This document shows positions 1 through 64,000 of a DNA stretch of 64,000 bases, piece after piece. This DNA comes from Anaerolineae bacterium (GTDB lineage Bacteria; Chloroflexota; Anaerolineae; S140-20): assembly GCA_027021705.1 (NCBI GenBank), contig JALUTT010000145.1, positions 64,001 through 128,000 of the forward strand, in the 5' to 3' direction. A program made the translations under genes and the position numbers. Numbering within the stretch: the first letter of the stretch is position 1; each line of letters begins with the position of its first letter. The notes beneath the pieces were generated by a model. The model did not search any database and was not told the DNA's origin. It was given only the letters and a program-made list of their open reading frames with translations.

Positions 1-237
1 GTAAGCACAGACAATGTGGAGAGGGCGATTGGCGTGGGTCCGACCATATAGCAGCACGCTTGGATAAGGTGTATCGTCGGGATATTCTTCGATGACCTCG
101 CCGGACAAAACGGCTTCATACACTTCCTGCTCGCTGATCGCGCCAAAGGGTTCATTTTGCATTTCACGGCGGGCGTGGCTCGTGTAGAGCACAGCATCGG
201 CTTGGAAACACCGGATGAGGATACGAATCCAGTCCAT
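1..237 (-). CDS. DUF4258-domain protein (putative toxin of a TA-like pair), truncated by the window edge
   Basis: My translation: MDWIRILIRCFQADAVLYTSHARREMQNEPFGAISEQEVYEAVLSGEVIEEYPDDTPYPSVLLYGRTHANRPLHIVCAY. It shows the HA..M / GEVIEEYPDD.PYPS.LL.G / RPLHIV pattern of DUF4258. The ATG overlaps the ftsK TAA (TAATG). Confidence 0.8.
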   Translation of the reverse strand, partial: MDWIRILIRCFQADAVLYTSHARREMQNEPFGAISEQEVYEAVLSGEVIEEYPDDTPYPSVLLYGRTHANRPLHIVCAY

Positions 238-2555
238 TAAGACGTCTCCTCGGGAGGGATGAGGACTTCTCGCCCTTGTCCACCCTCCGTGGCCGGCCCG
301 ATGATCCCCTTCTCCTCCATCCGGTCTATTAGCCGGGCAGCACGGGTGTAGCCGATGCGGAGCCGGCGCTGAAGCAATGAGATGGATGCCCGCCGCGTCT
401 TGCGGACGATGGCAACGGCTTCTTCCCACAGGGCGTCTTCCTGCTCCCGCTGCGAGACGCGCGATGGCCCCTGCAGTTCTTTCCACAGCGGCGGCTGGGT
501 GACCGAGGAAGACGGTTGCTGGGATGGCGCTCTCTGCTTGCCCGCCTTCTCCTGGTCCTGAGTTCCCCGCGCCCCCTTCCAGTAGCGGATCAACCGGCGC
601 GTCTCCGCATCGGAGACGAAGGCCCCTTGCAGGCGGACCGGCTGGCTGGCGTCGGGAGCCAGGTAGAGCATGTCTCCCCGCCCCAACAGCCGCTCTGCTC
701 CCGTCATGTCCAGGATGACCCGGGAGTCCACCGCCGAGGCGGTGGCGAAGGAGATGCGGGCCGGGAAGTTGGCCTTGATCAGCCCCGTCACCACGTCCAC
801 GCTGGGGCGCTGGGTGGCGATCACCAGGTGGATGCCGGTAGCCCGGGCCATCTGGGCCAGGCGGGTGATGGTCCGTTCCGTCTCGTCCGGAGCCAGCATC
901 ATCAGGTCGGCCAACTCGTCAATGATGACGACGATGTAGGGCATCAGGTCACCCTCGCCGCGCTTCACCACCTGTTGGTTGTAGTCGGCGATGTTGCGGG
1001 CCCCGGCCTTGGCGAAGCGTCGGTATCGTTTGTCCATCTCCCGGGTCACCCATTGCAGGACCCCCACCACCCGCTCCAGGTCCACCACCACCGGTGTGAG
1101 CAGGTGGGGGATGCCGTTGTACTGGGTCAGCTCCACCCGCTTGGGGTCCACCATCAGGAGCTTGAGCTGGTCCGGCGTGTTGAAGGCCAGGAGACAGGCG
1201 ATGATGGCGTTGATGCAGACCGATTTGCCGGACCCGGTGGTGCCGGCGATGAGCAGGTGGGGCATAGCCGTCAGGTCGGCGACCACCGGCTGCCCGGAGA
1301 CGTCCTGGCCCAGAGCGAGCCGCAGGGGGGAGCGGAGCTTGCGGAAGGGCTCCGACTCGACGATGTCGCGCAGAGCGACCAAGGCAACCTCGGCGTTGGG
1401 GACCTCGATGCCCACGATGGACTTGCCGGGCACAGGGGCTTCGATGCGGATGGAGGGGGCGGCCAGGGCCAGGGCCAGGTCGTCGGCCAGGGCGCTGATG
1501 CGGCTGACCTTGACCTTGGTGCGCTTTCCCCCGCGCCCCTCGATGAAACCGGGCTCGACGCCAAACTGGGTGATGACCGGCCCCCGGTTGACCTCGACCA
1601 CGCGACCGGGCACGCCGAGGCTCTGCAGGGTCTGCTCGATGATCTGGACCCGTTCCCGGATCTCGGCCTCGCTCAGGTCCTGCTCGCCCCCCGGCTCGAA
1701 GATGGCGGTGATGTCGGGGAGCTGCCAGCGCTGCTGCCCGCCGATGATGCGGGGGTGGAGGAGTGGAGGGGGCTCCGTCGGCGCAGTCGTCGGCGGCTTT
1801 TTCGAGGGTTCACGGCCGGCGGGGCGGGCCGGTGAGGGTGGCGCTTTAGAGGGGGCAGGGCGACGTCGGGAGGTGGGCTTGGCCGGCGGGGGTTGGGCCT
1901 CCGGGGCCGGTGGGGGCTCCGACGGCGCCGGGGGAAGCCAGTCGGCCGGCTTGGAGGGCCATACCCGCCGGTAGAGGCGGGCGCTCCCCTGGATGATCTC
2001 CGCCGGGGAGAGGCTGAAGGCGAGCATCCCCCCGATCACCAGCAGGCCCAGCAGGACGAGGATGGCGCCGGCCGTCCCCACGGCTCCCTGGAGCAGTTGG
2101 GCGAGGATCATTCCCAGGTATCCCCCGCCGACCCCGCGCTCGGCCAGGTCGGGCCAGGGCTGGTCGTAGAAGGGGCCGGCGAGCATGTGGAAGCCGGCCA
2201 GGGCGGTCAGGAAGAGGAGGACGGCTCCGATCATCCGTTCCCCTTCGACCTGGGGCAGCCGGTCGCCGAAGTGGCGGAGCACCAGCCAGAGGCCGGCCCC
2301 TCCCATCCCCAGGGGCACGACGTAGACCCCCCAGCCGAAGGTCTGGCTCAGGAGCCGGAGCCACAGGCCGGTCAGCGCCCCCTGGCTGGCGGAGAGGAAG
2401 CTGAGGATGGTCAGCAGGGCCAGGAGCACCAACCCGACCCCCAGGATGTCCAGCCACTGGTCCAGGGTGAGCGTCAGAGGGGGCTTCCGGGGGGTGCCCT
2501 TCTTCCGCGACTTCCCCTTCTTCGATTTCGATGAGCGGCCCTTTCGCTTCGTCAT
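237..2555 (-). CDS. ftsK: DNA translocase FtsK/SpoIIIE (4TM N-terminus, Pro-rich linker, motor, gamma domain)
   Basis: PHLLIAGTTGSGKS Walker A, IIDELADLMM Walker B, ATQRPSVDV, and gamma domain SISLLQRRLRIGYTRAARLID. Start moved to MTKRKGR at 2555. Confidence 0.97.
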   Translation of the reverse strand: MTKRKGRSSKSKKGKSRKKGTPRKPPLTLTLDQWLDILGVGLVLLALLTILSFLSASQGALTGLWLRLLSQTFGWGVYVVPLGMGGAGLWLVLRHFGDRLPQVEGERMIGAVLLFLTALAGFHMLAGPFYDQPWPDLAERGVGGGYLGMILAQLLQGAVGTAGAILVLLGLLVIGGMLAFSLSPAEIIQGSARLYRRVWPSKPADWLPPAPSEPPPAPEAQPPPAKPTSRRRPAPSKAPPSPARPAGREPSKKPPTTAPTEPPPLLHPRIIGGQQRWQLPDITAIFEPGGEQDLSEAEIRERVQIIEQTLQSLGVPGRVVEVNRGPVITQFGVEPGFIEGRGGKRTKVKVSRISALADDLALALAAPSIRIEAPVPGKSIVGIEVPNAEVALVALRDIVESEPFRKLRSPLRLALGQDVSGQPVVADLTAMPHLLIAGTTGSGKSVCINAIIACLLAFNTPDQLKLLMVDPKRVELTQYNGIPHLLTPVVVDLERVVGVLQWVTREMDKRYRRFAKAGARNIADYNQQVVKRGEGDLMPYIVVIIDELADLMMLAPDETERTITRLAQMARATGIHLVIATQRPSVDVVTGLIKANFPARISFATASAVDSRVILDMTGAERLLGRGDMLYLAPDASQPVRLQGAFVSDAETRRLIRYWKGARGTQDQEKAGKQRAPSQQPSSSVTQPPLWKELQGPSRVSQREQEDALWEEAVAIVRKTRRASISLLQRRLRIGYTRAARLIDRMEEKGIIGPATEGGQGREVLIPPEETS

Positions 2556-2631
2556 CTGTCGGATCTTAGGAAAAGGCAGCGAGCGGTTGGCCGGGTGCGT
2601 TATCCGGCAGGAGTGGGTAAGGAGAGAGTGT

Positions 2632-3021
2632 CTACGTTGGAGAGAGTTCAGGCTCAAGCAGATGTTCTAGCATCAGTTTTTCCAGAGTAACGTCTCCGCG
2701 CAGGGTGGTCACCGGCTCCGCTTGTCCAGGGAGGGGGGCAATCTTCAAATAAAGGCTTACGGGCGGACGTGTCAGGATCCTCCAGACGATCTGGCGGAGT
2801 TCGGGGGGAAAGTCATCCAGTCGAGAGAGGGGAAGTGGCCTTGGGTGGTGCACAAGGTTGGAGAAGTCTAGCAGGGTTAGGCCTACCGCTTCCCCGGTTG
2901 GAGCGTCAAATCGCAGGACGATGTTGTCATTGAGGGAGACACTGCTTCCTTTCTGGCCTTTTGCGAAAGAGATGTACAGAACATCACCTTCGGCATCGTA
3001 AGAGAGATGTAGTTCTCGCAT
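2632..3021 (-). CDS. DUF2283-domain protein (putative antitoxin)
   Basis: N-terminal LSYDAEGDVLYISF...IVLRFD..TGEAVGLTLLDFS is the DUF2283 pattern. Lies directly downstream of a small toxin-like gene. Confidence 0.8.
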   Translation of the reverse strand: MRELHLSYDAEGDVLYISFAKGQKGSSVSLNDNIVLRFDAPTGEAVGLTLLDFSNLVHHPRPLPLSRLDDFPPELRQIVWRILTRPPVSLYLKIAPLPGQAEPVTTLRGDVTLEKLMLEHLLEPELSPT

Positions 3022-3022
3022 T

Positions 3023-3328
3023 TCACTTCCTCGGGATGTAGTCCTGATAGGCCGTTACGACGAACCGATCTTTAGGCGGACGAAGTACAACCACCACGAC
3101 GATGCAATTGTTCCACTCCTGCAACCCTTCGACTTCCCATCCGACGTAAAACCACTTGTGAGGGTTGAGAGGGTCTTGGCGTCGCCTTGCTGTGCGGACG
3201 ATCCGGCGCATAGCCTCAAAAAAGGGCTCCATTTCAGGATGGAATTCGACGATGTGGGACCATCGTTCCCAGGTTAGGTAGATTTCGTGACCATATCTGT
3301 CCTTGACGATCCAGGCTTTACCCCTCAT
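3023..3328 (-). CDS. Small RelE/Barnase-EndoU-like putative ribonuclease toxin
   Basis: 101 aa from MRGKAW, with IYLTWERWSHIVEFHPEM...FVVTAY pattern typical of partners of DUF2283. Confidence 0.6.
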   Translation of the reverse strand: MRGKAWIVKDRYGHEIYLTWERWSHIVEFHPEMEPFFEAMRRIVRTARRRQDPLNPHKWFYVGWEVEGLQEWNNCIVVVVVLRPPKDRFVVTAYQDYIPRK

Positions 3329-3335
3329 AGGGAGC

Positions 3336-3364
3336 ATTATAAGCGTCCTTGCCAGGACCGTCAA
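3336..3364 (-). promoter_or_regulatory. sigma70 promoter, probably leaderless, with a palindrome in the spacer
   Basis: TTGACG-17bp-TATAAT ends 7 nt before ATG 3328, with no SD. The spacer contains the inverted repeat GTCCT-N4-AGGAC. Confidence 0.8.
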
Positions 3365-3464
3365 GGCAGCCGTCTTTTCGTGATCACCCATATCTCGGGA
3401 GTCCGCCCGGCCCGCCCAGACCTGGAAGGTCCGGGCTGAGAGAAGCAAAGCCCTAGGGGTGGCT

Positions 3465-3538
3465 CCTTAAATCCGCGCATTCGTGCCCCATTCGTGGACG
3501 GCCCATCTCCCCGCCTCCAGGATACGGGTAATCACCGG
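3465..3538. mobile_element. MITE-2 partial copy (right half)
   Basis: Matches the right end of the full copy 56625-56781 (ATTCGTGCCCC.TTCGTGGACGGC...GGGTAATCACCGG). A possible decayed left end GTGATCACCCATA lies at about 3380. Confidence 0.7.
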
Positions 3539-4308
3539 GACCGCCGCTCTCCGGCTCTGGGGGAACACCCTCGCTCCCGCAGGACGAGCAGCACGAAGTG
3601 GGGGAGGGCGAGCTGACGCCGCCAGCGCCAGGGCTGGCGCAGGAGCCGGTAGAACCACTCCAGCCCCAGGCGTCGGACCCAGGGCGGGGCCCGCCGCACG
3701 ACGCCGGCAAAGTAGTCCAGCGCCCCGCCCACCCCCATCGCCACGGGAACGCCCAGCCGCTGCTGATTGCGGGCGATCCAGAGGTCCTGGGCCGGCGCTC
3801 CATAGGCGACGAAGAGCACGTGGGGCCGGGCAGCCCGGATGCGGGCGACGATCTCCGCCTCGTCGTCGGGGCGGGGCGAACCGGCGTAGCAGCCGGCGAC
3901 GGTTAGGCCGGGATAGCGCCGTTGTAAGGCCGCGCCGGCCCGCTCCGCCACCCCCGGCGCCGCCCCCAGCAGGAAGAGCCGCCAGCCCTGCCGGGCCGCC
4001 CGGGCGGCGATCTTCTCGGCCAGGTCCACGCCGGCCACCTGCTCCCGCAGGGGATGGCCCAGCCGCCGGGCTGCCCAGAGCACGCCGACGCTGTCGGGCA
4101 CGCAGAGGGCGGCCTGATCGAGCACCCGACGGAAACGGGGGTGACGCCGGGCCGTCATAATGAACTCGACGTTGACGGTGGCGATCTGGTGGGGCCGGCC
4201 GTCGGCGATGAACCCGGCGATCCGGGCCAGGGCCTCCTCGTGGGTCACGTCGTCCACCCGCACCCCGAGGATTCGGATGGAACGGACTTGTAGACCGGTG
4301 CTCACCAT
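3532..4308 (-). CDS. WecB/TagA/CpsF family glycosyltransferase
   Basis: IATVNVEF, PDSVGV, LFVAYGAPAQDLWI, GVGGALD, RAPPWVRRLGLEWFYRL motifs. Confidence 0.95.
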   Translation of the reverse strand: MVSTGLQVRSIRILGVRVDDVTHEEALARIAGFIADGRPHQIATVNVEFIMTARRHPRFRRVLDQAALCVPDSVGVLWAARRLGHPLREQVAGVDLAEKIAARAARQGWRLFLLGAAPGVAERAGAALQRRYPGLTVAGCYAGSPRPDDEAEIVARIRAARPHVLFVAYGAPAQDLWIARNQQRLGVPVAMGVGGALDYFAGVVRRAPPWVRRLGLEWFYRLLRQPWRWRRQLALPHFVLLVLRERGCSPRAGERRSR

Positions 4309-4321
4309 CTCGCTCCTCGCC

Positions 4322-5506
4322 TCACGTTGCCTTGGCCCGCCGTTCCTCGTCCAGCACCCGACCCATCACCTCCAGGACGGTCTGGGCGCAGGATTCCCAG
4401 GAAAAGCGGCGGACGTTGGCCCGTCCCCGCTCGATCAGCGTCGCCCGCAGCCCCGGCTCCGTCACCACCCGGTACAGGGCAGCGGCCAGGGCCTCCACAT
4501 CCATCGGATCCACCAGCAGGGCCGCGTCGCCGGCCACCTCGGGCAGCGAGGACCGGTCGCTGCAGACCACCGGCGTGCCGCAGACCTGGGCCTCCAGCAC
4601 GGGGAAGCCGAACCCCTCGTAGAGGGAGGGGAAGACGAAGGCCAGCGCCCCGCTGAGCAACGCGGCTTTGTCCGCGTCGTCCACGTAGCCGGGGAAGAGG
4701 ACCCGCCCCTCCAGCCCCAGCGTCCGCACCCGCCGGAAGAGGCCGTCGTAAAGCCAGCCTCGCCGACCGGCCAGGACCAGGGAGAGCCCCCGGTCATCGG
4801 GGTCCAGGCGTGACTGCAGCCGGGCGAAGGCCTCCACCAGCCGGACCAGGTTCTTGCGCGGCTGGAGCGTCCCCAGGTAGAGCAGGTAGGGCCGGCGGAT
4901 GCCGTACCGGGCCAGCGTCCGCGCGATGCGCTGGGGGTCCCGGGCGGGGGCCAGCGTCGGGTCCAGGCCGGGGTAGGCGACGACGATCCGGTCGGGATCG
5001 GTCCCGTAGTGGCGGGTCAGGTCGGCCCGTGTCGCCTCGGAGTCGGCCAGGATGGCGGCGGCCCGCCGGGCGTTGTGGCGGGTGGACCATTCCAAATACC
5101 AGCGCTGACCGGGGGGGTGGGCTTCCGGGAAGTGGCGGTAGCCCAGGTCGTGGACGGTGACGAGGGCCGGTGGGCGGGTCCAGAGGGGCAGGACGTGGGC
5201 CGGCACGAAGAGCAGATCGGGCGGGTGGTGGGCCACCTCCCAACCCAGCCGCAGGTGGGTCCAGAGGCGGGGGAAGGGGATCACCCGGTGCTCTACGTGG
5301 GGATGGTCAGTGAAGAGGGAGGACGACGCCGGGGGGCGGTTGAAGTAGAGCCGCCAGCGGAGGGTCCGGGAGCGCCCCTGCACCACCAGCCGATCCTGAG
5401 CGATCAGCGCTCCGATGAGGTGGCGGGAGTAGCGCTCCGTGCCCGTGGGCCGTTCGGAGACGGCCCGGCTGGCGTCCACACCGATGCAGAGCGGGTTCCC
5501 AGTCAT
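4322..5506 (-). CDS. Glycosyltransferase family 4 (GT-B)
   Basis: TGTERY, VTVHDL, LGTLQPRKNL, FPSLYEGFGFPVLEA motifs. Start MTGNPL overlaps the upstream stop (ATGA). Confidence 0.95.
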   Translation of the reverse strand: MTGNPLCIGVDASRAVSERPTGTERYSRHLIGALIAQDRLVVQGRSRTLRWRLYFNRPPASSSLFTDHPHVEHRVIPFPRLWTHLRLGWEVAHHPPDLLFVPAHVLPLWTRPPALVTVHDLGYRHFPEAHPPGQRWYLEWSTRHNARRAAAILADSEATRADLTRHYGTDPDRIVVAYPGLDPTLAPARDPQRIARTLARYGIRRPYLLYLGTLQPRKNLVRLVEAFARLQSRLDPDDRGLSLVLAGRRGWLYDGLFRRVRTLGLEGRVLFPGYVDDADKAALLSGALAFVFPSLYEGFGFPVLEAQVCGTPVVCSDRSSLPEVAGDAALLVDPMDVEALAAALYRVVTEPGLRATLIERGRANVRRFSWESCAQTVLEVMGRVLDEERRAKAT

Positions 5507-6048
5507 CCCTTGCCGCGCTGGAGGAGCCAGCTCAGACCGGCGAGGATGAGGAGCAGAGGCCAGAAGCGCAGCAGCGGGGCCAGGGATGCCGCCAGGCCCA
5601 GGGTGAAGACGAAAGCGATCAGCCCGACGAGGACGCTCCAAAAGCCCGCTTGCAGGGCCTCTCGGTCGCGCAGCCCTCCCAGCACGTACTGGGATAGGAA
5701 GGCGATACCGGCAATGAGGAAGAAGGCCGGCCAGAGCACCCTCATATCTCCCCAATCCACCCGCCCCACCTGCTCGAAAGGCAGGGTGATCCCCTCCAGC
5801 GTGAAGAGCAGGAAGAAGGCCCCCAGGAGGGTGGTCGAAACGCCGACGAAGATGAGGCCGGGGTCCCGGTCGGCACCGCTGGCGTACTGGAACAGGAAGG
5901 CCAGACCGGCCAATAGGATAAAGCCTGGCCAGAGTTCCCCCAGGCTGGGAAACCGCACGCCCTCGAGCAGCCCCAGGTTGTCCAGAAGGAAGTAGACCCC
6001 CAACAGGATCAGGATGAGCGCCGGAAGAAGAGACCTGCGTTGTTTCAT
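5503..6048 (-). CDS. LiaF/DUF5668-like membrane protein
   Basis: Repeated LILLGxxFLL...LWP.F.L.AG transmembrane units. Confidence 0.75.
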   Translation of the reverse strand: MKQRRSLLPALILILLGVYFLLDNLGLLEGVRFPSLGELWPGFILLAGLAFLFQYASGADRDPGLIFVGVSTTLLGAFFLLFTLEGITLPFEQVGRVDWGDMRVLWPAFFLIAGIAFLSQYVLGGLRDREALQAGFWSVLVGLIAFVFTLGLAASLAPLLRFWPLLLILAGLSWLLQRGKG

Positions 6049-6680
6049 TGCTCTCCTCTCAAGAAACCAAGTTCTCGGCGGATTTCCGATGCGGGGATCG
6101 CCCCCTCCCGCAGCAGGCGTGGCGGGTCCACGGTGCAGTCCACCACGGTGGAAGGAACTCCGCCGGGACAGGGGCCGCCGTCCAAGATGAGGGGAACCCG
6201 TCCGCCCAATTGGGCCAGGGCCTCCTGAGCGGTGCGGGGGCTGGGCTGTCCGGAGCGGTTGGCGCTGGTGGCGGCCAGCGGTGCGCCGGCCGCCCGGATG
6301 AGGGCCCGGACTCCCTCGTGGTCGGGCAGCCGGACGGCGACGGTCGGCCCAGGGCTGACCTCGGCGGGAACCTCCGGGCGCTTGGGCAGGACCAGGGTCA
6401 GCCCGCCGGGCCAGAAGCGGGCGATGAGTCGCCGGGCTGCCGGCGTCACCTTTGTCACTGCCTGTTCCAGGTCCTCAGGATCGGCGATCAGGAGGGGGAT
6501 GGCCTTCTCTCCGGGCCGGTCCTTGACCCGGTAGAGGCGGGCGACGGCCTGAGGGTGGGTGATCAGCGCCCCAACGCCGTAGACGGTGTCGGTGGGGAAG
6601 ATCACCAGGTCGCCGGACCGCAGCAGGGCGGCGGCCTGGGCGATGGCCTCTTCGCTCAGGGTGAGGATCCGGGTTTCCAC
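6045..6680 (-). CDS. tsaC: L-threonylcarbamoyladenylate synthase (YrdC/Sua5 domain)
   Basis: FPTDTVYG, KDRPGEK, FWPGGLTLV, TSANRSG, PSTVVD motifs. Confidence 0.95.
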   Translation of the reverse strand: METRILTLSEEAIAQAAALLRSGDLVIFPTDTVYGVGALITHPQAVARLYRVKDRPGEKAIPLLIADPEDLEQAVTKVTPAARRLIARFWPGGLTLVLPKRPEVPAEVSPGPTVAVRLPDHEGVRALIRAAGAPLAATSANRSGQPSPRTAQEALAQLGGRVPLILDGGPCPGGVPSTVVDCTVDPPRLLREGAIPASEIRRELGFLRGEQ

Positions 6681-6695
6681 TCGGACCTCCGAGGT

Positions 6696-7769
6696 CTAAA
6701 TCTGCTCCAGGTAGGGGGCGATGGCCTCTAGGGTGGCAGGAATGGAGGCCGGGTTCCCTGCCTGCTGCATCGCCGTATCCGGGTCTTTCAGGCCGTGGCC
6801 GGTGAGCACGGCCACGACGACCTTTCCTTGCACCGAGAGCCGTCCGGCGGCCACCTCCTGGGCCAGGCCGGCCAGGCCCGTCGCCGAGGCCGGCTCGACG
6901 AAGACCCCCTCGATCCGGGCCAGGAGCGACCAGGTCCGCAGGATTGCCTCGTCGGGGACGGCCACGACCTGCCCGCCCGACTCCTCCAGGGCGGCCGCGG
7001 CCTCCCGCCACCGGGCCGGATTGCCGATGCGGATGGCCGTGGCCACCGTTTCCGGGTGCGGGATGGGGTGACCACGCACCAACGGGGCCGCACCCTCGGC
7101 CTGCACCCCCAGCAGGCGGGGCAGCCGGGCGATCTGCCCCATCGCGTGGTACTGGGTGAAACCCATCCAATAGGCGGTGATGTTGCCGGCGTTGCCCACG
7201 GGGAGCACCAGCCAGTCGGGGGCGTCTCCCAACTGGTCGCAGACCTCGAAGGCGGCGGTCTTCTGTCCCTCCAGCCGGTAGGGGTTGAGGGAGTTGACCA
7301 GGGCGACGGGGTAGCGCTCGACGGCCTCCCGGACCAGGCGGAGCCCCTCGTCGAAGGAGCCATCAATGGCCAGCACCTGAGCTCCGTAGGCCAAGGAGGC
7401 GGCCAGCTTGCCCAGGGCGATCTTGCCGCCGGGCACCACGACGATGCCCCGCACGCCGGCGCGGGCCGCGTAGGCGGCCGCCGAGGCCGCCGTGTTGCCC
7501 GTGCTGGCACAGATCACCGCCCTGGCCCCTTCGGCCACGGCCTGGCTGACGGCCACCGTCATCCCTCGGTCCTTGAAGGAACCGGTTGGATTCAGCCCTT
7601 CGTACTTGAGATAGAGAGCACAAGAGAGCCCCAGAGCTTCGGCCAGACGGGGAGCCGGGATGAGGGGGGTGTTGCCCTCCAGCAGGGTGATGGCTGGCGC
7701 GTCGGGGGCGAGCCGGATTAGCGAACGATAGCGGGCGATGACCCCTGGCCAAGGGCTCCTTTCTTCCAT
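6696..7769 (-). CDS. thrC: Threonine synthase
   Basis: EGNTPL, EGLNPTGSFKDRG (PLP lysine), CASTGNTAAS, PVGNAGN, LTGHGLKD. Start moved to MEERSP. Confidence 0.96.
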   Translation of the reverse strand: MEERSPWPGVIARYRSLIRLAPDAPAITLLEGNTPLIPAPRLAEALGLSCALYLKYEGLNPTGSFKDRGMTVAVSQAVAEGARAVICASTGNTAASAAAYAARAGVRGIVVVPGGKIALGKLAASLAYGAQVLAIDGSFDEGLRLVREAVERYPVALVNSLNPYRLEGQKTAAFEVCDQLGDAPDWLVLPVGNAGNITAYWMGFTQYHAMGQIARLPRLLGVQAEGAAPLVRGHPIPHPETVATAIRIGNPARWREAAAALEESGGQVVAVPDEAILRTWSLLARIEGVFVEPASATGLAGLAQEVAAGRLSVQGKVVVAVLTGHGLKDPDTAMQQAGNPASIPATLEAIAPYLEQI

Positions 7770-7779
7770 ACTGGACCTC

Positions 7780-8937
7780 TTACCCGCTCGTGATGGGGAT
7801 CTGGACGGTGAAGGTGCTGCCCTTGCCCTCCTCGCTCTCCACACGGATCTCCCCTTTGTGAAGCTGGACCACGTGCTGAGCCAGGGGGAGCCCCAGGCCG
7901 ATACCCCCGAAGAGACGATCCCCGATCCGCTCCCGACGGGTAAAGGGCTCGAAGATTTTGTCCAGGAACTCGGCCGGGATACCTACTCCGTGATCGGTGA
8001 TCCGGACTTGGGCCATGTTGTCCGTCCGTCCTACGTGGACGATGATCTCGCCTCCTCCCTGGCCGAACTTCACTGCGTTGTCCATCAGAGCCATCAGAGC
8101 CCGACGCAGCCCCTCGGCGTCCCCCAGGATAGGCGGAAGCCCGGGCTCCACCGAAAAGCGGATCTCCAGGCCCGCCTCGTCGGCCTTGGGGCGGATGGCC
8201 TGGAGGGCCTCCATGGCGACCTCCGCGAGAGAGACGGGCTCGAAATCGGGGGTGATGAGGTCCAGCTCCTGGAGGAAGAGGATGTTGTTCACCAGGTGAA
8301 CGACGGTCTCCACGTTTTTGAGCACCGTCTCCAGCGTCTGTTGGAGCTGCTCTCCCTGCACGAGGCCCTTGGAGGCAAGCTGAAGGTACCCTTTGGCGGT
8401 GGTCAGCGGCGTGCGCAGTTCGTGGGCCACCGTGGTGAGGAATTCGGAGCGGAGTCGCTGCTGTTCCTCTAGCTGGGCGTTCTTCAGGCGTAACTCGGCG
8501 ATGGCCCGCTGGTCGGCATCCCGTAGCCGGGCCGTGACCTTGCGCACGATGGCCAAGGCCAGGCCAGGGCTCTGTTGGAGCAGGGCCTCGAAGTCCTCCT
8601 TGCTGATCTCCAGGAAGGTGCTCTCTGCCACGGTGCGTACTGTGGCCGCCCGAGGCTGCTCTTCGATCAGGGCCATCTCCCCGAAGAACTCGCCGGGACC
8701 GTGGTGCTGGAGGAGCAGGTGTTCTTTGCCCTCCAGGTGTTTGGTCACCCTCACCTCTCCGTCGCAGATGATGTAGAAAGTGTCCTCCATCTCGCCTTCG
8801 TGACAGAGGATGGTGTCAGGAGGGTAGGTCCGGCGACGGGAGACCCGGAGCAGGGCCTTCAGTTCCTCGTCCTCCAGCATAGGAAAGAGATCCTGCAGCA
8901 TTGCCAGCAACTTCTCATTCTCGTCCATCGTCGTCAC
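7780..8937 (-). CDS. Cytoplasmic histidine kinase with N-terminal cyclic-nucleotide-binding domain
   Basis: cNMP domain GEFFGEMAL..QPRAATV; H-box AHELRTPL; N-box DNAVKF; G boxes DHGVGI and GIGLGL. Confidence 0.93.
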   Translation of the reverse strand: MTTMDENEKLLAMLQDLFPMLEDEELKALLRVSRRRTYPPDTILCHEGEMEDTFYIICDGEVRVTKHLEGKEHLLLQHHGPGEFFGEMALIEEQPRAATVRTVAESTFLEISKEDFEALLQQSPGLALAIVRKVTARLRDADQRAIAELRLKNAQLEEQQRLRSEFLTTVAHELRTPLTTAKGYLQLASKGLVQGEQLQQTLETVLKNVETVVHLVNNILFLQELDLITPDFEPVSLAEVAMEALQAIRPKADEAGLEIRFSVEPGLPPILGDAEGLRRALMALMDNAVKFGQGGGEIIVHVGRTDNMAQVRITDHGVGIPAEFLDKIFEPFTRRERIGDRLFGGIGLGLPLAQHVVQLHKGEIRVESEEGKGSTFTVQIPITSG

Positions 8938-9011
8938 TCCTTACCCGGTTCTACGGACCCCATAGCGTGCACACCGGTAAGCGTCAGCCCGGGGAGGTGG
9001 CTTCGATGCCT

Positions 9012-9082
9012 ATTATACCATAACTCCCCTGAGAGCAAACCTGACAGGGGAGATTGACACAAAGGGGAGGGCGTTGTACAAT
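9012..9082. promoter_or_regulatory. Divergent sigma70 promoters
   Basis: Plus strand: TTGACA(9054)-17bp-TACAAT(9077). Minus strand: extended -10 TGgTATAAT (ATTATA at 9012-9017). Confidence 0.75.
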
Positions 9083-9131
9083 GGAGCCGTCCCCAATCCC
9101 ACCGCTCAGCTCAGGAAGGCGAGGTTCCCCT

Positions 9132-9548
9132 ATGGCCACCAAGTACCGGGAAGAGCAGTTGGAACGGATGCTGCGGGAGGAGATCCACGAGCGCATCGAG
9201 GGCGTGCGGGGCTCTGTGGTCATCACCACCAACGGCCTGGTGGTGGCCAGCTACCCCTCGGTGCGGGGTCAGGACCCGCAGGCGGATCCGGCCAGCGGCC
9301 ATTGGGTGGCCGCTCTGGCGGCCGAGATTATCTCCCAGAGCCGGAAGGCCTTTGGCCGGCTGGCTCAAGGGCGCGTCCGGCGCGTCCTGGTGGAAGGCGA
9401 GACCGGTAGCATGATCGTCGTGCCGGCCGGCGATCACGCTGCCCTGGCCGTGATGATCGCCCCCGAGGTCAAGCTGGGGCTGGCGATGTTCCAGATCGGT
9501 CAGGTGGCGGAGCGGGTTGGTGCTTTCCTCGTCCGGGCCGGTCGGTAG
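9132..9548 (+). CDS. Roadblock/LC7 (MglB-like) protein
   Basis: IEGVRGSVVITTNGLVVAS...VLVEGETG...KLGL pattern. SD GAGG lies before ATG 9132. Confidence 0.88.
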   Translation: MATKYREEQLERMLREEIHERIEGVRGSVVITTNGLVVASYPSVRGQDPQADPASGHWVAALAAEIISQSRKAFGRLAQGRVRRVLVEGETGSMIVVPAGDHAALAVMIAPEVKLGLAMFQIGQVAERVGAFLVRAGR

Positions 9549-9623
9549 GAGTCGCCTGGAGAGGATGGAGGGCTGGTCTCCATCGGTGAACGGCGGCCTT
9601 GGGAAAGCCGGGGAGGTCGGCGG

Positions 9624-10790
9624 CTACCGCTTTCGGAGACGGGCCAGCCGGCGGGTAGCCTCCCGAAGGGTGCTCTCCCGTTTGGCGAAGGTGAAGCGTA
9701 CCGTCTGAGCGCCGTCGGCCGGCCGGTGGTAGAAGCTGGAGCCGGGGACGACGGCCACACCGATCTCCCTCACCAGGTGGGTGGCGAAGGCCCAATCGTC
9801 GGCGAAGCCGAAGGGCGTGATCTCGGCCATCACGTAGTAGGCCCCCTGGGGTGGGGTGAAGGGGAACCCGGTCGCCTCCAACGCCTCCAGCAGGATCGCC
9901 CGCCGACGGTGGTAGTCGGCCCTGAGCTGGTCGTAGTAGGTCGGTGGGAGCCTCAGCGCGGTGATGCCGGCCACCTGAAAGGGGGTGGGGGCGCAGATGG
10001 TCAGGTAGTCGTGGGCCTTGCGGATGAGGGCGGTGAGGGATGGGGCCGCCACCGTCCAGCCCACCCGCCATCCGGTCACCGCGTAGCTTTTCCCCAGTCC
10101 GCTCACCGTCACCGTGCGTTCGGCCATGCTCGGCAGCGTGGCCAGGCTGATGTGACGGTGCTCCCCGTAGGTGATGTACTCGTAGATCTCGTCCACCACG
10201 GCGATCACGTTCCGCCGGACGCAGAAGTCGGCGATGGCGGCCAGCTCCTCTCGGCGGAAGACACGACCTGTCGGGTTGTCGGGGTTGGTCAGCAGGAGCA
10301 GCCGGGTGCGGGGGCTCCAGGCTGCCTCCAGCTCCTCGGGATCGAGGGTGTAGGCCGGGGGGCGCAGGGAGACGTAGCGAGGGATGAGGCCGGCCATCAG
10401 ACAGGCCGGGACGTAGTTCTCGTAGTAGGGCTCCAGGATGATCGCCTCGTCGCCGGGGTCGCTCAGGGCCAGGACGGCGGCAACCACCCCTTCGGAGACG
10501 CCACAGGTAACGGTGACCTCTTGCTCCGGATCCACCTCCAGATCGTTGTCCCGGCGGTACTTCTCGGCGATGGCGGCCCGGAAGCGGGGGTCTCCCCAGG
10601 TGAAGCTGTACTGGTTGGCTCCCTGCCGAAGGGCCTCGATGGCAGCGGCCCGGACGGGCTCCGGTGGGTCGAAGTCGGGCAGCCCCTGGGAGAGGTTGAC
10701 GGCGGCGTGCTCCTCGGCCAGCCGGGTCATCTCCCGGATGACCGATTCGATGAAGGGCTGGGTACGGGCGGCGAGGGGCGGTGGGGTCAT
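9624..10790 (-). CDS. PLP-dependent aminotransferase class I/II
   Basis: NLSQGLPDF, NPDNPTG, DEIYE, SGLGKSYAVTGWRVG. Start MTPPPL overlaps the upstream stop. Confidence 0.95.
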   Translation of the reverse strand: MTPPPLAARTQPFIESVIREMTRLAEEHAAVNLSQGLPDFDPPEPVRAAAIEALRQGANQYSFTWGDPRFRAAIAEKYRRDNDLEVDPEQEVTVTCGVSEGVVAAVLALSDPGDEAIILEPYYENYVPACLMAGLIPRYVSLRPPAYTLDPEELEAAWSPRTRLLLLTNPDNPTGRVFRREELAAIADFCVRRNVIAVVDEIYEYITYGEHRHISLATLPSMAERTVTVSGLGKSYAVTGWRVGWTVAAPSLTALIRKAHDYLTICAPTPFQVAGITALRLPPTYYDQLRADYHRRRAILLEALEATGFPFTPPQGAYYVMAEITPFGFADDWAFATHLVREIGVAVVPGSSFYHRPADGAQTVRFTFAKRESTLREATRRLARLRKR

Positions 10791-11803
10791 CGGTGGAACG
10801 CTTCCACGGTCTGTCGCCAGAAGGCGTCGTCCTGGCCGGGGACGAAGGGAAGGTAGTAGGCGACACGGTCCAGCAGGCCCTGATAGCGGGCCTGGACCTG
10901 TTCGGCCAGGGCCTCGGGCGGGGCGATGACGGCGAAGCTCTCCAGCATCTCGTCGCTGATGAGGGCCGGCATCTCGCCCCATCGCTGCCGTGCCGCCAGC
11001 CGGGAGAGCTGTTCTCCGACCTCCCCCCAACCGTGCACCTCCAGCACAGGGCGGTAGGAGGGGGTGGAGGCGTAGAAGGCGATCTGGGCGCGGACCTCCT
11101 CCCGGCGGCGGACCATTTCTTCCTCGTCCCGGCCGGTGATGACGAAAATGGAACTGGTCAGGGCGATCTCCTCGCGGCGGCGACCGGTCCGGGTCAGGCC
11201 CTCCTCGATGGCCGGCAGGATTCGCTCCCGCAGGTAGCGCACCGAGTGGTAGGGGTGGACGTGGAAGCCGTCGGCCAACTCGCCGGCCAGCCGACAGAGA
11301 TGGCGGTTGGTGCCGGCGATGTAGATGGGGATGCGAGGATGGGGGATGGGGCCGGGGTTGAAGAAGGGGCTCATCAGCGTGAGCTTGTAGAAGCGCCCTC
11401 GGTAGTTGAGGCGCGTTCCCTCCTGCCAACAGCGCCAGACGGCCCGGATCGCCTCAATGACCTCGCGTAGCCGTGGAGCGGGGGCCTCCCAAGGCATCCC
11501 GAAGCGGCGTTCGATGTGGGCCTTGACCTGGGTGCCCAATCCCAGGATGAAGCGGCCTTCGGAGAGGGCGGCCAGGTCCCAGGCGGTGTAGGCGATCTCG
11601 GTGGGGCTGCGGGTGAAGGCCAGGGCGATGGCCGTTCCCAGCTCGATGCGTCGGGTCGCCTGGGCGGCCAGGGCCAGCAGCAGGAAGGGATCGTGGGTGG
11701 TCTGGGGCACCCAGAGGCCATCAAAGCCCAGCGCTTCGGCGGCTTGGGCGATGGCCGGGACCTCCTGGGGACGTTGAACGTTCAGGATGGCATCAATTTT
11801 CAT
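10787..11803 (-). CDS. LLM-class F420-dependent oxidoreductase (TIGR03617-like)
   Basis: HDPFL, GRFILGLGTQVKAHIERRF, LTLMSPFFNPGP, QIAFYASTPSY. Start MKIDAIL. Confidence 0.9.
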   Translation of the reverse strand: MKIDAILNVQRPQEVPAIAQAAEALGFDGLWVPQTTHDPFLLLALAAQATRRIELGTAIALAFTRSPTEIAYTAWDLAALSEGRFILGLGTQVKAHIERRFGMPWEAPAPRLREVIEAIRAVWRCWQEGTRLNYRGRFYKLTLMSPFFNPGPIPHPRIPIYIAGTNRHLCRLAGELADGFHVHPYHSVRYLRERILPAIEEGLTRTGRRREEIALTSSIFVITGRDEEEMVRRREEVRAQIAFYASTPSYRPVLEVHGWGEVGEQLSRLAARQRWGEMPALISDEMLESFAVIAPPEALAEQVQARYQGLLDRVAYYLPFVPGQDDAFWRQTVEAFHR

Positions 11804-11822
11804 TGCGGTGTGTCGTTGGGGA

Positions 11823-12512
11823 TTATGGGTCCGGCAGGAAACGGGTTTGGGCGTAGATGAGATCGTCCCGATCCTCCCGGATGAAGACGACATCTATGTA
11901 GACCCAATAGCCGGGTGGGGCATCACCGATGTTCATCGTGCAGGCGGCTACCCCGTCAATGTTGGTGAAGGTCCGGCAGTAGTCGGTGCGTCCTGTTGGA
12001 TAGCGCCAGGTCATCCCGACCTGGGTGTAGCGGGCCGGCTTCCCCTCCAGGTAGAGGCTGGCGTAGGCGGTGATCGTCTCCCCAGGGGCCGGCCACCAGT
12101 TGTCCACCCAAGCCCAGGCGCTGATAGGGGCCAGGGTCGCGCGGGGGCGGGGGGTTGCCGTGGGCCGGGGCGTCGGCGTGGCCGTCGGGGGTGGGGTCGG
12201 TGAGGGGAGAGGGGACTGGAAGGGTGTAGCCGTCGGTGTGGCCGTTGGCGTAGGCGTCTTCGTCGGTGTGGGTGAGGGGGACAGGGTGGCTGTTGCTGTC
12301 GCCGTAGGGGTCGTCGTTGCCGTCGGGGTGATGGTGGGAGAGGTCTGGAGCGCCGCCTTCGCCTTCGAAGGCACGACCGGAGGCGCTGCCTGGATGGCAG
12401 TTCCCCAAGCCAATAACACACAGGCCAGCAGCGCGAGAAAGAGGCCCGTGACCAGCATCAGCAGGAAAAGGCGGAGCTGAGGGCGGATGGGATGGGCGTA
12501 GGCGTCCATCAT
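11823..12512 (-). CDS. Membrane-anchored or secreted protein with Pro/Thr-rich linker and small C-terminal beta domain
   Basis: N-terminal hydrophobic helix, long TP/TA repeats, C-terminal domain with two Cys. Confidence 0.7.
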   Translation of the reverse strand: MMDAYAHPIRPQLRLFLLMLVTGLFLALLACVLLAWGTAIQAAPPVVPSKAKAALQTSPTITPTATTTPTATATATLSPSPTPTKTPTPTATPTATPFQSPLPSPTPPPTATPTPRPTATPRPRATLAPISAWAWVDNWWPAPGETITAYASLYLEGKPARYTQVGMTWRYPTGRTDYCRTFTNIDGVAACTMNIGDAPPGYWVYIDVVFIREDRDDLIYAQTRFLPDP

Positions 12513-12556
12513 CAGTATCCTCGGAAAGGGCTGACATCGGGAGCGATACACCGCTC

Positions 12557-12674
12557 GTGTTCACCCTCCCGCGGGTTAGGCGCGTTTCCGACGCGAAACC
12601 GCGCTTCAAATAGCCCATCGGGGCTGAAAGCGCCTTCGACCGGTAACCTGCAGGAGGGGAGGCTGAATAGATAC
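12557..12674 (+). mobile_element. MITE-1 copy A (118 bp, 4-bp deletion at left end)
   Basis: Perfect 8-bp TSD CACCGCTC (12549-12556 and 12675-12682). Same sequence as copies B-F. Confidence 0.92.
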
Positions 12675-12682
12675 CACCGCTC

Positions 12683-12710
12683 ATTTTAGCACAGTTTGGG
12701 GGGAAGGCAA
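12683..12710 (-). promoter_or_regulatory. sigma70 promoter abutting the MITE-1 A target site
   Basis: TTGCCT-16bp-TAAAAT with TG extension. Confidence 0.65.
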
Positions 12711-12942
12711 GGGAGCGTCGAGTTCTCAAAGCAGGCTTTCCCGACCGCGGGTGCCAACCGTGTACGGGTTCGCCATCGGTTGGGCGGGGTAGAGGCTCAC
12801 GCCGGGCCGGGGGTTCCAGGGCTGCGGGAAGCTTTGCAGCCCCGGAACCCCTGTTTCAAAATGGCGTCGGGGTCGCAGATCCTCGGAGATGCCCGGATGC
12901 TTCACCTGCGCCCGAACTCGACCTCCGCCGTCCGTCCCCCGA

Positions 12943-14790
12943 TCAGGGGTTCTTGAGGGTGACGGGTAGGTAGACCCGTCGCGTCTCACCCAGCACGGCG
13001 AAGAGAGAGAGATGGCTGAGGGGAGCCGTCACCGTGTTGTCGGCAGCATCCACCACGCTGCCGGCCTCTTTTGTCCACTGGCTCCCCGTCCAGTAGTAGA
13101 GCGCCAACGTGCTCTCGATGGCCGGCCCTTTTTCCTCGTCGTTGTAGGAGATGGTGATGGTGTAGCTCTTCCCGGAGGCGGGTTGGGCGGGGAGGCCCGT
13201 GGCCTCATAGACGGCCTCGATGTCGAAGAAGCGGTCTATGCCGGTTAGGTCGCTCCCCGGCGACGGAGCGTTCTCGGATGCACGGGCTGTGCAGGTCACC
13301 ACCGCCGTGTCGGTGAAGGTGTTCGGCGGGAAGTCCAGGACGATGCCGGAGGCTGCCAGCAGCCCGCCGGAGGTCGGGATGGTCATCGCCACGGGGCTTC
13401 GGACCTGCCTGTCGCGGACAAAGATGTCCCGCTGGTTATTGGTGTCGCCTGAGACCAGGTTGCTGGCGTCGGATCCGAAAGCGACATAGTGGCCGTCGGC
13501 CGACACTGAGGGATTCCAACTGTCACCGTAGGCCTCGGTTCCATCGGAAGCGATAGAGACACAGGCGGTTTGGTTGGTTGACCGGTCCCGGACGAAGACG
13601 TGTCGGGCGGCATAGCTGCAGGTCGAGTCCAGATCGTAGGCGTTCGACACGAAGGCGATAAACCGACCGTTGAAGGAGATGGATGGGGCCTCGCTGAACC
13701 CGTCCCCTTCCGAGCCGCTGGAGGAGACGGAGATGCGGGTGGTAGTTCCACCCCTCCAGTCGCGGAGAAAGATGTCCGCGTATCCGTTGGTGTCGGAGGA
13801 GACCAGGTTGGTGGCAGAGGAGGCGAAGGCCACGTAGCGCCCATCGGCCGAGATGGAAGCGCTCGTGCTGTTGCCGTTGCCCTCCGTCCCGTCGGAGGCG
13901 ACGCTGATGCGGATGGTGCTGATTCCTCCCGGCTCGTCGAAGACCCCATCCTCATCGGCATCCCGGTCGTGGAGGAAGATGTCGGTCTGGGAATTGGTGT
14001 CTCCGGTGACCAGGTTGTCGGCGCCGGACTCGAAGACGACGAAACGGCCATCGGCGGAGATGTCGGGGTAGTAGCTGTCGCCGTTCGCCTGGGTGCCGTC
14101 GGAGGCGACGCTGACGCGGACGGTGCTCACCTTCCCCGACTCGTCGAAGACGCCATTCCCATCGGTATCCCGGTCGTGGACAAAGATGTCGCAGGCGCTG
14201 TTGGTATCCGAAGCGACCAGGTTTGTGGCGCAGGACCAGAAGGCCACGAAGCGGCCGTCGGCGGAGATGGCGGGGTCGTTGGAGCCTCCGTATTGGCCCT
14301 GGGAGCCATCGCTGGCCACACTGACCCGGACGGTCTTGCCGAGTTCTCTGTCGCGCACGAACACATCCACCCAGTTGTTGGTGTCTCCGCTCACCAGGTT
14401 GGTGGCGTAGGAGGCAAAGGCCACGAAGCGGCCATCGGCGGAGATGGCGGGGGCGTAGCTGTGCCCGTTGGCCTCACTCCCGTCGCTGGCCACGCTGACC
14501 CGGCTGAGGGAGCGCATCGCCCGGTCGTAGACGAAGATGTCGTCCCGGCCGTTGTTGTCACCGAGGACGAGGTTGGTGGCATTGGACGCGAAAGCGACGA
14601 AGCGGCTGTTGGCGGAGATGGCGGGGAAGGAGCTGCCCCCGTTGGCCTCCTCGCTGTAGAGCCCAAGGGAGATGCGCTGGGTCGCACCGCCCGATTGAGC
14701 CCCTGCGTCCTTCGGCGGGCTGCCGAGAGCCCCCACCATCAGGCTCGCGGACAGCAAGCAGACGACAAGTATCGTGGTATGGGGTTTCAT
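12943..14790 (-). CDS. Secreted TolB/PD40-like beta-propeller repeat protein with Chloroflexi-type C-terminal YLP motif
   Basis: Signal peptide; about 7 repeats of PAISADGRFVAF.S.ATNLV.GDTN...DIFV.D; ends RRVYLPVTLKNP. SD AAGGAG lies before ATG 14790. Confidence 0.88.
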   Translation of the reverse strand: MKPHTTILVVCLLSASLMVGALGSPPKDAGAQSGGATQRISLGLYSEEANGGSSFPAISANSRFVAFASNATNLVLGDNNGRDDIFVYDRAMRSLSRVSVASDGSEANGHSYAPAISADGRFVAFASYATNLVSGDTNNWVDVFVRDRELGKTVRVSVASDGSQGQYGGSNDPAISADGRFVAFWSCATNLVASDTNSACDIFVHDRDTDGNGVFDESGKVSTVRVSVASDGTQANGDSYYPDISADGRFVVFESGADNLVTGDTNSQTDIFLHDRDADEDGVFDEPGGISTIRISVASDGTEGNGNSTSASISADGRYVAFASSATNLVSSDTNGYADIFLRDWRGGTTTRISVSSSGSEGDGFSEAPSISFNGRFIAFVSNAYDLDSTCSYAARHVFVRDRSTNQTACVSIASDGTEAYGDSWNPSVSADGHYVAFGSDASNLVSGDTNNQRDIFVRDRQVRSPVAMTIPTSGGLLAASGIVLDFPPNTFTDTAVVTCTARASENAPSPGSDLTGIDRFFDIEAVYEATGLPAQPASGKSYTITISYNDEEKGPAIESTLALYYWTGSQWTKEAGSVVDAADNTVTAPLSHLSLFAVLGETRRVYLPVTLKNP

Positions 14791-14962
14791 TGTTGGCTCC
14801 TTTGGTAGGCTCTGCTGGTCAAGCCAGCCAGATCCGCGACGCACTCCGTGACGGTGTGCGTTGGGGTATCGTCGCTTTTCCGGCTGCCTCATCGGGCAGT
14901 CCGTAAGGACGACAACTCCCGGACGGGGGCCCTGCATCTATGTGGCTTGTTAAGGTGTTCTT

Positions 14963-15679
14963 CTACCCTCCTTCTGGATGTGAATCGGGGGCCGATCCGA
15001 GGAGGCCCAGGGCGGTCAGTGCTTCGATCACCGGCGGAGGGTGCCAGAGCCAGGCGACCTTCAGCCAGAAGCCGGTCAGGATGGCGGAGCGGTAGACGCC
15101 TTCGGCGTCGGGAGGGACGAGGCGATAGCGGCCCCGGTCGTCCAACCGGTAGAACTCGGCCCGCTCGGTGAGGGGGTCAATGAGCCAGTACTCGGGGATG
15201 CCGGCCTCTTCGTACTCGTAAAACTTCTCGCCTCGGTCGCGCCCCACGCTTTCGGGGGAGACGATCTCGACGGCCAAGTCGGCGGGGCCGTCGAGGTAGG
15301 TCGTCTTCAGCCGGTCCAGATGGTCTTTGGCAACGAAGATCAGGTCGGGCTCCCGCCCTGAGCGGGAGAGCTTCATCTGAAAGGGTGCGCTGAGCACCAC
15401 CCCCAGGTCCCGGTGTTCCACGAAGAGGCGTGTCAAGACGAGGAGGAAGTCGGCGATCTCCTGATGACGCTTTGAGGCCGGGCTGTAGGTGATGACCTTG
15501 CCGTCCACCCATTCGGCCAGGGTGTCCTCGTCGGCCCATTCCAGGAAGGCCTCGTAGCTCATCCGCCGCTCCTGGGGTGGCGCGAGGAGCAGCTCGATCA
15601 GCTCCCGACGCAGTTCGTCGGTAAGCACTCCCGGCTCCCGCAGCAGGGCCAGCGCCTTTTCCCCTTGGGTTGCCATCAT
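14963..15679 (-). CDS. Uma2 (DUF820) family PD-(D/E)xK endonuclease
   Basis: REPDLIFV, GPADLAVEIVSPES, RDRGEKFYEYEEAGIPEYWLIDP. Confidence 0.93.
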   Translation of the reverse strand: MMATQGEKALALLREPGVLTDELRRELIELLLAPPQERRMSYEAFLEWADEDTLAEWVDGKVITYSPASKRHQEIADFLLVLTRLFVEHRDLGVVLSAPFQMKLSRSGREPDLIFVAKDHLDRLKTTYLDGPADLAVEIVSPESVGRDRGEKFYEYEEAGIPEYWLIDPLTERAEFYRLDDRGRYRLVPPDAEGVYRSAILTGFWLKVAWLWHPPPVIEALTALGLLGSAPDSHPEGG

Positions 15680-15768
15680 CCAGACCTCCTGGGCGACGGA
15701 CCATTGTCGCCGGGCGATCTGCAGGTCGGCTCTCCACCAGAAGCGGAAGGCTACACCTCTCAGAGGGA

Positions 15769-15797
15769 ATTATAGAATGAAAAGGCAATCCCGACAA
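15769..15797 (-). promoter_or_regulatory. sigma70 promoter for the Uma2 gene
   Basis: TTGTCG-17bp-TATAAT. Confidence 0.7.
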
Positions 15798-15839
15798 AGG
15801 GGTGATTCCCTATGAGTCGTCGTTGTGGCAAGCCGTCCA

Positions 15840-16928
15840 CTACCAGAGGAGATGACGGTTGCCGATGTGGACGTGGCGCAGGCCGGCCGCTCGGGCGGCT
15901 TCCTCTGCCTCCTCGGCGTGGCGTCGGGGGGTGCGGGGCAGGTCGGGCATGACGAAGTGGGGAGCGAAGGCGAGCAGGGAGTAGGGGATCTCCGGGTTGA
16001 TCTCGGCGATGAAGCGGGCGATGCGGCCTACCTCCTCCGGTGTCACGTAGCCGGGCACCAGGAGCGTGCTCGCCACCACCAGGGGGGGCTCCGGGCGCTC
16101 GGAGAAGCGGGCAGCAGCCCGGGCGAAGTTCTCCAGCGTCTGACGATTGCTCCCTCCGGTGAGGGCGGTGTGGAGCCCCTCGTCGTAGGCTTTCAGGTCG
16201 AACTTGACGATGCCCCCGGTCTCCAAGGAGAGCTGGACGGCCCGGTCCATCAGGCGGGGATGGGCGGTGCCGGCCGTCTCCCAGCAGACGACGACCCCCT
16301 TCTCCGCCAGCAGCTTGGCGGAGGCCAGGGCGTGGGGCATCTGACTGGCAGGGTCGCCGCCGAAGTAGCAGACGCAGTAGGTGCGGGGATTGGCAACCTC
16401 GGCCAACTGGCGGGCGCTCATCATCTCGGAACGGACGGGATCGGCCTCCCGGTAGTGCCAGTTCTGGCAGAAGAGGCAGTCGAGGACGCAACTGGCGTAG
16501 AAGACGGCCAGGTTGTGGTAGCCCCGCATCCGATGGCCGGAGCAGACCCAATCGGCGACGCAGTTGGTGGGGAGCGGATCGCGATACCAGTGCAGGAGGC
16601 CACGCCGGGGGGTGCCGGCCAGGTGAACCAGCCGGCCCCCCCGGACGGTTCGCAGGCCGCAGAACCCCCGCTCCCCTTCGCCGATCCGACAGTCCTGAAC
16701 ACAAAGGCCGCACCGCACCCCATTCTCGGTTCGAGGAGGCGCTTGGGGCAGATCGAAGAGGCGGCGGGCAGCGGCGTGGGCAGCCCTGGCCCGGGTCAGG
16801 GCCTCTTGGGGGTGCTCCAGGATGCAGGCCCGGCAGAGGCCCAGGTAGGCGGCGATGGAGGGGGAGGTGCGTCCGCAGAGGTGGCAGCGCTGCTCATCTT
16901 CGATCGGCTCTGGAGGGATGCGCCACAT
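15840..16928 (-). CDS. Radical SAM protein (PFL-activating enzyme / AmmeMemoRadiSam-like) with N-terminal Cys clusters
   Basis: CVLDCLFCQNW (CxxxCxxC), YFGGDP, extra CxxC pairs. Start could also be GTG 16946. Confidence 0.9.
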   Translation of the reverse strand: MWRIPPEPIEDEQRCHLCGRTSPSIAAYLGLCRACILEHPQEALTRARAAHAAARRLFDLPQAPPRTENGVRCGLCVQDCRIGEGERGFCGLRTVRGGRLVHLAGTPRRGLLHWYRDPLPTNCVADWVCSGHRMRGYHNLAVFYASCVLDCLFCQNWHYREADPVRSEMMSARQLAEVANPRTYCVCYFGGDPASQMPHALASAKLLAEKGVVVCWETAGTAHPRLMDRAVQLSLETGGIVKFDLKAYDEGLHTALTGGSNRQTLENFARAAARFSERPEPPLVVASTLLVPGYVTPEEVGRIARFIAEINPEIPYSLLAFAPHFVMPDLPRTPRRHAEEAEEAARAAGLRHVHIGNRHLLW

Positions 16929-16948
16929 CGCTCTCCCCTGGATCACCT

Positions 16949-17191
16949 TCAGGGCAGGGTGCCCATCTCTTCGCCGACGATGGCCCTGCCCTTCTCGGTG
17001 ATCCCGTAGACGGGCGTGGCCAGGCTTTTGCGCACCAGCCCGGCCGCTGCCATCCGCTCCAGGGCAGCGGCGACGGTTCGGCCATCGGCACCGATATGGC
17101 GTCCGATCTCGTAGGGGCTGTGGTAGCCCCGATGCTGGTGCATGTAGTCCAGGATCAGCAGGTCCAGGTCGGAAAGCTCCAGCTCAGCCAT
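16949..17191 (-). CDS. Small winged-helix protein
   Basis: 80 aa with ILDYM...SPYEIGRHIG....TVAAALERM...GLV...YGITEKG pattern and a strong SD AAAGGAGG. Confidence 0.7.
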   Translation of the reverse strand: MAELELSDLDLLILDYMHQHRGYHSPYEIGRHIGADGRTVAAALERMAAAGLVRKSLATPVYGITEKGRAIVGEEMGTLP

Positions 17192-17351
17192 TGTCGTGCC
17201 TCCTTTCCGGGGCGGTGGTGCCGCCCTTCACAGTCTGGAGGTAGGATGGAGGCCGGGTTGAGGCGGTTTCCCAGGATCTGATCTCAACGCCGCCCCTGTG
17301 CCCTGCTGCTCAGTCCGACCTGGAGGCCGTTGGCTGGAGAGGCCGTCCGGC

Positions 17352-18455
17352 CTACTCCAGCGCCTCCCATCGGCCGGCCAGCCGTTCCATCACCTGGGGC
17401 ATGGTCGTGTACTCCATCTCCTCCATCGGGAGGCGGTGAGGCTCGAAGGGGCCGTGGCGGCGCAGGTGGTCAGCAATGAGGTTGCAGAGGCGACGCGCCT
17501 CGTCGAAGCTGGGATCGTCGAACATATCCCGGGGGCCAACGAGCCGCCCATCGGCGATCTGAAAGCCCAGGCCGACGACCCGAGGGGGGCCGTCGAAGCG
17601 GCTGGGGTTGGCCTCCCGGACGGAGACGGGCATCAGCGGACCATGGTGGGAGCCCCGCATCCATCCCTCGACGATGTGAGGCGTCGCGAAGGGCTCTAGA
17701 ACCTCGCCCACCGCCGGGAACTGGGACTGGGTACGGACGATGCAGACGGGATCGTCCTTGCCCACGTAGCGGCCGGCGATGAGGGAGAGCCGCTCTGTGG
17801 AAGAGACGGCTGCGATCTCGTTGTCCTTCTTGGTGTAGACCGCCTTGATGGCGTAACGGCTCGGTGCTCCGATGAAGACCAACAGGTCGTAGGACTCCTC
17901 GGGGGTGTCGAAGAAGATGCGGCGGTGTTCCTTCACGTCGTGGACTTCAAAGCGGAAGCCATCGTGCAGGGCGGGCGAGATGACCAGGCCGGCGGTGTTG
18001 AAGGGATCGGCGAAGATCTTGTACAGGGGGAGGTTCCAGGCACCGGCCGAGGTCTTGTCGGCCATAAAGATCAGCACAGGCTCCGCTTTGCGCTCCACAA
18101 AGCTCATCTCGGCCACCCCCGGTCCCATCCCTCGGATGTTGCCGGAGAAGGCGTCGCTCAACAGGTCTTGTCCGGCTCCGTAGAGCTTCAGGTCCCTGGC
18201 CACCTGAGTGCAGCGTTCAAAGACCTCCCAGGCCAGGCCGTGGATCGTGGCGTTGTCGGTCCCCTGGGTGTGGGTCATGATGAGCTGCAGGTCGTCACCG
18301 CAGTGGGTCACGTAGAAGTCTACAATGGTGCCCTTCCGCTGCGCTTGCTCCAGTTGCTCCCGAGATGCTTCCTCCAGATTGGGGTGGATGCTGGAATGGC
18401 CAACGTAGCCGCCGATGTCGGCTTTGATGACGCTGAGGGTGATTTCCTGAGCCAT
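17352..18455 (-). CDS. fbp: Bifunctional fructose-1,6-bisphosphate aldolase/phosphatase (class V)
   Basis: LSVIKADIGG, GDDLQL, LYGAGQDLL, DPFNTAGL, YVGKDDP (Schiff-base Lys), GWMRGSHHGPLMP, FDGPPRV. Confidence 0.97.
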   Translation of the reverse strand: MAQEITLSVIKADIGGYVGHSSIHPNLEEASREQLEQAQRKGTIVDFYVTHCGDDLQLIMTHTQGTDNATIHGLAWEVFERCTQVARDLKLYGAGQDLLSDAFSGNIRGMGPGVAEMSFVERKAEPVLIFMADKTSAGAWNLPLYKIFADPFNTAGLVISPALHDGFRFEVHDVKEHRRIFFDTPEESYDLLVFIGAPSRYAIKAVYTKKDNEIAAVSSTERLSLIAGRYVGKDDPVCIVRTQSQFPAVGEVLEPFATPHIVEGWMRGSHHGPLMPVSVREANPSRFDGPPRVVGLGFQIADGRLVGPRDMFDDPSFDEARRLCNLIADHLRRHGPFEPHRLPMEEMEYTTMPQVMERLAGRWEALE

Positions 18456-18551
18456 AGCAACCTCCTTGCTCTGTTGGGTGGGATGTTGATCGGATCACTC
18501 ACAGGCCTGGGCCTGCCTGTTGCTGTGGCGGGAGGGTCGTGTCGTGGGCGG

Positions 18552-19490
18552 TCAGCGGAAGAGAGCACTCACGGAGCGCTCTTCGTGGATGCGGCGGATC
18601 GCTTCAGCGAAGAGAGGAGCGACGCTGAGAACGGTCAGACCGGGCCAGTGCTGATCAGGACGGAGAGGGATGGTGTCGGTCACAACGATCTGTCGAAGGG
18701 GCGACTGACGCAGCCGCTCTGCGGCATCGCCGGCGAAGACGGGGTGGGTGGCGCAGGCGTAGACGGCCCTGGCTCCTCGCGCCAGCAGGATCTCGGTGGT
18801 CTGGAGCAGGGTGCCACCGCTGGAGATCATATCGTCTATGATGATGGCCGTCTTCCCCTCCACGTCCCCGACGATGCCCAGGATGTGCGGTTCGTCAAAG
18901 GCGGGCCGGTGTTTGGTGATGAAGACGACGGGGGTCTCCAGGCGGTGGGCGAAGTCCAAGGCACGGCGCACCCCGCCCGCATCGGGTGCGACAGTGATTG
19001 CATCGTCCAAGCTCAAGTCTCGGAAGTAAGCAGCCATCAGCGGGGTGGCCGGCAGGTTGTCCACGGGGATGTGGAAGAAGCCGGCGATGGCCGGGGCGTG
19101 CAGGTCCAGCGTCAACAGCCGCTCGGCCCCGGCCGTCATCAACAGGTCGGCCACCAGCTTGGCGGTGATCGGCTCTCGCCCGATGGTCATCTTCTCCTGG
19201 CGGGCGTAGCCGTAGTAGGGAACTACTGCCGTGATCCGCCCGGCCGACGAACGGCGCAGGGCGTCTATGAGGATCAGTAGCTCCATCAGGTGCTCGTTCA
19301 CCGGCGGGCAGGTGGGCTGGATGACGAAGGCATCCCGCCCCCGCACATTCTCGCGGATCTGCACCCGCGTCTCCCCATCGGGAAAGCGGTCTACCCGTGC
19401 TTTGCCCAGGGGGACGCCCAGCTCTTCGGCAATGGCTGCGGCAAGAGCGGGGTTGGCATTGCCGGTGAAGAGGACCAGTTCATGGCTCAT
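18552..19490 (-). CDS. prs: Ribose-phosphate pyrophosphokinase
   Basis: FPDGE, PYYGYARQ, DLHA, APDAGG, IIDDMISSGGTL, ATHPVF. Start MSHELV. Confidence 0.96.
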   Translation of the reverse strand: MSHELVLFTGNANPALAAAIAEELGVPLGKARVDRFPDGETRVQIRENVRGRDAFVIQPTCPPVNEHLMELLILIDALRRSSAGRITAVVPYYGYARQEKMTIGREPITAKLVADLLMTAGAERLLTLDLHAPAIAGFFHIPVDNLPATPLMAAYFRDLSLDDAITVAPDAGGVRRALDFAHRLETPVVFITKHRPAFDEPHILGIVGDVEGKTAIIIDDMISSGGTLLQTTEILLARGARAVYACATHPVFAGDAAERLRQSPLRQIVVTDTIPLRPDQHWPGLTVLSVAPLFAEAIRRIHEERSVSALFR

Positions 19491-21954
19491 CCCCCTCCTC
19501 GTCTTCGCCTTCGGCTTCGGAGGCGCTGCTCGATGCCCTCTCTTCCTCTTCTCCTTCTCGTCGGGTTGCCCGCCGCAGTTCCTCGGCCAGCTCAGCCAGC
19601 CGTTGGGAGACGGCCCAGTTGACCGTTCCCTCGGGGTAGGTGCCGTCCTCCTGCAACTCGCCGGCCGGAACGCCCGTGAGGATCTCGATCCCTTCGTCCA
19701 CCGTCCGCACCGGCCAGATGTGGAACTCACCCTCCCGGACCGCTTCGATCACGTCCTCCCGCAGCATCAGGTTGCGGACATTGCCGACCGGGATGATCAC
19801 GCCCTGATCACCTGTCAGCCCTTTGGCCTTGCAGATGTCGAAGAACCCCTCGATCTTCTCGTTGATCCCCCCGACGGGCTGGAGCTCGCCGTGCTGGTTC
19901 ACCGAGCCGGTGACGGCGATCCCCTGTTTGATAGGGTAGCCAGAAAGGCTGGAGAGGATGGCATAGAGCTCGGTCGAGGAGGCGCTGTCCCCTTCCACAC
20001 CCTCGTAGGACTGCTCGAAGACCAAGCTGGCCGAGAGGGTCAGGGGGGCGTTCTGGGCGTACTTACGGCCCAAGTAGCTGCTCAGGATGAGCACGCCCTT
20101 GCTGTGGATGGGACCGCTGAGCTCCACTTCGCGCTCGATGTTGACGACGCCGGCCTTGCCCACGAAGGTGTTGGCCGTCACCCGAGAGGGCCGACCGAAG
20201 GTATAGTCCCCCAGCAGGATTACCGAGAGGCCGTTGATCTGACCCACCCGCTCGCCGGTGGTGTCAATCATCACCGTCCCTTGGGTGATGAGCTCTTTGA
20301 TCCGCTCCTCCAGCAGGTTGCTGCGGAAGGTCTTTTCCTCGATAGCGCGGCGGACGTCGTCGGCGGTGACCACCGAGTGGCCGTTGCGGCTGGCCCAGAA
20401 GCTGGCTTCTCGGACCAGGTCGGCGATCTCCCCAAAGCGGGTGGAGAGCTTGTACTGGTCCTCCACCAGCCGGGAACTGTGCTCGATCACCTGGGCCACC
20501 GCCCCCCGGTCGAAGGGGAGCAGTCCGTCCTCCTGACAGATGGTGCGCACGAAGAGGGCGTACTGATACTCCGTCTCCGGCGTGCGGTCCATCTGGGTGG
20601 CGAAGTCGGCCTTCACCTTGAAGAGCTTTTGGAAGTCTTCCTCGTAGTAGTAGAGCAGATAGTAGAGCAGGGGGCTGCCGATGAGGACGACCTTCACGTC
20701 CAGCGGGATGGGCTCCGGCTCCAGCGTGACGGTGCTGACCAAGCTGAGCTGGGTGCCCAGCTCCTCGATGCGGATGCAGCGGTCCTTCAGCGAGCGCTTC
20801 AGGCCGTCCCAGGCGAAGGGGTTGAGGAGCACATCTCGCACGGGGAGGATCAGGTAGCCCCCGTTGGCCCGGTGCAGCGCCCCCGGCTTGATCATCGTGA
20901 AGTCGGTGGAGAAGACGCCCATCACCGCTTGGTGCTCGATCCGCCCGATGAGGTTGTGGTAGGTGGGGTTCGTCTCCACGACCACCGGTGCTCCCTTCTC
21001 CTCGCTGCGGTCCACCAGCACGTTCACCTCGTAGCGGGTGAAGGGGGAACGCTCAACGGGGAGGGGGATGCCGGCGATCTGGGCCTTAGGCTTCTCCTCG
21101 CCGGCCTTGAAGAGGTCCACGTTCTCCACGATGTCATCCCGCACACTGTCCAGGTAGGCCAGCACCTCATCCAGCCCTTCGTACTTTTCCTTCAGGTCCT
21201 CGATGAGGTGGCCGACGGCGAAGAGGGTGGTCTCCCGGTCCAGTTGGCGGAGCTTCTCCCGCATCTCCTTCTCCAGCTCACGGATGCGGCGCAGGCCCTG
21301 CTCGACTTTCTGCTCCAGCTTCTCGCGCAGTTTCTGGACCTTGGCCCGGCGCTCTTCGGAGAGTTGCTGCAGTTGGGCCTCGGTGAGGGGTTTGCCTTCC
21401 ACCGCCGGGGTGAGGACTAGGCCACCGGGTACTTTGATGAGGGCGAAGCCCCACTCCTGGGCCTCCTTCTGCAGGGCCTCGAAGGCGGCGGCCTGCTGAT
21501 CTTGGGTCTCCTTGATGATCTTCTCGCGGGCCTCCTGGTATTCCTCGCTCTCGAAGGCGCGGGGAATGTCCTGACGGCAGCGGTCCACCAGCTCGGCCAT
21601 ATCGTTGCGCAAGACGATGCCTTGGCCAGGGGGCAGGCGGAGCGCCTTGGGATGGTGGGGGTCGGCGAAGTTGTTCACGTAGCACCAGTCGGAGGGCACA
21701 TCTTCCTCGCTGGCGATGCGCTCTAGGTGCTTGCGGACCAGGGTGGTTCTGCCGGAGCCGGGGAGCCCCAGGGCGAAGACGTTGAAGCCATAGCTAGCGA
21801 TCCCTGCCCCGAAGTCCACCGCCCGCATCGCCCGCTCCTGGCCGATGAAATCCTGCAAGGTGGGCAGGTCGTCGGTCGTCTCAAAATCGAAGGTAGAGGG
21901 ATCACAGATGCGACGGAGTTGCTCAGGCCTGAGTTCGATGGTCTGGTTGGGCAT
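19480..21954 (-). CDS. Lon-like (LonB/LonC-type) AAA protease, peptidase S16
   Basis: GALHRANGGYL, EQSYEGVEGDSAS (catalytic Ser), PVGGINEKIEGF (catalytic Lys). SD GAAGGAGG lies before ATG 21954. Confidence 0.93.
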   Translation of the reverse strand: MPNQTIELRPEQLRRICDPSTFDFETTDDLPTLQDFIGQERAMRAVDFGAGIASYGFNVFALGLPGSGRTTLVRKHLERIASEEDVPSDWCYVNNFADPHHPKALRLPPGQGIVLRNDMAELVDRCRQDIPRAFESEEYQEAREKIIKETQDQQAAAFEALQKEAQEWGFALIKVPGGLVLTPAVEGKPLTEAQLQQLSEERRAKVQKLREKLEQKVEQGLRRIRELEKEMREKLRQLDRETTLFAVGHLIEDLKEKYEGLDEVLAYLDSVRDDIVENVDLFKAGEEKPKAQIAGIPLPVERSPFTRYEVNVLVDRSEEKGAPVVVETNPTYHNLIGRIEHQAVMGVFSTDFTMIKPGALHRANGGYLILPVRDVLLNPFAWDGLKRSLKDRCIRIEELGTQLSLVSTVTLEPEPIPLDVKVVLIGSPLLYYLLYYYEEDFQKLFKVKADFATQMDRTPETEYQYALFVRTICQEDGLLPFDRGAVAQVIEHSSRLVEDQYKLSTRFGEIADLVREASFWASRNGHSVVTADDVRRAIEEKTFRSNLLEERIKELITQGTVMIDTTGERVGQINGLSVILLGDYTFGRPSRVTANTFVGKAGVVNIEREVELSGPIHSKGVLILSSYLGRKYAQNAPLTLSASLVFEQSYEGVEGDSASSTELYAILSSLSGYPIKQGIAVTGSVNQHGELQPVGGINEKIEGFFDICKAKGLTGDQGVIIPVGNVRNLMLREDVIEAVREGEFHIWPVRTVDEGIEILTGVPAGELQEDGTYPEGTVNWAVSQRLAELAEELRRATRREGEEEERASSSASEAEGEDEEGDEP

Positions 21955-22001
21955 CGCGCCTCCTTCCCCCATCACGTTCCTTGCATCACCTTTCACTATT
22001 C

Positions 22002-22066
22002 ATCTTAGCACATCTGGCGAGGAAAGTCAACGACCCGTTGCCCTTCGTGCTCATTTGTGTTACACT
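22002..22066. promoter_or_regulatory. Divergent sigma70 promoters (Lon-like gene and dynamin gene)
   Basis: Minus strand: TTGACT-17bp-TAAGAT (22030 to 22002). Plus strand: TTGCCC(22038)-17bp-TACACT(22061) with TG extension. Confidence 0.7.
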
Positions 22067-22086
22067 AGAGGGGCGTTTCCTCAAGG

Positions 22087-22208
22087 GTGGCTATTCAGCC
22101 TACCCTCCCGCAGGTCACCGGTCGAGGGCGCTTTCGGCCCCGATGGGCTATTGGAAGCACGGTTTCGCGTCGGAAACACGCCTAACCTGCGGGAGGGTGG
22201 ACAGTTAC
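22087..22208 (-). mobile_element. MITE-1 copy B (122 bp)
   Basis: TSD CCTCAAGG / CTTCAAGG (7 of 8 match) at 22079-22086 and 22209-22216. Confidence 0.92.
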
Positions 22209-22233
22209 CTTCAAGGGCTCGGAAGCGGAGGGG

Positions 22234-23982
22234 ATGATGCTTGACGTGCGCTTGACGCCGGCGCAGGAACGGTTGGTGGACCAGGTACGCCAGTGGCTGG
22301 AAGCGTTGCAGGCCGCTCTGGTCGAGTTGAAGGCTACAGCGGAGGACCAGGAGGCCCTGGATCAGTCCTTGCGTCAGTTGGACGACTTCTTCCTCTTGGT
22401 TGTCGTGGGAGAGTTCAACGCGGGCAAGTCTGCCTTCATCAACGCGCTCCTGGGCCATCCCTTGCTGGAGGAGGGCGTTACCCCCACTACCCGGGCCATC
22501 CACTTGCTGCGCTACGGCGAGGAACCGGATCGCACCTTCCAGGATGGCCTCTGGATCCAGACGGCTCCTTTGGACCTGCTCCGCACCATCCACATTGTGG
22601 ACACGCCGGGGACCAACGCGGTCCTGCGGGAGCACGAGGCCATCACCGAGGCTTTCGTCCCCCGCAGCGATCTGGTTCTCTTCGTCACCTCGGCCGACCG
22701 CCCCTTCACCGAGAGCGAGCGCCGTTTCCTGGAGAAGGTACGGGCCTGGGGGAAGAAGATCCTCTTCGTCGTCAACAAGATTGACATCCTCCCCGATGAG
22801 GACGCCATCCAAAAGGTGACCGATTTCGTGGCCCAGAACGCTCAGCGGCTGCTGGGGGTGACGCCGGTGGTCTTTCCCATCTCCGCCCGGTGGGCGTTGC
22901 GGGCGCGGGAGACGGGGGACCGGGCGGTGCTGGCCGGCAGCCGCTTCCCGGCCCTGGAGCGCTACATCCGGGAGACCCTGGACGAGGCCGGCCGCTTCCG
23001 CCTCAAGCTGCTCAACCCCCTGGGTGTGGGCCGACGACTGGCGAACCACTACCGGGAGGCGGTCGAGGCGGAGCTGGCCCTGCTGGCCGCCGACCGAGAG
23101 GCCATTGACGGCCTGGAGCGCCAACTGGCCCTCTACGAGGCCGACGTCCGACGGGATTTCCGCCTGCGGTTGAGCGAGATGGACAACTGGCTCCACGAGA
23201 TGGAGAAGCGAGGGCGGCTCTTCTTCGACGAGACGCTGCGGCTGGCCCGGCTCTTCGACCTGATGAAGAAGGAACGGGTGCAGAAAGCCTTCGCCGAGCA
23301 GGTGGTTGCCGATACGCCGGAGCGGATCGAGACGGCCATCGAGGACCTGATTGACTGGCTGGTGGACCAGGACCTGCGCCAATGGCAGGCGGTGACCGGT
23401 TACCTGGAGGCTCAGGTGAAGGCTTACGAAGACCGGCTGGTGGGGCCGACAGGGGCGCTGGGGGGAGCGCTGGCTCAGGACCGCCGCCGGCTGCTGGAAT
23501 CGGTGGGGCAGGCAGCCCGCCGGACCATCGCCGGCTACGACCGGGAGGCGGAGGCGGCGATGCTGGCCGAGACGGCCCAGCGGGCCGTGGCCGAGTCGGC
23601 CCTCTTCGAGGTGGGGGCGGTGGGGTTGGGCACGTTGTTGACCTTGGTGCTGACCTCGACGGCGGCCGACCTGACGGGGCTGGCGGCGGCCGGCACCGTC
23701 GCCCTGATGGGCTTCCTGGTCATCCCCACCCGTCGGCGCCAGGCCAAGGCCCGGCTGGAGGAGAAGGTCGGGCAGTTGCGTCGCCGGCTGGTGCAGGAGC
23801 TGACCCACCACTTCGAGCGGGAGTTCAACCACAGCCTGCAGCGGATCCGCGACGCCGTGGCCCCTTACACCCGCTTCGTGCGGGCGGAGACGGCCCGGCT
23901 GGAGGCCCAACAGGCCCGCCTGGCCGAGATCGTGGAGGCGCTGCAGGCCCTGCAGGTCGAGGTGGAGCGGTGGAAGGGCTGA
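22234..23982 (+). CDS. Dynamin-like GTPase
   Basis: G1 GEFNAGKS, G2 GVTPTT, G3 DTPG, G4 NKID, helical stalk and C-terminal hydrophobic paddle. Confidence 0.92.
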   Translation: MMLDVRLTPAQERLVDQVRQWLEALQAALVELKATAEDQEALDQSLRQLDDFFLLVVVGEFNAGKSAFINALLGHPLLEEGVTPTTRAIHLLRYGEEPDRTFQDGLWIQTAPLDLLRTIHIVDTPGTNAVLREHEAITEAFVPRSDLVLFVTSADRPFTESERRFLEKVRAWGKKILFVVNKIDILPDEDAIQKVTDFVAQNAQRLLGVTPVVFPISARWALRARETGDRAVLAGSRFPALERYIRETLDEAGRFRLKLLNPLGVGRRLANHYREAVEAELALLAADREAIDGLERQLALYEADVRRDFRLRLSEMDNWLHEMEKRGRLFFDETLRLARLFDLMKKERVQKAFAEQVVADTPERIETAIEDLIDWLVDQDLRQWQAVTGYLEAQVKAYEDRLVGPTGALGGALAQDRRRLLESVGQAARRTIAGYDREAEAAMLAETAQRAVAESALFEVGAVGLGTLLTLVLTSTAADLTGLAAAGTVALMGFLVIPTRRRQAKARLEEKVGQLRRRLVQELTHHFEREFNHSLQRIRDAVAPYTRFVRAETARLEAQQARLAEIVEALQALQVEVERWKG

Positions 23983-25538
23983 TGGGGGAGCAGGCTCCTG
24001 GGATGGTGCGCCGGGACTTCTGGCGGTTGGCCTGGGACTTGCTGGTTCACGACATCACCCTGGCCCTCTTGCTGGTCGGGGTGGCCTTGACCTCTTTGCT
24101 CCTCGCCGTGCTCCCTCAGATGCCGGCCGGCGGGCCGGCGGGTGACCCTTCGGCCTACGCCCGCTGGATCAGCGAGGTGACCCGCACCTGGGGGCGGTGG
24201 CGAGGGCTCCTGGAGGGGGCGGGGCTCTTCGCCATTGGGCGGGCGGTCTGGTTTCGCCTCCTCCTGGCGGCGACGGCCTTGAGCTTGGGGTTGCGGGGTG
24301 TCCGGGCGATCTGGCAGCTCTGGGAGGGGCGGCAGCCCGTCGCGTCGCCGCCGGCGGGCCTGCCCAGGGCATCGCTGGAGGGGACACCCTCGGCGCTGGC
24401 CCGGCGGCTCCGGCAACAGCGCTGGCGGCTCCGCACCGCCCCCGACGACGACACCCACACCCTCTACCTGGCCGACCGCTGGCCTTGGGGGCCGCTCGGC
24501 GGCCTGTTGGCCCATTGGGGGCCGCTCCTCTGGCTGGTCGGCCTGCTCCTCTGGGCGACCGGCGGCTGGGAGGTGCGGGAGATCCGGCTGGCGGCGGGCC
24601 AGGCAGCCGCGCTGGGGGGCGGGACCGACTACACGGTCGAGTTGCACGCCCTGGATGCGGCCTCCTCTCAGGCCCAAGTGATCCTCTGGAGTCGAGGGGT
24701 GGCGGTGGGGCAGGGAACCGTCGGGTCGGGACAGGTCCTGCGGACGGGGGGGCTGGTCGTGCGCCTGACGGCCGTCCGCTACGCCCTGGAGGTCGAGGGC
24801 ACCACGGCCGATGGGGAGCCGTTGCCCCTGCGCATCGCCGCCAGTGCCAACCCCGAGGAGCGCCTCTTCCTGCTCTTTGCGCCGGATCAGGTGGACCAGT
24901 ACTTCGCAGCGCCGGAGGCGGAGTTCGCCGCCCAGGTCACGCTGACCGACCTGGAGGCGCCGGTGCCTCGGCTGCGCATCTACCGCAGCCGGACGGGAGC
25001 CCCCGTCTACGACGCCCCGTTGCCGGAGGATGGGGTGGTCGCCCTCTCCAACGCCACCCTGCACTTCCGACCTACCCACTACGCCGTGCTGGAGGCGGTG
25101 CGCAACCCCGGCCTGCCCTGGCAAGGGGTTGGGCTGACCCTGACCGGGGTGGGGGTGCTGGGGATGCTCTTCTGGCCGGCCTGGCGTCTCTGGTTGCGGG
25201 AAGGTGGCACCGAGGGGGAAGAGGACGAGGCCCGGCCGCGCACCGAGGTGGTGGGCGAGCCGCCGGCGGCCTTGGTCTGGCTGGAGGGGTGGGCGGCCGG
25301 TGGGGAGGCGACGCAGGGTTGGCGTCCTCGGCTCCTGGGGTGGGGGCCGTCCTTCTTGGTGGCCCTGGTCACGTTGGGGTTGCTGGGGGTGGCCGCCGGA
25401 GGGATGGTGACGCAGGGACGTTTCCCGGCCCGACCGATGGAGTGGGAGGCGTTGGCCGGGTGGCTCCTCCTGGTGGCAGGGGGGCTGTGTCGGAGGACAC
25501 TGCTCGCTCGCAAATGGCGCCCCCCAGATGGTCTATGA
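23982..25538 (+). CDS. ResB/Ccs1-like cytochrome c biogenesis membrane protein
   Basis: TM helix, LPQMP, WF..LL, conserved AHWG.LL, large extracytoplasmic domain, RNPGLP plus TM helix. Coupled to the dynamin stop (TGATG). Confidence 0.7.
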   Translation: MGEQAPGMVRRDFWRLAWDLLVHDITLALLLVGVALTSLLLAVLPQMPAGGPAGDPSAYARWISEVTRTWGRWRGLLEGAGLFAIGRAVWFRLLLAATALSLGLRGVRAIWQLWEGRQPVASPPAGLPRASLEGTPSALARRLRQQRWRLRTAPDDDTHTLYLADRWPWGPLGGLLAHWGPLLWLVGLLLWATGGWEVREIRLAAGQAAALGGGTDYTVELHALDAASSQAQVILWSRGVAVGQGTVGSGQVLRTGGLVVRLTAVRYALEVEGTTADGEPLPLRIAASANPEERLFLLFAPDQVDQYFAAPEAEFAAQVTLTDLEAPVPRLRIYRSRTGAPVYDAPLPEDGVVALSNATLHFRPTHYAVLEAVRNPGLPWQGVGLTLTGVGVLGMLFWPAWRLWLREGGTEGEEDEARPRTEVVGEPPAALVWLEGWAAGGEATQGWRPRLLGWGPSFLVALVTLGLLGVAAGGMVTQGRFPARPMEWEALAGWLLLVAGGLCRRTLLARKWRPPDGL

Positions 25539-25562
25539 GCTGAGCACTCCTGGGCCTTTTGA

Positions 25563-25814
25563 ACACACCTGTGGGGAGGGCGTGTGAATGCGCCGGCCAT
25601 CTCTCGTGCCGTCTCTGCCTACGCAGCCCAGTTGAGCTTGGGAACCAGCGTGGTAGAGTATTTGAAGATCCCTGTTTGGGATCCGGCGAACTCCATTCAT
25701 CGGCGATTGGCGCAACTGGCCAAGGAGATAACTGCAAGGGGGAAACCGCCTACGCAGGGTGAGATCCGCGAGGTAGACCGGCTGGCTATGAAAATCCTCG
25801 ACCCGAGAGCGTGA
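25563..25814 (+). pseudogene. C-terminal remnant of a type IIG-like restriction-modification / N6-DNA methylase gene
   Basis: THLWGGRVNAPAISRAVSAY...VVEYLKIPVWDPANSIHRRLAQLAKEI...IREVDRLAMKI resembles, from recall, the LNS..../IP.FDP.N..H..LA.L C-terminus of such enzymes. An in-frame stop lies directly upstream and the GC is lower than in the flanks. Confidence 0.55.
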
Positions 25815-25866
25815 AGTGGACCTAGCACCTCTCGTCCGCACGACGCCGCGTGAACTTTAGCTTGAT

Positions 25867-26112
25867 ATGAAGACGGTGGTTGTGGAAGCAGAAGTGCAGG
25901 AGGACGGCCGGCTGCGCCTGGATACACCGGTGGACCTGCCGCCGGGCAGAGTTGAGGTCGTCCTGGTCATTCAGCCGACTGAGACCTCCGGTCCTCCTTA
26001 CCCAACCTTGGCAGGGCGCTGGCGCGACCTGTTTCCTCTCGATTTCGACCTGGACCGTGCACTGCACGAGATCCGCCATGCATGGGAGCAGGAGTGGGAG
26101 AGCTTAGGGTAG
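25867..26112 (+). CDS. Small antitoxin-like protein (AbrB/DUF104-like N-terminus), no cognate toxin
   Basis: MKTVVVEAEVQEDGRLRLDTPVDLPPGRVEVVLV...LAGRW...IRHAWEQEW pattern. Confidence 0.6.
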   Translation: MKTVVVEAEVQEDGRLRLDTPVDLPPGRVEVVLVIQPTETSGPPYPTLAGRWRDLFPLDFDLDRALHEIRHAWEQEWESLG

Positions 26113-28199
26113 GTGGACCGGGGCTAGAAAGAGCGCTGCTCTCCGTCGCCCGGCGGTTCTGGCCCGCCCTGGGGACGATGGAGGGGCGGGAACGGACCGT
26201 CGGGGTGGGGGATGTGGTGGGCGTCCTCTACAGCCTCCCCCTGCTGCTGGGGGGCTTGGCCTGGTTGGCCGCCGCTACCGACCCGGCGGTCCTGCGGCAA
26301 GCCTGGCCAGTGCTCCTGCTCCTCTTCCTCCTCCTCTTCCTCTTCCAGCGGCTTGCGTTTTACCTCTTCGTCGAGATCAGGCCGGGGACCTTCGCCAACT
26401 TCGAGGGAACGCTGGGGGCCGTGGTCGTCTGGTCGGCGGCCCTCATCTTCGGCCCGACGGCCCTGTGGCCCCTGGTCCTCCGCCAGGCCATCGGCTTCGC
26501 CCGGCACTGGCGGCGGGCTGCCTCCCCCGGCCTGCGCTGGAACCTGGCCCGCAATGCGACGCTGGGGATCGCGGAGGCGGCCGTCAGCAGCCTGACCGCC
26601 CTGGCCCTCTACGAACGCTGGGGCGGCCTCTTCCCCCTGCCGGGGCTGCGGCCCGATGCGGCCCTGCTGGCCCTCGCCGCGACCTTCATCCGCTTCCTGC
26701 TGGCGGCCCTGATCTGGATGCCCTTGGTGGTCTACTTCGCCACCGCCCGGCCCCTGGCCCTGGCCGAGAGTGCGGCCGCGCTGAGGACCTTCGTCGGCTT
26801 CCTGGTGATGGCGCTGGGCTGGCCGGCCCTGGTGGATCCCTTCGCCATCCTGGCGGCGGGCCTCTACGCCCAGAGCGGGGTGGGGGCCTACCTCTTCTTC
26901 ATCCTCGGGCTGCTCCTGACCAGCCTCTTGGCCCACCGGTTGAGCCAGGCCGTCGAGCGGAGCCAGCAGCGCTCCCGCGAGCTGGCGAAGCTGGAGGCCC
27001 TGGGCCGCGCGGTGATCAAGGCCCCGCCCGATGCCTCCACCCTGCCCGACCTCCTGCGCGAGCACGTCCCCGCCATGTTCCCGGAGAGCCGGATCGCCAT
27101 CCGCCTCTTCCCCGACCGGACCCTCCTGCGCTATCCCCGGGGAGAGCCGCCGGTGGCCGACGCCGCCTGGACGTGGCTGGAGACGGCGGACGAGGCCCGT
27201 TGCTTCCTGCCGGGGGCGGCGCTGCCCTGGGACGGGCGGCCGACCGAGAGGGCGTTGGTGGTGGCCCCCATCCTCGACGTGGAGCGGGGGGAGCCCATCG
27301 GGGGGATCTGCCTGTCGCCGCTGCGGGAGCCCAAGGCGGCGGTGGGGCTGCTCCCGGCGGTGCAGGCCCTGGCCGCCCAGGTCGCCTCGGCCCTGCACGG
27401 TGCCGAGGTCTACGCCCGGACCCTGGCCCACCAGCGGGTGGCTCAGGAGCTGGCCCTGGCGGGGAGGATCCAGGCCAGCTTCCTGCCGGGAGCCTTGCCG
27501 GAGGTCCCCGGGTGGCAGGTGGCGGCGGTGCTGGAGCCGGCCCGGGAGACCTCGGGCGACTTTTACGACTTCATCCCCCTGTCCGACGGGCGGTTGGGCC
27601 TCCTGGTCGCCGACGTGGCCGACAAAGGGGTGGGGGCGGCCCTCTACATGGCCCTCAGCCGCACCCTCCTGCGCACCTACGCGGTCGAGTACGCGACCCG
27701 GCCCGAACGGGTGCTCGCCGCCGCCAACCGGCGCATCCTGGCCGACGCCCAGGCGGGCCTCTTCATCACCGTCTTCTACGGCGTGCTCGACCCGCCCAGC
27801 GGGAGGCTCACCTACGCCAGCGCCGGCCACAACCCGCCCTACCTCGTCCGGGCGGCCGGCGAAGCGGGGAGAGCGGTGCAGACCCTGCGGAGGACGGGCA
27901 TCCCCCTGGGCATCCTCGACGAAGGGACCTGGGAGCGGCGGACGGTCCACCTGGCCCCCGGCGACCTGCTGGTGCTCTATACCGACGGCGTCACCGAGGC
28001 CCAGAACGCCCAGGGGCGTTTCTTCGGCGAGGAGCGGCTGCTGGCGGTCCTGCAGGCCCATCGGGAACGCCCGGCCCAGGCGGTGTGCGACGCGCTGTTG
28101 ACGGCGGTCCGGGAGTTCGCCGGGGGAGCCCCTCCGTCGGACGACATCACCCTGGTCGTCGTGGCACGACAGGGAGCGCGGAAGGAGGCAGAGACCTGA
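26082..28199 (+). CDS. Membrane-bound SpoIIE/RsbU-type PP2C phosphatase with GAF-like domain (start uncertain)
   Basis: About 7 TM helices; ELALAGRIQ, SGDFYDF, ADVADKG, SAGHNPP, YTDGVTE, DDITL. Confidence 0.9.
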   Translation: MGAGVGELRVGGPGLERALLSVARRFWPALGTMEGRERTVGVGDVVGVLYSLPLLLGGLAWLAAATDPAVLRQAWPVLLLLFLLLFLFQRLAFYLFVEIRPGTFANFEGTLGAVVVWSAALIFGPTALWPLVLRQAIGFARHWRRAASPGLRWNLARNATLGIAEAAVSSLTALALYERWGGLFPLPGLRPDAALLALAATFIRFLLAALIWMPLVVYFATARPLALAESAAALRTFVGFLVMALGWPALVDPFAILAAGLYAQSGVGAYLFFILGLLLTSLLAHRLSQAVERSQQRSRELAKLEALGRAVIKAPPDASTLPDLLREHVPAMFPESRIAIRLFPDRTLLRYPRGEPPVADAAWTWLETADEARCFLPGAALPWDGRPTERALVVAPILDVERGEPIGGICLSPLREPKAAVGLLPAVQALAAQVASALHGAEVYARTLAHQRVAQELALAGRIQASFLPGALPEVPGWQVAAVLEPARETSGDFYDFIPLSDGRLGLLVADVADKGVGAALYMALSRTLLRTYAVEYATRPERVLAAANRRILADAQAGLFITVFYGVLDPPSGRLTYASAGHNPPYLVRAAGEAGRAVQTLRRTGIPLGILDEGTWERRTVHLAPGDLLVLYTDGVTEAQNAQGRFFGEERLLAVLQAHRERPAQAVCDALLTAVREFAGGAPPSDDITLVVVARQGARKEAET

Positions 28200-29329
28200 T
28201 GGACGACGTGGTCATTGTCGCAGCGGTGCGGACGCCGGTGGGGCGGGGGAAGCCCGATGGAGCGCTGAGCGCCATCCCGCCGGTCAAGCTGCTGGCCTTG
28301 GTGCTGCGGGAGGTCGTGCGCCGGGCCGGCGTCGAGCCGGGGCAGGTGGAAGATGTGATCGTCGGCTGCGTCACCCAGACGGGGGAGCAGGGGGCCAACA
28401 TCGCCCGCCTGGCGGCCCTCTACGCCGGCTTCCCCGTGGAGGTGCCGGCCCTCAGCCTCAACCGGATGTGCGGCTCCAGCCAACAGGCGGCCCACTTCGC
28501 CGCCCAGGCCATCCTGGCGGGCGATATGGAGCTGGTCATCGCCGCCGGCGTCGAGAGCATGAGCCGGGTGCCGATGGGGAGCGACTGGCCCTCCCAGTGG
28601 CCCGCCGACTTCCCCTACCCACTGGTCCATCAGGGGATCAGCGCCGAGATGATGGCCGAGCGGTGGGGGCTCTCGCGGGAGGAGCTGGACGACTTTTCTT
28701 TCGAGAGCCACCGGAAGGCGGCGGCGGCCACCCGGGCCGGCCACTTCCAGGCCGAGATCGTGCCGGTGGAGACGGAGCGGGGGGAGGTCACGGTGGACGA
28801 GGGGATCCGCTTCGAGCCCGATCGGGAGAAGATGGCGGCCCTGAAGCCGGTCTTCAAGGCGGACGGCGTCATCACGGCCGGCAACGCCAGCCAGATCTCC
28901 GACGGGGCGGCGGCCCTGCTGCTGGCCTCGGGGCGGCGGGCGGCCGCGCTGGGGCTGCGACCGCTGGCGGTGGTGCGGGCGCGGGCGGTGGTGGGGACCG
29001 ACCCGGTGCTGATGCTGGACGGGCCGATCCCGGCGACCCGGGCGGTGTTGCAGCGGGCGGGGCTTCGCCTGGCCGACATAGACAGCTTCGAGGTGAACGA
29101 AGCCTTCGCCTCGGTGCCCCTGGCCTGGGCCCGGGAACTCCGGCCCCCGATGGAGCGGGTGAACCCCGACGGCGGGGCCATCGCCCTGGGCCATCCCCTG
29201 GGGGCGACGGGGGCGCGGCTGATGACGACGCTGGCCCACCGGCTGGTCCGCACCGGAGCCCGCTATGGCCTGCAGACGATGTGCATCGGCCACGGCATGG
29301 CCACGGCGACGATCCTGGAGCGGGCGTAG
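28199..29329 (+). CDS. Thiolase (acetyl-CoA C-acyltransferase)
   Basis: RTPVG, NRMCGSS (catalytic Cys), EVNEAF, GGAIALGHPLGATG, MCIGHG. Confidence 0.96.
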   Translation: MDDVVIVAAVRTPVGRGKPDGALSAIPPVKLLALVLREVVRRAGVEPGQVEDVIVGCVTQTGEQGANIARLAALYAGFPVEVPALSLNRMCGSSQQAAHFAAQAILAGDMELVIAAGVESMSRVPMGSDWPSQWPADFPYPLVHQGISAEMMAERWGLSREELDDFSFESHRKAAAATRAGHFQAEIVPVETERGEVTVDEGIRFEPDREKMAALKPVFKADGVITAGNASQISDGAAALLLASGRRAAALGLRPLAVVRARAVVGTDPVLMLDGPIPATRAVLQRAGLRLADIDSFEVNEAFASVPLAWARELRPPMERVNPDGGAIALGHPLGATGARLMTTLAHRLVRTGARYGLQTMCIGHGMATATILERA

Positions 29330-29348
29330 GGCATGTCTGGAGACGCCG

Positions 29349-29377
29349 TTGTCGAAACCGCCTCGCTGTACTATAAT
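29349..29377 (+). promoter_or_regulatory. sigma70 promoter
   Basis: TTGTCG-17bp-TATAAT, followed by SD GAGGAGAGG before ATG 29407. Confidence 0.75.
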
Positions 29378-29406
29378 CCTTAACAGACCTGGCGAGGAGA
29401 GGTGAG

Positions 29407-31761
29407 ATGCGTTACGACATCCAGGCGATGCCCAAAGTGCTGGCTGTCTACCTGCGGCTCTCCGAGTACCCCATCCTGGCCCGGAGGATTCGGGAGCGGA
29501 TGCGCCAGGAGCTCTTTGCCCGGGGCATCATCAGCCGTGAGCAGTTCGAGGCCGAGGTGCGGGCCAAGGCCATCCACACTCAGAAGGAAGAGGGGCTCTC
29601 GAACCCCCTGGTCCAGGAGTCGGCCGAGGAGTGGGAGGAGCGGGTCCGCATCATCCGCGACCACCTCACCGACTTCTACTTTGCCCTGAACCTCCCCTAT
29701 ACCCTCTTCGAGGAGATCGTCCGCTCCGTCCTCAGCCCTCGGAGGCCGGGGGAGGAGATCATCCTGACCTTCAACCCCGAGCTGGCCCCCTGGGACATCC
29801 TCTTCGCCCAGGCCGAAGAGTACGAGAAGCTGCCGCCGGAGAAGAAGGCCAAGATCCACCATCACCTCCAGGAGATCATCGTCGTCCTGACCCGGGGGAT
29901 GATCAGCGACCAGTTGGACTTCATCGCCCTGGCCCGGACCCATTTCAACATCTTTGACCTGAAGCGGATCTACCAGAGCCGCATCGGGCGGGGCAAGATC
30001 GGGGGCAAGGCGGCGGGGATCATGCTGGCCTACAAGATCCTGCGGGAGGATGATCCCGAGGACCCTCTGCCCATCAGTCAGCATGTCGCCGTCCCAGAGT
30101 CCTACTTCCTGGGGGCCGACGTCTTCTACGACTTCCTGGCCTACAACGAGCTCTTTCCCTACTTCAATCAGAAGTACAGGACGCGGGAGGAGATCGAGGC
30201 CAGCTACCCCCGGATTTACCACAACTTCATTCAGGGCCACTTCCCCGAGGATGTGGTGGAGCGGCTGGAGGCGCTGCTAGAGCGGGTGGGGAACCGTCCG
30301 CTGATCGTGCGCTCCTCCAGTCTGCTGGAGGACAACTTTGGCTACTCCTTCGCCGGCAAGTACGACAGCTTCTTCTGCCCCAACCAGGGGACGCCGGAGG
30401 AGAACCTGCGGGCGCTGCTCAACGCCATCCGCCGCGTCTACGCCAGCACCCTGAAGCCTGATGCTCTCTTCTACCGCCAGCAGGTGGGGCTGGTGGACTA
30501 TGACGAACGGATGGCCGTCCTGATCCAGCGGGTCGAGGGCTTCCAGTATGGGCGTTACTTCTTCCCGCCTGTGGCTGGCGTTGGGTTCAGCCGCAACCCC
30601 TTCCGCTGGAACCGGCGCATCCGACGGGAGGATGGCTTCCTGCGGCTGGTCTGGGGGCTGGGGACCCGGGCGGTGGACCGGGTGGCCAACGACTACCCCC
30701 GCATCGTCGCCCTCAGCCACCCTCAGCTTCGCCCGGAGATGACGGCGGCGAAGATCAAGAAGTACTCCCAGCGCTTTGTGGACGTGATAGACCTGGAGGA
30801 GAACCGCTTCAAGACCCTGCCTGTCGCCGAGGTAATCTCCAGCGACTATCCGGGCATCGAGTTGCTGGCCTCGGTGGACGAGGGGGACTACCTGCGGCCC
30901 CTCCACTTCCGGGAGCCGAACCTGCCGCCCCGGTCGCTGGTGCTCACTTTCGACCGCCTGCTTCGGGAGAAGAGCTTTACCACCCTGATGCGGGCGATCC
31001 TGAAGAAGCTGGAGTGGGCCTACGGCCGGCCGGTGGACATCGAGTTCGCCCTGGAGATTGTGCCGGATTACCCGCACCCTCGGTTCGTCGTTCACCTGCT
31101 CCAGTGCCGGCCCCTGAGCAGTTGGGAGCCCCAGCGGGTCTACCAGCTCCCTCAGCACGTCTCGGAGCGGGACATCGTCTTCGTCGCCACCCGCCTGGTG
31201 CCTGAGGGGGTTGTCTCCCGGGTCGAGTACGTGGTCTACGTGGATCCCCACAAGTACGACGCCATCCCGGACCACGCGACCAAGTACGCCATCGGTCGGG
31301 TCATCGGACGCTTGAACAAGAAGCTGGAGGGCCACCCCTACATCTTGATCGGACCGGGCCGGTGGGGGAGTTCCAACATTGACCTGGGGGTGAAAGTGAC
31401 GTATGCGGACATCTACAACGCTTCGATGCTGGTCGAGGTCGCCTTCGCCGGCGCCGAGGGGACGCCCGAGGTCTCCTACGGCACCCACTTCTTCCAAGAC
31501 CTGATCGAGGCCAACATCTATCCACTGCCCCTCTACCCCGACGAGGATGGCGCGGTCTTCAACCGGACCTTCTTCGAGACCTCGCCCAACGTGCTGACGC
31601 GGTTCCTGCCGGAGGATGCCCGGTACGCCGACTACGTTCGGGTCATTGACGTCCGGGAGGTGGCGGGCGGTCGGCTGTTGGAGGTGGTGATGAGCGCCGA
31701 TGAGGAGCGGGCGGTGGCCTACCTACGCCGCTATCCCGATGATGGACGCGATGGGAGGTGA
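29407..31761 (+). CDS. PEP/pyruvate-binding (PPDK_N, ATP-grasp) domain protein without a phospho-His swivel domain
   Basis: IGGKAAG, VRSSSLLED..SFAGKY, MAVLIQ.V.G, GLGTRAV, DIEFA, LLQCRP, GPGRWGSS, SYGTHFF. Confidence 0.85.
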   Translation: MRYDIQAMPKVLAVYLRLSEYPILARRIRERMRQELFARGIISREQFEAEVRAKAIHTQKEEGLSNPLVQESAEEWEERVRIIRDHLTDFYFALNLPYTLFEEIVRSVLSPRRPGEEIILTFNPELAPWDILFAQAEEYEKLPPEKKAKIHHHLQEIIVVLTRGMISDQLDFIALARTHFNIFDLKRIYQSRIGRGKIGGKAAGIMLAYKILREDDPEDPLPISQHVAVPESYFLGADVFYDFLAYNELFPYFNQKYRTREEIEASYPRIYHNFIQGHFPEDVVERLEALLERVGNRPLIVRSSSLLEDNFGYSFAGKYDSFFCPNQGTPEENLRALLNAIRRVYASTLKPDALFYRQQVGLVDYDERMAVLIQRVEGFQYGRYFFPPVAGVGFSRNPFRWNRRIRREDGFLRLVWGLGTRAVDRVANDYPRIVALSHPQLRPEMTAAKIKKYSQRFVDVIDLEENRFKTLPVAEVISSDYPGIELLASVDEGDYLRPLHFREPNLPPRSLVLTFDRLLREKSFTTLMRAILKKLEWAYGRPVDIEFALEIVPDYPHPRFVVHLLQCRPLSSWEPQRVYQLPQHVSERDIVFVATRLVPEGVVSRVEYVVYVDPHKYDAIPDHATKYAIGRVIGRLNKKLEGHPYILIGPGRWGSSNIDLGVKVTYADIYNASMLVEVAFAGAEGTPEVSYGTHFFQDLIEANIYPLPLYPDEDGAVFNRTFFETSPNVLTRFLPEDARYADYVRVIDVREVAGGRLLEVVMSADEERAVAYLRRYPDDGRDGR

Positions 31762-31769
31762 TCTCGGAG

Positions 31770-32036
31770 ATGTCAGCTTCAGACGTGGGAGCCGAAAAGG
31801 GTCTGACGGTCTACGGCACCACCTGGTGTCCCAGCGTGCGGCGTGTCCGGCGTTTCCTGGACCGCCGTCAGATCCCGTACCGGTGGGTGGACATTGACGA
31901 AGACGCCGAGGGGCGGGCCTTCGTCGAACAAGTCAACAACGGGATGCGCAGCGTGCCCACCATCGTCTTTGAGGATCGTTCGATCCTGGTGGAGCCCAGC
32001 ATCGCCGAGTTGGCGGCGAAGCTGGGGGTGGAATAA
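31770..32036 (+). CDS. Mycoredoxin/NrdH-like glutaredoxin-fold protein (monothiol CPSV)
   Basis: VYGTTWCPSV, VNNGMRSVPTIVFED.SILVEPS. Alternative start GTG 31758. Confidence 0.85.
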   Translation: MSASDVGAEKGLTVYGTTWCPSVRRVRRFLDRRQIPYRWVDIDEDAEGRAFVEQVNNGMRSVPTIVFEDRSILVEPSIAELAAKLGVE

Positions 32037-32039
32037 GAC

Positions 32040-32136
32040 ACCCTCCCGCAGGTCCTCCCTACGGCCTGGATCGCGTCGTAGGCTGCCTCCGACAGGCTAC
32101 GGCGGTCACCGGGCCTCGCAGGGCCTGCGGGAGGGT
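32040..32136. repeat. Palindromic element with the same ACCCTCCCGCAGG arms as MITE-1 but a different interior
   Basis: ACCCTCCCGCAGG (32040) ... CCTGCGGGAGGGT (ends 32136). No MITE-1 termini or TSD seen. Confidence 0.7.
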
Positions 32137-32173
32137 AACGGTTTTGGAAGGCCCTAAATGCCCGCGACAACCC

Positions 32174-32202
32174 TTGACAGAGTCGGCCGTTGAGGGTATA
32201 AT
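32174..32202 (+). promoter_or_regulatory. Consensus sigma70 promoter of tRNA-Gly
   Basis: TTGACA-17bp-TATAAT. Confidence 0.9.
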
Positions 32203-32214
32203 ATTATCGCCTTT

Positions 32215-32286
32215 GCGGGTGTAGTTCAGTGGTAGAACGTCAGCTTCCCAAGCTGAATGTCAGGGGTTCGAGTCCCCTCACCCGCT
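32215..32286 (+). tRNA. tRNA-Gly (anticodon CCC), CCA not encoded
   Basis: Cloverleaf: acceptor GCGGGTG/CACCCGC, D arm GTTC/GAAC, anticodon arm TCAGC-TTCCCAA-GCTGA, T arm AGGGG-TTCGAGT-CCCCT, discriminator T. Confidence 0.97.
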
Positions 32287-32400
32287 CTTTTTCTTCGACC
32301 GCATCTCTGGATAACTGCTCCTGACAACCCAGCGCTTTAGCTGGGTTATCGTTTGCCTGGTTGAGTCATTTGTCGTTGCCGAAGAAGGGAGAAAGCCAAA

Positions 32401-33297
32401 ATGTTTCGAGAGCGCATCCGTGAAAGGTATGAGAAGCTGACGCCCAGCTTCCGCCGCATTGCGGATTACCTGCTGGACAATTACCAGGAAGCGGCTTTCC
32501 TGACCGGCAGCCAGTTGGCCAAGAAGCTTCGCGTGGACCCTGCAACGGTGGTTCGCTTTGCCCAGCGGCTGGGCTACGACGGCTATCCGGATCTGGCGCG
32601 GGATGTGCGGGCGTTGGTCCAGGAGGAACTGCAGGTCCAGGAGCCTGTGCTGGAAGCACGGCCCGAGACACCGGCAGAGCTGTTGCGGGCCATCCTGCTG
32701 AACGAGGCTCAGAACCTGGAGCGCCTGGGCCGTTCCCTCACCGATTCCGTGGTCGAGGAGATCGTCCAGGCGATCCTGAAGGCCAAGCGCATCCTGGTCG
32801 TGGGTCAAGGTCCCCTCGCGGGAGAGGCAGCGGCGGTAGCCCATCGGTTGAACATCCTGGGGCTCTCGGCCAAGGCCCTGAATATGGACCTGGTCAACGT
32901 CTCGATGGCGCTGCAGGAAGTCGGTGAGGGCGATCTCGTCCTGGGGATCGAGATCAGCGAGTACGCTTTCGGCAGTGTGGATGCCACGAACCTGCTGCGC
33001 ACGGCGGCCCAACAGGGGGCCAAGACCGTCTCCATCACCGGGCGGGCCTCTGCCCCTCTGGCCCGAGCTGCCGACATCACCGTGGCTGTGCCCACCGCCT
33101 CCATCGTCGGCGTTCCCTCTACCGGCAGCCTCACCGCCTTCCTGAACGCCCTGCTTCTGGTGATCGCCAAAGAGCGGCTGAGTGAGCAGAAGGCTCTGGC
33201 CAAGAGCTTCGAGCAGTTGGTTCACCGGCTGATGCAAGGACGCTACGAGTTGGAGCAGCAGGTCCTTCGGGAGGCTGAGCGAGAGGGCGGATCGTAG
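32401..33297 (+). CDS. MurR/RpiR family transcriptional regulator (HTH plus SIS)
   Basis: LTPSFRRIADYLL...LAKKLRVDPATVVRFAQRLGYDGY; SIS domain with ITG..SAPLA..ADI. Confidence 0.93.
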   Translation: MFRERIRERYEKLTPSFRRIADYLLDNYQEAAFLTGSQLAKKLRVDPATVVRFAQRLGYDGYPDLARDVRALVQEELQVQEPVLEARPETPAELLRAILLNEAQNLERLGRSLTDSVVEEIVQAILKAKRILVVGQGPLAGEAAAVAHRLNILGLSAKALNMDLVNVSMALQEVGEGDLVLGIEISEYAFGSVDATNLLRTAAQQGAKTVSITGRASAPLARAADITVAVPTASIVGVPSTGSLTAFLNALLLVIAKERLSEQKALAKSFEQLVHRLMQGRYELEQQVLREAEREGGS

Positions 33298-33322
33298 CCC
33301 TTTCGGCGACGCCGTTGGTATG

Positions 33323-33360
33323 CCCTCCCACAGGTTCTTGGAGTCTGTGGGAGGGTTTTT
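33323..33360 (+). terminator. Intrinsic terminator after the RpiR gene
   Basis: CCCTCCCACAG / CTGTGGGAGGG 11-bp stem followed by TTTTT. Confidence 0.8.
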
Positions 33361-33452
33361 GTTAGCGGGAAGAAGCGTTGGGTTGACTGCCGTGGACTCC
33401 CGAAGTAAGGGGCTCGACCCAGGAGGTATTCGCGCCAAGGGCTTCTTGTCAT

Positions 33453-33482
33453 TTGACGTTTCCCCAACCTCGATGCTATAAT
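33453..33482 (+). promoter_or_regulatory. sigma70 promoter of rph
   Basis: TTGACG-18bp-TATAAT with TG extension. Confidence 0.8.
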
Positions 33483-33491
33483 CCAGCCCGT

Positions 33492-33613
33492 GTATCTAGT
33501 CAGCCTACCCTCCCGCAGGTCACCGGTCGAGGGCGCTTTCGGCCCCGATGGGGTATTTGAAGCACGGTTTCGCGTCGGAAACGCGCCTAACCTGCGGGAG
33601 GGTGAACAGTTAC
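33492..33613 (-). mobile_element. MITE-1 copy C (122 bp)
   Basis: Perfect TSD CAGCCCGT (33484-33491 and 33614-33621). Termini GTATCTAGTCA ... TGAACAGTTAC. Confidence 0.95.
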
Positions 33614-33698
33614 CAGCCCGTTGTGAACGCCTGTCCGGAGGTGGACGATGGCGGTGAGGTCGGATGTCTGGACGCTGATGTGATGTATGGAGGGATGG

Positions 33699-34409
33699 AT
33701 GCGCCCCGATGGTCGTGCTGCCGATGAGTTGCGCCCCGTCCGTTTCACCCTCGACTACGTGCGCTACCCCGAGGGGTCGGTGTTGGTGGAGATGGGTGAG
33801 ACGAAGGTGTTGTGCAACGTCACTGTGGAGGAACGGGTTCCCTCTTGGCGGGCCGGCAGCGGCGCCGGCTGGCTGACGGCCGAGTACGCTCTCCTCCCCC
33901 GCAGCACCCACCAGCGCACGCCCCGGGAGGTGGGTGGGCTGCGGGGTCGCACTCAGGAGATCCGCCGCTTCATCGGGCGTAGTCTGCGGGCTGCTGTGGA
34001 CCTGGAGCGGCTGGGGGAGCGGATGCTCATCGTGGACTGTGACGTCCTCCAGGCCGACGGCGGCACCCGGACGGCGGCGGTCACCGGCGGGTACGTCGCC
34101 GTCGCCCTGGCCCTACGCCGACTGGCCTGGGCAGGTGTGCTTCCGCCCGACCTGTTGCGCCCTCCGGTGGCTGCCGTCAGCGTCGGTGTGGTCAACGGAC
34201 AGCCCTGTTTGGATCTCTGCTATGCTGAGGATGCCGTCGCCCAGGTGGATCTGAACGTGGTGATGGATGTAGAGGGGCGCTTCATCGAAGTGCAGGGGAC
34301 GGCGGAGCGAAGCCCCTTCTCCCGCGAGGTGCTGGACCGGTTGCTCCATCTGGCCGCCCGGGGTGTCGAGGAACTGATCCGCCGCCAGCAGGAAGCCTTG
34401 AGCCAATGA
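33699..34409 (+). CDS. rph: Ribonuclease PH
   Basis: MRPDGR..DELRP, GWLTAEY.LLP, GRTQEI.R.IGRSLR, DCDVLQADGGTRTA, EVQGTAE. Confidence 0.97.
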   Translation: MRPDGRAADELRPVRFTLDYVRYPEGSVLVEMGETKVLCNVTVEERVPSWRAGSGAGWLTAEYALLPRSTHQRTPREVGGLRGRTQEIRRFIGRSLRAAVDLERLGERMLIVDCDVLQADGGTRTAAVTGGYVAVALALRRLAWAGVLPPDLLRPPVAAVSVGVVNGQPCLDLCYAEDAVAQVDLNVVMDVEGRFIEVQGTAERSPFSREVLDRLLHLAARGVEELIRRQQEALSQ

Positions 34410-35851
34410 GCCGTCTCGGAGCCCTCACCCGGGGACAGCGTCTGATCCTGATTCTGCTGAGCATAGGGCTCGTGGGGGTGTTGGCGGCGCTGGTGATCCT
34501 GGCGACCCAGGCGGGCCACTTCACCCTGATGCCGGTGGCGACGGTGGCGCAGCCGACCCTCCCGTCGCTCCCCTCACCCCTTCAGCCGCCCTCTCCTTCG
34601 CCCACCCTCCCGGCGACGCCGTCCCCCACGCCTGAGACGGCGGGCGAACTGGCAGTGGCCCGTCGCGCCGAAGCGGTGCGGGAGGCGAGCGCCCGGCTGC
34701 GGGAGTTGCCCTTCCGTCAGCGCGTTCCCCTTACCTTCCTGAGCCAGGAAGCGATGGCGGAGGACCTGGCCGATTGGCTGGCAGCCCAGGCGCTCTGGCA
34801 GGAGGCCTGGCAGTTCTACGTCGTCCTGGGATTGCTCCCTCCCCAAGAGAAGGCGGAAGTTTCCGTCTTGGGGGAGCGAGCGGCCCGCTGGATCGTCGCC
34901 TTCTACCGACCTGGGGAAGGCCAGCTCTACCTACGCCGTTTTCAAGGACCGCCCGGCGAGGAGAAGGAAGCCCTGGTCGCCCACGCCTACACCCACGCCC
35001 TGCAGGATCAGCACTTCGACCTGGCGGCCTACCTGGCCGAGGCAGACAGTGCCGACGCGGCTCGGGCCCGGCTCGCCCTGCCCGAGGGGGAGGCGACCTG
35101 GGTGATGGCCCGCTACCTAAACGCCCAGGCCGGCCTGACCTTCACCGAGCGGGTGGTGGACGAGCTGATCGGTCCCCTGGTGGCCGGTGAGAACCCTGCC
35201 TTCAGCGGTCAGGAAGCCCAGGCGTTGGCTCCTATCCTCCGCTTCCCTTACGCCAACGGCGCCCGCTTCGTGGCCCGGCTGCTGGAAGAGGGGTGGTGGC
35301 CCGCCCTCAACGATGCCTATCGTCGCCCCCCCCGTTCCACTGAAGAGGTCCTGCACCCGGAGAAGTACCTGGCCGGCGACGACCCACCCCGTTCCGTCTC
35401 CCTGCCCGACCTCCAGCCGGTCTTGGGAGAGGGATGGGCGCTGGTGGAGCAGGACGTGATGGGGGAACTCGTCCTGCGGACCGTCCTGACGCACACCCTC
35501 CAGGACGGGGCTTGGGCGGAGCGGGCGGCCGCCGGGTGGGGCGGCGACCGGTACCAGCTCTGGCGGGATGAGGACGGGAACCTGCTCTTGCTGGCCCGCA
35601 CCCTCTGGGACAGCGAGGCGGACGCGGCGGAGTTCGCCGAGGCCTACGAGGCCGTCATCGCCCTCCGTCTGTCGGGGGCCTTTCGAGTCGTGCCCATCGG
35701 AGCCCCTCCCCAAGGGCAGTGGTGGCGTAGAGAGGGGCTGACCGCTTTCCTGGATCGGCAGGGAGAGGTTGTTACCTTTGCTTGGGGACGCGACACCCCG
35801 GCGATGGTGCGGCTCCTGGCCGCCCTCTTCCTAGAGGACCGTCGCCCCTGA
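34406..35851 (+). CDS. Membrane-anchored zincin-like surface protein (HExxH replaced by HAYTH)
   Basis: N-terminal TM helix, P-rich linker, AHAYTHALQDQHF, EGEAT, FPY..G..FV, PPRSTE.VLHPEKY, AAAGWGGD, WDSEADAAEF. Confidence 0.75.
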   Translation: MSRLGALTRGQRLILILLSIGLVGVLAALVILATQAGHFTLMPVATVAQPTLPSLPSPLQPPSPSPTLPATPSPTPETAGELAVARRAEAVREASARLRELPFRQRVPLTFLSQEAMAEDLADWLAAQALWQEAWQFYVVLGLLPPQEKAEVSVLGERAARWIVAFYRPGEGQLYLRRFQGPPGEEKEALVAHAYTHALQDQHFDLAAYLAEADSADAARARLALPEGEATWVMARYLNAQAGLTFTERVVDELIGPLVAGENPAFSGQEAQALAPILRFPYANGARFVARLLEEGWWPALNDAYRRPPRSTEEVLHPEKYLAGDDPPRSVSLPDLQPVLGEGWALVEQDVMGELVLRTVLTHTLQDGAWAERAAAGWGGDRYQLWRDEDGNLLLLARTLWDSEADAAEFAEAYEAVIALRLSGAFRVVPIGAPPQGQWWRREGLTAFLDRQGEVVTFAWGRDTPAMVRLLAALFLEDRRP

Positions 35852-35884
35852 CCCCCGGCAGGGTTCGATGCGCTTTCATCCTGC

Positions 35885-36006
35885 GTAACTGTTCACCCTC
35901 CCGCAGGTTAGGCGCGTTTCCGACGCGAAACCGTGCTTCCAATGGCCCATCGGGGCCGAAAGCGTCCTCGACCGGTGACCTGCGGGAGGGTAGGCTGAAT
36001 AGACGC
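35885..36006 (+). mobile_element. MITE-1 copy D (122 bp)
   Basis: Perfect TSD CATCCTGC (35877-35884 and 36007-36014). Confidence 0.95.
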
Positions 36007-36048
36007 CATCCTGCACCCTATCCCGACGAGGTTGAGGAGGAGAAGACG

Positions 36049-36609
36049 ATGAACCGCGAGGATGCGTGGGCTTTGGTCACCGAGTACACCACCAGCCCTA
36101 ACCTGATCCGCCACATGCTGGCCGTGGAGGCGGCGATGCGGGCCTATGCCCGTCGCTTTGGGGAGGATGAAGAGACGTGGGGGATCGTGGGGTTGATCCA
36201 CGACTTCGATTACGAGCGTTTCCCCAATATGGGGCCGGAGGGCCACCCCAACGTCGGGGCCCGCATCCTGCGCGAGCGAGGTTGGCCGGAGGAGATCGTC
36301 CGGGCCGTCCTCTCCCACGCCACCGAGGTGACCGGCGTGGAACGGAAGACGCTGATGGAAAAGGCCCTCTACGCCGTGGACGAACTGACCGGCCTCATCG
36401 TGGCCGTTGCCCTGGTGCGCCCTTCCAAGTCCATCCAGGACGTCAAGGTGAAGTCGGTGTGGAAGAAATGGAAGGACCGGGCCTTCGCCGCCGGCGTCAA
36501 TCGGGAGGAGATCGAGAAGGGCGCCGCCGAACTGGGGGTCCCCTTGCGGGAGCACATCGCCATCGTATTGAAGGCGATGCAAAGCATCGCCGACGACCTG
36601 GGTCTGTAA
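36049..36609 (+). CDS. HD-domain (HDIG-like) hydrolase
   Basis: HMLAVEAAM, GLIHDFDYE, DELTGLI, FAAGVNR. SD GAGGAG lies before ATG 36049. Confidence 0.9.
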   Translation: MNREDAWALVTEYTTSPNLIRHMLAVEAAMRAYARRFGEDEETWGIVGLIHDFDYERFPNMGPEGHPNVGARILRERGWPEEIVRAVLSHATEVTGVERKTLMEKALYAVDELTGLIVAVALVRPSKSIQDVKVKSVWKKWKDRAFAAGVNREEIEKGAAELGVPLREHIAIVLKAMQSIADDLGL

Positions 36610-36669
36610 GCCCCTGGGGCCGCGTGATCTACGACGCGGGAAGATGACCCTTCACACGGAGCTACGTCT

Positions 36670-37356
36670 ATGAAACTTTCCATCATCATCCCCGTTTACA
36701 ACGAGCGGGGAACCATTCGGGAGATTCTGAGCCAGGTGCGTGCCGTGGACCTGCCCGTCGAGCGGGAGATCATCGTGGTAGACGACGGTTCGACCGACGG
36801 TACGGCCCAGATTTTGGAAAGGGAAGCCAAAGTAGGTGACATCGTCCTCCTCCGCCATCGGCAGAACCGGGGCAAAGGGGCCGCCGTGCGCACGGGGATC
36901 GCCCGGGCCACTGGGGAGATCATCCTGATCCAGGATGCGGACCTGGAGTACGACCCCCGGGACATCCCCCGTCTCCTCCAGCCTATCCTGGAGGGACGGG
37001 TAGCGGTCGTCTACGGGTCCCGTTTTCTAGGGCCACGCAAGGCGATGCTCTTCTGGCATATGGTGGGCAACAAGCTGTTGACGCTGGTCACCAACGTGCT
37101 CTACAACGCCATCCTCAGCGATATGGAGACGGGCTACAAGTGCTTCCGGGCCGACGTGATCCGGGAGATCCCGCTCAAGGCTCGGCGCTTCGAGCTGGAG
37201 CCGGAGATCACGGCCAAGGTGCTCAAGCGGGGCTACCGCATCTTCGAGGTGCCCATTTCCTACTACGGTCGGGAGTACGCCGAGGGGAAGAAGATCACCT
37301 GGAAGGATGCGATTCCCGCTCTCTGGACGCTGATCAAGTACCGTTTTGTGGATTGA
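36670..37356 (+). CDS. Glycosyltransferase family 2 (polyprenol-phosphate glycosyltransferase-like)
   Basis: [51 protein letters not shown]. Confidence 0.94.
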
Positions 37357-37411
37357 GAGGGCCGTGGTCCGCAGTCCGTGGTCCGCAGTCCATTTTGGAC
37401 GCTGATCAAGC

Positions 37412-37523
37412 GTAACCGTTCACCCTCCCGCAGTTAGGCGCGTTTCCGACGCGAAACCGCGCTTCCAATAGTCCATCGGGGCTGGAAACGCCCTCGACCG
37501 GTGACCTGCAGGAGGGGAGATTG
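37412..37523 (+). mobile_element. MITE-1 copy E (decayed right end)
   Basis: Starts GTAACCGTTCACCCTCCCGCAG and has the same interior. The right terminus is degenerate and no TSD was recognised. Confidence 0.85.
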
Positions 37524-37608
37524 AGGGAGGGCTTCGGGGCTGGGATAGGGGGAGATGGGCGCGGGTGTTTCGTATAGTCAGGGCTTGGCAACGAGGAAGG
37601 GGGGCAAT

Positions 37609-39195
37609 TTGTCAAATTGCCTCCACGATCGCTATCCCCTCTCTCCGATTCTTGCCGAGGGGCTGGTGTTGGTCGTGCTCCTGTTGCTGGCCCTGGCCCT
37701 CCGGCTGCCGCCCCTGCTGCACAATCCGCTCCACGCCGATGAGGCGCTCTACGCCACCTGGGGCCAGCGGATCGCCACGGGCCAAGACCCCTGGCTCCTG
37801 AAGGGGCCGGTCTTTAAGCCTCCCCTCTGGCCCTACCTGCTGGCCGGCAGCTTCCTTGTCTTCGGTGTTCCCCCGCTCTCCCCGCCCGTTGCCATCCGCT
37901 TCGTGGCCCGGCTGCCCGGGTTGATGGCCGGCCTGCTCAGCGTCGCCCTCGTCTACCGGCTGGGGGGGCGGCTCTACGGGCGGCGGGCCGGGATGATGGC
38001 AGCGCTGGTGATGACCCTCTCCCCCTTCGCCATCCTCTTCTCGGCCACCGCCTTCACCGACCCGCTGATGGTGGCCCTGGGGCTGGCCGGCGTCGTGGCG
38101 GCGGTGGAGGGGCGGGGGGGCTGGGCCGGCCTGGGGCTGGGGCTGAGCGCGGCGACCAAGCAGCAGGGGCTCATCTTCCTGCCCCTGGCCCTGGTCCTGG
38201 GTCTCGTCCGGCGGCGAGGCCGGAGATGGAAGTGGGGGTGGTGGCGCGGGGGGCTGGGGTTGGCGCTGATCTTGGTCGGGGTGCTGGCCTGGGATGTTTT
38301 TCGCGTAGTCAATGGGGGCGTCAGCTTCTGGGCGGAGGGGTGGGCCGGCTACGGCGGGCTCCGCTTCGCCTGGTCGGTCGAACTCCTGCCGCGACTGCGG
38401 GCCTGGCTCCGCTGGTTGGGCTACTTCTTCGCCTCCCCCCTGGCCGACGGCCTGGTCCTGGTCGGGATAGGGTGGCGGGTCTGGAGGGACCTGCGGCAGC
38501 CCTCTCCGGCGGCCCAGACCGACCTGCTCCTGCTGGGGTTCGGCCTCCTCTACCTGCTCGCCCACTGGCTGGTCGCCTTCCCCGTCTGGGACCGTTACCT
38601 GCTGCCCTTGGTGCCCATCGTCGCCCTGCTGGTGGGCCGGCTGATCACGGACCTGAGCCGGCATCGAGCCACCTTGGTCGCCTTCCTAGGGGCGATGCTC
38701 CTGTGGGAGCCGGCGATGGCTGCTGCCTGGAGCCTCTTTCCCGTGGGATCGGACCACGGGGCCTACGATGGATTGGAGCAGGTCGTCCGCTTCCTGCGGG
38801 CACAGCCCCGGGGCACCGTCTTCTACGACCGCTGGGCGGGCTGGCACTACGACCTCTACCTCTTCGACGGCCACCCCTACCGGGCCTACGCCCCCCATCC
38901 GGCCTGGCTGGCCCGCGATCTGACGGTCTTCTACCGGGAGCCGGGGTCGTCGCCGCCCCGCTACCTGGTCGTGCCCGGGTGGGCCGTTGTGACCCGTTGG
39001 CGGCGGGCCCTGGCCGAGGCCGGCTTCGGCCTGGTCCCCGTGCTGGTGACCGCCAACCGGTGGGGGGAGCGGACCTTCACCGTCTACCGGATCACCACAG
39101 AATCGCCCCTCCGTCGTGCGGACCGGGTGTGGGAAGGGACGGGGCTCTTCCGTGCTCCCGGCGCGGCCGGCCAGGGGACTAGCGGGGGGGGGTGA
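37609..39195 (+). CDS. GT-C fold glycosyltransferase (ArnT/PMT, family 39-like)
   Basis: HADEALY, KPPLWPY, multiple TM helices, ATKQQG, DRYLLP. Probable TTG start after GAGGAAGG. Confidence 0.85.
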   Translation: MSNCLHDRYPLSPILAEGLVLVVLLLLALALRLPPLLHNPLHADEALYATWGQRIATGQDPWLLKGPVFKPPLWPYLLAGSFLVFGVPPLSPPVAIRFVARLPGLMAGLLSVALVYRLGGRLYGRRAGMMAALVMTLSPFAILFSATAFTDPLMVALGLAGVVAAVEGRGGWAGLGLGLSAATKQQGLIFLPLALVLGLVRRRGRRWKWGWWRGGLGLALILVGVLAWDVFRVVNGGVSFWAEGWAGYGGLRFAWSVELLPRLRAWLRWLGYFFASPLADGLVLVGIGWRVWRDLRQPSPAAQTDLLLLGFGLLYLLAHWLVAFPVWDRYLLPLVPIVALLVGRLITDLSRHRATLVAFLGAMLLWEPAMAAAWSLFPVGSDHGAYDGLEQVVRFLRAQPRGTVFYDRWAGWHYDLYLFDGHPYRAYAPHPAWLARDLTVFYREPGSSPPRYLVVPGWAVVTRWRRALAEAGFGLVPVLVTANRWGERTFTVYRITTESPLRRADRVWEGTGLFRAPGAAGQGTSGGG

Positions 39196-39544
39196 GGGGA
39201 ACCCCCTCCCGGAGGACGTTCTCGTAGAGGCTGAAGCGCTCCCGCCCCATACGCTCCCAGCGCTCGCGCCCGATGACGTGGGGGTTGATCAGCACGTCGT
39301 ACTTCAGGGATACGTCGGCTGCTAAATCGCTGACGGCGTGGTCGAAGCGCCAGTCTTCTCCGTTCGCGATGAGCAGGATGTCTACATCGGACTCCGGGTG
39401 GCTGTCGCCTCGCGCCTTGGAGCCAAAGAGGATGGCCTGATGGATGCGCCCCGGATACTGGCGCTCCAGTCGGCCGAGAAACGCCGAGATCGCTTCCTGC
39501 TCATTGCGCGAGAGGTGCTCAATCGGTTGTCGGATCACAGCCAT
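39179..39544 (-). CDS. Minimal nucleotidyltransferase (MNT)
   Basis: LFGSKARGDSHPESDVD (GSx10DxD). Confidence 0.92.
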   Translation of the reverse strand: MAVIRQPIEHLSRNEQEAISAFLGRLERQYPGRIHQAILFGSKARGDSHPESDVDILLIANGEDWRFDHAVSDLAADVSLKYDVLINPHVIGRERWERMGRERFSLYENVLREGVPLTPPR

Positions 39545-39945
39545 CCTTCTTCCACAAGATGCGCTTCGATTCGCCGGACGAAGCGTTGAGCGTCCTCGAA
39601 GTCCGTCCTGGCCTGTTCAGGGGTGATGGTTGCCTGGACGTCGTAGTCGCTGCTGTGGCGGTCGTCCATGATTCGACCGTATGCACGGCTGTACTCAACC
39701 TCGATCAGCCCAGGCTTGACGAAGTGCTGGCGGAAGGCACTGATGACGCCGCTATGTTTGCTGCGGGACAATCCCCGGGTGGCCAACATCGCATTGGCAG
39801 CGTAGAAGATGGCGTAGTAGGCCCGGTTGATGGCCGAGGCGTAGAAGCCGGCATCCAGGTTGTGCTTGGCTACCTCCAACATCCGGTGGGCATGCTCGAT
39901 GTACAGCGCCACCTCACGGCGGCGGGGGTGGGCTTCCTCCGGCAT
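39535..39945 (-). CDS. HEPN domain protein
   Basis: AINRAYYAIFYAA.A.L, SKHSGVISAF, RHSSDY. Overlaps the MNT gene. Confidence 0.92.
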   Translation of the reverse strand: MPEEAHPRRREVALYIEHAHRMLEVAKHNLDAGFYASAINRAYYAIFYAANAMLATRGLSRSKHSGVISAFRQHFVKPGLIEVEYSRAYGRIMDDRHSSDYDVQATITPEQARTDFEDAQRFVRRIEAHLVEEGWL

Positions 39946-40039
39946 TGGCCCCTCTCTCCTTGGTTGGTGGTGGGTGCACAGCCGCGCATCTCTGCACCTG
40001 GGATTCCCCGAGGCTGATTATACCACACTCCGGGGAAAT

Positions 40040-40159
40040 TAGCCGTCCTGAACGGGCACGAATACACGAATTAGGAGCTACCCCATTTGTGCATTCGTGA
40101 GGGATTCGTGGATGGCCCGTTGTGGCCCATTCCCTTGCTCCCTTGTGGGTAATCACCGG
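40040..40159 (-). mobile_element. MITE-2 partial copy (left end plus interior)
   Basis: The reverse complement reads CCGGTGATTACCCACAAG...GGGCCATCCACGAAT...ATTCGTGTATTCGTGCCC...GGACGGCTA. Confidence 0.85.
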
Positions 40160-40836
40160 TACGGTCCTGCCAGTTGGCCGTCCCGCAGCTCGTGGATGAC
40201 GGCGGCGTACTCCTCGATGGCCGGGTCGTGGGTGGCGATGAGCACCCCCACGCCTTCCTCCTCGGCGATCCGCCGGAGGAGGGCCAGCACTTCCCGTCCG
40301 GCCTCGCTGTCCAACTCCCCCGTCGGCTCGTCGGCCAGGATGAGGCGGGGCCGGGTGACGAGAGCGCGGGCGATGGCCAGCCGTTGCTGCTGTCCGCCGG
40401 ACAGCTCGTAAGGACGATGGTCGGCCCAGGGCTCCAGCCCGACCAGGGCCAGGGCGTCGCGCACCCGCCGCGCCCGCTCCCGCCGGTCCACGCCCAAGAG
40501 GCGGAGGGGAAGCTCGACGTTCTCGTAGGCGGAGAAGGTGGGGAGCAGGGCGAAGGACTGGAAGACGAAGCCGATGCACCGGCGGCGCAGCTTCGTCAAG
40601 GCCCCTTCGGAGAGGCGGGAGAGGGGTTCCCCTTCCAGGTAGACCTCGCCGGCCGTGGGGCGGTCCAGCCCGCCGATGAGGTTGAGCAGCGTCGTCTTGC
40701 CGGAGCCGGAGCGCCCCCGGACGGCCGTCAGGACCCCCCGCTCCAGGGTCAGGTCCACCCCGCGCAGAGCGTGCACCTCCAGCCGGCCTCGGCGGTAGAT
40801 GCGGGTCAAGCCTACTGTGCGTACCAAGGGGGCCAT
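40153..40836 (-). CDS. ABC transporter ATP-binding protein (LolD/MacB-like)
   Basis: GRSGSGKTT, LSGGQQQR, LADEPTG.LD, ATHD. Confidence 0.95.
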   Translation of the reverse strand: MAPLVRTVGLTRIYRRGRLEVHALRGVDLTLERGVLTAVRGRSGSGKTTLLNLIGGLDRPTAGEVYLEGEPLSRLSEGALTKLRRRCIGFVFQSFALLPTFSAYENVELPLRLLGVDRRERARRVRDALALVGLEPWADHRPYELSGGQQQRLAIARALVTRPRLILADEPTGELDSEAGREVLALLRRIAEEEGVGVLIATHDPAIEEYAAVIHELRDGQLAGPYR

Positions 40837-40886
40837 TTGACGTAACTTGGGATGTAGCTTACAATTCGGGCACGGCTCTCCGTTAT

Positions 40887-40996
40887 CCGGTGATTACCCA
40901 TAAGTGTGGGCTGCGGTGGGCCGTCCACGAATTTTTCACGAATGCACGAATGGGGTGGATCTTCATTCGTGTATTCGTGCCTCTTCGTGGACGGCT
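40887..40996 (+). mobile_element. MITE-2 partial copy
   Basis: CCGGTGATTACCCATAAG...GGGCCGTCCACGAAT...ATTCGTGTATTCGTGCC.CTTCGTGGACGGCT; the right TIR is missing. Confidence 0.85.
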
Positions 40997-41003
40997 CTCT
41001 GAG

Positions 41004-41972
41004 TCAGGTCGGTGCCCGGCCTTCCGATGGGGGGAAGGCCGGGCGCTTGCGCTGAGGAGGACCTTCCTCTCTCAACCCCACCGGTCGGATCAGCAGCCCT
41101 TCCTCCACCACCTCCACCACCACCCGGTCCCCGATGCCCAACCGCTCCCGGTACTCCGGCGGAATCTGCAGCCGCCCGGCCGAGTCCACGACGACGTACT
41201 CGACGTAGGCCCCGGCGGACGATGGGGCGGGCTCCGCCTCGGTCGTCGGGGGAGGGCCGGCCGGCGGTTCAGGACGGAGGACGCGCCGCTCCGTGCTCGT
41301 CTTGCCGTCGCGGATGGCGACAACCCGGTCCACCCAGGCGGTGATGTCGGGATCGTGGGTGACGATGAGGAGGGTCAGGCCCAAGGTCGCGTTCAGCCGC
41401 CGGAAGGTCTCGTAGATGGTCCGGGCCGTGGCCGAATCCAGCTCCCCCGTCGGCTCGTCGGCCAGGAGGAGGGGGGGATGGTTGGCGAGGGCGACGGCGA
41501 TGGCAACCCGCTGCTGTTCGCCGCCGGAGAGCTCCGCCATCCGGTGGTGCTGCCGCGCGTCCAGCCCCACTGCCTCCAGGAGCGCCTGCACCCGGGCCTC
41601 CCGCTCGCGGGCCGGCAGCCCTGCCAGGAGCATCGGCAACTCCACGTTCTGCCGGGCCGTCAGGTAGGGGAGCAGGTTGCGCCCGCTCTGCTGCCAGACG
41701 AAGCCCACCTCCTGACGGCGGTAGCGGTCCAGCGCCCGGTCCGAGAGCGTCGTCAGGTCCTGCCCATCCACCACCACCCGACCGGCCGTGGGGCGGTCCA
41801 GCCCGCCGATGAGGTTGAGCAGCGTCGTCTTGCCGGCCCCCGACGGTCCGACGAGGCCGACCACCTCCCCCCGCTCGACGGTCAGCTCCAGCCCCTGGAG
41901 GGCCACCACCTCCCGCCCGGCGATGCGGTAGATCTTCACCAGCCCGTCGCAGAGGATGAAGGGCCCAGACAT
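41004..41972 (-). CDS. ABC transporter ATP-binding protein with C-terminal AbrB/MraZ-like domain
   Basis: [23 protein letters not shown]-terminal [26 protein letters not shown]. Confidence 0.92.
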
Positions 41973-41996
41973 CTCACGCCTCCCACGGTGCACCGG

Positions 41997-44855
41997 TCAC
42001 ATCGTCTCCCCCAGCTTGATCGCCTCGAAGAGCCGCATCCGGGCCAGCCGGTGGACGGTCAGGAGGGTGGCGACGAAGAGCATCCCGCCCAGGATGAGGT
42101 AGAGCTGTTGCACGCTCTCCCAGGCGATCTCGACGACGAAGGGGGGCGTGTACGGATGGGGCCCCCCTTCCACCTGCAGGAAGGGGATGAAGAGGCGACC
42201 TAGACCCACGCCCAGGCCGGTCCCCGCCGCCGTCCCCACAGCGATGAGCAGCGCTTGCTCCCCCGCCAGGAAGGCGGCCATCTGCCCCACGGAGAGGCCG
42301 ATGGCCCGCAGCACGCCCAGTTCGATGAAGCGCCGTCGGAAGGCGAGGAGGGCGTGCAGCCAGAAGCCCAGCACCGTGAGGAGGGCGGCCATCAGGAAGC
42401 CGGCCGAGAGGAGGCCGAAGGTCCCCTGGCGCTCCGGGCGGGCCATCGCCTCGGCGATCTGCGCCCGCGCGTCCTCGACGCCCACCACCGGCAGCCCCAG
42501 CTCCCGCAGCCCGGCCAGGACCGCCTCCGTCGGCGTGCCCTCGGCGATGGAGAGCCAGACGTCGTAGGGGTACAGCCCCCCCATCTGCTCGAAGAGGTAG
42601 TCCAGGTTGCCGACGAAGAAGGGGCCTTCCTCGGGGTAGAGGGTGGGGAAGTAGTCCACCGCCCCGACGATGACGAAGGAGACCTCCCGCGTCTCCCCCA
42701 GGACGTTGACGGCGAGGGGAAGGGGATCGCCGATCTGGAGGCCGTGGCGCTCCAGGAAGGGGCGGCTGACCAGCAGCCCCCGGCGCTCCAGGGCCAGGGC
42801 GTTCATCAGCGCCCCCAGCGAGGTCGGGGCGAAATCCCGACGGAAGAAGGCCACCCGGGGGAAGTCGGCCCGGTCCACCCCCAGGAAGCGCCCCTGCTCC
42901 AGGGCGTCCCCCAGCCGGGCGGTGGCCCGGTAGTCCCCCACCCGGGTGGCGGCCAGGACGCCCGGCACGCGCAGGTGCTCCTCCACGGGCAGGAAGAACC
43001 ACAGGGCCTCTTCCTCGGAGGGGGGTGCCGCACCGCCGCCCATCCCGGCCGGCCCCATCCCGAGGCCCGGGGCTTGCCGGGTGCTCTCCCCCGTCTCCAC
43101 CAGCCGCAGGTCGGCCCCGACCCGGTAGTAGACCTGGGCGACCAGGTGATCGTCCAGCGTGCGGGCCATCGAGGCGGTGAAGAAGGCGAGCCCCAGCGTG
43201 AGGAGGAGCAGGAGGAGGGGGCCGGTGTAGTGGGCGGGGGAGCGGGCCAGGTGGCGCAGGATGAGCACCGACACGGCCCCCGGCAGCCGTCCGCTCAGGC
43301 GGGCCAGCCCCTCCATCAGCAGGGGGAAGAGCCGGACGACGAGGAGGGCCAGGGCCAGGAGCATCAGGCTGGGCACCAGGAAGAGGAGGGGGTTCTGGAA
43401 AGGATCCCCGCCGGGGCCGAGGCCGGGCAGGAGGAGCCCCCCCTGACGGCGCAGCAGGAAGTAGCCGTAGAGGGGCGGGATCAGGAGGAGCAGGTCGAGG
43501 TAGGCACGCTGCCAGAAGGGGCGGCGCAGGGCGCGGGCCACCTCCCGCTTGTAGGTGACGATGGTGTGACGGGCGGCCCCCAGGACGGGGAGGAGGGCGG
43601 TCAGGAGGGCGACGCCGGCCACCAGCAGGCCGAAGGCGAGGCCGGCCGGCGTGATCGCCACGGGCAGCGGAGGCCGGGGGGCCAGCGCCAGGAAGGAGCG
43701 GACCCGCCCCATCCAGCGGGCCAGTTCCCGGCCCACCAGCAGCCCACCGACGAGGGCCGGCAGGCCGATGAGGAGCCAGGCGGACAGCGTGAGGGCGATG
43801 ATCTGGGTCCGGGAAGCGCCCCGGCTGCGCAGGATGGCGATCTCGTTCCGCTGGTGCCGGACGACCATCGCGGCCAGCAGGCCGATGAAGTAGAGGACGA
43901 TGCCCAGGGCGGGGAGGGCGACGGTGGTGAGCTGGACCATCAGCCGCCGGGTGGCCTGCCGGTAGCGCTCCATCGCCTCGGCAGGCGAGAGGTCGAGGCC
44001 GGTGCCAGGGAGCAGGCCGGCAGCCCGGGCTTCCACGGCGGTGATGCGGGAGAGGAGCCGGTCCAGGTCGGTGATCCGAACCCGCGAGCCGTCGAAGGTC
44101 TGATACCAGACCGCCTGGTAGACGGGGGCCCGCAGCGCCGGCACCACCTGCTGCCGGAAGGTCGCCTCGGGCACCAGCAGGACCTCCTCGAAAGCGCGGG
44201 GTGGGTAGAACCAGAAGGGGTCGGTTGGGGTCCGGGGCTCCCAGATGCCGGAGATCTGGACCTCCAGGACCACCGGTTGGCCGCCCGTCGGGCTCAGGGC
44301 TGGGTCGCCGAAGAGCCGGTAGCGCTCGCCCGCCTGGAGCCCCATCCTCTCCGCCAGAGTCCGGCTGACGAGGACGGGTAGCGCGTCGGTCGTCGGGGGG
44401 GCCGACTCGCCGAGCACTACGTGGTCCCCGAAGCCGGTGACGAAGCCGAGGCTGACCCAGCCGAGGGCGCGGCGGGTGTCGGCGTAGGCGGCGGTGGCGG
44501 GGAAGAGCTGGAGGTTGTCGGTCTTGACGTGGCGGACGGTCCGGCGGAGGGGCAGGCCGATGGTGGCCGGCCCCTGGGCGGTCAGGTAGTCGTCCAGGAG
44601 GGCGTAGCGCTCCCAGGGAACGGCTCCGTGCCAGGCCCCGACGTAGCGGAAGAGCAGGGCGAAAGGGGGGCGTCCATCGCGGGCCAGTTCCCGGCGCAGG
44701 CGCTCGGCGTTAACGGCGTCGGCATAGAGGGGGATGCTCGTCCCCAGGGCCACGGCGACTACCATCCCGACGGCGATGCTCACCGTGAGCGCCCGTTGGC
44801 TCCACAGGCGCTTCCAGGCGATCACCAGGAGGGAGAGATGGGATAGGGGGAACAT
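41997..44855 (-). CDS. FtsX/MacB-like ABC exporter permease (duplicated architecture)
   Basis: Two FtsX motifs (RNEIAILRSRGAS and FIELGVLRAIG) and two large extracytoplasmic domains. Confidence 0.92.
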   Translation of the reverse strand: MFPLSHLSLLVIAWKRLWSQRALTVSIAVGMVVAVALGTSIPLYADAVNAERLRRELARDGRPPFALLFRYVGAWHGAVPWERYALLDDYLTAQGPATIGLPLRRTVRHVKTDNLQLFPATAAYADTRRALGWVSLGFVTGFGDHVVLGESAPPTTDALPVLVSRTLAERMGLQAGERYRLFGDPALSPTGGQPVVLEVQISGIWEPRTPTDPFWFYPPRAFEEVLLVPEATFRQQVVPALRAPVYQAVWYQTFDGSRVRITDLDRLLSRITAVEARAAGLLPGTGLDLSPAEAMERYRQATRRLMVQLTTVALPALGIVLYFIGLLAAMVVRHQRNEIAILRSRGASRTQIIALTLSAWLLIGLPALVGGLLVGRELARWMGRVRSFLALAPRPPLPVAITPAGLAFGLLVAGVALLTALLPVLGAARHTIVTYKREVARALRRPFWQRAYLDLLLLIPPLYGYFLLRRQGGLLLPGLGPGGDPFQNPLLFLVPSLMLLALALLVVRLFPLLMEGLARLSGRLPGAVSVLILRHLARSPAHYTGPLLLLLLTLGLAFFTASMARTLDDHLVAQVYYRVGADLRLVETGESTRQAPGLGMGPAGMGGGAAPPSEEEALWFFLPVEEHLRVPGVLAATRVGDYRATARLGDALEQGRFLGVDRADFPRVAFFRRDFAPTSLGALMNALALERRGLLVSRPFLERHGLQIGDPLPLAVNVLGETREVSFVIVGAVDYFPTLYPEEGPFFVGNLDYLFEQMGGLYPYDVWLSIAEGTPTEAVLAGLRELGLPVVGVEDARAQIAEAMARPERQGTFGLLSAGFLMAALLTVLGFWLHALLAFRRRFIELGVLRAIGLSVGQMAAFLAGEQALLIAVGTAAGTGLGVGLGRLFIPFLQVEGGPHPYTPPFVVEIAWESVQQLYLILGGMLFVATLLTVHRLARMRLFEAIKLGETM

Positions 44856-44868
44856 CGGCCTGGGGTCC

Positions 44869-46221
44869 TCACGGTCCGACGACGATCTGGCCTTCCTGCA
44901 ATCCGCTCACAATCTCCACCCGCTCCTCTCCCTCGATGCCCAGCCGGATGTCCACCCGACGCTGGATGTTGCCTTCCTTGACCACGACGAAGGTGCGGCC
45001 CTGGTAGGTGCGGATGGCGGCCGGGGGCAGCCAGAGGACGTTCTCCCGGCGCTCCAGGAGGACGGTGACGCGGGCCAGGTCGCCCAGTTGGAGGTCGGCC
45101 GGGGGCGTGGTGAGGGCAATGTGTGTGGCGGTATCGGCCCCGGTCAGCCCTTTCCCTCCCCCACCGCCGTAGGGGTAGGGCAGGCTGCGGATGAAGCCGG
45201 CCAGGGGCTGCCCCGGCGCGTTGGTCAGGGTGATGGTGACGGGCATGCCCTCCTTCAGGTCGCCCATCTGCTCGGCGCCGAGGTCGGCGACCACCTCCAG
45301 GGCGGTGGGGTCGGCCAGGATGAGGACCGGCTTGAAGGCTTCGACGGTCTGGCCGGGGGAGACGGCGATGGCCATAACCTGGCCGTCGAAGGGGGCCACC
45401 AGGCGGGCGTCGGCCAGTTGGGCTTCCAGCCGTTCCACTTTAAGCTTGGCCTGCTCCACCGCCTTGGACAGTTGGGGGTCCACGCCGGCCTGCAGGCTCT
45501 CCAGCCGCAGCCGGGCCAGCGCCACCTCCTGCTCCTGGATTTGGACGGCGTAGCGGTGCTTCTGGAGGGTCTGCTGGGCCTGCTGGTACTGGGCCTGGGC
45601 GACCTCCAGGTTCAGCTCCGCCTCGTGGACGGCGCGGGCGGCGGCCTCGCGCACCTGTTCCGGCTCCCAGGGGCGGTCGAGGGCCCGTTGGTAGGCGTCC
45701 TGGGCATCGGCGAGGGCGGTCTTGGCCCGCTCCAGAGCCACCTTGGCCGTGGTCACCTGGGCGGTGGGGGGATCGGCCTGCATCTGCGCCAGGCGCAGTT
45801 CGGCGATGCGCAGGGCGATCTCGGCCTCGGCGACCCGGCGGGCGTTGTCCTGCCGGGCGCTCTCCAGGGCGAGCCGGGCCATCTCCAGGTCGAGTTGGGC
45901 CTGGGCCAGTTGCTTCTCCAGGTCGCCGGTCTCCAGTTCGGCCAGGAGGTCGCCGGCCCGGACCGAGTCGCCCTTCTGCACGTGAAGGGCCTGGAGGTAG
46001 CCGCCGGTGCGGAAGAAGAGCTTCTCCTCGCGCACGGGGGCCACCCGGCCGGTGAACCGGAGCCGGCGGACGACGGTACCCCGCCGGACGACGTAGGTGG
46101 GTTGCTCCGGCACGATGGGGGTGGGGACGGGCGTCGGCGTGGGGGCTTCGGCGGTCGGTCGGCAGCCGGCGATCAGGAGGAGCAACAGCAGCCCGAGAGC
46201 ACGCAGGTCAGGCCATCGCAC
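44869..46221 (-). CDS. Efflux periplasmic adaptor (membrane fusion protein), lipoprotein
   Basis: GTG 46221 after GGAGG; lipobox LLIAGC; VQKGDSVRAGDLLAEL, coiled-coil hairpin, LVAPFDG, SGLQEG. Confidence 0.88.
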   Translation of the reverse strand: MRWPDLRALGLLLLLLIAGCRPTAEAPTPTPVPTPIVPEQPTYVVRRGTVVRRLRFTGRVAPVREEKLFFRTGGYLQALHVQKGDSVRAGDLLAELETGDLEKQLAQAQLDLEMARLALESARQDNARRVAEAEIALRIAELRLAQMQADPPTAQVTTAKVALERAKTALADAQDAYQRALDRPWEPEQVREAAARAVHEAELNLEVAQAQYQQAQQTLQKHRYAVQIQEQEVALARLRLESLQAGVDPQLSKAVEQAKLKVERLEAQLADARLVAPFDGQVMAIAVSPGQTVEAFKPVLILADPTALEVVADLGAEQMGDLKEGMPVTITLTNAPGQPLAGFIRSLPYPYGGGGGKGLTGADTATHIALTTPPADLQLGDLARVTVLLERRENVLWLPPAAIRTYQGRTFVVVKEGNIQRRVDIRLGIEGEERVEIVSGLQEGQIVVGP

Positions 46222-46303
46222 GGGTCGGAACCTCCGGCGTGTGGCGCGTTGCGTGTGGCGTGTTACGTGGTGCGCATTGCGTGGCTTCATGGTAGCACAG
46301 AGG

Positions 46304-46423
46304 GAGAAAAAGGACAACTTGCCGGAACGGGCATTTCGGCCGGCGGTCTGCGGTCCGCCGTCGGCGGTCGTCCTCTTGCAGAGAAAAAGGACAACTTGCC
46401 GGAACGGGCATTTCGGCCGGCGG
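46304..46423. repeat. Two exact 43-bp direct repeats separated by 34 bp
   Basis: GAGAAAAAGGACAACTTGCCGGAACGGGCATTTCGGCCGGCGG at 46304-46346 and 46381-46423. Confidence 0.9.
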
Positions 46424-46433
46424 GCGGGGCCGG

Positions 46434-49118
46434 CTATCGTCCGCCGCCGGTCAGGAAGGCGGGCAGGGAGGGGTCCGTCTCCCGCAGGCAAGCTTCCCAT
46501 CGGGCCTGGTCGAAGAAGGCATCGCGGGCGAGGACGCAGGCGCGGTAGGCGTCGGCCAGCCGCTGGGCTGCTGCGAGGGCTTCGGCAGGGCCGGCCTCCC
46601 CCCGCACCACCTGGCCGTAGGCGCGGAAGAGCCAGTAGGTCACGCCCGTCAGCCAGGGCTCCTGGACGAAGGGGAGGAAGGGCTGCTCCGGCCCCACCAC
46701 GCCGGCCCGGTAGGCCGCGACCCGCTCCTCGCCCACCCGTCGGCGATAGGAGGCCGATTCGGCCACCGAGCGGCGGGCCGGGAATCCCTGAGCCGCCTCG
46801 GGCCGGGTGGTCAAGAAGGTGATCCACGTCCAACAAGCCTCTCGTGCCCCGGTCCGGGCCGAGATGAAGTAGCCCCGCACCGAGAGGAGGGCACCGTTGG
46901 AGCCCGGCCCGGCCGGCAGCGGGGCGAGGCCCACCGGTGCAGCACCTTCCTCCAGGTTGCCGGGGGTGGTGGTCGTCCACATCGCCGCCCGTCCCTCTTG
47001 GATCAGGGCCTCTCGCTGCGTCTGGAAGGGGGCGAGGTCTGCCAGCTCGGTCAATCGGGTGGCGAGGCGGGGTTTGACGCCGTGCTCCGCCGTGAGCGCG
47101 GCGTACCAGCGCAGCGCCTCGACGGTGGCCGGGGCGTCGAGGGTGAAGGCGGGCGGCGTCACGCTGTCGTCCACGACGGATCCCCCCAGCCGGGCCAGGA
47201 TGAGGGGCAGGTGGTAGCCCTCGTAGGCTTCGCCGACGAAGCCGTACTGCTTCTCCGCCCCCTCGCCTCGGGTCAGGGCGCGGGCGAGGCTCAGCAGGTC
47301 GTCGGGCGTCCAATCCGGCGGGGGGTAGGGCAGGCCGGCGGCGTCGAAGAGGTCCCGACGGTAGGCGACGACGAGGGGCACGGCCTCGGCCGGCAGTCCC
47401 CACAGGCGGCCCCGGGCGGTGAAGGGCTCCAGGAGCGAGGGGTAGAAGTCGTCGCGGGAGAGGGTTGGGTCGGTGCTCAGGAAGGGGTCCAGGCTGATCA
47501 CGGCGGTCCGGGCCTGGGGATCGCGCAGGGTGGGCGGTCCCAGGAAGCAGTCGCCGGCCTCGGCCAGGGCCTGGAGGGTGTAGGGGCGGTCGGGGGGGAG
47601 GGGGCGGACCTCGACGACGACCTCGGTCTGGGCTTCGTGGAAGGCGCGGGCCAGGTCCCGGTAGCGCTGGGCCTCGCGGGAGTCGGGTCCGGTGAGGAAG
47701 GTGATGACCGCCGGGGTCGGGCCGGGGCGGGCCTGGGGTGCCGGCGGGGAGACGGTGAAGGGGGGCACGGGGGTGATCTGGGCTTCCCAGGCCAGGGCCT
47801 GCCGGATCTCGGCCACCGCCTGCTGTTGGGCCTCGGCCATCGCCTCTTCCACCGTCTTCTCCCCCCGCAGGATGGCGTCCAGGGCCCGGTAGAGGGGGCC
47901 GTACCCGGGCACGGAGGGAGGGGGGTAGCCGTGGGCGAGGGCGTAGCGGAGGGTGTCGGCCATCTCGGCGTCCATCGTCTCCCAGAGGCCGCCGGCCTCG
48001 GCCGTCGAGGGGCGGGCGGGGAGCAGGGGAGCGCCCTGGGGGCCGGGGAGGAGCTGGTGGCTCAGGAAGCGCATCCAACGCCAGGCGGCGTCGGGGTGGC
48101 GGGTGCCGGCACTCATCACCAGCCCCTGCACCTGGATCGGGGTCGTCCCCTCTTGGGGGCCGCCGCCGGGGAAGGGGAGGCAGCGCACCCGGTCGGGCAG
48201 GCGCTGCCGGGTCAGGTCCCAGGCGGGGTCTGCGGCCATCGCGGCCTCCTCCAGCCAGGCACCCGGTTCCAGCTTCGTCACGCCGACCTTCTGCTCGAAC
48301 CGTGGGGGTGGCATCACCCGTGCCTCCTGCACCAGGTCGGCGAACCAGGCCACTGCTCGGATCGCCGGCGACGTGTCGAAGCGGGGGGTGGGCGGGTCGG
48401 TGGAGGGGTCCACCAGCGGTCCGGCGCGGCCTTCGATGAAGGCGAGGAGCGTCGTCGGGGGGAGGGGATCGGGCAGGAGGAAGCCCCAGCGGGTCGTCCG
48501 CTCCCCCTGGCGCACCGTGAGGGCGTGGGCGGTGGTCAGGAAGTCGTCCCAGGTCCAGCCGGGCCGGGGGTGGGGCAGGCCGGTTTGGTCGAGGGCGGTC
48601 CTGTCGTAGCAGATGAGGGTGACCTGGACCGTCGTGGGCAGGCCCCAGGTGTGGCCGTTGCGGCGGTAGCCCTCCAGCGTGCCGGGGTAGAAATCCTGGG
48701 GCCGGAAGTCGGGGTCGGCCTCCAGGAAGGGGGTGAGGTCGTGCAGCAGGCCCTGGTGGGCCATCACGAGGGCGGTGGTGGGGTCGGCGGGGAAGACGTC
48801 GGCGGTGGTGGCCAGGCGCAGGAAGGGGGTGGGGCCGCCCGCCGGTCCCGGCCCCACCGCCGGGATGGGGACCATCAGGACGCGCAGGTTAGGGTTGGCG
48901 GCTTGGAAGGCTTCGACCAGGCCCTGATAGGCGGCCTGTTGCCAGTCGTAGACGGCGAAGGTGAGGGTGATCCCTTCGTCGCCGCCGCCGGGCGCGGCCG
49001 GGGGCGACGGAGGCCGGGGGAGCTCCCGGCCGCCTCGGCAGGCGGCCAGGAGCAGGAGCAGCGCGAGTAGGAGGATCGGCCATAATGGCCGGAATCCTGC
49101 GTTTCTCTGATCGCTCAT
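46434..49118 (-). CDS. Lipoprotein with two tandem family-1 extracellular solute-binding domains
   Basis: Lipobox LLLAAC; duplicated DFYP..LE / G..WGLP / GLP.P..WT.DD.L..A.ALT / AAW.W..FL blocks. Confidence 0.88.
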   Translation of the reverse strand: MSDQRNAGFRPLWPILLLALLLLLAACRGGRELPRPPSPPAAPGGGDEGITLTFAVYDWQQAAYQGLVEAFQAANPNLRVLMVPIPAVGPGPAGGPTPFLRLATTADVFPADPTTALVMAHQGLLHDLTPFLEADPDFRPQDFYPGTLEGYRRNGHTWGLPTTVQVTLICYDRTALDQTGLPHPRPGWTWDDFLTTAHALTVRQGERTTRWGFLLPDPLPPTTLLAFIEGRAGPLVDPSTDPPTPRFDTSPAIRAVAWFADLVQEARVMPPPRFEQKVGVTKLEPGAWLEEAAMAADPAWDLTRQRLPDRVRCLPFPGGGPQEGTTPIQVQGLVMSAGTRHPDAAWRWMRFLSHQLLPGPQGAPLLPARPSTAEAGGLWETMDAEMADTLRYALAHGYPPPSVPGYGPLYRALDAILRGEKTVEEAMAEAQQQAVAEIRQALAWEAQITPVPPFTVSPPAPQARPGPTPAVITFLTGPDSREAQRYRDLARAFHEAQTEVVVEVRPLPPDRPYTLQALAEAGDCFLGPPTLRDPQARTAVISLDPFLSTDPTLSRDDFYPSLLEPFTARGRLWGLPAEAVPLVVAYRRDLFDAAGLPYPPPDWTPDDLLSLARALTRGEGAEKQYGFVGEAYEGYHLPLILARLGGSVVDDSVTPPAFTLDAPATVEALRWYAALTAEHGVKPRLATRLTELADLAPFQTQREALIQEGRAAMWTTTTPGNLEEGAAPVGLAPLPAGPGSNGALLSVRGYFISARTGAREACWTWITFLTTRPEAAQGFPARRSVAESASYRRRVGEERVAAYRAGVVGPEQPFLPFVQEPWLTGVTYWLFRAYGQVVRGEAGPAEALAAAQRLADAYRACVLARDAFFDQARWEACLRETDPSLPAFLTGGGR

Positions 49119-49262
49119 AAGCGTATAGCTCAGCGGCAGCAGTGGTGACCGCGAAGTCGCTGTTGGCGCGATAAGTGTTGGATTGACTGCCCATACTTTC
49201 GGAGTCGGGCAGACTTCGGAGATCTTGACCCAAGGGTTATCCACGTTAACAAGATTTGCAAT

Positions 49263-50024
49263 TTACTCAGATGGTGGATGTGGGAACCAGTCCCGAGTTA
49301 GTCCATCAATCATCCACCAAGTCTCCGAATCTAATTGCAAATCAAGTAAGTATTTCAAGAGAACCTTTCCATCTTTGTCACTTAACTCTATCTTGCAGAT
49401 AGCAATTCGTCCGCCTTGAGCGTTAATATTAGCAATCAGTGGTCGGAGCGAGGACATAAAGTAAGGGAGTGCTTGATTTGCTCCATCCACAGAAGGTGTT
49501 GATAACTTTAGTACAAGCGTTTGGATACCGTTTGAGGAAGTAACCTCAATGTTTGTCAGGGTCAATCCGTATAGGTTCAACTTTTCCTTCACCATGTTTT
49601 TGGTTGTAATATCATCAACCTTAGGGGAGGAGAGTTCAAGAGTTGCCTCCTCAATGCTCACCGGTGTCTCTTCAGCCCAGAAGATTGTTTTCCCTTCCTT
49701 GTTCAGCAGTCTTAGGGTGAAGCTTTCAATGTTATATCCCTGCTGTTGGGCTAGTGTGATTTCACGCCTCACGATATGTAAGTTTGTGGGGTCCTCAGGC
49801 AAGGCCTTCTCTCCCTCGCTCGCACTTTGGACTGTGATTTCAAGACGGAGGGGAAGCAGGTGACGAATCGTTATGTTCACAACGGGTATACCTTGTCTAT
49901 CTAATTGCTCTCTGAGATATTCTACAACCCCTCGCTGAGCAACAACCTCTGTATACAAGCTTAGGGTGATCCCAACGGTGGCTATGAGTAGTAAAAATCC
50001 TAAGAACAACTTTGTGCGCTTCAT
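49263..50024 (-). CDS. Hypothetical N-terminally anchored protein (low GC, internally repeated domain)
   Basis: 253-aa ORF with SD AGGGAGG and an N-terminal TM helix. Two halves end in L.NKEGK.IF and L.DKDGK.LL. Confidence 0.75.
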   Translation of the reverse strand: MKRTKLFLGFLLLIATVGITLSLYTEVVAQRGVVEYLREQLDRQGIPVVNITIRHLLPLRLEITVQSASEGEKALPEDPTNLHIVRREITLAQQQGYNIESFTLRLLNKEGKTIFWAEETPVSIEEATLELSSPKVDDITTKNMVKEKLNLYGLTLTNIEVTSSNGIQTLVLKLSTPSVDGANQALPYFMSSLRPLIANINAQGGRIAICKIELSDKDGKVLLKYLLDLQLDSETWWMIDGLTRDWFPHPPSE

Positions 50025-50036
50025 ATTTGCCTCCCT

Positions 50037-50645
50037 TTATGGCCCGTAGTTCCGGTAGTAGTATGTGGTGTCTTTTTGGACCTGGTACGGCGCATCTTCC
50101 CGCCATCCTTCTTGATTGAACAAGAACCATTGGTTCCAGGTTGAGCCCATGTAGTATACTGCCGAAAACCGAGTGTCTAATTCATTCTTCGAACTGGTGT
50201 GAACCTCGGAACGTGCAAGGACAAGAGAAGGGGCGGATCTTACTTGATAACAGCCTTTATTGACGCCATCGATTCGCCCACACCATGTTGTACCACCTAT
50301 CCAATCTACCCTGTATTCAACGATACTCCCCCATCCATGAGTCCCATAGTGATGGATACCGTAGATGCCTGAGCTAGTATAGTACTCGACATACTTCTTC
50401 GCTTCTGACCATCCTTTGAGGTAGCGCCAGCCAGCTTGAACCCAATAGGGCTCGGGCAGAGATACCCAATTGGACTCACCAGTTTCCTCGATATAGGGGG
50501 CTGATGATGGTGCCCAGATATTCGCTTTCACACCATAGGCATCCGTCTGACTATTGCCTGTCCACCAATCGGCTGATGTAGTCCCCACACTACTCAGAGT
50601 CATAAAAAGAGTAACTAGTATTCCTATAATCTTGGTCCATTTCAT
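50037..50645 (-). CDS. Secreted beta-rich protein, neprosin / glutamic peptidase G1-like (low GC)
   Basis: Signal peptide ending TSA-D; YGVKANIWAP, SNWV, WVQAGW, SEVH; one Cys pair; SD GGAGG. Family assignment is by recalled motif similarity only. Confidence 0.55.
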   Translation of the reverse strand: MKWTKIIGILVTLFMTLSSVGTTSADWWTGNSQTDAYGVKANIWAPSSAPYIEETGESNWVSLPEPYWVQAGWRYLKGWSEAKKYVEYYTSSGIYGIHHYGTHGWGSIVEYRVDWIGGTTWCGRIDGVNKGCYQVRSAPSLVLARSEVHTSSKNELDTRFSAVYYMGSTWNQWFLFNQEGWREDAPYQVQKDTTYYYRNYGP

Positions 50646-50755
50646 GATCACACCTCCGAAAGTAGAATAGGAACGGATGTTTCTCTACGGCAGGTTGCCT
50701 GGCTGAATGTCAGTAGCTTGGTGACCACTGACGTTTAGTCAATAATGTCAGATGT

Positions 50756-50869
50756 TCAGCATATTTTGCATCCATATTCTATAAGTTGACATCTTGGTTC
50801 AATCCCTGCACAGGGATCATCCTGACAAACGATATACTTTAGAATGCTGTAACATCGCAGACCTCCTTG
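50756..50869 (-). pseudogene. Cryptic Cys-rich peptide frame (6 Cys) with an out-of-frame ATG behind a strong SD
   Basis: The frame reads QGGLRCYSILKYIVCQDDPCAGIEPRCQLIEYGCKIC*. SD AAGGAGGT (50868-50861) precedes ATG 50855, which is one base off this frame and gives only MLQHSKVYRLSG*. Confidence 0.5.
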
Positions 50870-50884
50870 TCACTTCTAGACAGG

Positions 50885-51466
50885 CTAATTGGATCTGGTT
50901 AGGGCCTCCAATGTTTCCAAAGAATTAGCAAAGCCGGCTCTCTGAATCACCCCCTTTCTATCTATCGTGTAAAAGAAAGGTGTCCCTGGTACTTGGTAGG
51001 CTTGAGCAACCTCGTCTTTCCAAGATAGCACTGGAAAGTCAAAGCCTTGTTCTTCTATCAGTCGTTGGTTTTCCTCAATGGTGCCTCGTGAGATCATAAC
51101 CACCTGTACTTCTCGATGGCGTTCGCTGAAGGTCCGCAGGTGAGGATACATCTCGACGCAAGCAGGGCAGTGGGGTGAGGTGAAAGCTAGTAAGATAGGT
51201 CGGCCAGTGAAGGTTTCCAGAGAGATGGTCCGACCAGTAGTGTCAGGAAGGGCGAAGGGGGGCGCCGGAGTTCCCGCTTCCAGTCCTCGAATATGTCTGG
51301 CGGCTTGCAGTGGTTCCAAAGCTATTAGCACTTCTCGCTGCATCTGGTTCACCCAGATGAACAAGACCAAGAGGGAGACCATCAATAGGATAACGATGGC
51401 CATCAGTAACAAGAGTAGCACTTCCAAGCGAGTTGCACGGCGTAGCATTGCTTGGTCGGTCACCAC
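50885..51466 (-). CDS. Membrane-anchored TlpA/ResA/MauD-like thiol-disulfide oxidoreductase
   Basis: TM helix, GLEAGTPAPPFALPD, FTSPHCPAC (CxxC), YQVPGTPF; SD AAAGGAGG. Confidence 0.9.
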   Translation of the reverse strand: MVTDQAMLRRATRLEVLLLLLMAIVILLMVSLLVLFIWVNQMQREVLIALEPLQAARHIRGLEAGTPAPPFALPDTTGRTISLETFTGRPILLAFTSPHCPACVEMYPHLRTFSERHREVQVVMISRGTIEENQRLIEEQGFDFPVLSWKDEVAQAYQVPGTPFFYTIDRKGVIQRAGFANSLETLEALTRSN

Positions 51467-51612
51467 GAAGCCTCCTTTCCAAACAGAACGCGCCGGCAGG
51501 CCTCATCCTGGAGGTGGATGTCGGCGCGCCGGCGCGTTGAGGGTTCTGACGATGGGCAGCGATGGTGGGCGATGAGGACCGAAGCCGATCTCCACCCTCG
51601 ATGCCTAAGCCC

Positions 51613-51678
51613 ATTATACCATAGGTTTGGCCTATTGTATGGGTCAATTTCGTGACCGTTTCGGGTCAATTCTGTGAC
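51613..51678 (-). promoter_or_regulatory. Extended -10 promoter with two upstream operator-like repeats
   Basis: TGgTATAAT (ATTATA at 51613-51618). GGGTCAATTYYGTGAC occurs at 51641 and 51663 (22-bp period), each copy a GTCA-N6-TGAC palindrome. Confidence 0.7.
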
Positions 51679-51735
51679 AATGGGGCCGGGGTCCGGGGCA
51701 CGGTGGGGCTCGGAAGGACGTCGCGTTTCAACGGT

Positions 51736-52437
51736 TCAACGGTCGGGAGGCAGCCCTTCCCGGCGGGAGGGTGGGCCGGCCGTTGCCTCGGCCCCCTGGG
51801 CCGGGCTGCGCAAGCGGTAGCCGACCCCCCGCACCGTCTCCAGGTAGTGAGGCCGTCGGGGGTCCTCTCCCAGCTTGCGGCGCAGCCGCTTAACGCAGGT
51901 GCGCACCGGGTCGTGGTTCTGGAAGCCGGGGGGGTATCCCCAGACCCTCTCCAACAGTTCCCGGTAGCTCACCACCTCGCCTTGACGGCGGGCCAGGTAG
52001 GCCAGGAGGTCGTACTCGCGTTGGGAGAGGGGGAGGGGCTGGCCGTCGAGGGAGACGGAACGGGCATCCAGGTCAATGAGGAGCCCTCCGACGCGGACGA
52101 GGGGAGGGTGTTGGAGGAGGCGGCGCAGGCGGCGCACCAGGTGGGAGAGGTCGAAGGGGGCGGTGAGGGTTTCGCCGTGGGCCTCGCCGAAGGAGGGGGT
52201 GATGAGCAGGATGGGGCCCCGGTAAGCGTTGGTCAGGGCCTGCCAGTGGTGCCAGGAGAAGTCGGGGGCCATCACGTCGAGGATGATGAGAGAGGTGGAG
52301 GGCTCTAGGTGGGTGAGCAAGGAGGAAAAGCGGCGCAGGGGGAGAGGGGAGAACCCCTCGGCGGTCAGACGGGCAGCGAGGCCGCCGGTGAGGGGCCCTT
52401 CAAGGATGAGGATGGGGGAAGGCGAAATCCCGGACAT
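51736..52437 (-). CDS. Atypical OmpR/PhoB-family response regulator (degenerate receiver plus winged helix)
   Basis: LSQREYDLL.YL, LLERVWGY, RLRRKLGED...P.YLETVRGVGY. The receiver keeps ILDVMAP but lacks the acidic pair and the conserved Lys (TAPF instead of xKPF). Confidence 0.88.
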   Translation of the reverse strand: MSGISPSPILILEGPLTGGLAARLTAEGFSPLPLRRFSSLLTHLEPSTSLIILDVMAPDFSWHHWQALTNAYRGPILLITPSFGEAHGETLTAPFDLSHLVRRLRRLLQHPPLVRVGGLLIDLDARSVSLDGQPLPLSQREYDLLAYLARRQGEVVSYRELLERVWGYPPGFQNHDPVRTCVKRLRRKLGEDPRRPHYLETVRGVGYRLRSPAQGAEATAGPPSRREGLPPDR

Positions 52438-52467
52438 AACTGGAAGGCGTGGCTATACTATCTGTGG

Positions 52468-53721
52468 TCAACGGCGTGGCGGTGAGGGAGCCTGGTGGTC
52501 TTGGTGAGCCGCCTCGGCGTCAATGGCCTGGAGCATCGCCCACAGGAAGGCGTGGACGCGGGCCAGGGCCTCCGGCTCAATCCCCTCCAACCGGTCGTCG
52601 GACCGGTGACGATGGGCAATCCGATCCACCTGGTTCGGGAAGAGGCTGAGCACCAGCCCCTTTCCCCCCCACCGGGCGACGACCCCCATCTCGGTGCAGT
52701 ACCCTTCGCTGCGGTGGGGCTCCGCCGCCACGTCGGGACGGAGCAGGCCGGCCCGTTCGGCCATCGTCAGCGCTTCAGGTGGGTAGTGGATGTAGCCGAG
52801 CACCCCCTCCCCGGTCAGGTAGATCAGCCGTTCCCCCCGCCCTACCCCCTCCAGGACGATGAAGAGGGTATCCTGGAGCGCCTTTCCCCACCGCTCCTCC
52901 AGAAAGGCTCGCATCCCGCTTCCCCCGGTCTCGCCACAGCCGGTGAAGAGGGTCCAGACCTCCGTGTAAACAAAGGGCTCGTTCACCAGCCGTTCGGCCA
53001 GGGCCAGGAGCGTGCCCACCGCCGAGGCGTTGTCGTTGGCCCCGGGGCTGTAAGGGGTGTGGTCGGCGTGGAGGGTCAGGATGAGCGTGATGGCCTGCAG
53101 GAGCCCCATCCCCATCGCCAGCCAGTAGGGCCAGGGGAGGTGGGTCACCGCCCCGATGAGGAAGAGGGATCCGTTGGAGAGCACGCTGACGAAGGTGAGG
53201 GGCATCAGGATGGCAAAGGCCTCTTCCCGCCAGCGGGTTCGCTGGAAGATGGGGGTGCGGGCGGTGTCCAGGTGGCCGACCAGGACGACCCGTCGGAGGG
53301 GTCGGGAGCCCTTCTCCTGGGTTGTGGCGGCGGGGATGGCGGCGAAGACGTTCTGGCTCGGCCGTCGGCCCAGCCAGCGTCGCAGCGGATGGAAGCGCAG
53401 GCTGGTCTCCCCGTAGAAGATCCAGGCGCTGCTCAGGGTGAGGAGCGCTCCTATCAACCCACCCCACAGCGGCAGTGCCAAGGCGATCAGCAGCCCCCAG
53501 AGGGCGAGGGAGCAGGCGACGGCGAGGGGCCGCCAGCCGGACCAGACCCCTCGAAAGGGCTGGCGGTGCACCGATGGAAGGCCCAAGCGGGCGAGCCTCT
53601 CCTGGACATAAGCGGCTGCCTGCGCTTCCTGGGGGGTTGTCGCGCCCCGGGGGCCAACCTCCTCGACCAGGAATCGAATGTGTTCCAATGCCCGCTGGGC
53701 CCATACCTCGTCGTCAGCCAC
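52468..53721 (-). CDS. M28 family membrane peptidase homologue (GCGE instead of GCEE)
   Basis: GPRGATT..E, GHLDT, PGANDNASAV, FTGCGETG, H..DD; four TM helices inserted. Confidence 0.85.
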   Translation of the reverse strand: MADDEVWAQRALEHIRFLVEEVGPRGATTPQEAQAAAYVQERLARLGLPSVHRQPFRGVWSGWRPLAVACSLALWGLLIALALPLWGGLIGALLTLSSAWIFYGETSLRFHPLRRWLGRRPSQNVFAAIPAATTQEKGSRPLRRVVLVGHLDTARTPIFQRTRWREEAFAILMPLTFVSVLSNGSLFLIGAVTHLPWPYWLAMGMGLLQAITLILTLHADHTPYSPGANDNASAVGTLLALAERLVNEPFVYTEVWTLFTGCGETGGSGMRAFLEERWGKALQDTLFIVLEGVGRGERLIYLTGEGVLGYIHYPPEALTMAERAGLLRPDVAAEPHRSEGYCTEMGVVARWGGKGLVLSLFPNQVDRIAHRHRSDDRLEGIEPEALARVHAFLWAMLQAIDAEAAHQDHQAPSPPRR

Positions 53722-53730
53722 CCCTGGCTC

Positions 53731-55314
53731 CTATAGCGTGATCTGGCGGACGGTTCGCACCTGAGGCAGGGCCTCGATGGCGGCCAGGACGGCGTCGGGA
53801 GCGGCCTCGTCCAGGGTGATCACGGAGAAGGCTTCGCCACCGGGAGCCGTCCGGCCCGTCCGCCACTCGGCGATGTTGATCTGGTGATCTCCCAGAATGG
53901 TGCCCACCCGTCCGATGACGCCGGGGATGTCCCGGCTCTGCATCACCAGCAGCGTGCCCTCGGGGCAGAAGTCGAGCCGATAGGGGCCGACCTGGACGAT
54001 GTGGGGCTCGTGGCGGCTGAAGAGGGTGCCGGCGATCTGCTGTTCCCCCTCGCTCCCGACGGCGTGGCAGGCGATCAGGTTGGGGTAGTCGGGGGTCTCC
54101 AGACCCCGCGTCTGGGAGAGGGCGATCCCCCGCTCCGTCGCCAGCAAGGGGGCGTTGATGTAGTTGACCACCTCGCCCAGGAAAGGGCTGAGCAGCCCTT
54201 TGAGCAGGGCGATGGTCAGCGGCTTGACCTGCTCGGCGATCTCCTCCCCCTTGACCTCGACCTCGATCCGGCGGATGCGGCCCGGGGCCAGCAGGGCCAG
54301 GAGGCGTCCCATCTTCTCGGCCAGCTCCAGGTAGGGGCGGAGCCGGGCGAAGCCGGGGCCGGCGACGAAGGGCAGGTTGACGGCGTTGCGGTAGTCCTCA
54401 CCCCGCAGGGCCTTCAGCACCTGGTCGGCGATCTGGGTAGAGACGTCCCGCTGGGCCTCGACGGTGCTGGCCCCCAGGTGGGGGGTGTGGACGACGTTGG
54501 GCAGGCCGATGAGGGGGTTGTTGATGGGCGGTTCCACGCTGTAGACGTCCAGGGCAGCCCCGGCCACGTGACCGCTCCGGAGGGCTTCGTAGAGGGCCGT
54601 CTCGTCAATGATGCCGCCTCGGGCGCAGTTGACCAGCCGGACGCCGGGCTTCATCATCGCGATCTCCTCCCGCCCGATCATCCCTCGCGTCTCCGGCGTC
54701 AACGTGGTGTGGACGGTGATGATGTCGGCGGTCTGGAGGAGTTCCTCCAGCGTCACCACCCGCACTTTCATATCGAGGGCCACCTCTTCGCTGATGTAGG
54801 GGTCGTAGGCGACGACCTCCATCCCGAAGGCCTGAGCCCGCGCCGCCACCTGGCGTCCGATCCGACCGAAGCCGATGATGCCCAGCCGTTTGTGGTAGAG
54901 CTGGATGCCGAGAAAGCGCTGGCGATCCCATTCCCCTCGGGCCAGGGAGGCGTGAGCCTGGGGTAGGTGGCGACAGAGGGCCAGGATGAGGGCCATCGTC
55001 TGCTCGGCCGTGGCGATGACGTTGGCCTGGGGGGTGTTCATCACGAGGATACCCCGGGCCGTCGCCCGCTCCAGGTCCACGTTGTCCAGGCCGATGCCGG
55101 CCCGCCCGATGACCTTAAGCCGCCGGGCCCGATCCAGCACCTCGGCGTCCACCCGGGTCCCGCTGCGGATGATGAGGGCGTCGTAGTCGCCGATGATTTC
55201 TAGCAGACGTTCCCGGCCTACCTTGCCTGGGGCGTCTACGTGGACGTCAGGAGCGGCCCGGAGCCGTTCCAGGCCGGCTGGGGAGAGCGGGTCGCTGACC
55301 AGAATGCGGAACAT
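53731..55314 (-). CDS. serA: D-3-phosphoglycerate dehydrogenase (long form with ASB and ACT domains)
   Basis: GRAGIGLDNVD, GIIGFGRIG, NCARGGIIDE, TPHLGAST.EAQ, ACT domain DIPGVIG.VGTILG..INIA. Confidence 0.96.
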   Translation of the reverse strand: MFRILVSDPLSPAGLERLRAAPDVHVDAPGKVGRERLLEIIGDYDALIIRSGTRVDAEVLDRARRLKVIGRAGIGLDNVDLERATARGILVMNTPQANVIATAEQTMALILALCRHLPQAHASLARGEWDRQRFLGIQLYHKRLGIIGFGRIGRQVAARAQAFGMEVVAYDPYISEEVALDMKVRVVTLEELLQTADIITVHTTLTPETRGMIGREEIAMMKPGVRLVNCARGGIIDETALYEALRSGHVAGAALDVYSVEPPINNPLIGLPNVVHTPHLGASTVEAQRDVSTQIADQVLKALRGEDYRNAVNLPFVAGPGFARLRPYLELAEKMGRLLALLAPGRIRRIEVEVKGEEIAEQVKPLTIALLKGLLSPFLGEVVNYINAPLLATERGIALSQTRGLETPDYPNLIACHAVGSEGEQQIAGTLFSRHEPHIVQVGPYRLDFCPEGTLLVMQSRDIPGVIGRVGTILGDHQINIAEWRTGRTAPGGEAFSVITLDEAAPDAVLAAIEALPQVRTVRQITL

Positions 55315-55350
55315 ATCGCGCTCCACACCTCACGCTTTGTGTTTCACGTC

Positions 55351-56421
55351 TCACGCGATGAACGCATCTATGCGCTCCAGCAGGGCCTCGATCTCACCCT
55401 GGGTCACGTCGCCCATATGGGCGATGCGGAAGGTCTGGCCCTTGAGACGACCGTAGCCGTTGGAGATGAGCATCCCGTGGCGGCGCAGGAAGCGGTTGAG
55501 CGCCTCCACGTCTATCCCCCGGGTGTTGGTGATGGCGGTGACGGTGGGGCTCTCGTAGCCGGCCTCGGCGAAGAGGGCGAAGCGCTGGCGGGCCCACTCC
55601 TGCACCCGCCGGGCCAGGGCGGCGTGGCGGGCGAAGCGGGCTTCCAGCCCCTCGGCCAGGATGCGGTCGAGCTGTCGGTCGAGGGCGAAGAGGTGGGGGA
55701 TGGCCGGGGTGGCCGGCGTCTGGTTGCGGGCCAGGTACTTCTCGAAGACGAGGAAGTCGAAGTAGTACCCCCGGTGGGCAACCTCTTTGGCCCGCGCCAG
55801 GGCCCGGTCGGAGACGGCGGCCAGGGCGATGCCGGCGGGCAGGGCCAGCGCCTTCTGGGAAGAGGTCAGGCAGACGTCAATGCCCCACCGGTCCACCTCG
55901 ATGGGCGTCCCACCCAGGGAGCTCACCGCGTCCACCAGCAACAGCGTCTCCGGGTAGTCGGCCACCACCTGGGCGATCTCCGGCAGGGGGTTCAGAAGGC
56001 CGGTGCTCGTCTCGTTGTGGACGAGGGCGACGGCGTCGAAGGGGCCGTCCCGGAGGGCTTCGGCGATCTGGTCCGGGCGGATGGCCTTCCCCCAGGGCGC
56101 TTCGACGACGACGACCTCTTTGCCGTTGGCCCGGCTGACCTCGGCCCAGCGCTGGCCGAAGGCCCCGTTGACGGCGTGGAGGATGCGTCGGCCCTCCCGG
56201 ACGCAGTTCCGGCTGGCGGCCTCCTGCAGGCCGGTGCCGGAGGAGGTGGAAACGTAGACGCGGTGCCGGGTGGCGAAGAGCTGGCGCAGGCGGGGCTGGA
56301 GTCGGGCGAAGAGGTCGGCAAATTCCGGCGTGCGGTGGCCGATCTGGGGCTGACTCAGCGCGGCCAGGACGTCGGGATGGACCTGGGTGGGGCCGGGGAT
56401 GAAGAGTCGCGGCACGGCCAT
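55351..56421 (-). CDS. Class V PLP aminotransferase (alanine-glyoxylate/serine-pyruvate family; probably supplies phosphoserine aminotransferase function with serA)
   Basis: FIPGPT, HNETSTG, VDAVSS, SSQKALALPAG, FRIAHMG; directly upstream of serA. Confidence 0.92.
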   Translation of the reverse strand: MAVPRLFIPGPTQVHPDVLAALSQPQIGHRTPEFADLFARLQPRLRQLFATRHRVYVSTSSGTGLQEAASRNCVREGRRILHAVNGAFGQRWAEVSRANGKEVVVVEAPWGKAIRPDQIAEALRDGPFDAVALVHNETSTGLLNPLPEIAQVVADYPETLLLVDAVSSLGGTPIEVDRWGIDVCLTSSQKALALPAGIALAAVSDRALARAKEVAHRGYYFDFLVFEKYLARNQTPATPAIPHLFALDRQLDRILAEGLEARFARHAALARRVQEWARQRFALFAEAGYESPTVTAITNTRGIDVEALNRFLRRHGMLISNGYGRLKGQTFRIAHMGDVTQGEIEALLERIDAFIA

Positions 56422-56454
56422 GCCTTCTCCTCTTGGGGCGGTAGTACCTTGGGG

Positions 56455-56574
56455 GTATCTATTCAGCCTACCCTCCCGCAGGTCACCGGTCGAGGGCGCT
56501 TTCAGCCCCGATGAGCTATTTGAAGCACGGTTTCGCGTCGGAAACGCGCCTAACCTGCGGGAGGGTAAGCAGTT
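56455..56574 (-). mobile_element. MITE-1 copy F (about 120 bp, 2 nt lost at one end)
   Basis: Flanks CCTTGGGG (56447-56454) and CTTGGGG (56575-56581); same interior as the other copies. Confidence 0.9.
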
Positions 56575-56584
56575 CTTGGGGGAG

Positions 56585-56613
56585 ATTATACCTTGCCTGA
56601 GGGGGGACGTCAA
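56585..56613 (-). promoter_or_regulatory. sigma70 promoter of the aminotransferase-serA operon
   Basis: TTGACG-17bp-TATAAT. Confidence 0.8.
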
Positions 56614-56624
56614 ACCAAGAGGAA

Positions 56625-56781
56625 GCGGTGATTACCCACAAGTGAGCGAGAGAGTGGTCCGTAGCGGGCCGTCCACGAATTTCTCACCAATGCACGAATG
56701 AGGCGGTCCTTAATTCGTGTATTCGTGCCCCCTTCGTGGACGGCTAGTCTCCCTATCTCCAAAGATATGGGTAATCACCGG
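56625..56781 (+). mobile_element. MITE-2 full copy (157 bp)
   Basis: TIRs GCGGTGATTACCCA / TGGGTAATCACCGG; perfect 8-bp TSD AAGAGGAA (56617-56624 and 56782-56789); internal palindrome GCCGTCCACGAA...TTCGTGGACGGC. Confidence 0.9.
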
Positions 56782-56883
56782 AAGAGGAACAGGTCTCTCG
56801 GACTGGCTGGAAACGGGAAACCCGTGTAAAATTACCCCTCGGTTCGTATGGACCTACACCGGCCTCGGCCAACCATCGGAGCG

Positions 56884-59358
56884 ATGACCTCTCTGCCATC
56901 CATCCGCAAGCGATTCCCCCTCCTCGTCCTGTTGCTGCTGGGGGTCATCTTCGCCCAGACCAGCGGGAGTGCCGCCCGTACCTCTCTGACCATTGACGAA
57001 GGGCTGCACGTCACCAGCGGCTACACGATGCTGCGCACAGGGGATTTCCGCCTCGTCGAGGAGCACCCGCCCCTGGTCAAGGAGCTGGTGGCCCTGCCTT
57101 TGCTGCTGGTGCCCGGCCTGCCCGACCCGACCACTCTGCCCGGCTGGGAGTCCGACGTGACCGTGCTTGACAGCGTGCGGCTGGTGCGGGCGGCCCAGGC
57201 GCTCATCTACCCCTACCGGCCCATAGACCGGCTGGTCTTCGCCGCCCGGCTGCCGGTGGCCCTGCTGACCGTGTTGTTGGGGGCCGTCGTCTTCCGCTGG
57301 GCCGCCGACCTGTGGGGCCGGCGCGGGGGGCTCCTGGCCCTCTTCCTGCTCGCCTTCGACCCCAACGTTCTGGCCCACGGGGCTGTGGCGGGCACCGATC
57401 TGGGGGCGGCCTTCTTCATCACCCTGGCCCTCTTCGCCCTGGCCCGTTTCCTGCGCCGGCCCACGACCCCGCGCCTGCTCCTGGCCGGCGTGACGCTGGG
57501 ACTGGCCCAGGGGGCCAAGCTGTCGGGTCTCCTCCTGCTCCCCATCGTGCTCCTCCTGGGGGTGCTGGCCCTCCCCGGCCGGAGGCGGCTTGCTCTGCTG
57601 CTCCTCTTCCTCGTCGCCGGCCTGACCCTTTGGGCACTCTACGGCTTCGAGGTGGGGGCGGTCCCCGGCCTGCCCTTCCCCGTCCCGGCGGCCAGCCACC
57701 GCATCCCCTGGCTGCGCCTGCGTCAGCACGCCGCCGGAGGGCACGCCGCTTTCCTGATGGGGGAGGTGCGCTGGAGAGGGTGGTGGTACTACTTCCCCGT
57801 CGCCTTCGCCCTCAAGACCCCCCTGCCGACCCTGCTCCTGCTCGCCTACGGCCTGTTGCGCCTCGCGCGCCGCGCAACTTGCAACTTGCCCCTTGCCCCT
57901 TGCCCCTTGCGACTTGCCCCTTGCCCCTTGCCCCTTGCCCCTTGCGACTTGCGACTCCTTGCCTCTCTCATCCTCTTCTCCGCCCTCTACGCCTTCCTGA
58001 CCCTCTTCAGTCCTCTGAACATCGGCTACCGTCACCTGCTCCCCCTGCTTCCCCTGCTCCACATCCTCATCGCTGGGCTCGCCGCCGGCGGGCTGCCGAC
58101 CGCTCACCGCGAGAGGTGGAGCGCGAAATCCATCCCACGCCTTGCCCTTTTCGCCCTCCTCGTCTGGTACGCCGTCGGCACGCTCCGCCTCGCCCCCCAC
58201 TACCTGGCCTACTTCAACGAACTGGCGGGAGGGCCCGATGGCGGCTGGCGGTACCTGGCCGACTCCAACACCGATTGGGGCCAGGGGTACAAAGACCTGG
58301 CCCGCTTCCAGCGGGAGCGGGGGCTGGGCAAGGTGCGCCTCTCGGCTTTCATCTTCTACGATCCGGCCATCTACGGCGTGGACTACGAGCCGCTGACGCC
58401 GATGGGAGGGGATACGCCGCCCCTCTTCCCCTCCCGTTTCAACCCGCCGCCGGGCGACTACGTCATCAGCGCCACGACGCTGGACGGCATTCCTCTGGCC
58501 GACCCGGAGATGTACGACTGGTTCCGGCGGCGCGAGCCCGACGCCCGTATCGCCCACGTGCTCTTCTACTACCACGTGCCCGCCCCAGACCCCACCCCCA
58601 CCTGGGCAGCCCAGTGCACCGTCCCGGTGACCCCGCTGACGCCGGAGGCGGCGGCCGAGGGCTTTGGCCGCTCCGACCTGCGGATGCCGGCCTTCGACTG
58701 CACCCAAAGCTGGCTCTACCCCGATGGAGGGCGCTCGGCCGGCTGGTACGTCCTCCCCCGGGAGCGGGTCCTGGAGGCCGATCCCTTCCTCCGCCAGCGC
58801 CTGGCCTCGGCCCGCCTCAGCTTCGAGCAGAAGGTGCCGAAGGCCATCCCCCCCTTCGCCATCTTCGCCTGGTCCCCCACGACGGTCGCCCTTCCGGCGG
58901 GGCCGGGGGACCTGCGGGCCGCCTCGGGCGAGGGGCCGACCGCTCAGGTGGCGGCCCAGGCCCCCCCTGTCGTCGCGCCGGTTCCCCTGGAAGGACCGCT
59001 CACCTTCCTGGGGTACGAAGTCGCCCAGGAGGACCGGGTGGTCACCCTGGTCACCTACTGGCAGGTGACCGGGCGTCCCGACCGCCCCTTCTCCCTGATG
59101 GCCCACCTGCTGGGGGCGGATGGGCGTCCGGTGGCCGTGGGGGATGGGCTGGGGATCGCCTGGGACCAGTTGCAGCCGGGGGACCTGCTGGTGGAACGCC
59201 ATCGCCTCTCCCTGCCGCCCGAGGCACCGGCCGGCCCCTACCGGCTCCAGACGGGAGCCTACTGGTTGGGCACGATGGAGCGGTGGCCCGTCCTGTCGGA
59301 GGGGAAGCCCGTGGGAGACCGCCTCCTGCTCGCGACCGTGGAGGTTCCGCCGCGATGA
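56884..59358 (+). CDS. GT-C glycosyltransferase (PMT/ArnT-like) with C-terminal extracytoplasmic domain, paralog 1
   Basis: LTIDEGLH, EHPPLVK, FDPN.LAHG..TD, KTPLP, NIGYRHLLP, YLAYFNE, DSNTDWGQ. Confidence 0.88.
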   Translation: MTSLPSIRKRFPLLVLLLLGVIFAQTSGSAARTSLTIDEGLHVTSGYTMLRTGDFRLVEEHPPLVKELVALPLLLVPGLPDPTTLPGWESDVTVLDSVRLVRAAQALIYPYRPIDRLVFAARLPVALLTVLLGAVVFRWAADLWGRRGGLLALFLLAFDPNVLAHGAVAGTDLGAAFFITLALFALARFLRRPTTPRLLLAGVTLGLAQGAKLSGLLLLPIVLLLGVLALPGRRRLALLLLFLVAGLTLWALYGFEVGAVPGLPFPVPAASHRIPWLRLRQHAAGGHAAFLMGEVRWRGWWYYFPVAFALKTPLPTLLLLAYGLLRLARRATCNLPLAPCPLRLAPCPLPLAPCDLRLLASLILFSALYAFLTLFSPLNIGYRHLLPLLPLLHILIAGLAAGGLPTAHRERWSAKSIPRLALFALLVWYAVGTLRLAPHYLAYFNELAGGPDGGWRYLADSNTDWGQGYKDLARFQRERGLGKVRLSAFIFYDPAIYGVDYEPLTPMGGDTPPLFPSRFNPPPGDYVISATTLDGIPLADPEMYDWFRRREPDARIAHVLFYYHVPAPDPTPTWAAQCTVPVTPLTPEAAAEGFGRSDLRMPAFDCTQSWLYPDGGRSAGWYVLPRERVLEADPFLRQRLASARLSFEQKVPKAIPPFAIFAWSPTTVALPAGPGDLRAASGEGPTAQVAAQAPPVVAPVPLEGPLTFLGYEVAQEDRVVTLVTYWQVTGRPDRPFSLMAHLLGADGRPVAVGDGLGIAWDQLQPGDLLVERHRLSLPPEAPAGPYRLQTGAYWLGTMERWPVLSEGKPVGDRLLLATVEVPPR
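57871..57954 (+). repeat. Intragenic heptamer tandem repeat (CTTGCNN)x11 plus one degenerate unit
   Basis: CGCGCAA, CTTGCAA, (CTTGCCC)3, CTTGCGA, (CTTGCCC)4, (CTTGCGA)2; 84 bp in total, in frame. Confidence 0.95.
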
Positions 59359-61757
59359 CCAGGCCGAAGCTGCACCTCTACCTGGCCCTCCCGCTCCTGC
59401 TCGTCTTCTTCGCCCAGACGATGCATGCGTCGCGGCGGCTCTCCCTCACCTACGACGAGCCCATCTACACCGCCCTGGGGTACGCCGACTGGGTGACGAG
59501 GGACCCCCGCTGGCACCAGGTCATCGGCCATCCGCCGCTGGTGAACCTGCTGACCTCCTGGCCGCTGCTCCTGGGGCCGACCCACCCCGACCCCACCCAG
59601 ATGCCCGGCTGGGGGACCGAGGATGCCCTGGGCTTCAGCCGGGCGCTGGTGGTTCAGTTGGGTTCTCTGGACCGCGTCGCCCTGGTCACCCGGCTGCCGG
59701 TGATGGGGCTGGCGTTGCTGCTGGCGGCCCTCGTCTACCGCTGGGCCCAGCAGACCTGGGGCGGGGCGGCCGGCCTGCTGGCCCTGGGGCTGTACGTCTT
59801 CGATCCCGCCCTCCTGGCCCACGGCCAACTCAACACCACCGACATGGGGGTGACCGCCTTCGGCGTGATAGGGTGCTACGCGCTGGCCCGCTACCTGCGG
59901 CGCCCCTCCCGATGGGCTTTCCTGGGTGCCGGGCTGGCCCTGGGCGCGGCCCTGGCCAGCAAGGCGTCGGGACCCTTCTGGTTGGGGGCGGCCGGCCTGG
60001 TGATGGCGCTCTACTGGCGTCCCGAGTTCAGACCGGGCCGACGGCTCGTCCTCCTGCGGCGGTGGCTGGTCCGGCTGGCCGGGCTGGTGGGCATAGCCTT
60101 GTTCGTGCTGTGGGCGGCCTACCTCTTCGAGACCCGGCCCCTGACCCCCGGGGGCCTGCCCATCCCGGCGGCCTCCCACTGGGCCGGACTGCCCTACATC
60201 CGCGCCTACCTGGCGACGGGCCAGACGACCTTCCTGGCCGGTCGGCTGATCCCCGGTGGCCACTGGGGTTACTTTCCCCTGGCCTTGCTGCTCAAGACCC
60301 CTCTGCCCACCCTGATCGGGCTGCTGCTGGCCCTCGGGGTGACGCTGCGGCACGGCCTTGGGCCGCGCTGGAGCGCGGTGCCGCTCGCCGTCGTCCCTCT
60401 CGTCTACTTGGCCCTGGCGATGCTGACCGCCCTGAACATCGGCCACCGGCACCTGCTGCCGCTGATGCCCTTTCTCTTCATCTTCATCGCCCGTCTCGCT
60501 GCCCCTCACGCGGCAGGCGACAGGCAACGGACTTTACGCTTTACGCCTCACCTTTCGCGCCTCCTCGGGGTCGGCTTGCTCGCCTGGTACCTCATCGGCA
60601 CGCTTCGGGTCGCGCCCCACTACCTAGCCTACTTCAACGAACTGGCCGGCGGCCCCGACGGTGGCTATCGCTACCTGGCCGACTCCAGCCTGGACTGGGG
60701 GCAAGCCCTGAAGGCCCTGAAGCGGTATCAGGACGAGCAGGGCGGTGAGACGATGCGGCTGGCGGCCTTCTCCTCCCTCGACCCGGCCCTCTACGGCCTG
60801 CGCTTCGAGCCCATCCCCCCGACGGTGGGGGCCCCCATCACGCTGACCGCCCGCTTCAACCCGGCGCCGGGTCTGTACGCCATCAGCGTCACCCCGCTGC
60901 AGGGCGTCTGGGTGCTGGACCCGGACACCTATGACTGGTTCCGCCATCGGGAGCCGGTGGCCCGCGTCGGTCACGTGCTCTTTGTCTACCGGGTGGAGCC
61001 GCCTGCGCCGGCACCGACCTGGGTGGCCCAGTGCGCGGCCCCCACACCGCCCCTGAGCGCCGAGCAGGTGGCCGAGGGCTTTGGGATCGCCGGCCTGCGG
61101 CTGCTGGCCTTCGACTGCCGGCAGAGCTGGCTCTACCCGACTGGCGGCCCGGGCTGGTACGTGCTGCCCGAGAGGCCGACCGATGAGGGGTGGGTCCGGG
61201 AGCGGCTGGCCCAGGCCCGGCTTTCCTTTGCCCAGCGGGAGCACTGGTCCCACCGGGCCCTTGCCATCTACACCTGGGCGGGTGAGGGGGAGGCCCTGGC
61301 GTCCTTGAGACGCGACGCCTCCTTGCCCGGTGATGGGACGCCGACCGGCCAGGAGTCTCCCGTGGAAGCGCCGATCCGGCTGGACGGCCCGCTGACCTTT
61401 CTGGGCTACTGGGTGGCGGGGGAGACCGCCGCGCCGGGGCAGACGGTGGAACTGACGACCGTCTGGCGGGTGGAGGAGCGGCCGGCCCGTCCCCTCTCCC
61501 TGATGGCCCACCTGGTGCGGGCGGACGGCGTGCCCATCGTCGTCGGCGATGGGATGGGGGTGCCCGTCGAGCAGTGGCAGCCGGGGGACATCCTCGTGCA
61601 GCGCCATCGGCTTCCCATTCCCCCGGGGACGCCGCCGGGCCGCTACCGGCTCCAGACGGGGGCCTACTGGCTGGACACGATGGCCCGCTTCCCGGTCCTG
61701 GTGGAGGGACGGCCGACCGGGGACCGGCTGCTGTTGGCGACCGTGGAGGTTCGATGA
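59355..61757 (+). CDS. GT-C glycosyltransferase, paralog 2
   Basis: LTYDEPIY, GHPPL, FDP.LLAHG.L.TTD, KTPLP, NIGHRHLLP, YLAYFNE, DSSLDWGQ; ATGA coupling to paralog 1. Confidence 0.88.
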   Translation: MTRPKLHLYLALPLLLVFFAQTMHASRRLSLTYDEPIYTALGYADWVTRDPRWHQVIGHPPLVNLLTSWPLLLGPTHPDPTQMPGWGTEDALGFSRALVVQLGSLDRVALVTRLPVMGLALLLAALVYRWAQQTWGGAAGLLALGLYVFDPALLAHGQLNTTDMGVTAFGVIGCYALARYLRRPSRWAFLGAGLALGAALASKASGPFWLGAAGLVMALYWRPEFRPGRRLVLLRRWLVRLAGLVGIALFVLWAAYLFETRPLTPGGLPIPAASHWAGLPYIRAYLATGQTTFLAGRLIPGGHWGYFPLALLLKTPLPTLIGLLLALGVTLRHGLGPRWSAVPLAVVPLVYLALAMLTALNIGHRHLLPLMPFLFIFIARLAAPHAAGDRQRTLRFTPHLSRLLGVGLLAWYLIGTLRVAPHYLAYFNELAGGPDGGYRYLADSSLDWGQALKALKRYQDEQGGETMRLAAFSSLDPALYGLRFEPIPPTVGAPITLTARFNPAPGLYAISVTPLQGVWVLDPDTYDWFRHREPVARVGHVLFVYRVEPPAPAPTWVAQCAAPTPPLSAEQVAEGFGIAGLRLLAFDCRQSWLYPTGGPGWYVLPERPTDEGWVRERLAQARLSFAQREHWSHRALAIYTWAGEGEALASLRRDASLPGDGTPTGQESPVEAPIRLDGPLTFLGYWVAGETAAPGQTVELTTVWRVEERPARPLSLMAHLVRADGVPIVVGDGMGVPVEQWQPGDILVQRHRLPIPPGTPPGRYRLQTGAYWLDTMARFPVLVEGRPTGDRLLLATVEVR

Positions 61758-63988
61758 AAAGACCGACCGGCCTGGGATGGCAGCGCCTGCGTCCCTTCGG
61801 AGGGATTGGGCTGATCCTGGTGGCCTTCGTGGCGCTGGGATGGGCTTATGGGCTCGTCATCCCACCCTTCGAGAACCTGGACGAGATCGAGCACTTTGGG
61901 GTGGTGCGCTACGTGGCCGACACGGGGCGGCTGCCGGTGCACGGGACGCCGGACGCCGAGGTCTACGCCTATCGCCAAGAGGCCTCGCAACCGCCCCTCT
62001 ACTACCTTCTCTCGGCGGGGCTGGTCCGGCTGCTGGGGCTCCGGGCCGACGACGCCCTGCGCTTCCTGCGCTTCAACCCTTACGTGGCCTGCGGCTCCTC
62101 GGCGCTCCCCTTCGACTACAACCGGGCGATCCTCTACCACGACCCGGAGGGGGAAGCCTACCCCTGGCAGGGGACGCTCCTGATGCTCCACCTGTTGCGG
62201 GCCTGGTCCACCCTGCTCCAGGTGGCGACGGTGGTGGGCGTCTACGCCATCGCCCGCTTCGTCTTCCCCCACCGGCCTGGATTGCCGGCCCTGGCAGCCG
62301 CCATCGTCGCCTTCAATCCCCAGTTCCTCCAGGTGGCCAGCGGGGTGAACAACGACAACCTGGTGACCCCGCTGGCGACCTGGGGGCTCTACCTGCTGTT
62401 GCGGGCGCGGCAGGAAGGGCTCACAGCCCGTCGAGCCGTGCTGATCGGGCTAGTCATCGGGCTGGCGGGCCTCTCCAAGCTGAGCGGCTGGCTGTTGCTC
62501 CCCCTCTTCGGCGTGGTCGTCTTGGCCCTGGCCCGCCGCCGCACCCCTTCGACCTCCGGTCGCCGGTCCTCTCTCGTTGTTCCCTCGGCGTTGGTCGTCC
62601 TGACGGCCCTGCTCCTCAGCGGCTGGTGGTTCTGGCGCAACTGGCAGCTCTACCGGAGCCCCACCGCCCTGGAGCCGATGCTGGCCTTGGTGGGACGGCG
62701 GGCCTCGCCCATCTTCCCCCTTCTGGAGACCGGGCTGGTCTTCCGCTCCTTCTGGGGGCAGGTGGCTTGTGCCTTCTATCCGGCCCCTTTCTACGCCTTC
62801 TTCGCCCTGCTGATGGGCGCGGCCGTGGTCGGCCTGGTCGGTTGCTGGCGCGAGCGGGTCGCCGTCACCCGCCAGAGCGTACCCCTCCTGGTGCTGTGGG
62901 GGCTCCTGGTCCTGGTGGGATGGATCCGGTGGGATATGATCACCCCGGCTCCCGGGGGCCGGCTCCTCTTCCCGGCCCTGGGCGGGGTGGCCCCTCTTCT
63001 GGCCTGGGGGCTGCACCGGCTCTGGCGGGGGCTGGCCCGGCTGGGGCCACCTCTCCTGGCCGGCGTGGCGCTGGTCACCCTGGTTGCCATCCTGCGTCCC
63101 ATCTACGCCCCGCCGCCCCGCTACCCGGCGGCCGAGGCGCCAGCCATCCCCCACCCCCTGGAGGCGACCTTCGGTTCCGCCATCCGACTGCTGGGGTACG
63201 AGGCCCGGGTGGACGACGGACGTCATCGGCTGAACCTGACCCTCTACTGGCAGACGGCAGAGCATCTCTCAGAGGACTACGGGCTGGCGATCCAGATGGT
63301 CTCGATCCGGCCCGGCGACACCACGCTGCTGCTGAACGCCAACACCTGGCCGGGCCGGGGGAACTACCCCACCTCGGCCTGGGAGCCGGGTCTGGTCATC
63401 GTGGACCGTTATCGCCTGCCCCTGGCTTGGGCTGCCCATCCCACCCAGGCCTGGCGCTTGCAGGTGGTCTTCTACGAGCGGGAGACGGGGCGGCGGCTGC
63501 CGGTGCAGGTGGACGGACGGCCGGTGGGCGACGCGCTGGGGCTGGAGACGGTGCGGGTGGCCGGGCGCCCCCCGGACTGCCCGGACTCGATGGCGCTGAC
63601 CCCGGCCCCCCTCTTCGGCGAGGCCGTCGCCCTCACCCACGGGGCCGTCGAGCCCTCCGACGGGGGGCTAACGGTCCTCCTCTGCTGGCAGAGCCGCCGT
63701 CCCCTCGCCGACGACTACACCGTCTTCGTCCACGTCCACGATGGGCAGGGGGACCTGGTGGGCACGGGGGATGGACCGCCGATGGCGGGGGCATTCCCCA
63801 CCTCGCTGTGGCAGCCGGGCGATGTGGTGCGGGATGAACACCCGGTGGTCCTGCCGGCGGGCGTGGACCCGGCGCAAATCCGGGTCACCGTCGGGCTCTA
63901 CAAGCTGATGGGGGGGGAGCGGTTGCCGGTCCAGGTGGGCGCCGAGCACCGTCCCGATGGGGAGGTCGAGGTCTGGACAGGGCAGTGA
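61754..63988 (+). CDS. GT-C glycosyltransferase (DUF2142-like), paralog 3
   Basis: PPFENLDEIEH, EASQPPLYY, SGVNNDNL, GLSKLSG, GRLLFP; two C-terminal beta domains (DYTVFVH, W.PG..V.D); ATGA coupling. Confidence 0.85.
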   Translation: MKRPTGLGWQRLRPFGGIGLILVAFVALGWAYGLVIPPFENLDEIEHFGVVRYVADTGRLPVHGTPDAEVYAYRQEASQPPLYYLLSAGLVRLLGLRADDALRFLRFNPYVACGSSALPFDYNRAILYHDPEGEAYPWQGTLLMLHLLRAWSTLLQVATVVGVYAIARFVFPHRPGLPALAAAIVAFNPQFLQVASGVNNDNLVTPLATWGLYLLLRARQEGLTARRAVLIGLVIGLAGLSKLSGWLLLPLFGVVVLALARRRTPSTSGRRSSLVVPSALVVLTALLLSGWWFWRNWQLYRSPTALEPMLALVGRRASPIFPLLETGLVFRSFWGQVACAFYPAPFYAFFALLMGAAVVGLVGCWRERVAVTRQSVPLLVLWGLLVLVGWIRWDMITPAPGGRLLFPALGGVAPLLAWGLHRLWRGLARLGPPLLAGVALVTLVAILRPIYAPPPRYPAAEAPAIPHPLEATFGSAIRLLGYEARVDDGRHRLNLTLYWQTAEHLSEDYGLAIQMVSIRPGDTTLLLNANTWPGRGNYPTSAWEPGLVIVDRYRLPLAWAAHPTQAWRLQVVFYERETGRRLPVQVDGRPVGDALGLETVRVAGRPPDCPDSMALTPAPLFGEAVALTHGAVEPSDGGLTVLLCWQSRRPLADDYTVFVHVHDGQGDLVGTGDGPPMAGAFPTSLWQPGDVVRDEHPVVLPAGVDPAQIRVTVGLYKLMGGERLPVQVGAEHRPDGEVEVWTGQ

Positions 63989-64000
63989 CGTGTCTTGGGA

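Follow-up and report, generated by a model that had tools for sequence, protein, structure and literature searches.

The 122-bp non-coding element MITE-1, present in 199 copies in the genome of an uncultured member of the Chloroflexota (nhmmer), lies directly behind promoters more often than chance allows; this adjacency is real and statistically robust, but partial, i.e. it concerns about one copy in six. The first-pass annotation of the window, i.e. the whole stretch of 64 000 nt analysed here, had proposed that the element targets transcription start sites. Adjacency above chance holds across the genome, but it does not define the specificity of MITE-1, as just 19 of the 114 copies with a clean duplication show it. 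In our reading, to which we give about as much credence as doubt, MITE-1 is a non-autonomous derivative of an IS66 element that combines a weak target rule with a partial promoter-proximal bias, and not a dedicated homing system.

Anatomy and age of MITE-1

MITE-1 has the termini GTAACTGTTCACCC and GTATCTATTCAGCC and a long inverted repeat, in which the terminal inverted repeat (TIR) GTAACTGTTCACCCTCCCGCAGG pairs with the reverse complement of CCTGCGGGAGGGTAGGCTGAATAGATAC, both being conserved across copies; the two ends, one GTAACTG and the other GTATCTA, are imperfectly matched. An 8-bp duplication is perfect (8/8) in 73 of the 180 copies evaluated and matches at 7/8 in a further 41, as against 3 and 17, respectively, when flanks were paired at random. 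With its TIRs, its duplication of fixed length and its small, non-coding and multi-copy nature, MITE-1 is a MITE. Of the 199 nhmmer matches, 173 are near full length and only one is genic, and the median identity to the consensus is 96.5 % (165 aligned copies); the family has thus multiplied recently to about 199 copies, all but one of them intergenic.

A consensus scan of the regions around copies A, B, C and F found no promoter-like site inside the element, and the sole terminator-like call touching it overlaps just its first base, at copy F. The RNA of copy C folds at −60.8 kcal/mol (z −2.56), and an Rfam covariance-model search with MITE-1 found nothing, whether at the gathering score or with E values up to 1.

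Copies in the window and their promoters

The window holds six copies (A–F, Table 1). Their positions, those of the 8-bp duplications and those of the four −10 boxes are as given in the first-pass annotation. The annotation had put copies A, B, C and F directly behind −10 boxes, each with a −35 partner at 16–18 bp. All four −35 partners could be read, and an independent consensus scan called the promoters of A, C and F, each as the only promoter-like site of its scanned region (0.0–0.2 expected from shuffles); that of copy B, read directly, fell below the scanner’s threshold. For copy F, the gap to the −10 box is given as 2–3 bp, because the placement of its duplication is ambiguous by one base. 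Pfam searches agreed with the downstream genes named for B (a dynamin-family GTPase), C (RNase PH) and F (a class-V aminotransferase, then serA), and copies D and E indeed lack an adjoining promoter. Behind such promoters, MITE-1 would make up the first ~120 nt of the predicted mRNA, in line with the 5′ leader that had been suggested. By the strict rule given below, the window is richer in promoter-adjacent copies than the genome (3 of 6 vs 19 of 114). The copy F promoter is flanked by MITE-1 on one side and by a copy of a second family, MITE-2, on the other, and is therefore bracketed by two different MITEs.

Table 1. MITE copies, promoter-like sites and neighbouring genes in the window
Feature	Positions	Strand	Remarks
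Copy A	12557–12674	+	4 nt missing at GTAAC end; duplication CACCGCTC at 12549–12556 and 12675–12682
Promoter-like site, copy A	12683–12710	−	TTGCCT-16-TAAAAT, reads into copy A; −10 at 12688–12683, 0 bp from duplication; 9/12, TG before −10
Gene downstream of copy A	11823–12512	−	No Pfam match
Copy B	22087–22208	−	Duplication CCTCAAGG at 22079–22086 and CTTCAAGG at 22209–22216 (7/8 identical)
Weak promoter-like site, copy B	22038–22066	+	TTGCCC-17-TACACT; −10 at 22061–22066, 12 bp before duplication; 8/12
Dynamin-family GTPase gene	22237–23982		Downstream of copy B
Copy C	33492–33613	−	Duplication CAGCCCGT at 33484–33491 and 33614–33621
rph promoter, copy C	33453–33482	+	TTGACG-18-TATAAT, TG extension; −10 at 33477–33482, 1 bp before duplication; 11/12
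Copy D	35885–36006	+	Duplication CATCCTGC at 35877–35884 and 36007–36014
Copy E	37412–37525	+	GATAC end lost; no duplication
Copy F	56455–56574	−	Duplication CCTTGGGG/CTTGGGGG at 56447–56454 and 56575–56582
Promoter, copy F	56585–56613	−	TTGACG-17-TATAAT, reads into copy F; −10 at 56590–56585; 11/12
Class-V aminotransferase gene, then serA	55351–56421, then 53731–55314	−	Downstream of copy F
MITE-2 copy	56626–56781		Ends GGTGATTACCCACA; ~13 nt upstream of −35 of copy F promoter

Target-site rule

The four duplications had been noted to share no obvious sequence, and specificity had looked positional. The target sites do follow a weak, palindromic rule, i.e. T at positions −2/−1 and A at +9/+10 (59 of the 114 sites have T at −2 and 57 have A at +9), which persists in the 95 sites without a promoter; specificity is therefore not purely positional.

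Promoter adjacency across the genome

Promoter adjacency was scored on the 114 copies with a clean duplication and required a −35/−10 pair with a −10 gap of −7 to +13 bp; promoters are consensus matches and start sites are predicted, gene calls come from a crude in-house caller, and all sites stem from one genome. When distances to these predicted promoters were set against random intergenic positions, as the first-pass annotation had proposed, they proved non-random: 19 of the 114 copies lie behind a −35/−10 pair, compared with 153 of 5874 random positions (2.6 %; P 1.5e-10). The flanks of these 19 copies are unique sequences, and the graded score gives a similar picture, with 21 sites observed at 9 or more of 12 and 6.6 expected.

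It could be argued that the −10-like hexamers are merely the AT-rich flanks of the target in a genome of 66 % GC, all the more so as the target rule is W-rich beside the duplication, AT-rich hexamers are enriched 1.8-fold near the sites (68/114 vs 2272/5000) and TANNNT alone is only mildly enriched, pointing towards the element at 36 of 114 sites and away from it nearly as often, at 30. We consider such an effect of chance or composition very improbable, as it is contradicted by three comparisons. Intergenic positions weighted by the target preference of MITE-1 lie at promoters in 3.5 % of cases, as against 16.7 % of the copies (P 1.6e-8); among sites with an AT-rich hexamer nearby, promoters are 5.3-fold commoner at MITE-1 (19/68 vs 120/2272 at random positions, P 4e-9); and all 19 promoters point at a co-directional gene (baseline 144/228). 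Furthermore, the regional AT content around the sites equals background, and two related genera (G001 and G002), neither of which carries MITE-1, have kept the −10 region of the rph promoter, GCTATAAT, upstream of that gene. With all 19 co-directional and that of rph conserved in two genera, the promoters beside MITE-1 look genuine.

More than 80 % of the clean copies (95 of 114) have no recognisable promoter beside them. Low sensitivity of detection does not explain this, since the same detector found promoters at 57–66 of the 88 copies of MITE-2, which lies 12–15 nt upstream of the −35 box. MITE-2 itself was considered as the driver of the MITE-1 pattern and rejected: a MITE-2 BLAST match lies within 120 bp of just 2 of the 19 promoter-adjacent copies, and direct reading found MITE-2 ends in the flanks of 3, too few for MITE-2 to drive the pattern.

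Insertion preference or selection

In the mechanism that we favour, the DDE transposase moving MITE-1 would pick targets that are T-rich in the two bases before an 8-bp staggered cut and A-rich in the two bases after it. At about one copy in six, the predicted start would lie inside or next to the duplication, with MITE-1 beginning 8–13 nt after the −10 box, and the most likely cause would be that insertion favours the part of active promoters that melts readily and is transcribed first. Copies placed there would survive because MITE-1, which has neither a promoter nor a terminator of its own, could be read through as a 5′ leader hairpin.

Selection and geometry alone offer another possible explanation, towards which we lean less: insertion would be blind to promoters, and copies would survive where a 122-bp hairpin is harmless, which in short spacers means mainly the 5′ leader right after the start or the stretch that immediately precedes the −35 box; there might even be an advantage in having an mRNA open with a hairpin. 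Purging was evidently strong, as target weighting alone would place 78 % of copies in genes and only 1 of 199 is found there; selection has thus filtered the set heavily and could have shaped the positions within spacers as well. In reconstructed empty sites, the −10 box is often only 50–60 nt from the start codon, so that any leader insertion falls near a −10 box. Moreover, there is a small cluster just upstream of −35 boxes (8 sites at distances of 1–9 from the element end), a pattern to be expected from copies that do no more than crowd around promoters left intact, and the position within the 5′ leader departs from uniformity with weak significance (Kolmogorov–Smirnov P 0.024; first quarter 15/38, P 0.058). 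Convergent spacers are depleted just about twofold once long spacers are set aside (6 vs 13.2 expected, P 0.019).

Several observations speak against selection as the whole explanation. Uniform placement of each copy within its own intergenic region predicts 6.0 promoter-adjacent copies and 18 of 110 were observed (P 5e-6); even after positions that would break a promoter or fall on a ribosome site had been removed, the expectation rose to only 8.8 (P 4.6e-4). Of the 38 insertions located between a −10 box and its start codon, 13 occupy the six positions at gaps 0–5, as against 4.4 expected (P 4e-5, for a bin picked post hoc and data among which are the three window copies from which the idea arose). 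The family is young, and promoter adjacency does not rise with copy age (10/57 in the better-scoring half vs 9/57 in the other) or with decay of the duplication (12/73 with a perfect duplication vs 7/41). Many host spacers are also 200–600 bp long, with much apparently free space. On this one-genome set, insertion preference and selection are inseparable.

A dedicated homing system, in which the transposase is guided to start sites by RNA polymerase or the open complex and MITE-1 forms a mobile family of 5′ leaders, we regard as improbable. With gaps of 0–5, the duplication of 13 copies does span the predicted +1, and at MITE-1 sites 16 of 17 strict −10 boxes come with a −35 box, which no plausible transposase footprint would reach, as against 102 of 178 at random sites; promoter-guided bacterial transposases that insert upstream of the −35 box exist (PMC3942029). 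However, only about 17 % of MITE-1 copies lie at promoters, compared with 65–75 % of MITE-2 copies with their sharp peak at 12–15 nt. The distances of MITE-1 vary, spreading over about 20 bp from the −10 box, and the end facing the promoter is mixed (11:8). In tandem spacers, position is uniform, with 71 copies nearer the next start codon and 72 nearer the previous stop, and many copies abut stop codons inside likely operons (48 of 143 overlap the upstream stop codon or sit within 20 bp of it).

It is tempting to speculate further that an IS66-type transposase is drawn to the melted DNA of open complexes and makes its 8-bp cut astride +1. MITE-1 would then represent a bacterial transposon system that integrates at start sites, the first of its kind known, and would place a 5′-terminal hairpin on some 20–40 mRNAs, including those of rph, dnaN, xseA, lon and the serA operon; we think this unlikely, if a little less so than dedicated homing.

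Distribution in other genomes and metagenomes

Among four genomes of the family and order, MITE-1 was found in one only (G000); a 21-mer of the element had no match in a collection of genome contigs, and a search of plasmids likewise gave none. Three short hairpins containing the MITE-1 inner repeat occur in G003. One of them, beside TTGCCC-17-TACACT, was considered as a counterpart of copy B and dismissed, as the gene downstream is not an orthologue of the dynamin gene. Upstream regions of the aminotransferase gene in relatives are long and unalignable, and the proteins are just 48–49 % identical.

A metagenome scan found at least 104 loci. Among the matches listed, 94 lie wholly in sequence of this genome, one has one flank in common with it, and nine were discarded as other element families sharing just the inner motif; none of those listed adds an independent set of insertion sites. 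In two sequencing runs (X2 and X3), Logan contigs break inside MITE copies and document no more than the presence of B, C and D in those strains. For copy D, run X5 contains a relative of ~92 % identity in which 35853–36035 is replaced by 32 other bases; this is the only bridging record without the element.

Parentage

The termini of GTAA type and the 8-bp duplication suggest that MITE-1 is an IS66-type MITE; both are given in the literature as features of the IS66 family, and ISDge4 of Deinococcus geothermalis has termini GTAACTGCTCAGCA / GTGACTACTCAGCA and an 8-bp repeat (PMC12898284). Transposase genes of this draft genome, including those of IS66 and ISKra4 type, sit on cut-off contigs of 1.1–1.4 kb. 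An IS66-type fragment (PF03050, 322 bits) is found on one of them (C134), which ends before any inverted repeat, and a fragment of an ISKra4-family transposase is also present. The nearest relatives of the C134 transposase among 301 genomes of the class are 28–46 % identical and have other termini, the IS66 relatives in the class ending in GTAAGCG.TCA. The first-pass annotation had expected the autonomous element to be traceable through the MITE-1 termini; these were not found around any transposase gene of the draft genome, as the IS66 contig is cut off. Since no full-length element with these termini came to light, it is from the termini and the duplication that we infer an IS66 parent.

Comparison with known systems

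To our knowledge, the promoter-seeking bacterial transposons all insert upstream of the −35 box, and our full-text literature search for bacterial transposons with insertions at start sites or in open complexes found nothing relevant. If insertion preference is the cause, enrichment downstream of the −10 box would indicate a different cue, such as melted DNA or the polymerase itself, and would mirror on the downstream side what these elements do upstream, letting a selfish element serve many genes as a ready-made 5′ leader. If the bias reflects selection, it would show which intergenic positions tolerate a 122-bp hairpin, and would inform how Chloroflexota read promoters and leaders. As the effect is partial, the claim stays modest either way.

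Among IS66 elements, those of the single-ORF ISBst12 group such as ISDge4 resemble MITE-1 in their 8-bp duplication and in termini that begin GTAA/GTGA, continue C-T-N-N-T-C-A and are imperfectly matched (PMC12898284); MITE-1 differs in being gene-less and only 122 bp long, and in its promoter bias, no promoter-related target preference of IS66 being reported in the portions of the literature searched. The small, hairpin-forming ERIC, Correia/NEMIS and RUP elements are likewise nearly always intergenic, frequently within transcribed leaders or trailers next to genes. They target TA or other short sequences, and Correia, unlike MITE-1, has promoters of its own; a start-site-centred enrichment is not described for them in the available text of PMC10969869. 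The yeast element Ty3 does integrate at the polymerase start site, an analogy drawn in PMC3942029. Ty3, however, is a eukaryotic retroelement that reaches Pol III genes through TFIIIB and does so nearly always, whereas MITE-1 lies at predicted start sites in 19 of 114 clean copies, with gaps of −7 to 13.

Further parallels are TnGBS, ISLre2 and the ISKra4 group, i.e. promoter-seeking, Mutator-like bacterial DDE elements whose sites correlate with sigma-A/sigma-70 promoters and which, like MITE-1, do not disrupt the promoter; in the ISKra4 group, elements whose inverted repeats are near-perfect insert both ways round (Guerillot et al. 2014, PMC3942029). Most of their copies lie at a fixed 13–17 bp upstream of the −35 box, the spacing that marks p-MULT; MITE-1 departs from it, sitting downstream of the −10 box at variable distances in about one copy in six, and outward-reading promoters beside it are few and scattered (9 of 110 at a score of 9 or more, without a spike). 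MITE-2, the positive control, behaves in the classical way. With both modes in one genome and one promoter bracketed by both families, this genome therefore offers a natural system for comparing them.

MITE-1 copies and promoters in the window

Both a repeat finder and inspection of the sequence recovered the six MITE-1 copies listed in the first-pass annotation at the same positions; 8-bp direct duplications (TSDs) lie on either side of five, and copy E lacks one end. The four -10 boxes described for copies A, B, C and F also lie exactly where they had been placed, each with a -35 partner at 16–18 bp. A consensus scanner called a promoter with 9/12 matches at copy A and with 11/12 at both copy C and copy F, in each case the sole promoter-like site in the scanned region, and made no call for the pair at copy B (8/12 matches). 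In the same four regions no promoter-like site was found within MITE-1, and a single terminator-like call extended into the element, covering just its first base at copy F. The aminotransferase-serA promoter is bordered by MITE-1 on one side and by MITE-2, a second MITE family, on the other. Copy D is the sole window copy for which a record bridges the site without the element, i.e. in a relative of about 92 % identity (sequencing run X5); contigs of other samples break at MITE-1 repeats.

Features of the window and related repeats elsewhere (positions within the window unless a contig of the source genome, C, or a locus, L, is named)
Feature	Position	Strand	-10 box	Gene(s) behind
MITE-1 copy A	12557-12674	+	12688-12683	no Pfam match
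MITE-1 copy B	22087-22208	-	22061-22066	dynamin-family GTPase
MITE-1 copy C	33492-33613	-	33477-33482	RNase PH (rph)
MITE-1 copy D	35885-36006	+		
MITE-1 copy E	37412-37525	+		
MITE-1 copy F	56455-56574	-	56590-56585	class-V aminotransferase, then serA
MITE-2	56626-56781			
MITE-2	near 40880-41010			
MITE-2	near 3440-3540			
Inner-repeat hairpin	33322-33356			
Inner-repeat hairpin	L003 1501-1555			
Inner-repeat hairpin	L012 1481-1515			
Inner-repeat hairpin	L016 1483-1517			
MITE-1 termini, other core	C27:55769			
MITE-1 termini, other core	C147:7271			
MITE-1 termini, other core	C12:15582			
Tandem units in PD40 protein gene	13406-14677			
Direct repeat	46304-46423			
Low-GC island	49200-51200			
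Heptamer array	57860-57957			

The MITE-1 family and its likely parent

The window corresponds to positions 64001-128000 of contig C145. Its source genome is a 5.19-Mb draft (183 contigs, 66 % GC, about 95 % complete), in which a profile built from the six window copies gave 199 matches, 173 of them near full length. The 8-bp duplication was perfect in 73 of the 180 copies evaluated and agreed at 7 of 8 positions in 41, compared with 3 and 17, respectively, for randomly paired flanks. Since median identity to the consensus is 96.5 % (165 aligned copies), the burst was recent. The computed fold, a long hairpin, has an energy of -60.8 kcal/mol (z -2.6), and no Rfam family matched the element.

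With GTAACTGTTCACCC and GTATCTATTCAGCC as its termini and a duplication of 8 bp, MITE-1 fits the IS66 family, for which published accounts report termini of the GTAA type and repeats of 8 bp; for ISDge4, a member of the ISBst12 group, the ends GTAACTGCTCAGCA / GTGACTACTCAGCA and an 8-bp repeat are given (PMC12898284). IS66 elements from the same class have the ends GTAAGCG.TCA, and a PF03050 transposase fragment is present on a cut-off contig (C134). No full-length parent with these termini was found around the transposase genes of the draft genome; the IS66 parentage is therefore inferred, and MITE-1 would represent a new IS66-type MITE family. Among the matches listed, there were no independent copies from other genomes, plasmids or metagenomes.

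Related repeats and other window features

Short hairpins consisting of the inner repeat only, i.e. CCCTCCCGCAGG, a few bases and then CCTGCGGGAGGG, occur in the window and at three further loci (L003, L012 and L016). The one in the window lies behind an rpiR-type gene and is directly followed by TTTT, with a terminator-like score; similar units are also found in a related genome (G003). At four loci from other metagenomes (L107, L069, L110 and L124) lies another element, about 145 bp long, whose outer ends are TTCATTACCCGACA and whose inner 20-mer CACCCTCCCGCAGGTTAGGC also occurs in MITE-1, so that several element families make use of the inner hairpin module. At three sites of the source genome, MITE-1 termini enclose a different or much shorter core (‘type 2’ and mini forms).

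The low-GC island (43–48 % GC vs 66–75 % around it) is probably acquired DNA; of its three ORFs, all on the minus strand, one belongs to the AhpC/TSA-redoxin family and two have no Pfam match. The PD40 (beta-propeller repeat) gene holds seven tandem units of 174–207 bp, which are coding domain repeats. An array of GCCCCTT / GCAACTT heptamers lies in or beside the start region of a PMT-family gene, and a perfect 43-bp direct repeat with 77 bp spacing is located upstream of a gene ending at 46434.

Genomic placement and target sites

According to our own crude gene caller (3962 genes, 85.6 % coding), 143 copies lie in tandem, 48 in divergent and 6 in convergent spacers, with one in a gene and one at a contig edge. 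Convergent spacers are depleted (6 copies vs 23 expected by length; for spacers up to 500 bp, 6 vs 13.2, P=0.019). Along tandem spacers copies are spread uniformly, the next start codon being the closer one for 71 and the previous stop for 72, and 48/143 overlap the stop codon or lie at most 20 bp from it. There, MITE-1 favours one orientation with respect to its neighbouring genes (88:55, P=0.007), for which transcription, replication direction or selection are possible causes; the ratio is 8:11 among promoter-adjacent copies.

The reconstructed empty sites (n=114) show a weak palindromic target preference, i.e. T at -2 in 59/114 and at -1 in 44/114, and A at +8 in 43/114 and at +9 in 57/114 (TSD at positions 0–7; +9 and +10 under an alternative numbering). 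GC-rich bases adjoin these positions, mildly AT-rich patches follow further out, and the rule is retained at the 95 sites where no promoter was found. Therefore, while the four duplications share no sequence, as first described, position alone does not account for the specificity.

Association with promoters across the genome

Promoters were defined as TA...T hexamers with at least 5/6 matches to TATAAT and a -35 box at 16–18 bp, reading into MITE-1, whose end lies at -7 to +13 bp relative to the duplication; they are consensus predictions, and the start sites are likewise predicted. Such a promoter was found at 19/114 clean sites, compared with 153/5874 (2.6 %) uniform intergenic positions (P=1.5e-10), so that the comparison suggested in the first-pass annotation gave a clear excess. 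With positions weighted by the MITE-1 target matrix, 203/5844 (3.5 %) qualified (P=1.6e-8). Uniform placement of each copy in its own reconstructed spacer predicted 6.0 cases vs 18/110 observed (P=5e-6), or 8.8 when promoter-breaking and ribosome-site positions were forbidden (P=4.6e-4). A graded score of at least 9/12 gave 21 observed vs 6.6 expected, and laxer thresholds added no excess, placing the ‘extra’ sites at about 13 %. Composition fails as an explanation, since promoters remained enriched when only sites having an AT-rich hexamer within that distance range were compared (19/68 vs 120/2272 random, P=4e-9); chance or composition is a highly improbable source of the adjacency. The enrichment at predicted start sites is genuine and partial, at roughly 3- to 7-fold.

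Other features of the 19 promoters were also examined. A co-directional gene lies beyond the element in all 19 (baseline 144/228, P=1.6e-4), and the flanks are all unique sequences. Pfam matches were obtained for 15/16 downstream genes outside the window, including dnaN, xseA, lon, kinases, a solute-binding protein and an antitoxin; both housekeeping and accessory genes are thus represented. Two further genera from the family, neither of which has MITE-1, carry GCTATAAT 38 nt before the rph start codon. At 3/19 promoters a MITE-2 end lies upstream of the -35 box.

At 13 sites the first base of MITE-1 lies 8–13 nt past the -10 box, i.e. at about +3 to +8, so that the duplication would cover the predicted +1. 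Among 38 insertions between -10 box and start codon, gaps of -7 to 13 occurred in 21 (13.0 expected, P=0.003) and gaps of 0–5 in 13 (4.4 expected, P=4e-5), the latter bin having been picked post hoc in data that include the three window copies which prompted the idea. A KS test of position gave only P=0.024. Either end can face the promoter (11:8).

Possible causes of the bias

With moderate confidence, we attribute the bias to an insertion preference combined with tolerance: MITE-1 would insert preferentially into promoter-proximal, easily melted DNA, and copies in the leader would be tolerated. Promoter adjacency is independent of copy age (10/57 vs 9/57) and of duplication decay (12/73 vs 7/41), the family is young and copies are concentrated within the leader, all of which favours an insertion preference. 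Selection alone could also have shaped the adjacency, as indicated by the near absence of MITE-1 from genes (78 % expected from target preference alone), the shortness of leaders and a small cluster directly upstream of -35 boxes; we consider this quite conceivable, if less likely than the combined reading.

Comparison with MITE-2 and known promoter-seeking elements

MITE-2 (ends GGTGATTACCCACA, about 155 bp, 177 BLAST matches in the genome) served as a positive control. The same detector found an outward promoter at 57/88 full copies under the strict rule, or at 66/88 with a score of at least 9, and the -35 box was 12–15 nt away from the approximate end of MITE-2; contig C168 carries a transposase fragment of the ISKra4 family. 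No account of start-site placement like that of MITE-1 was found for bacterial elements in the literature searched. Placement upstream of the -35 box is described for TnGBS, ISLre2 and ISKra4 elements (PMC3942029), and MITE-2 behaves as these classical promoter seekers do. Measured against MITE-2, the MITE-1 association is weak and diffuse; dedicated polymerase-guided homing is accordingly unlikely, and of the original claim that MITE-1 targets start sites the enrichment holds, as a bias with no homing specificity.
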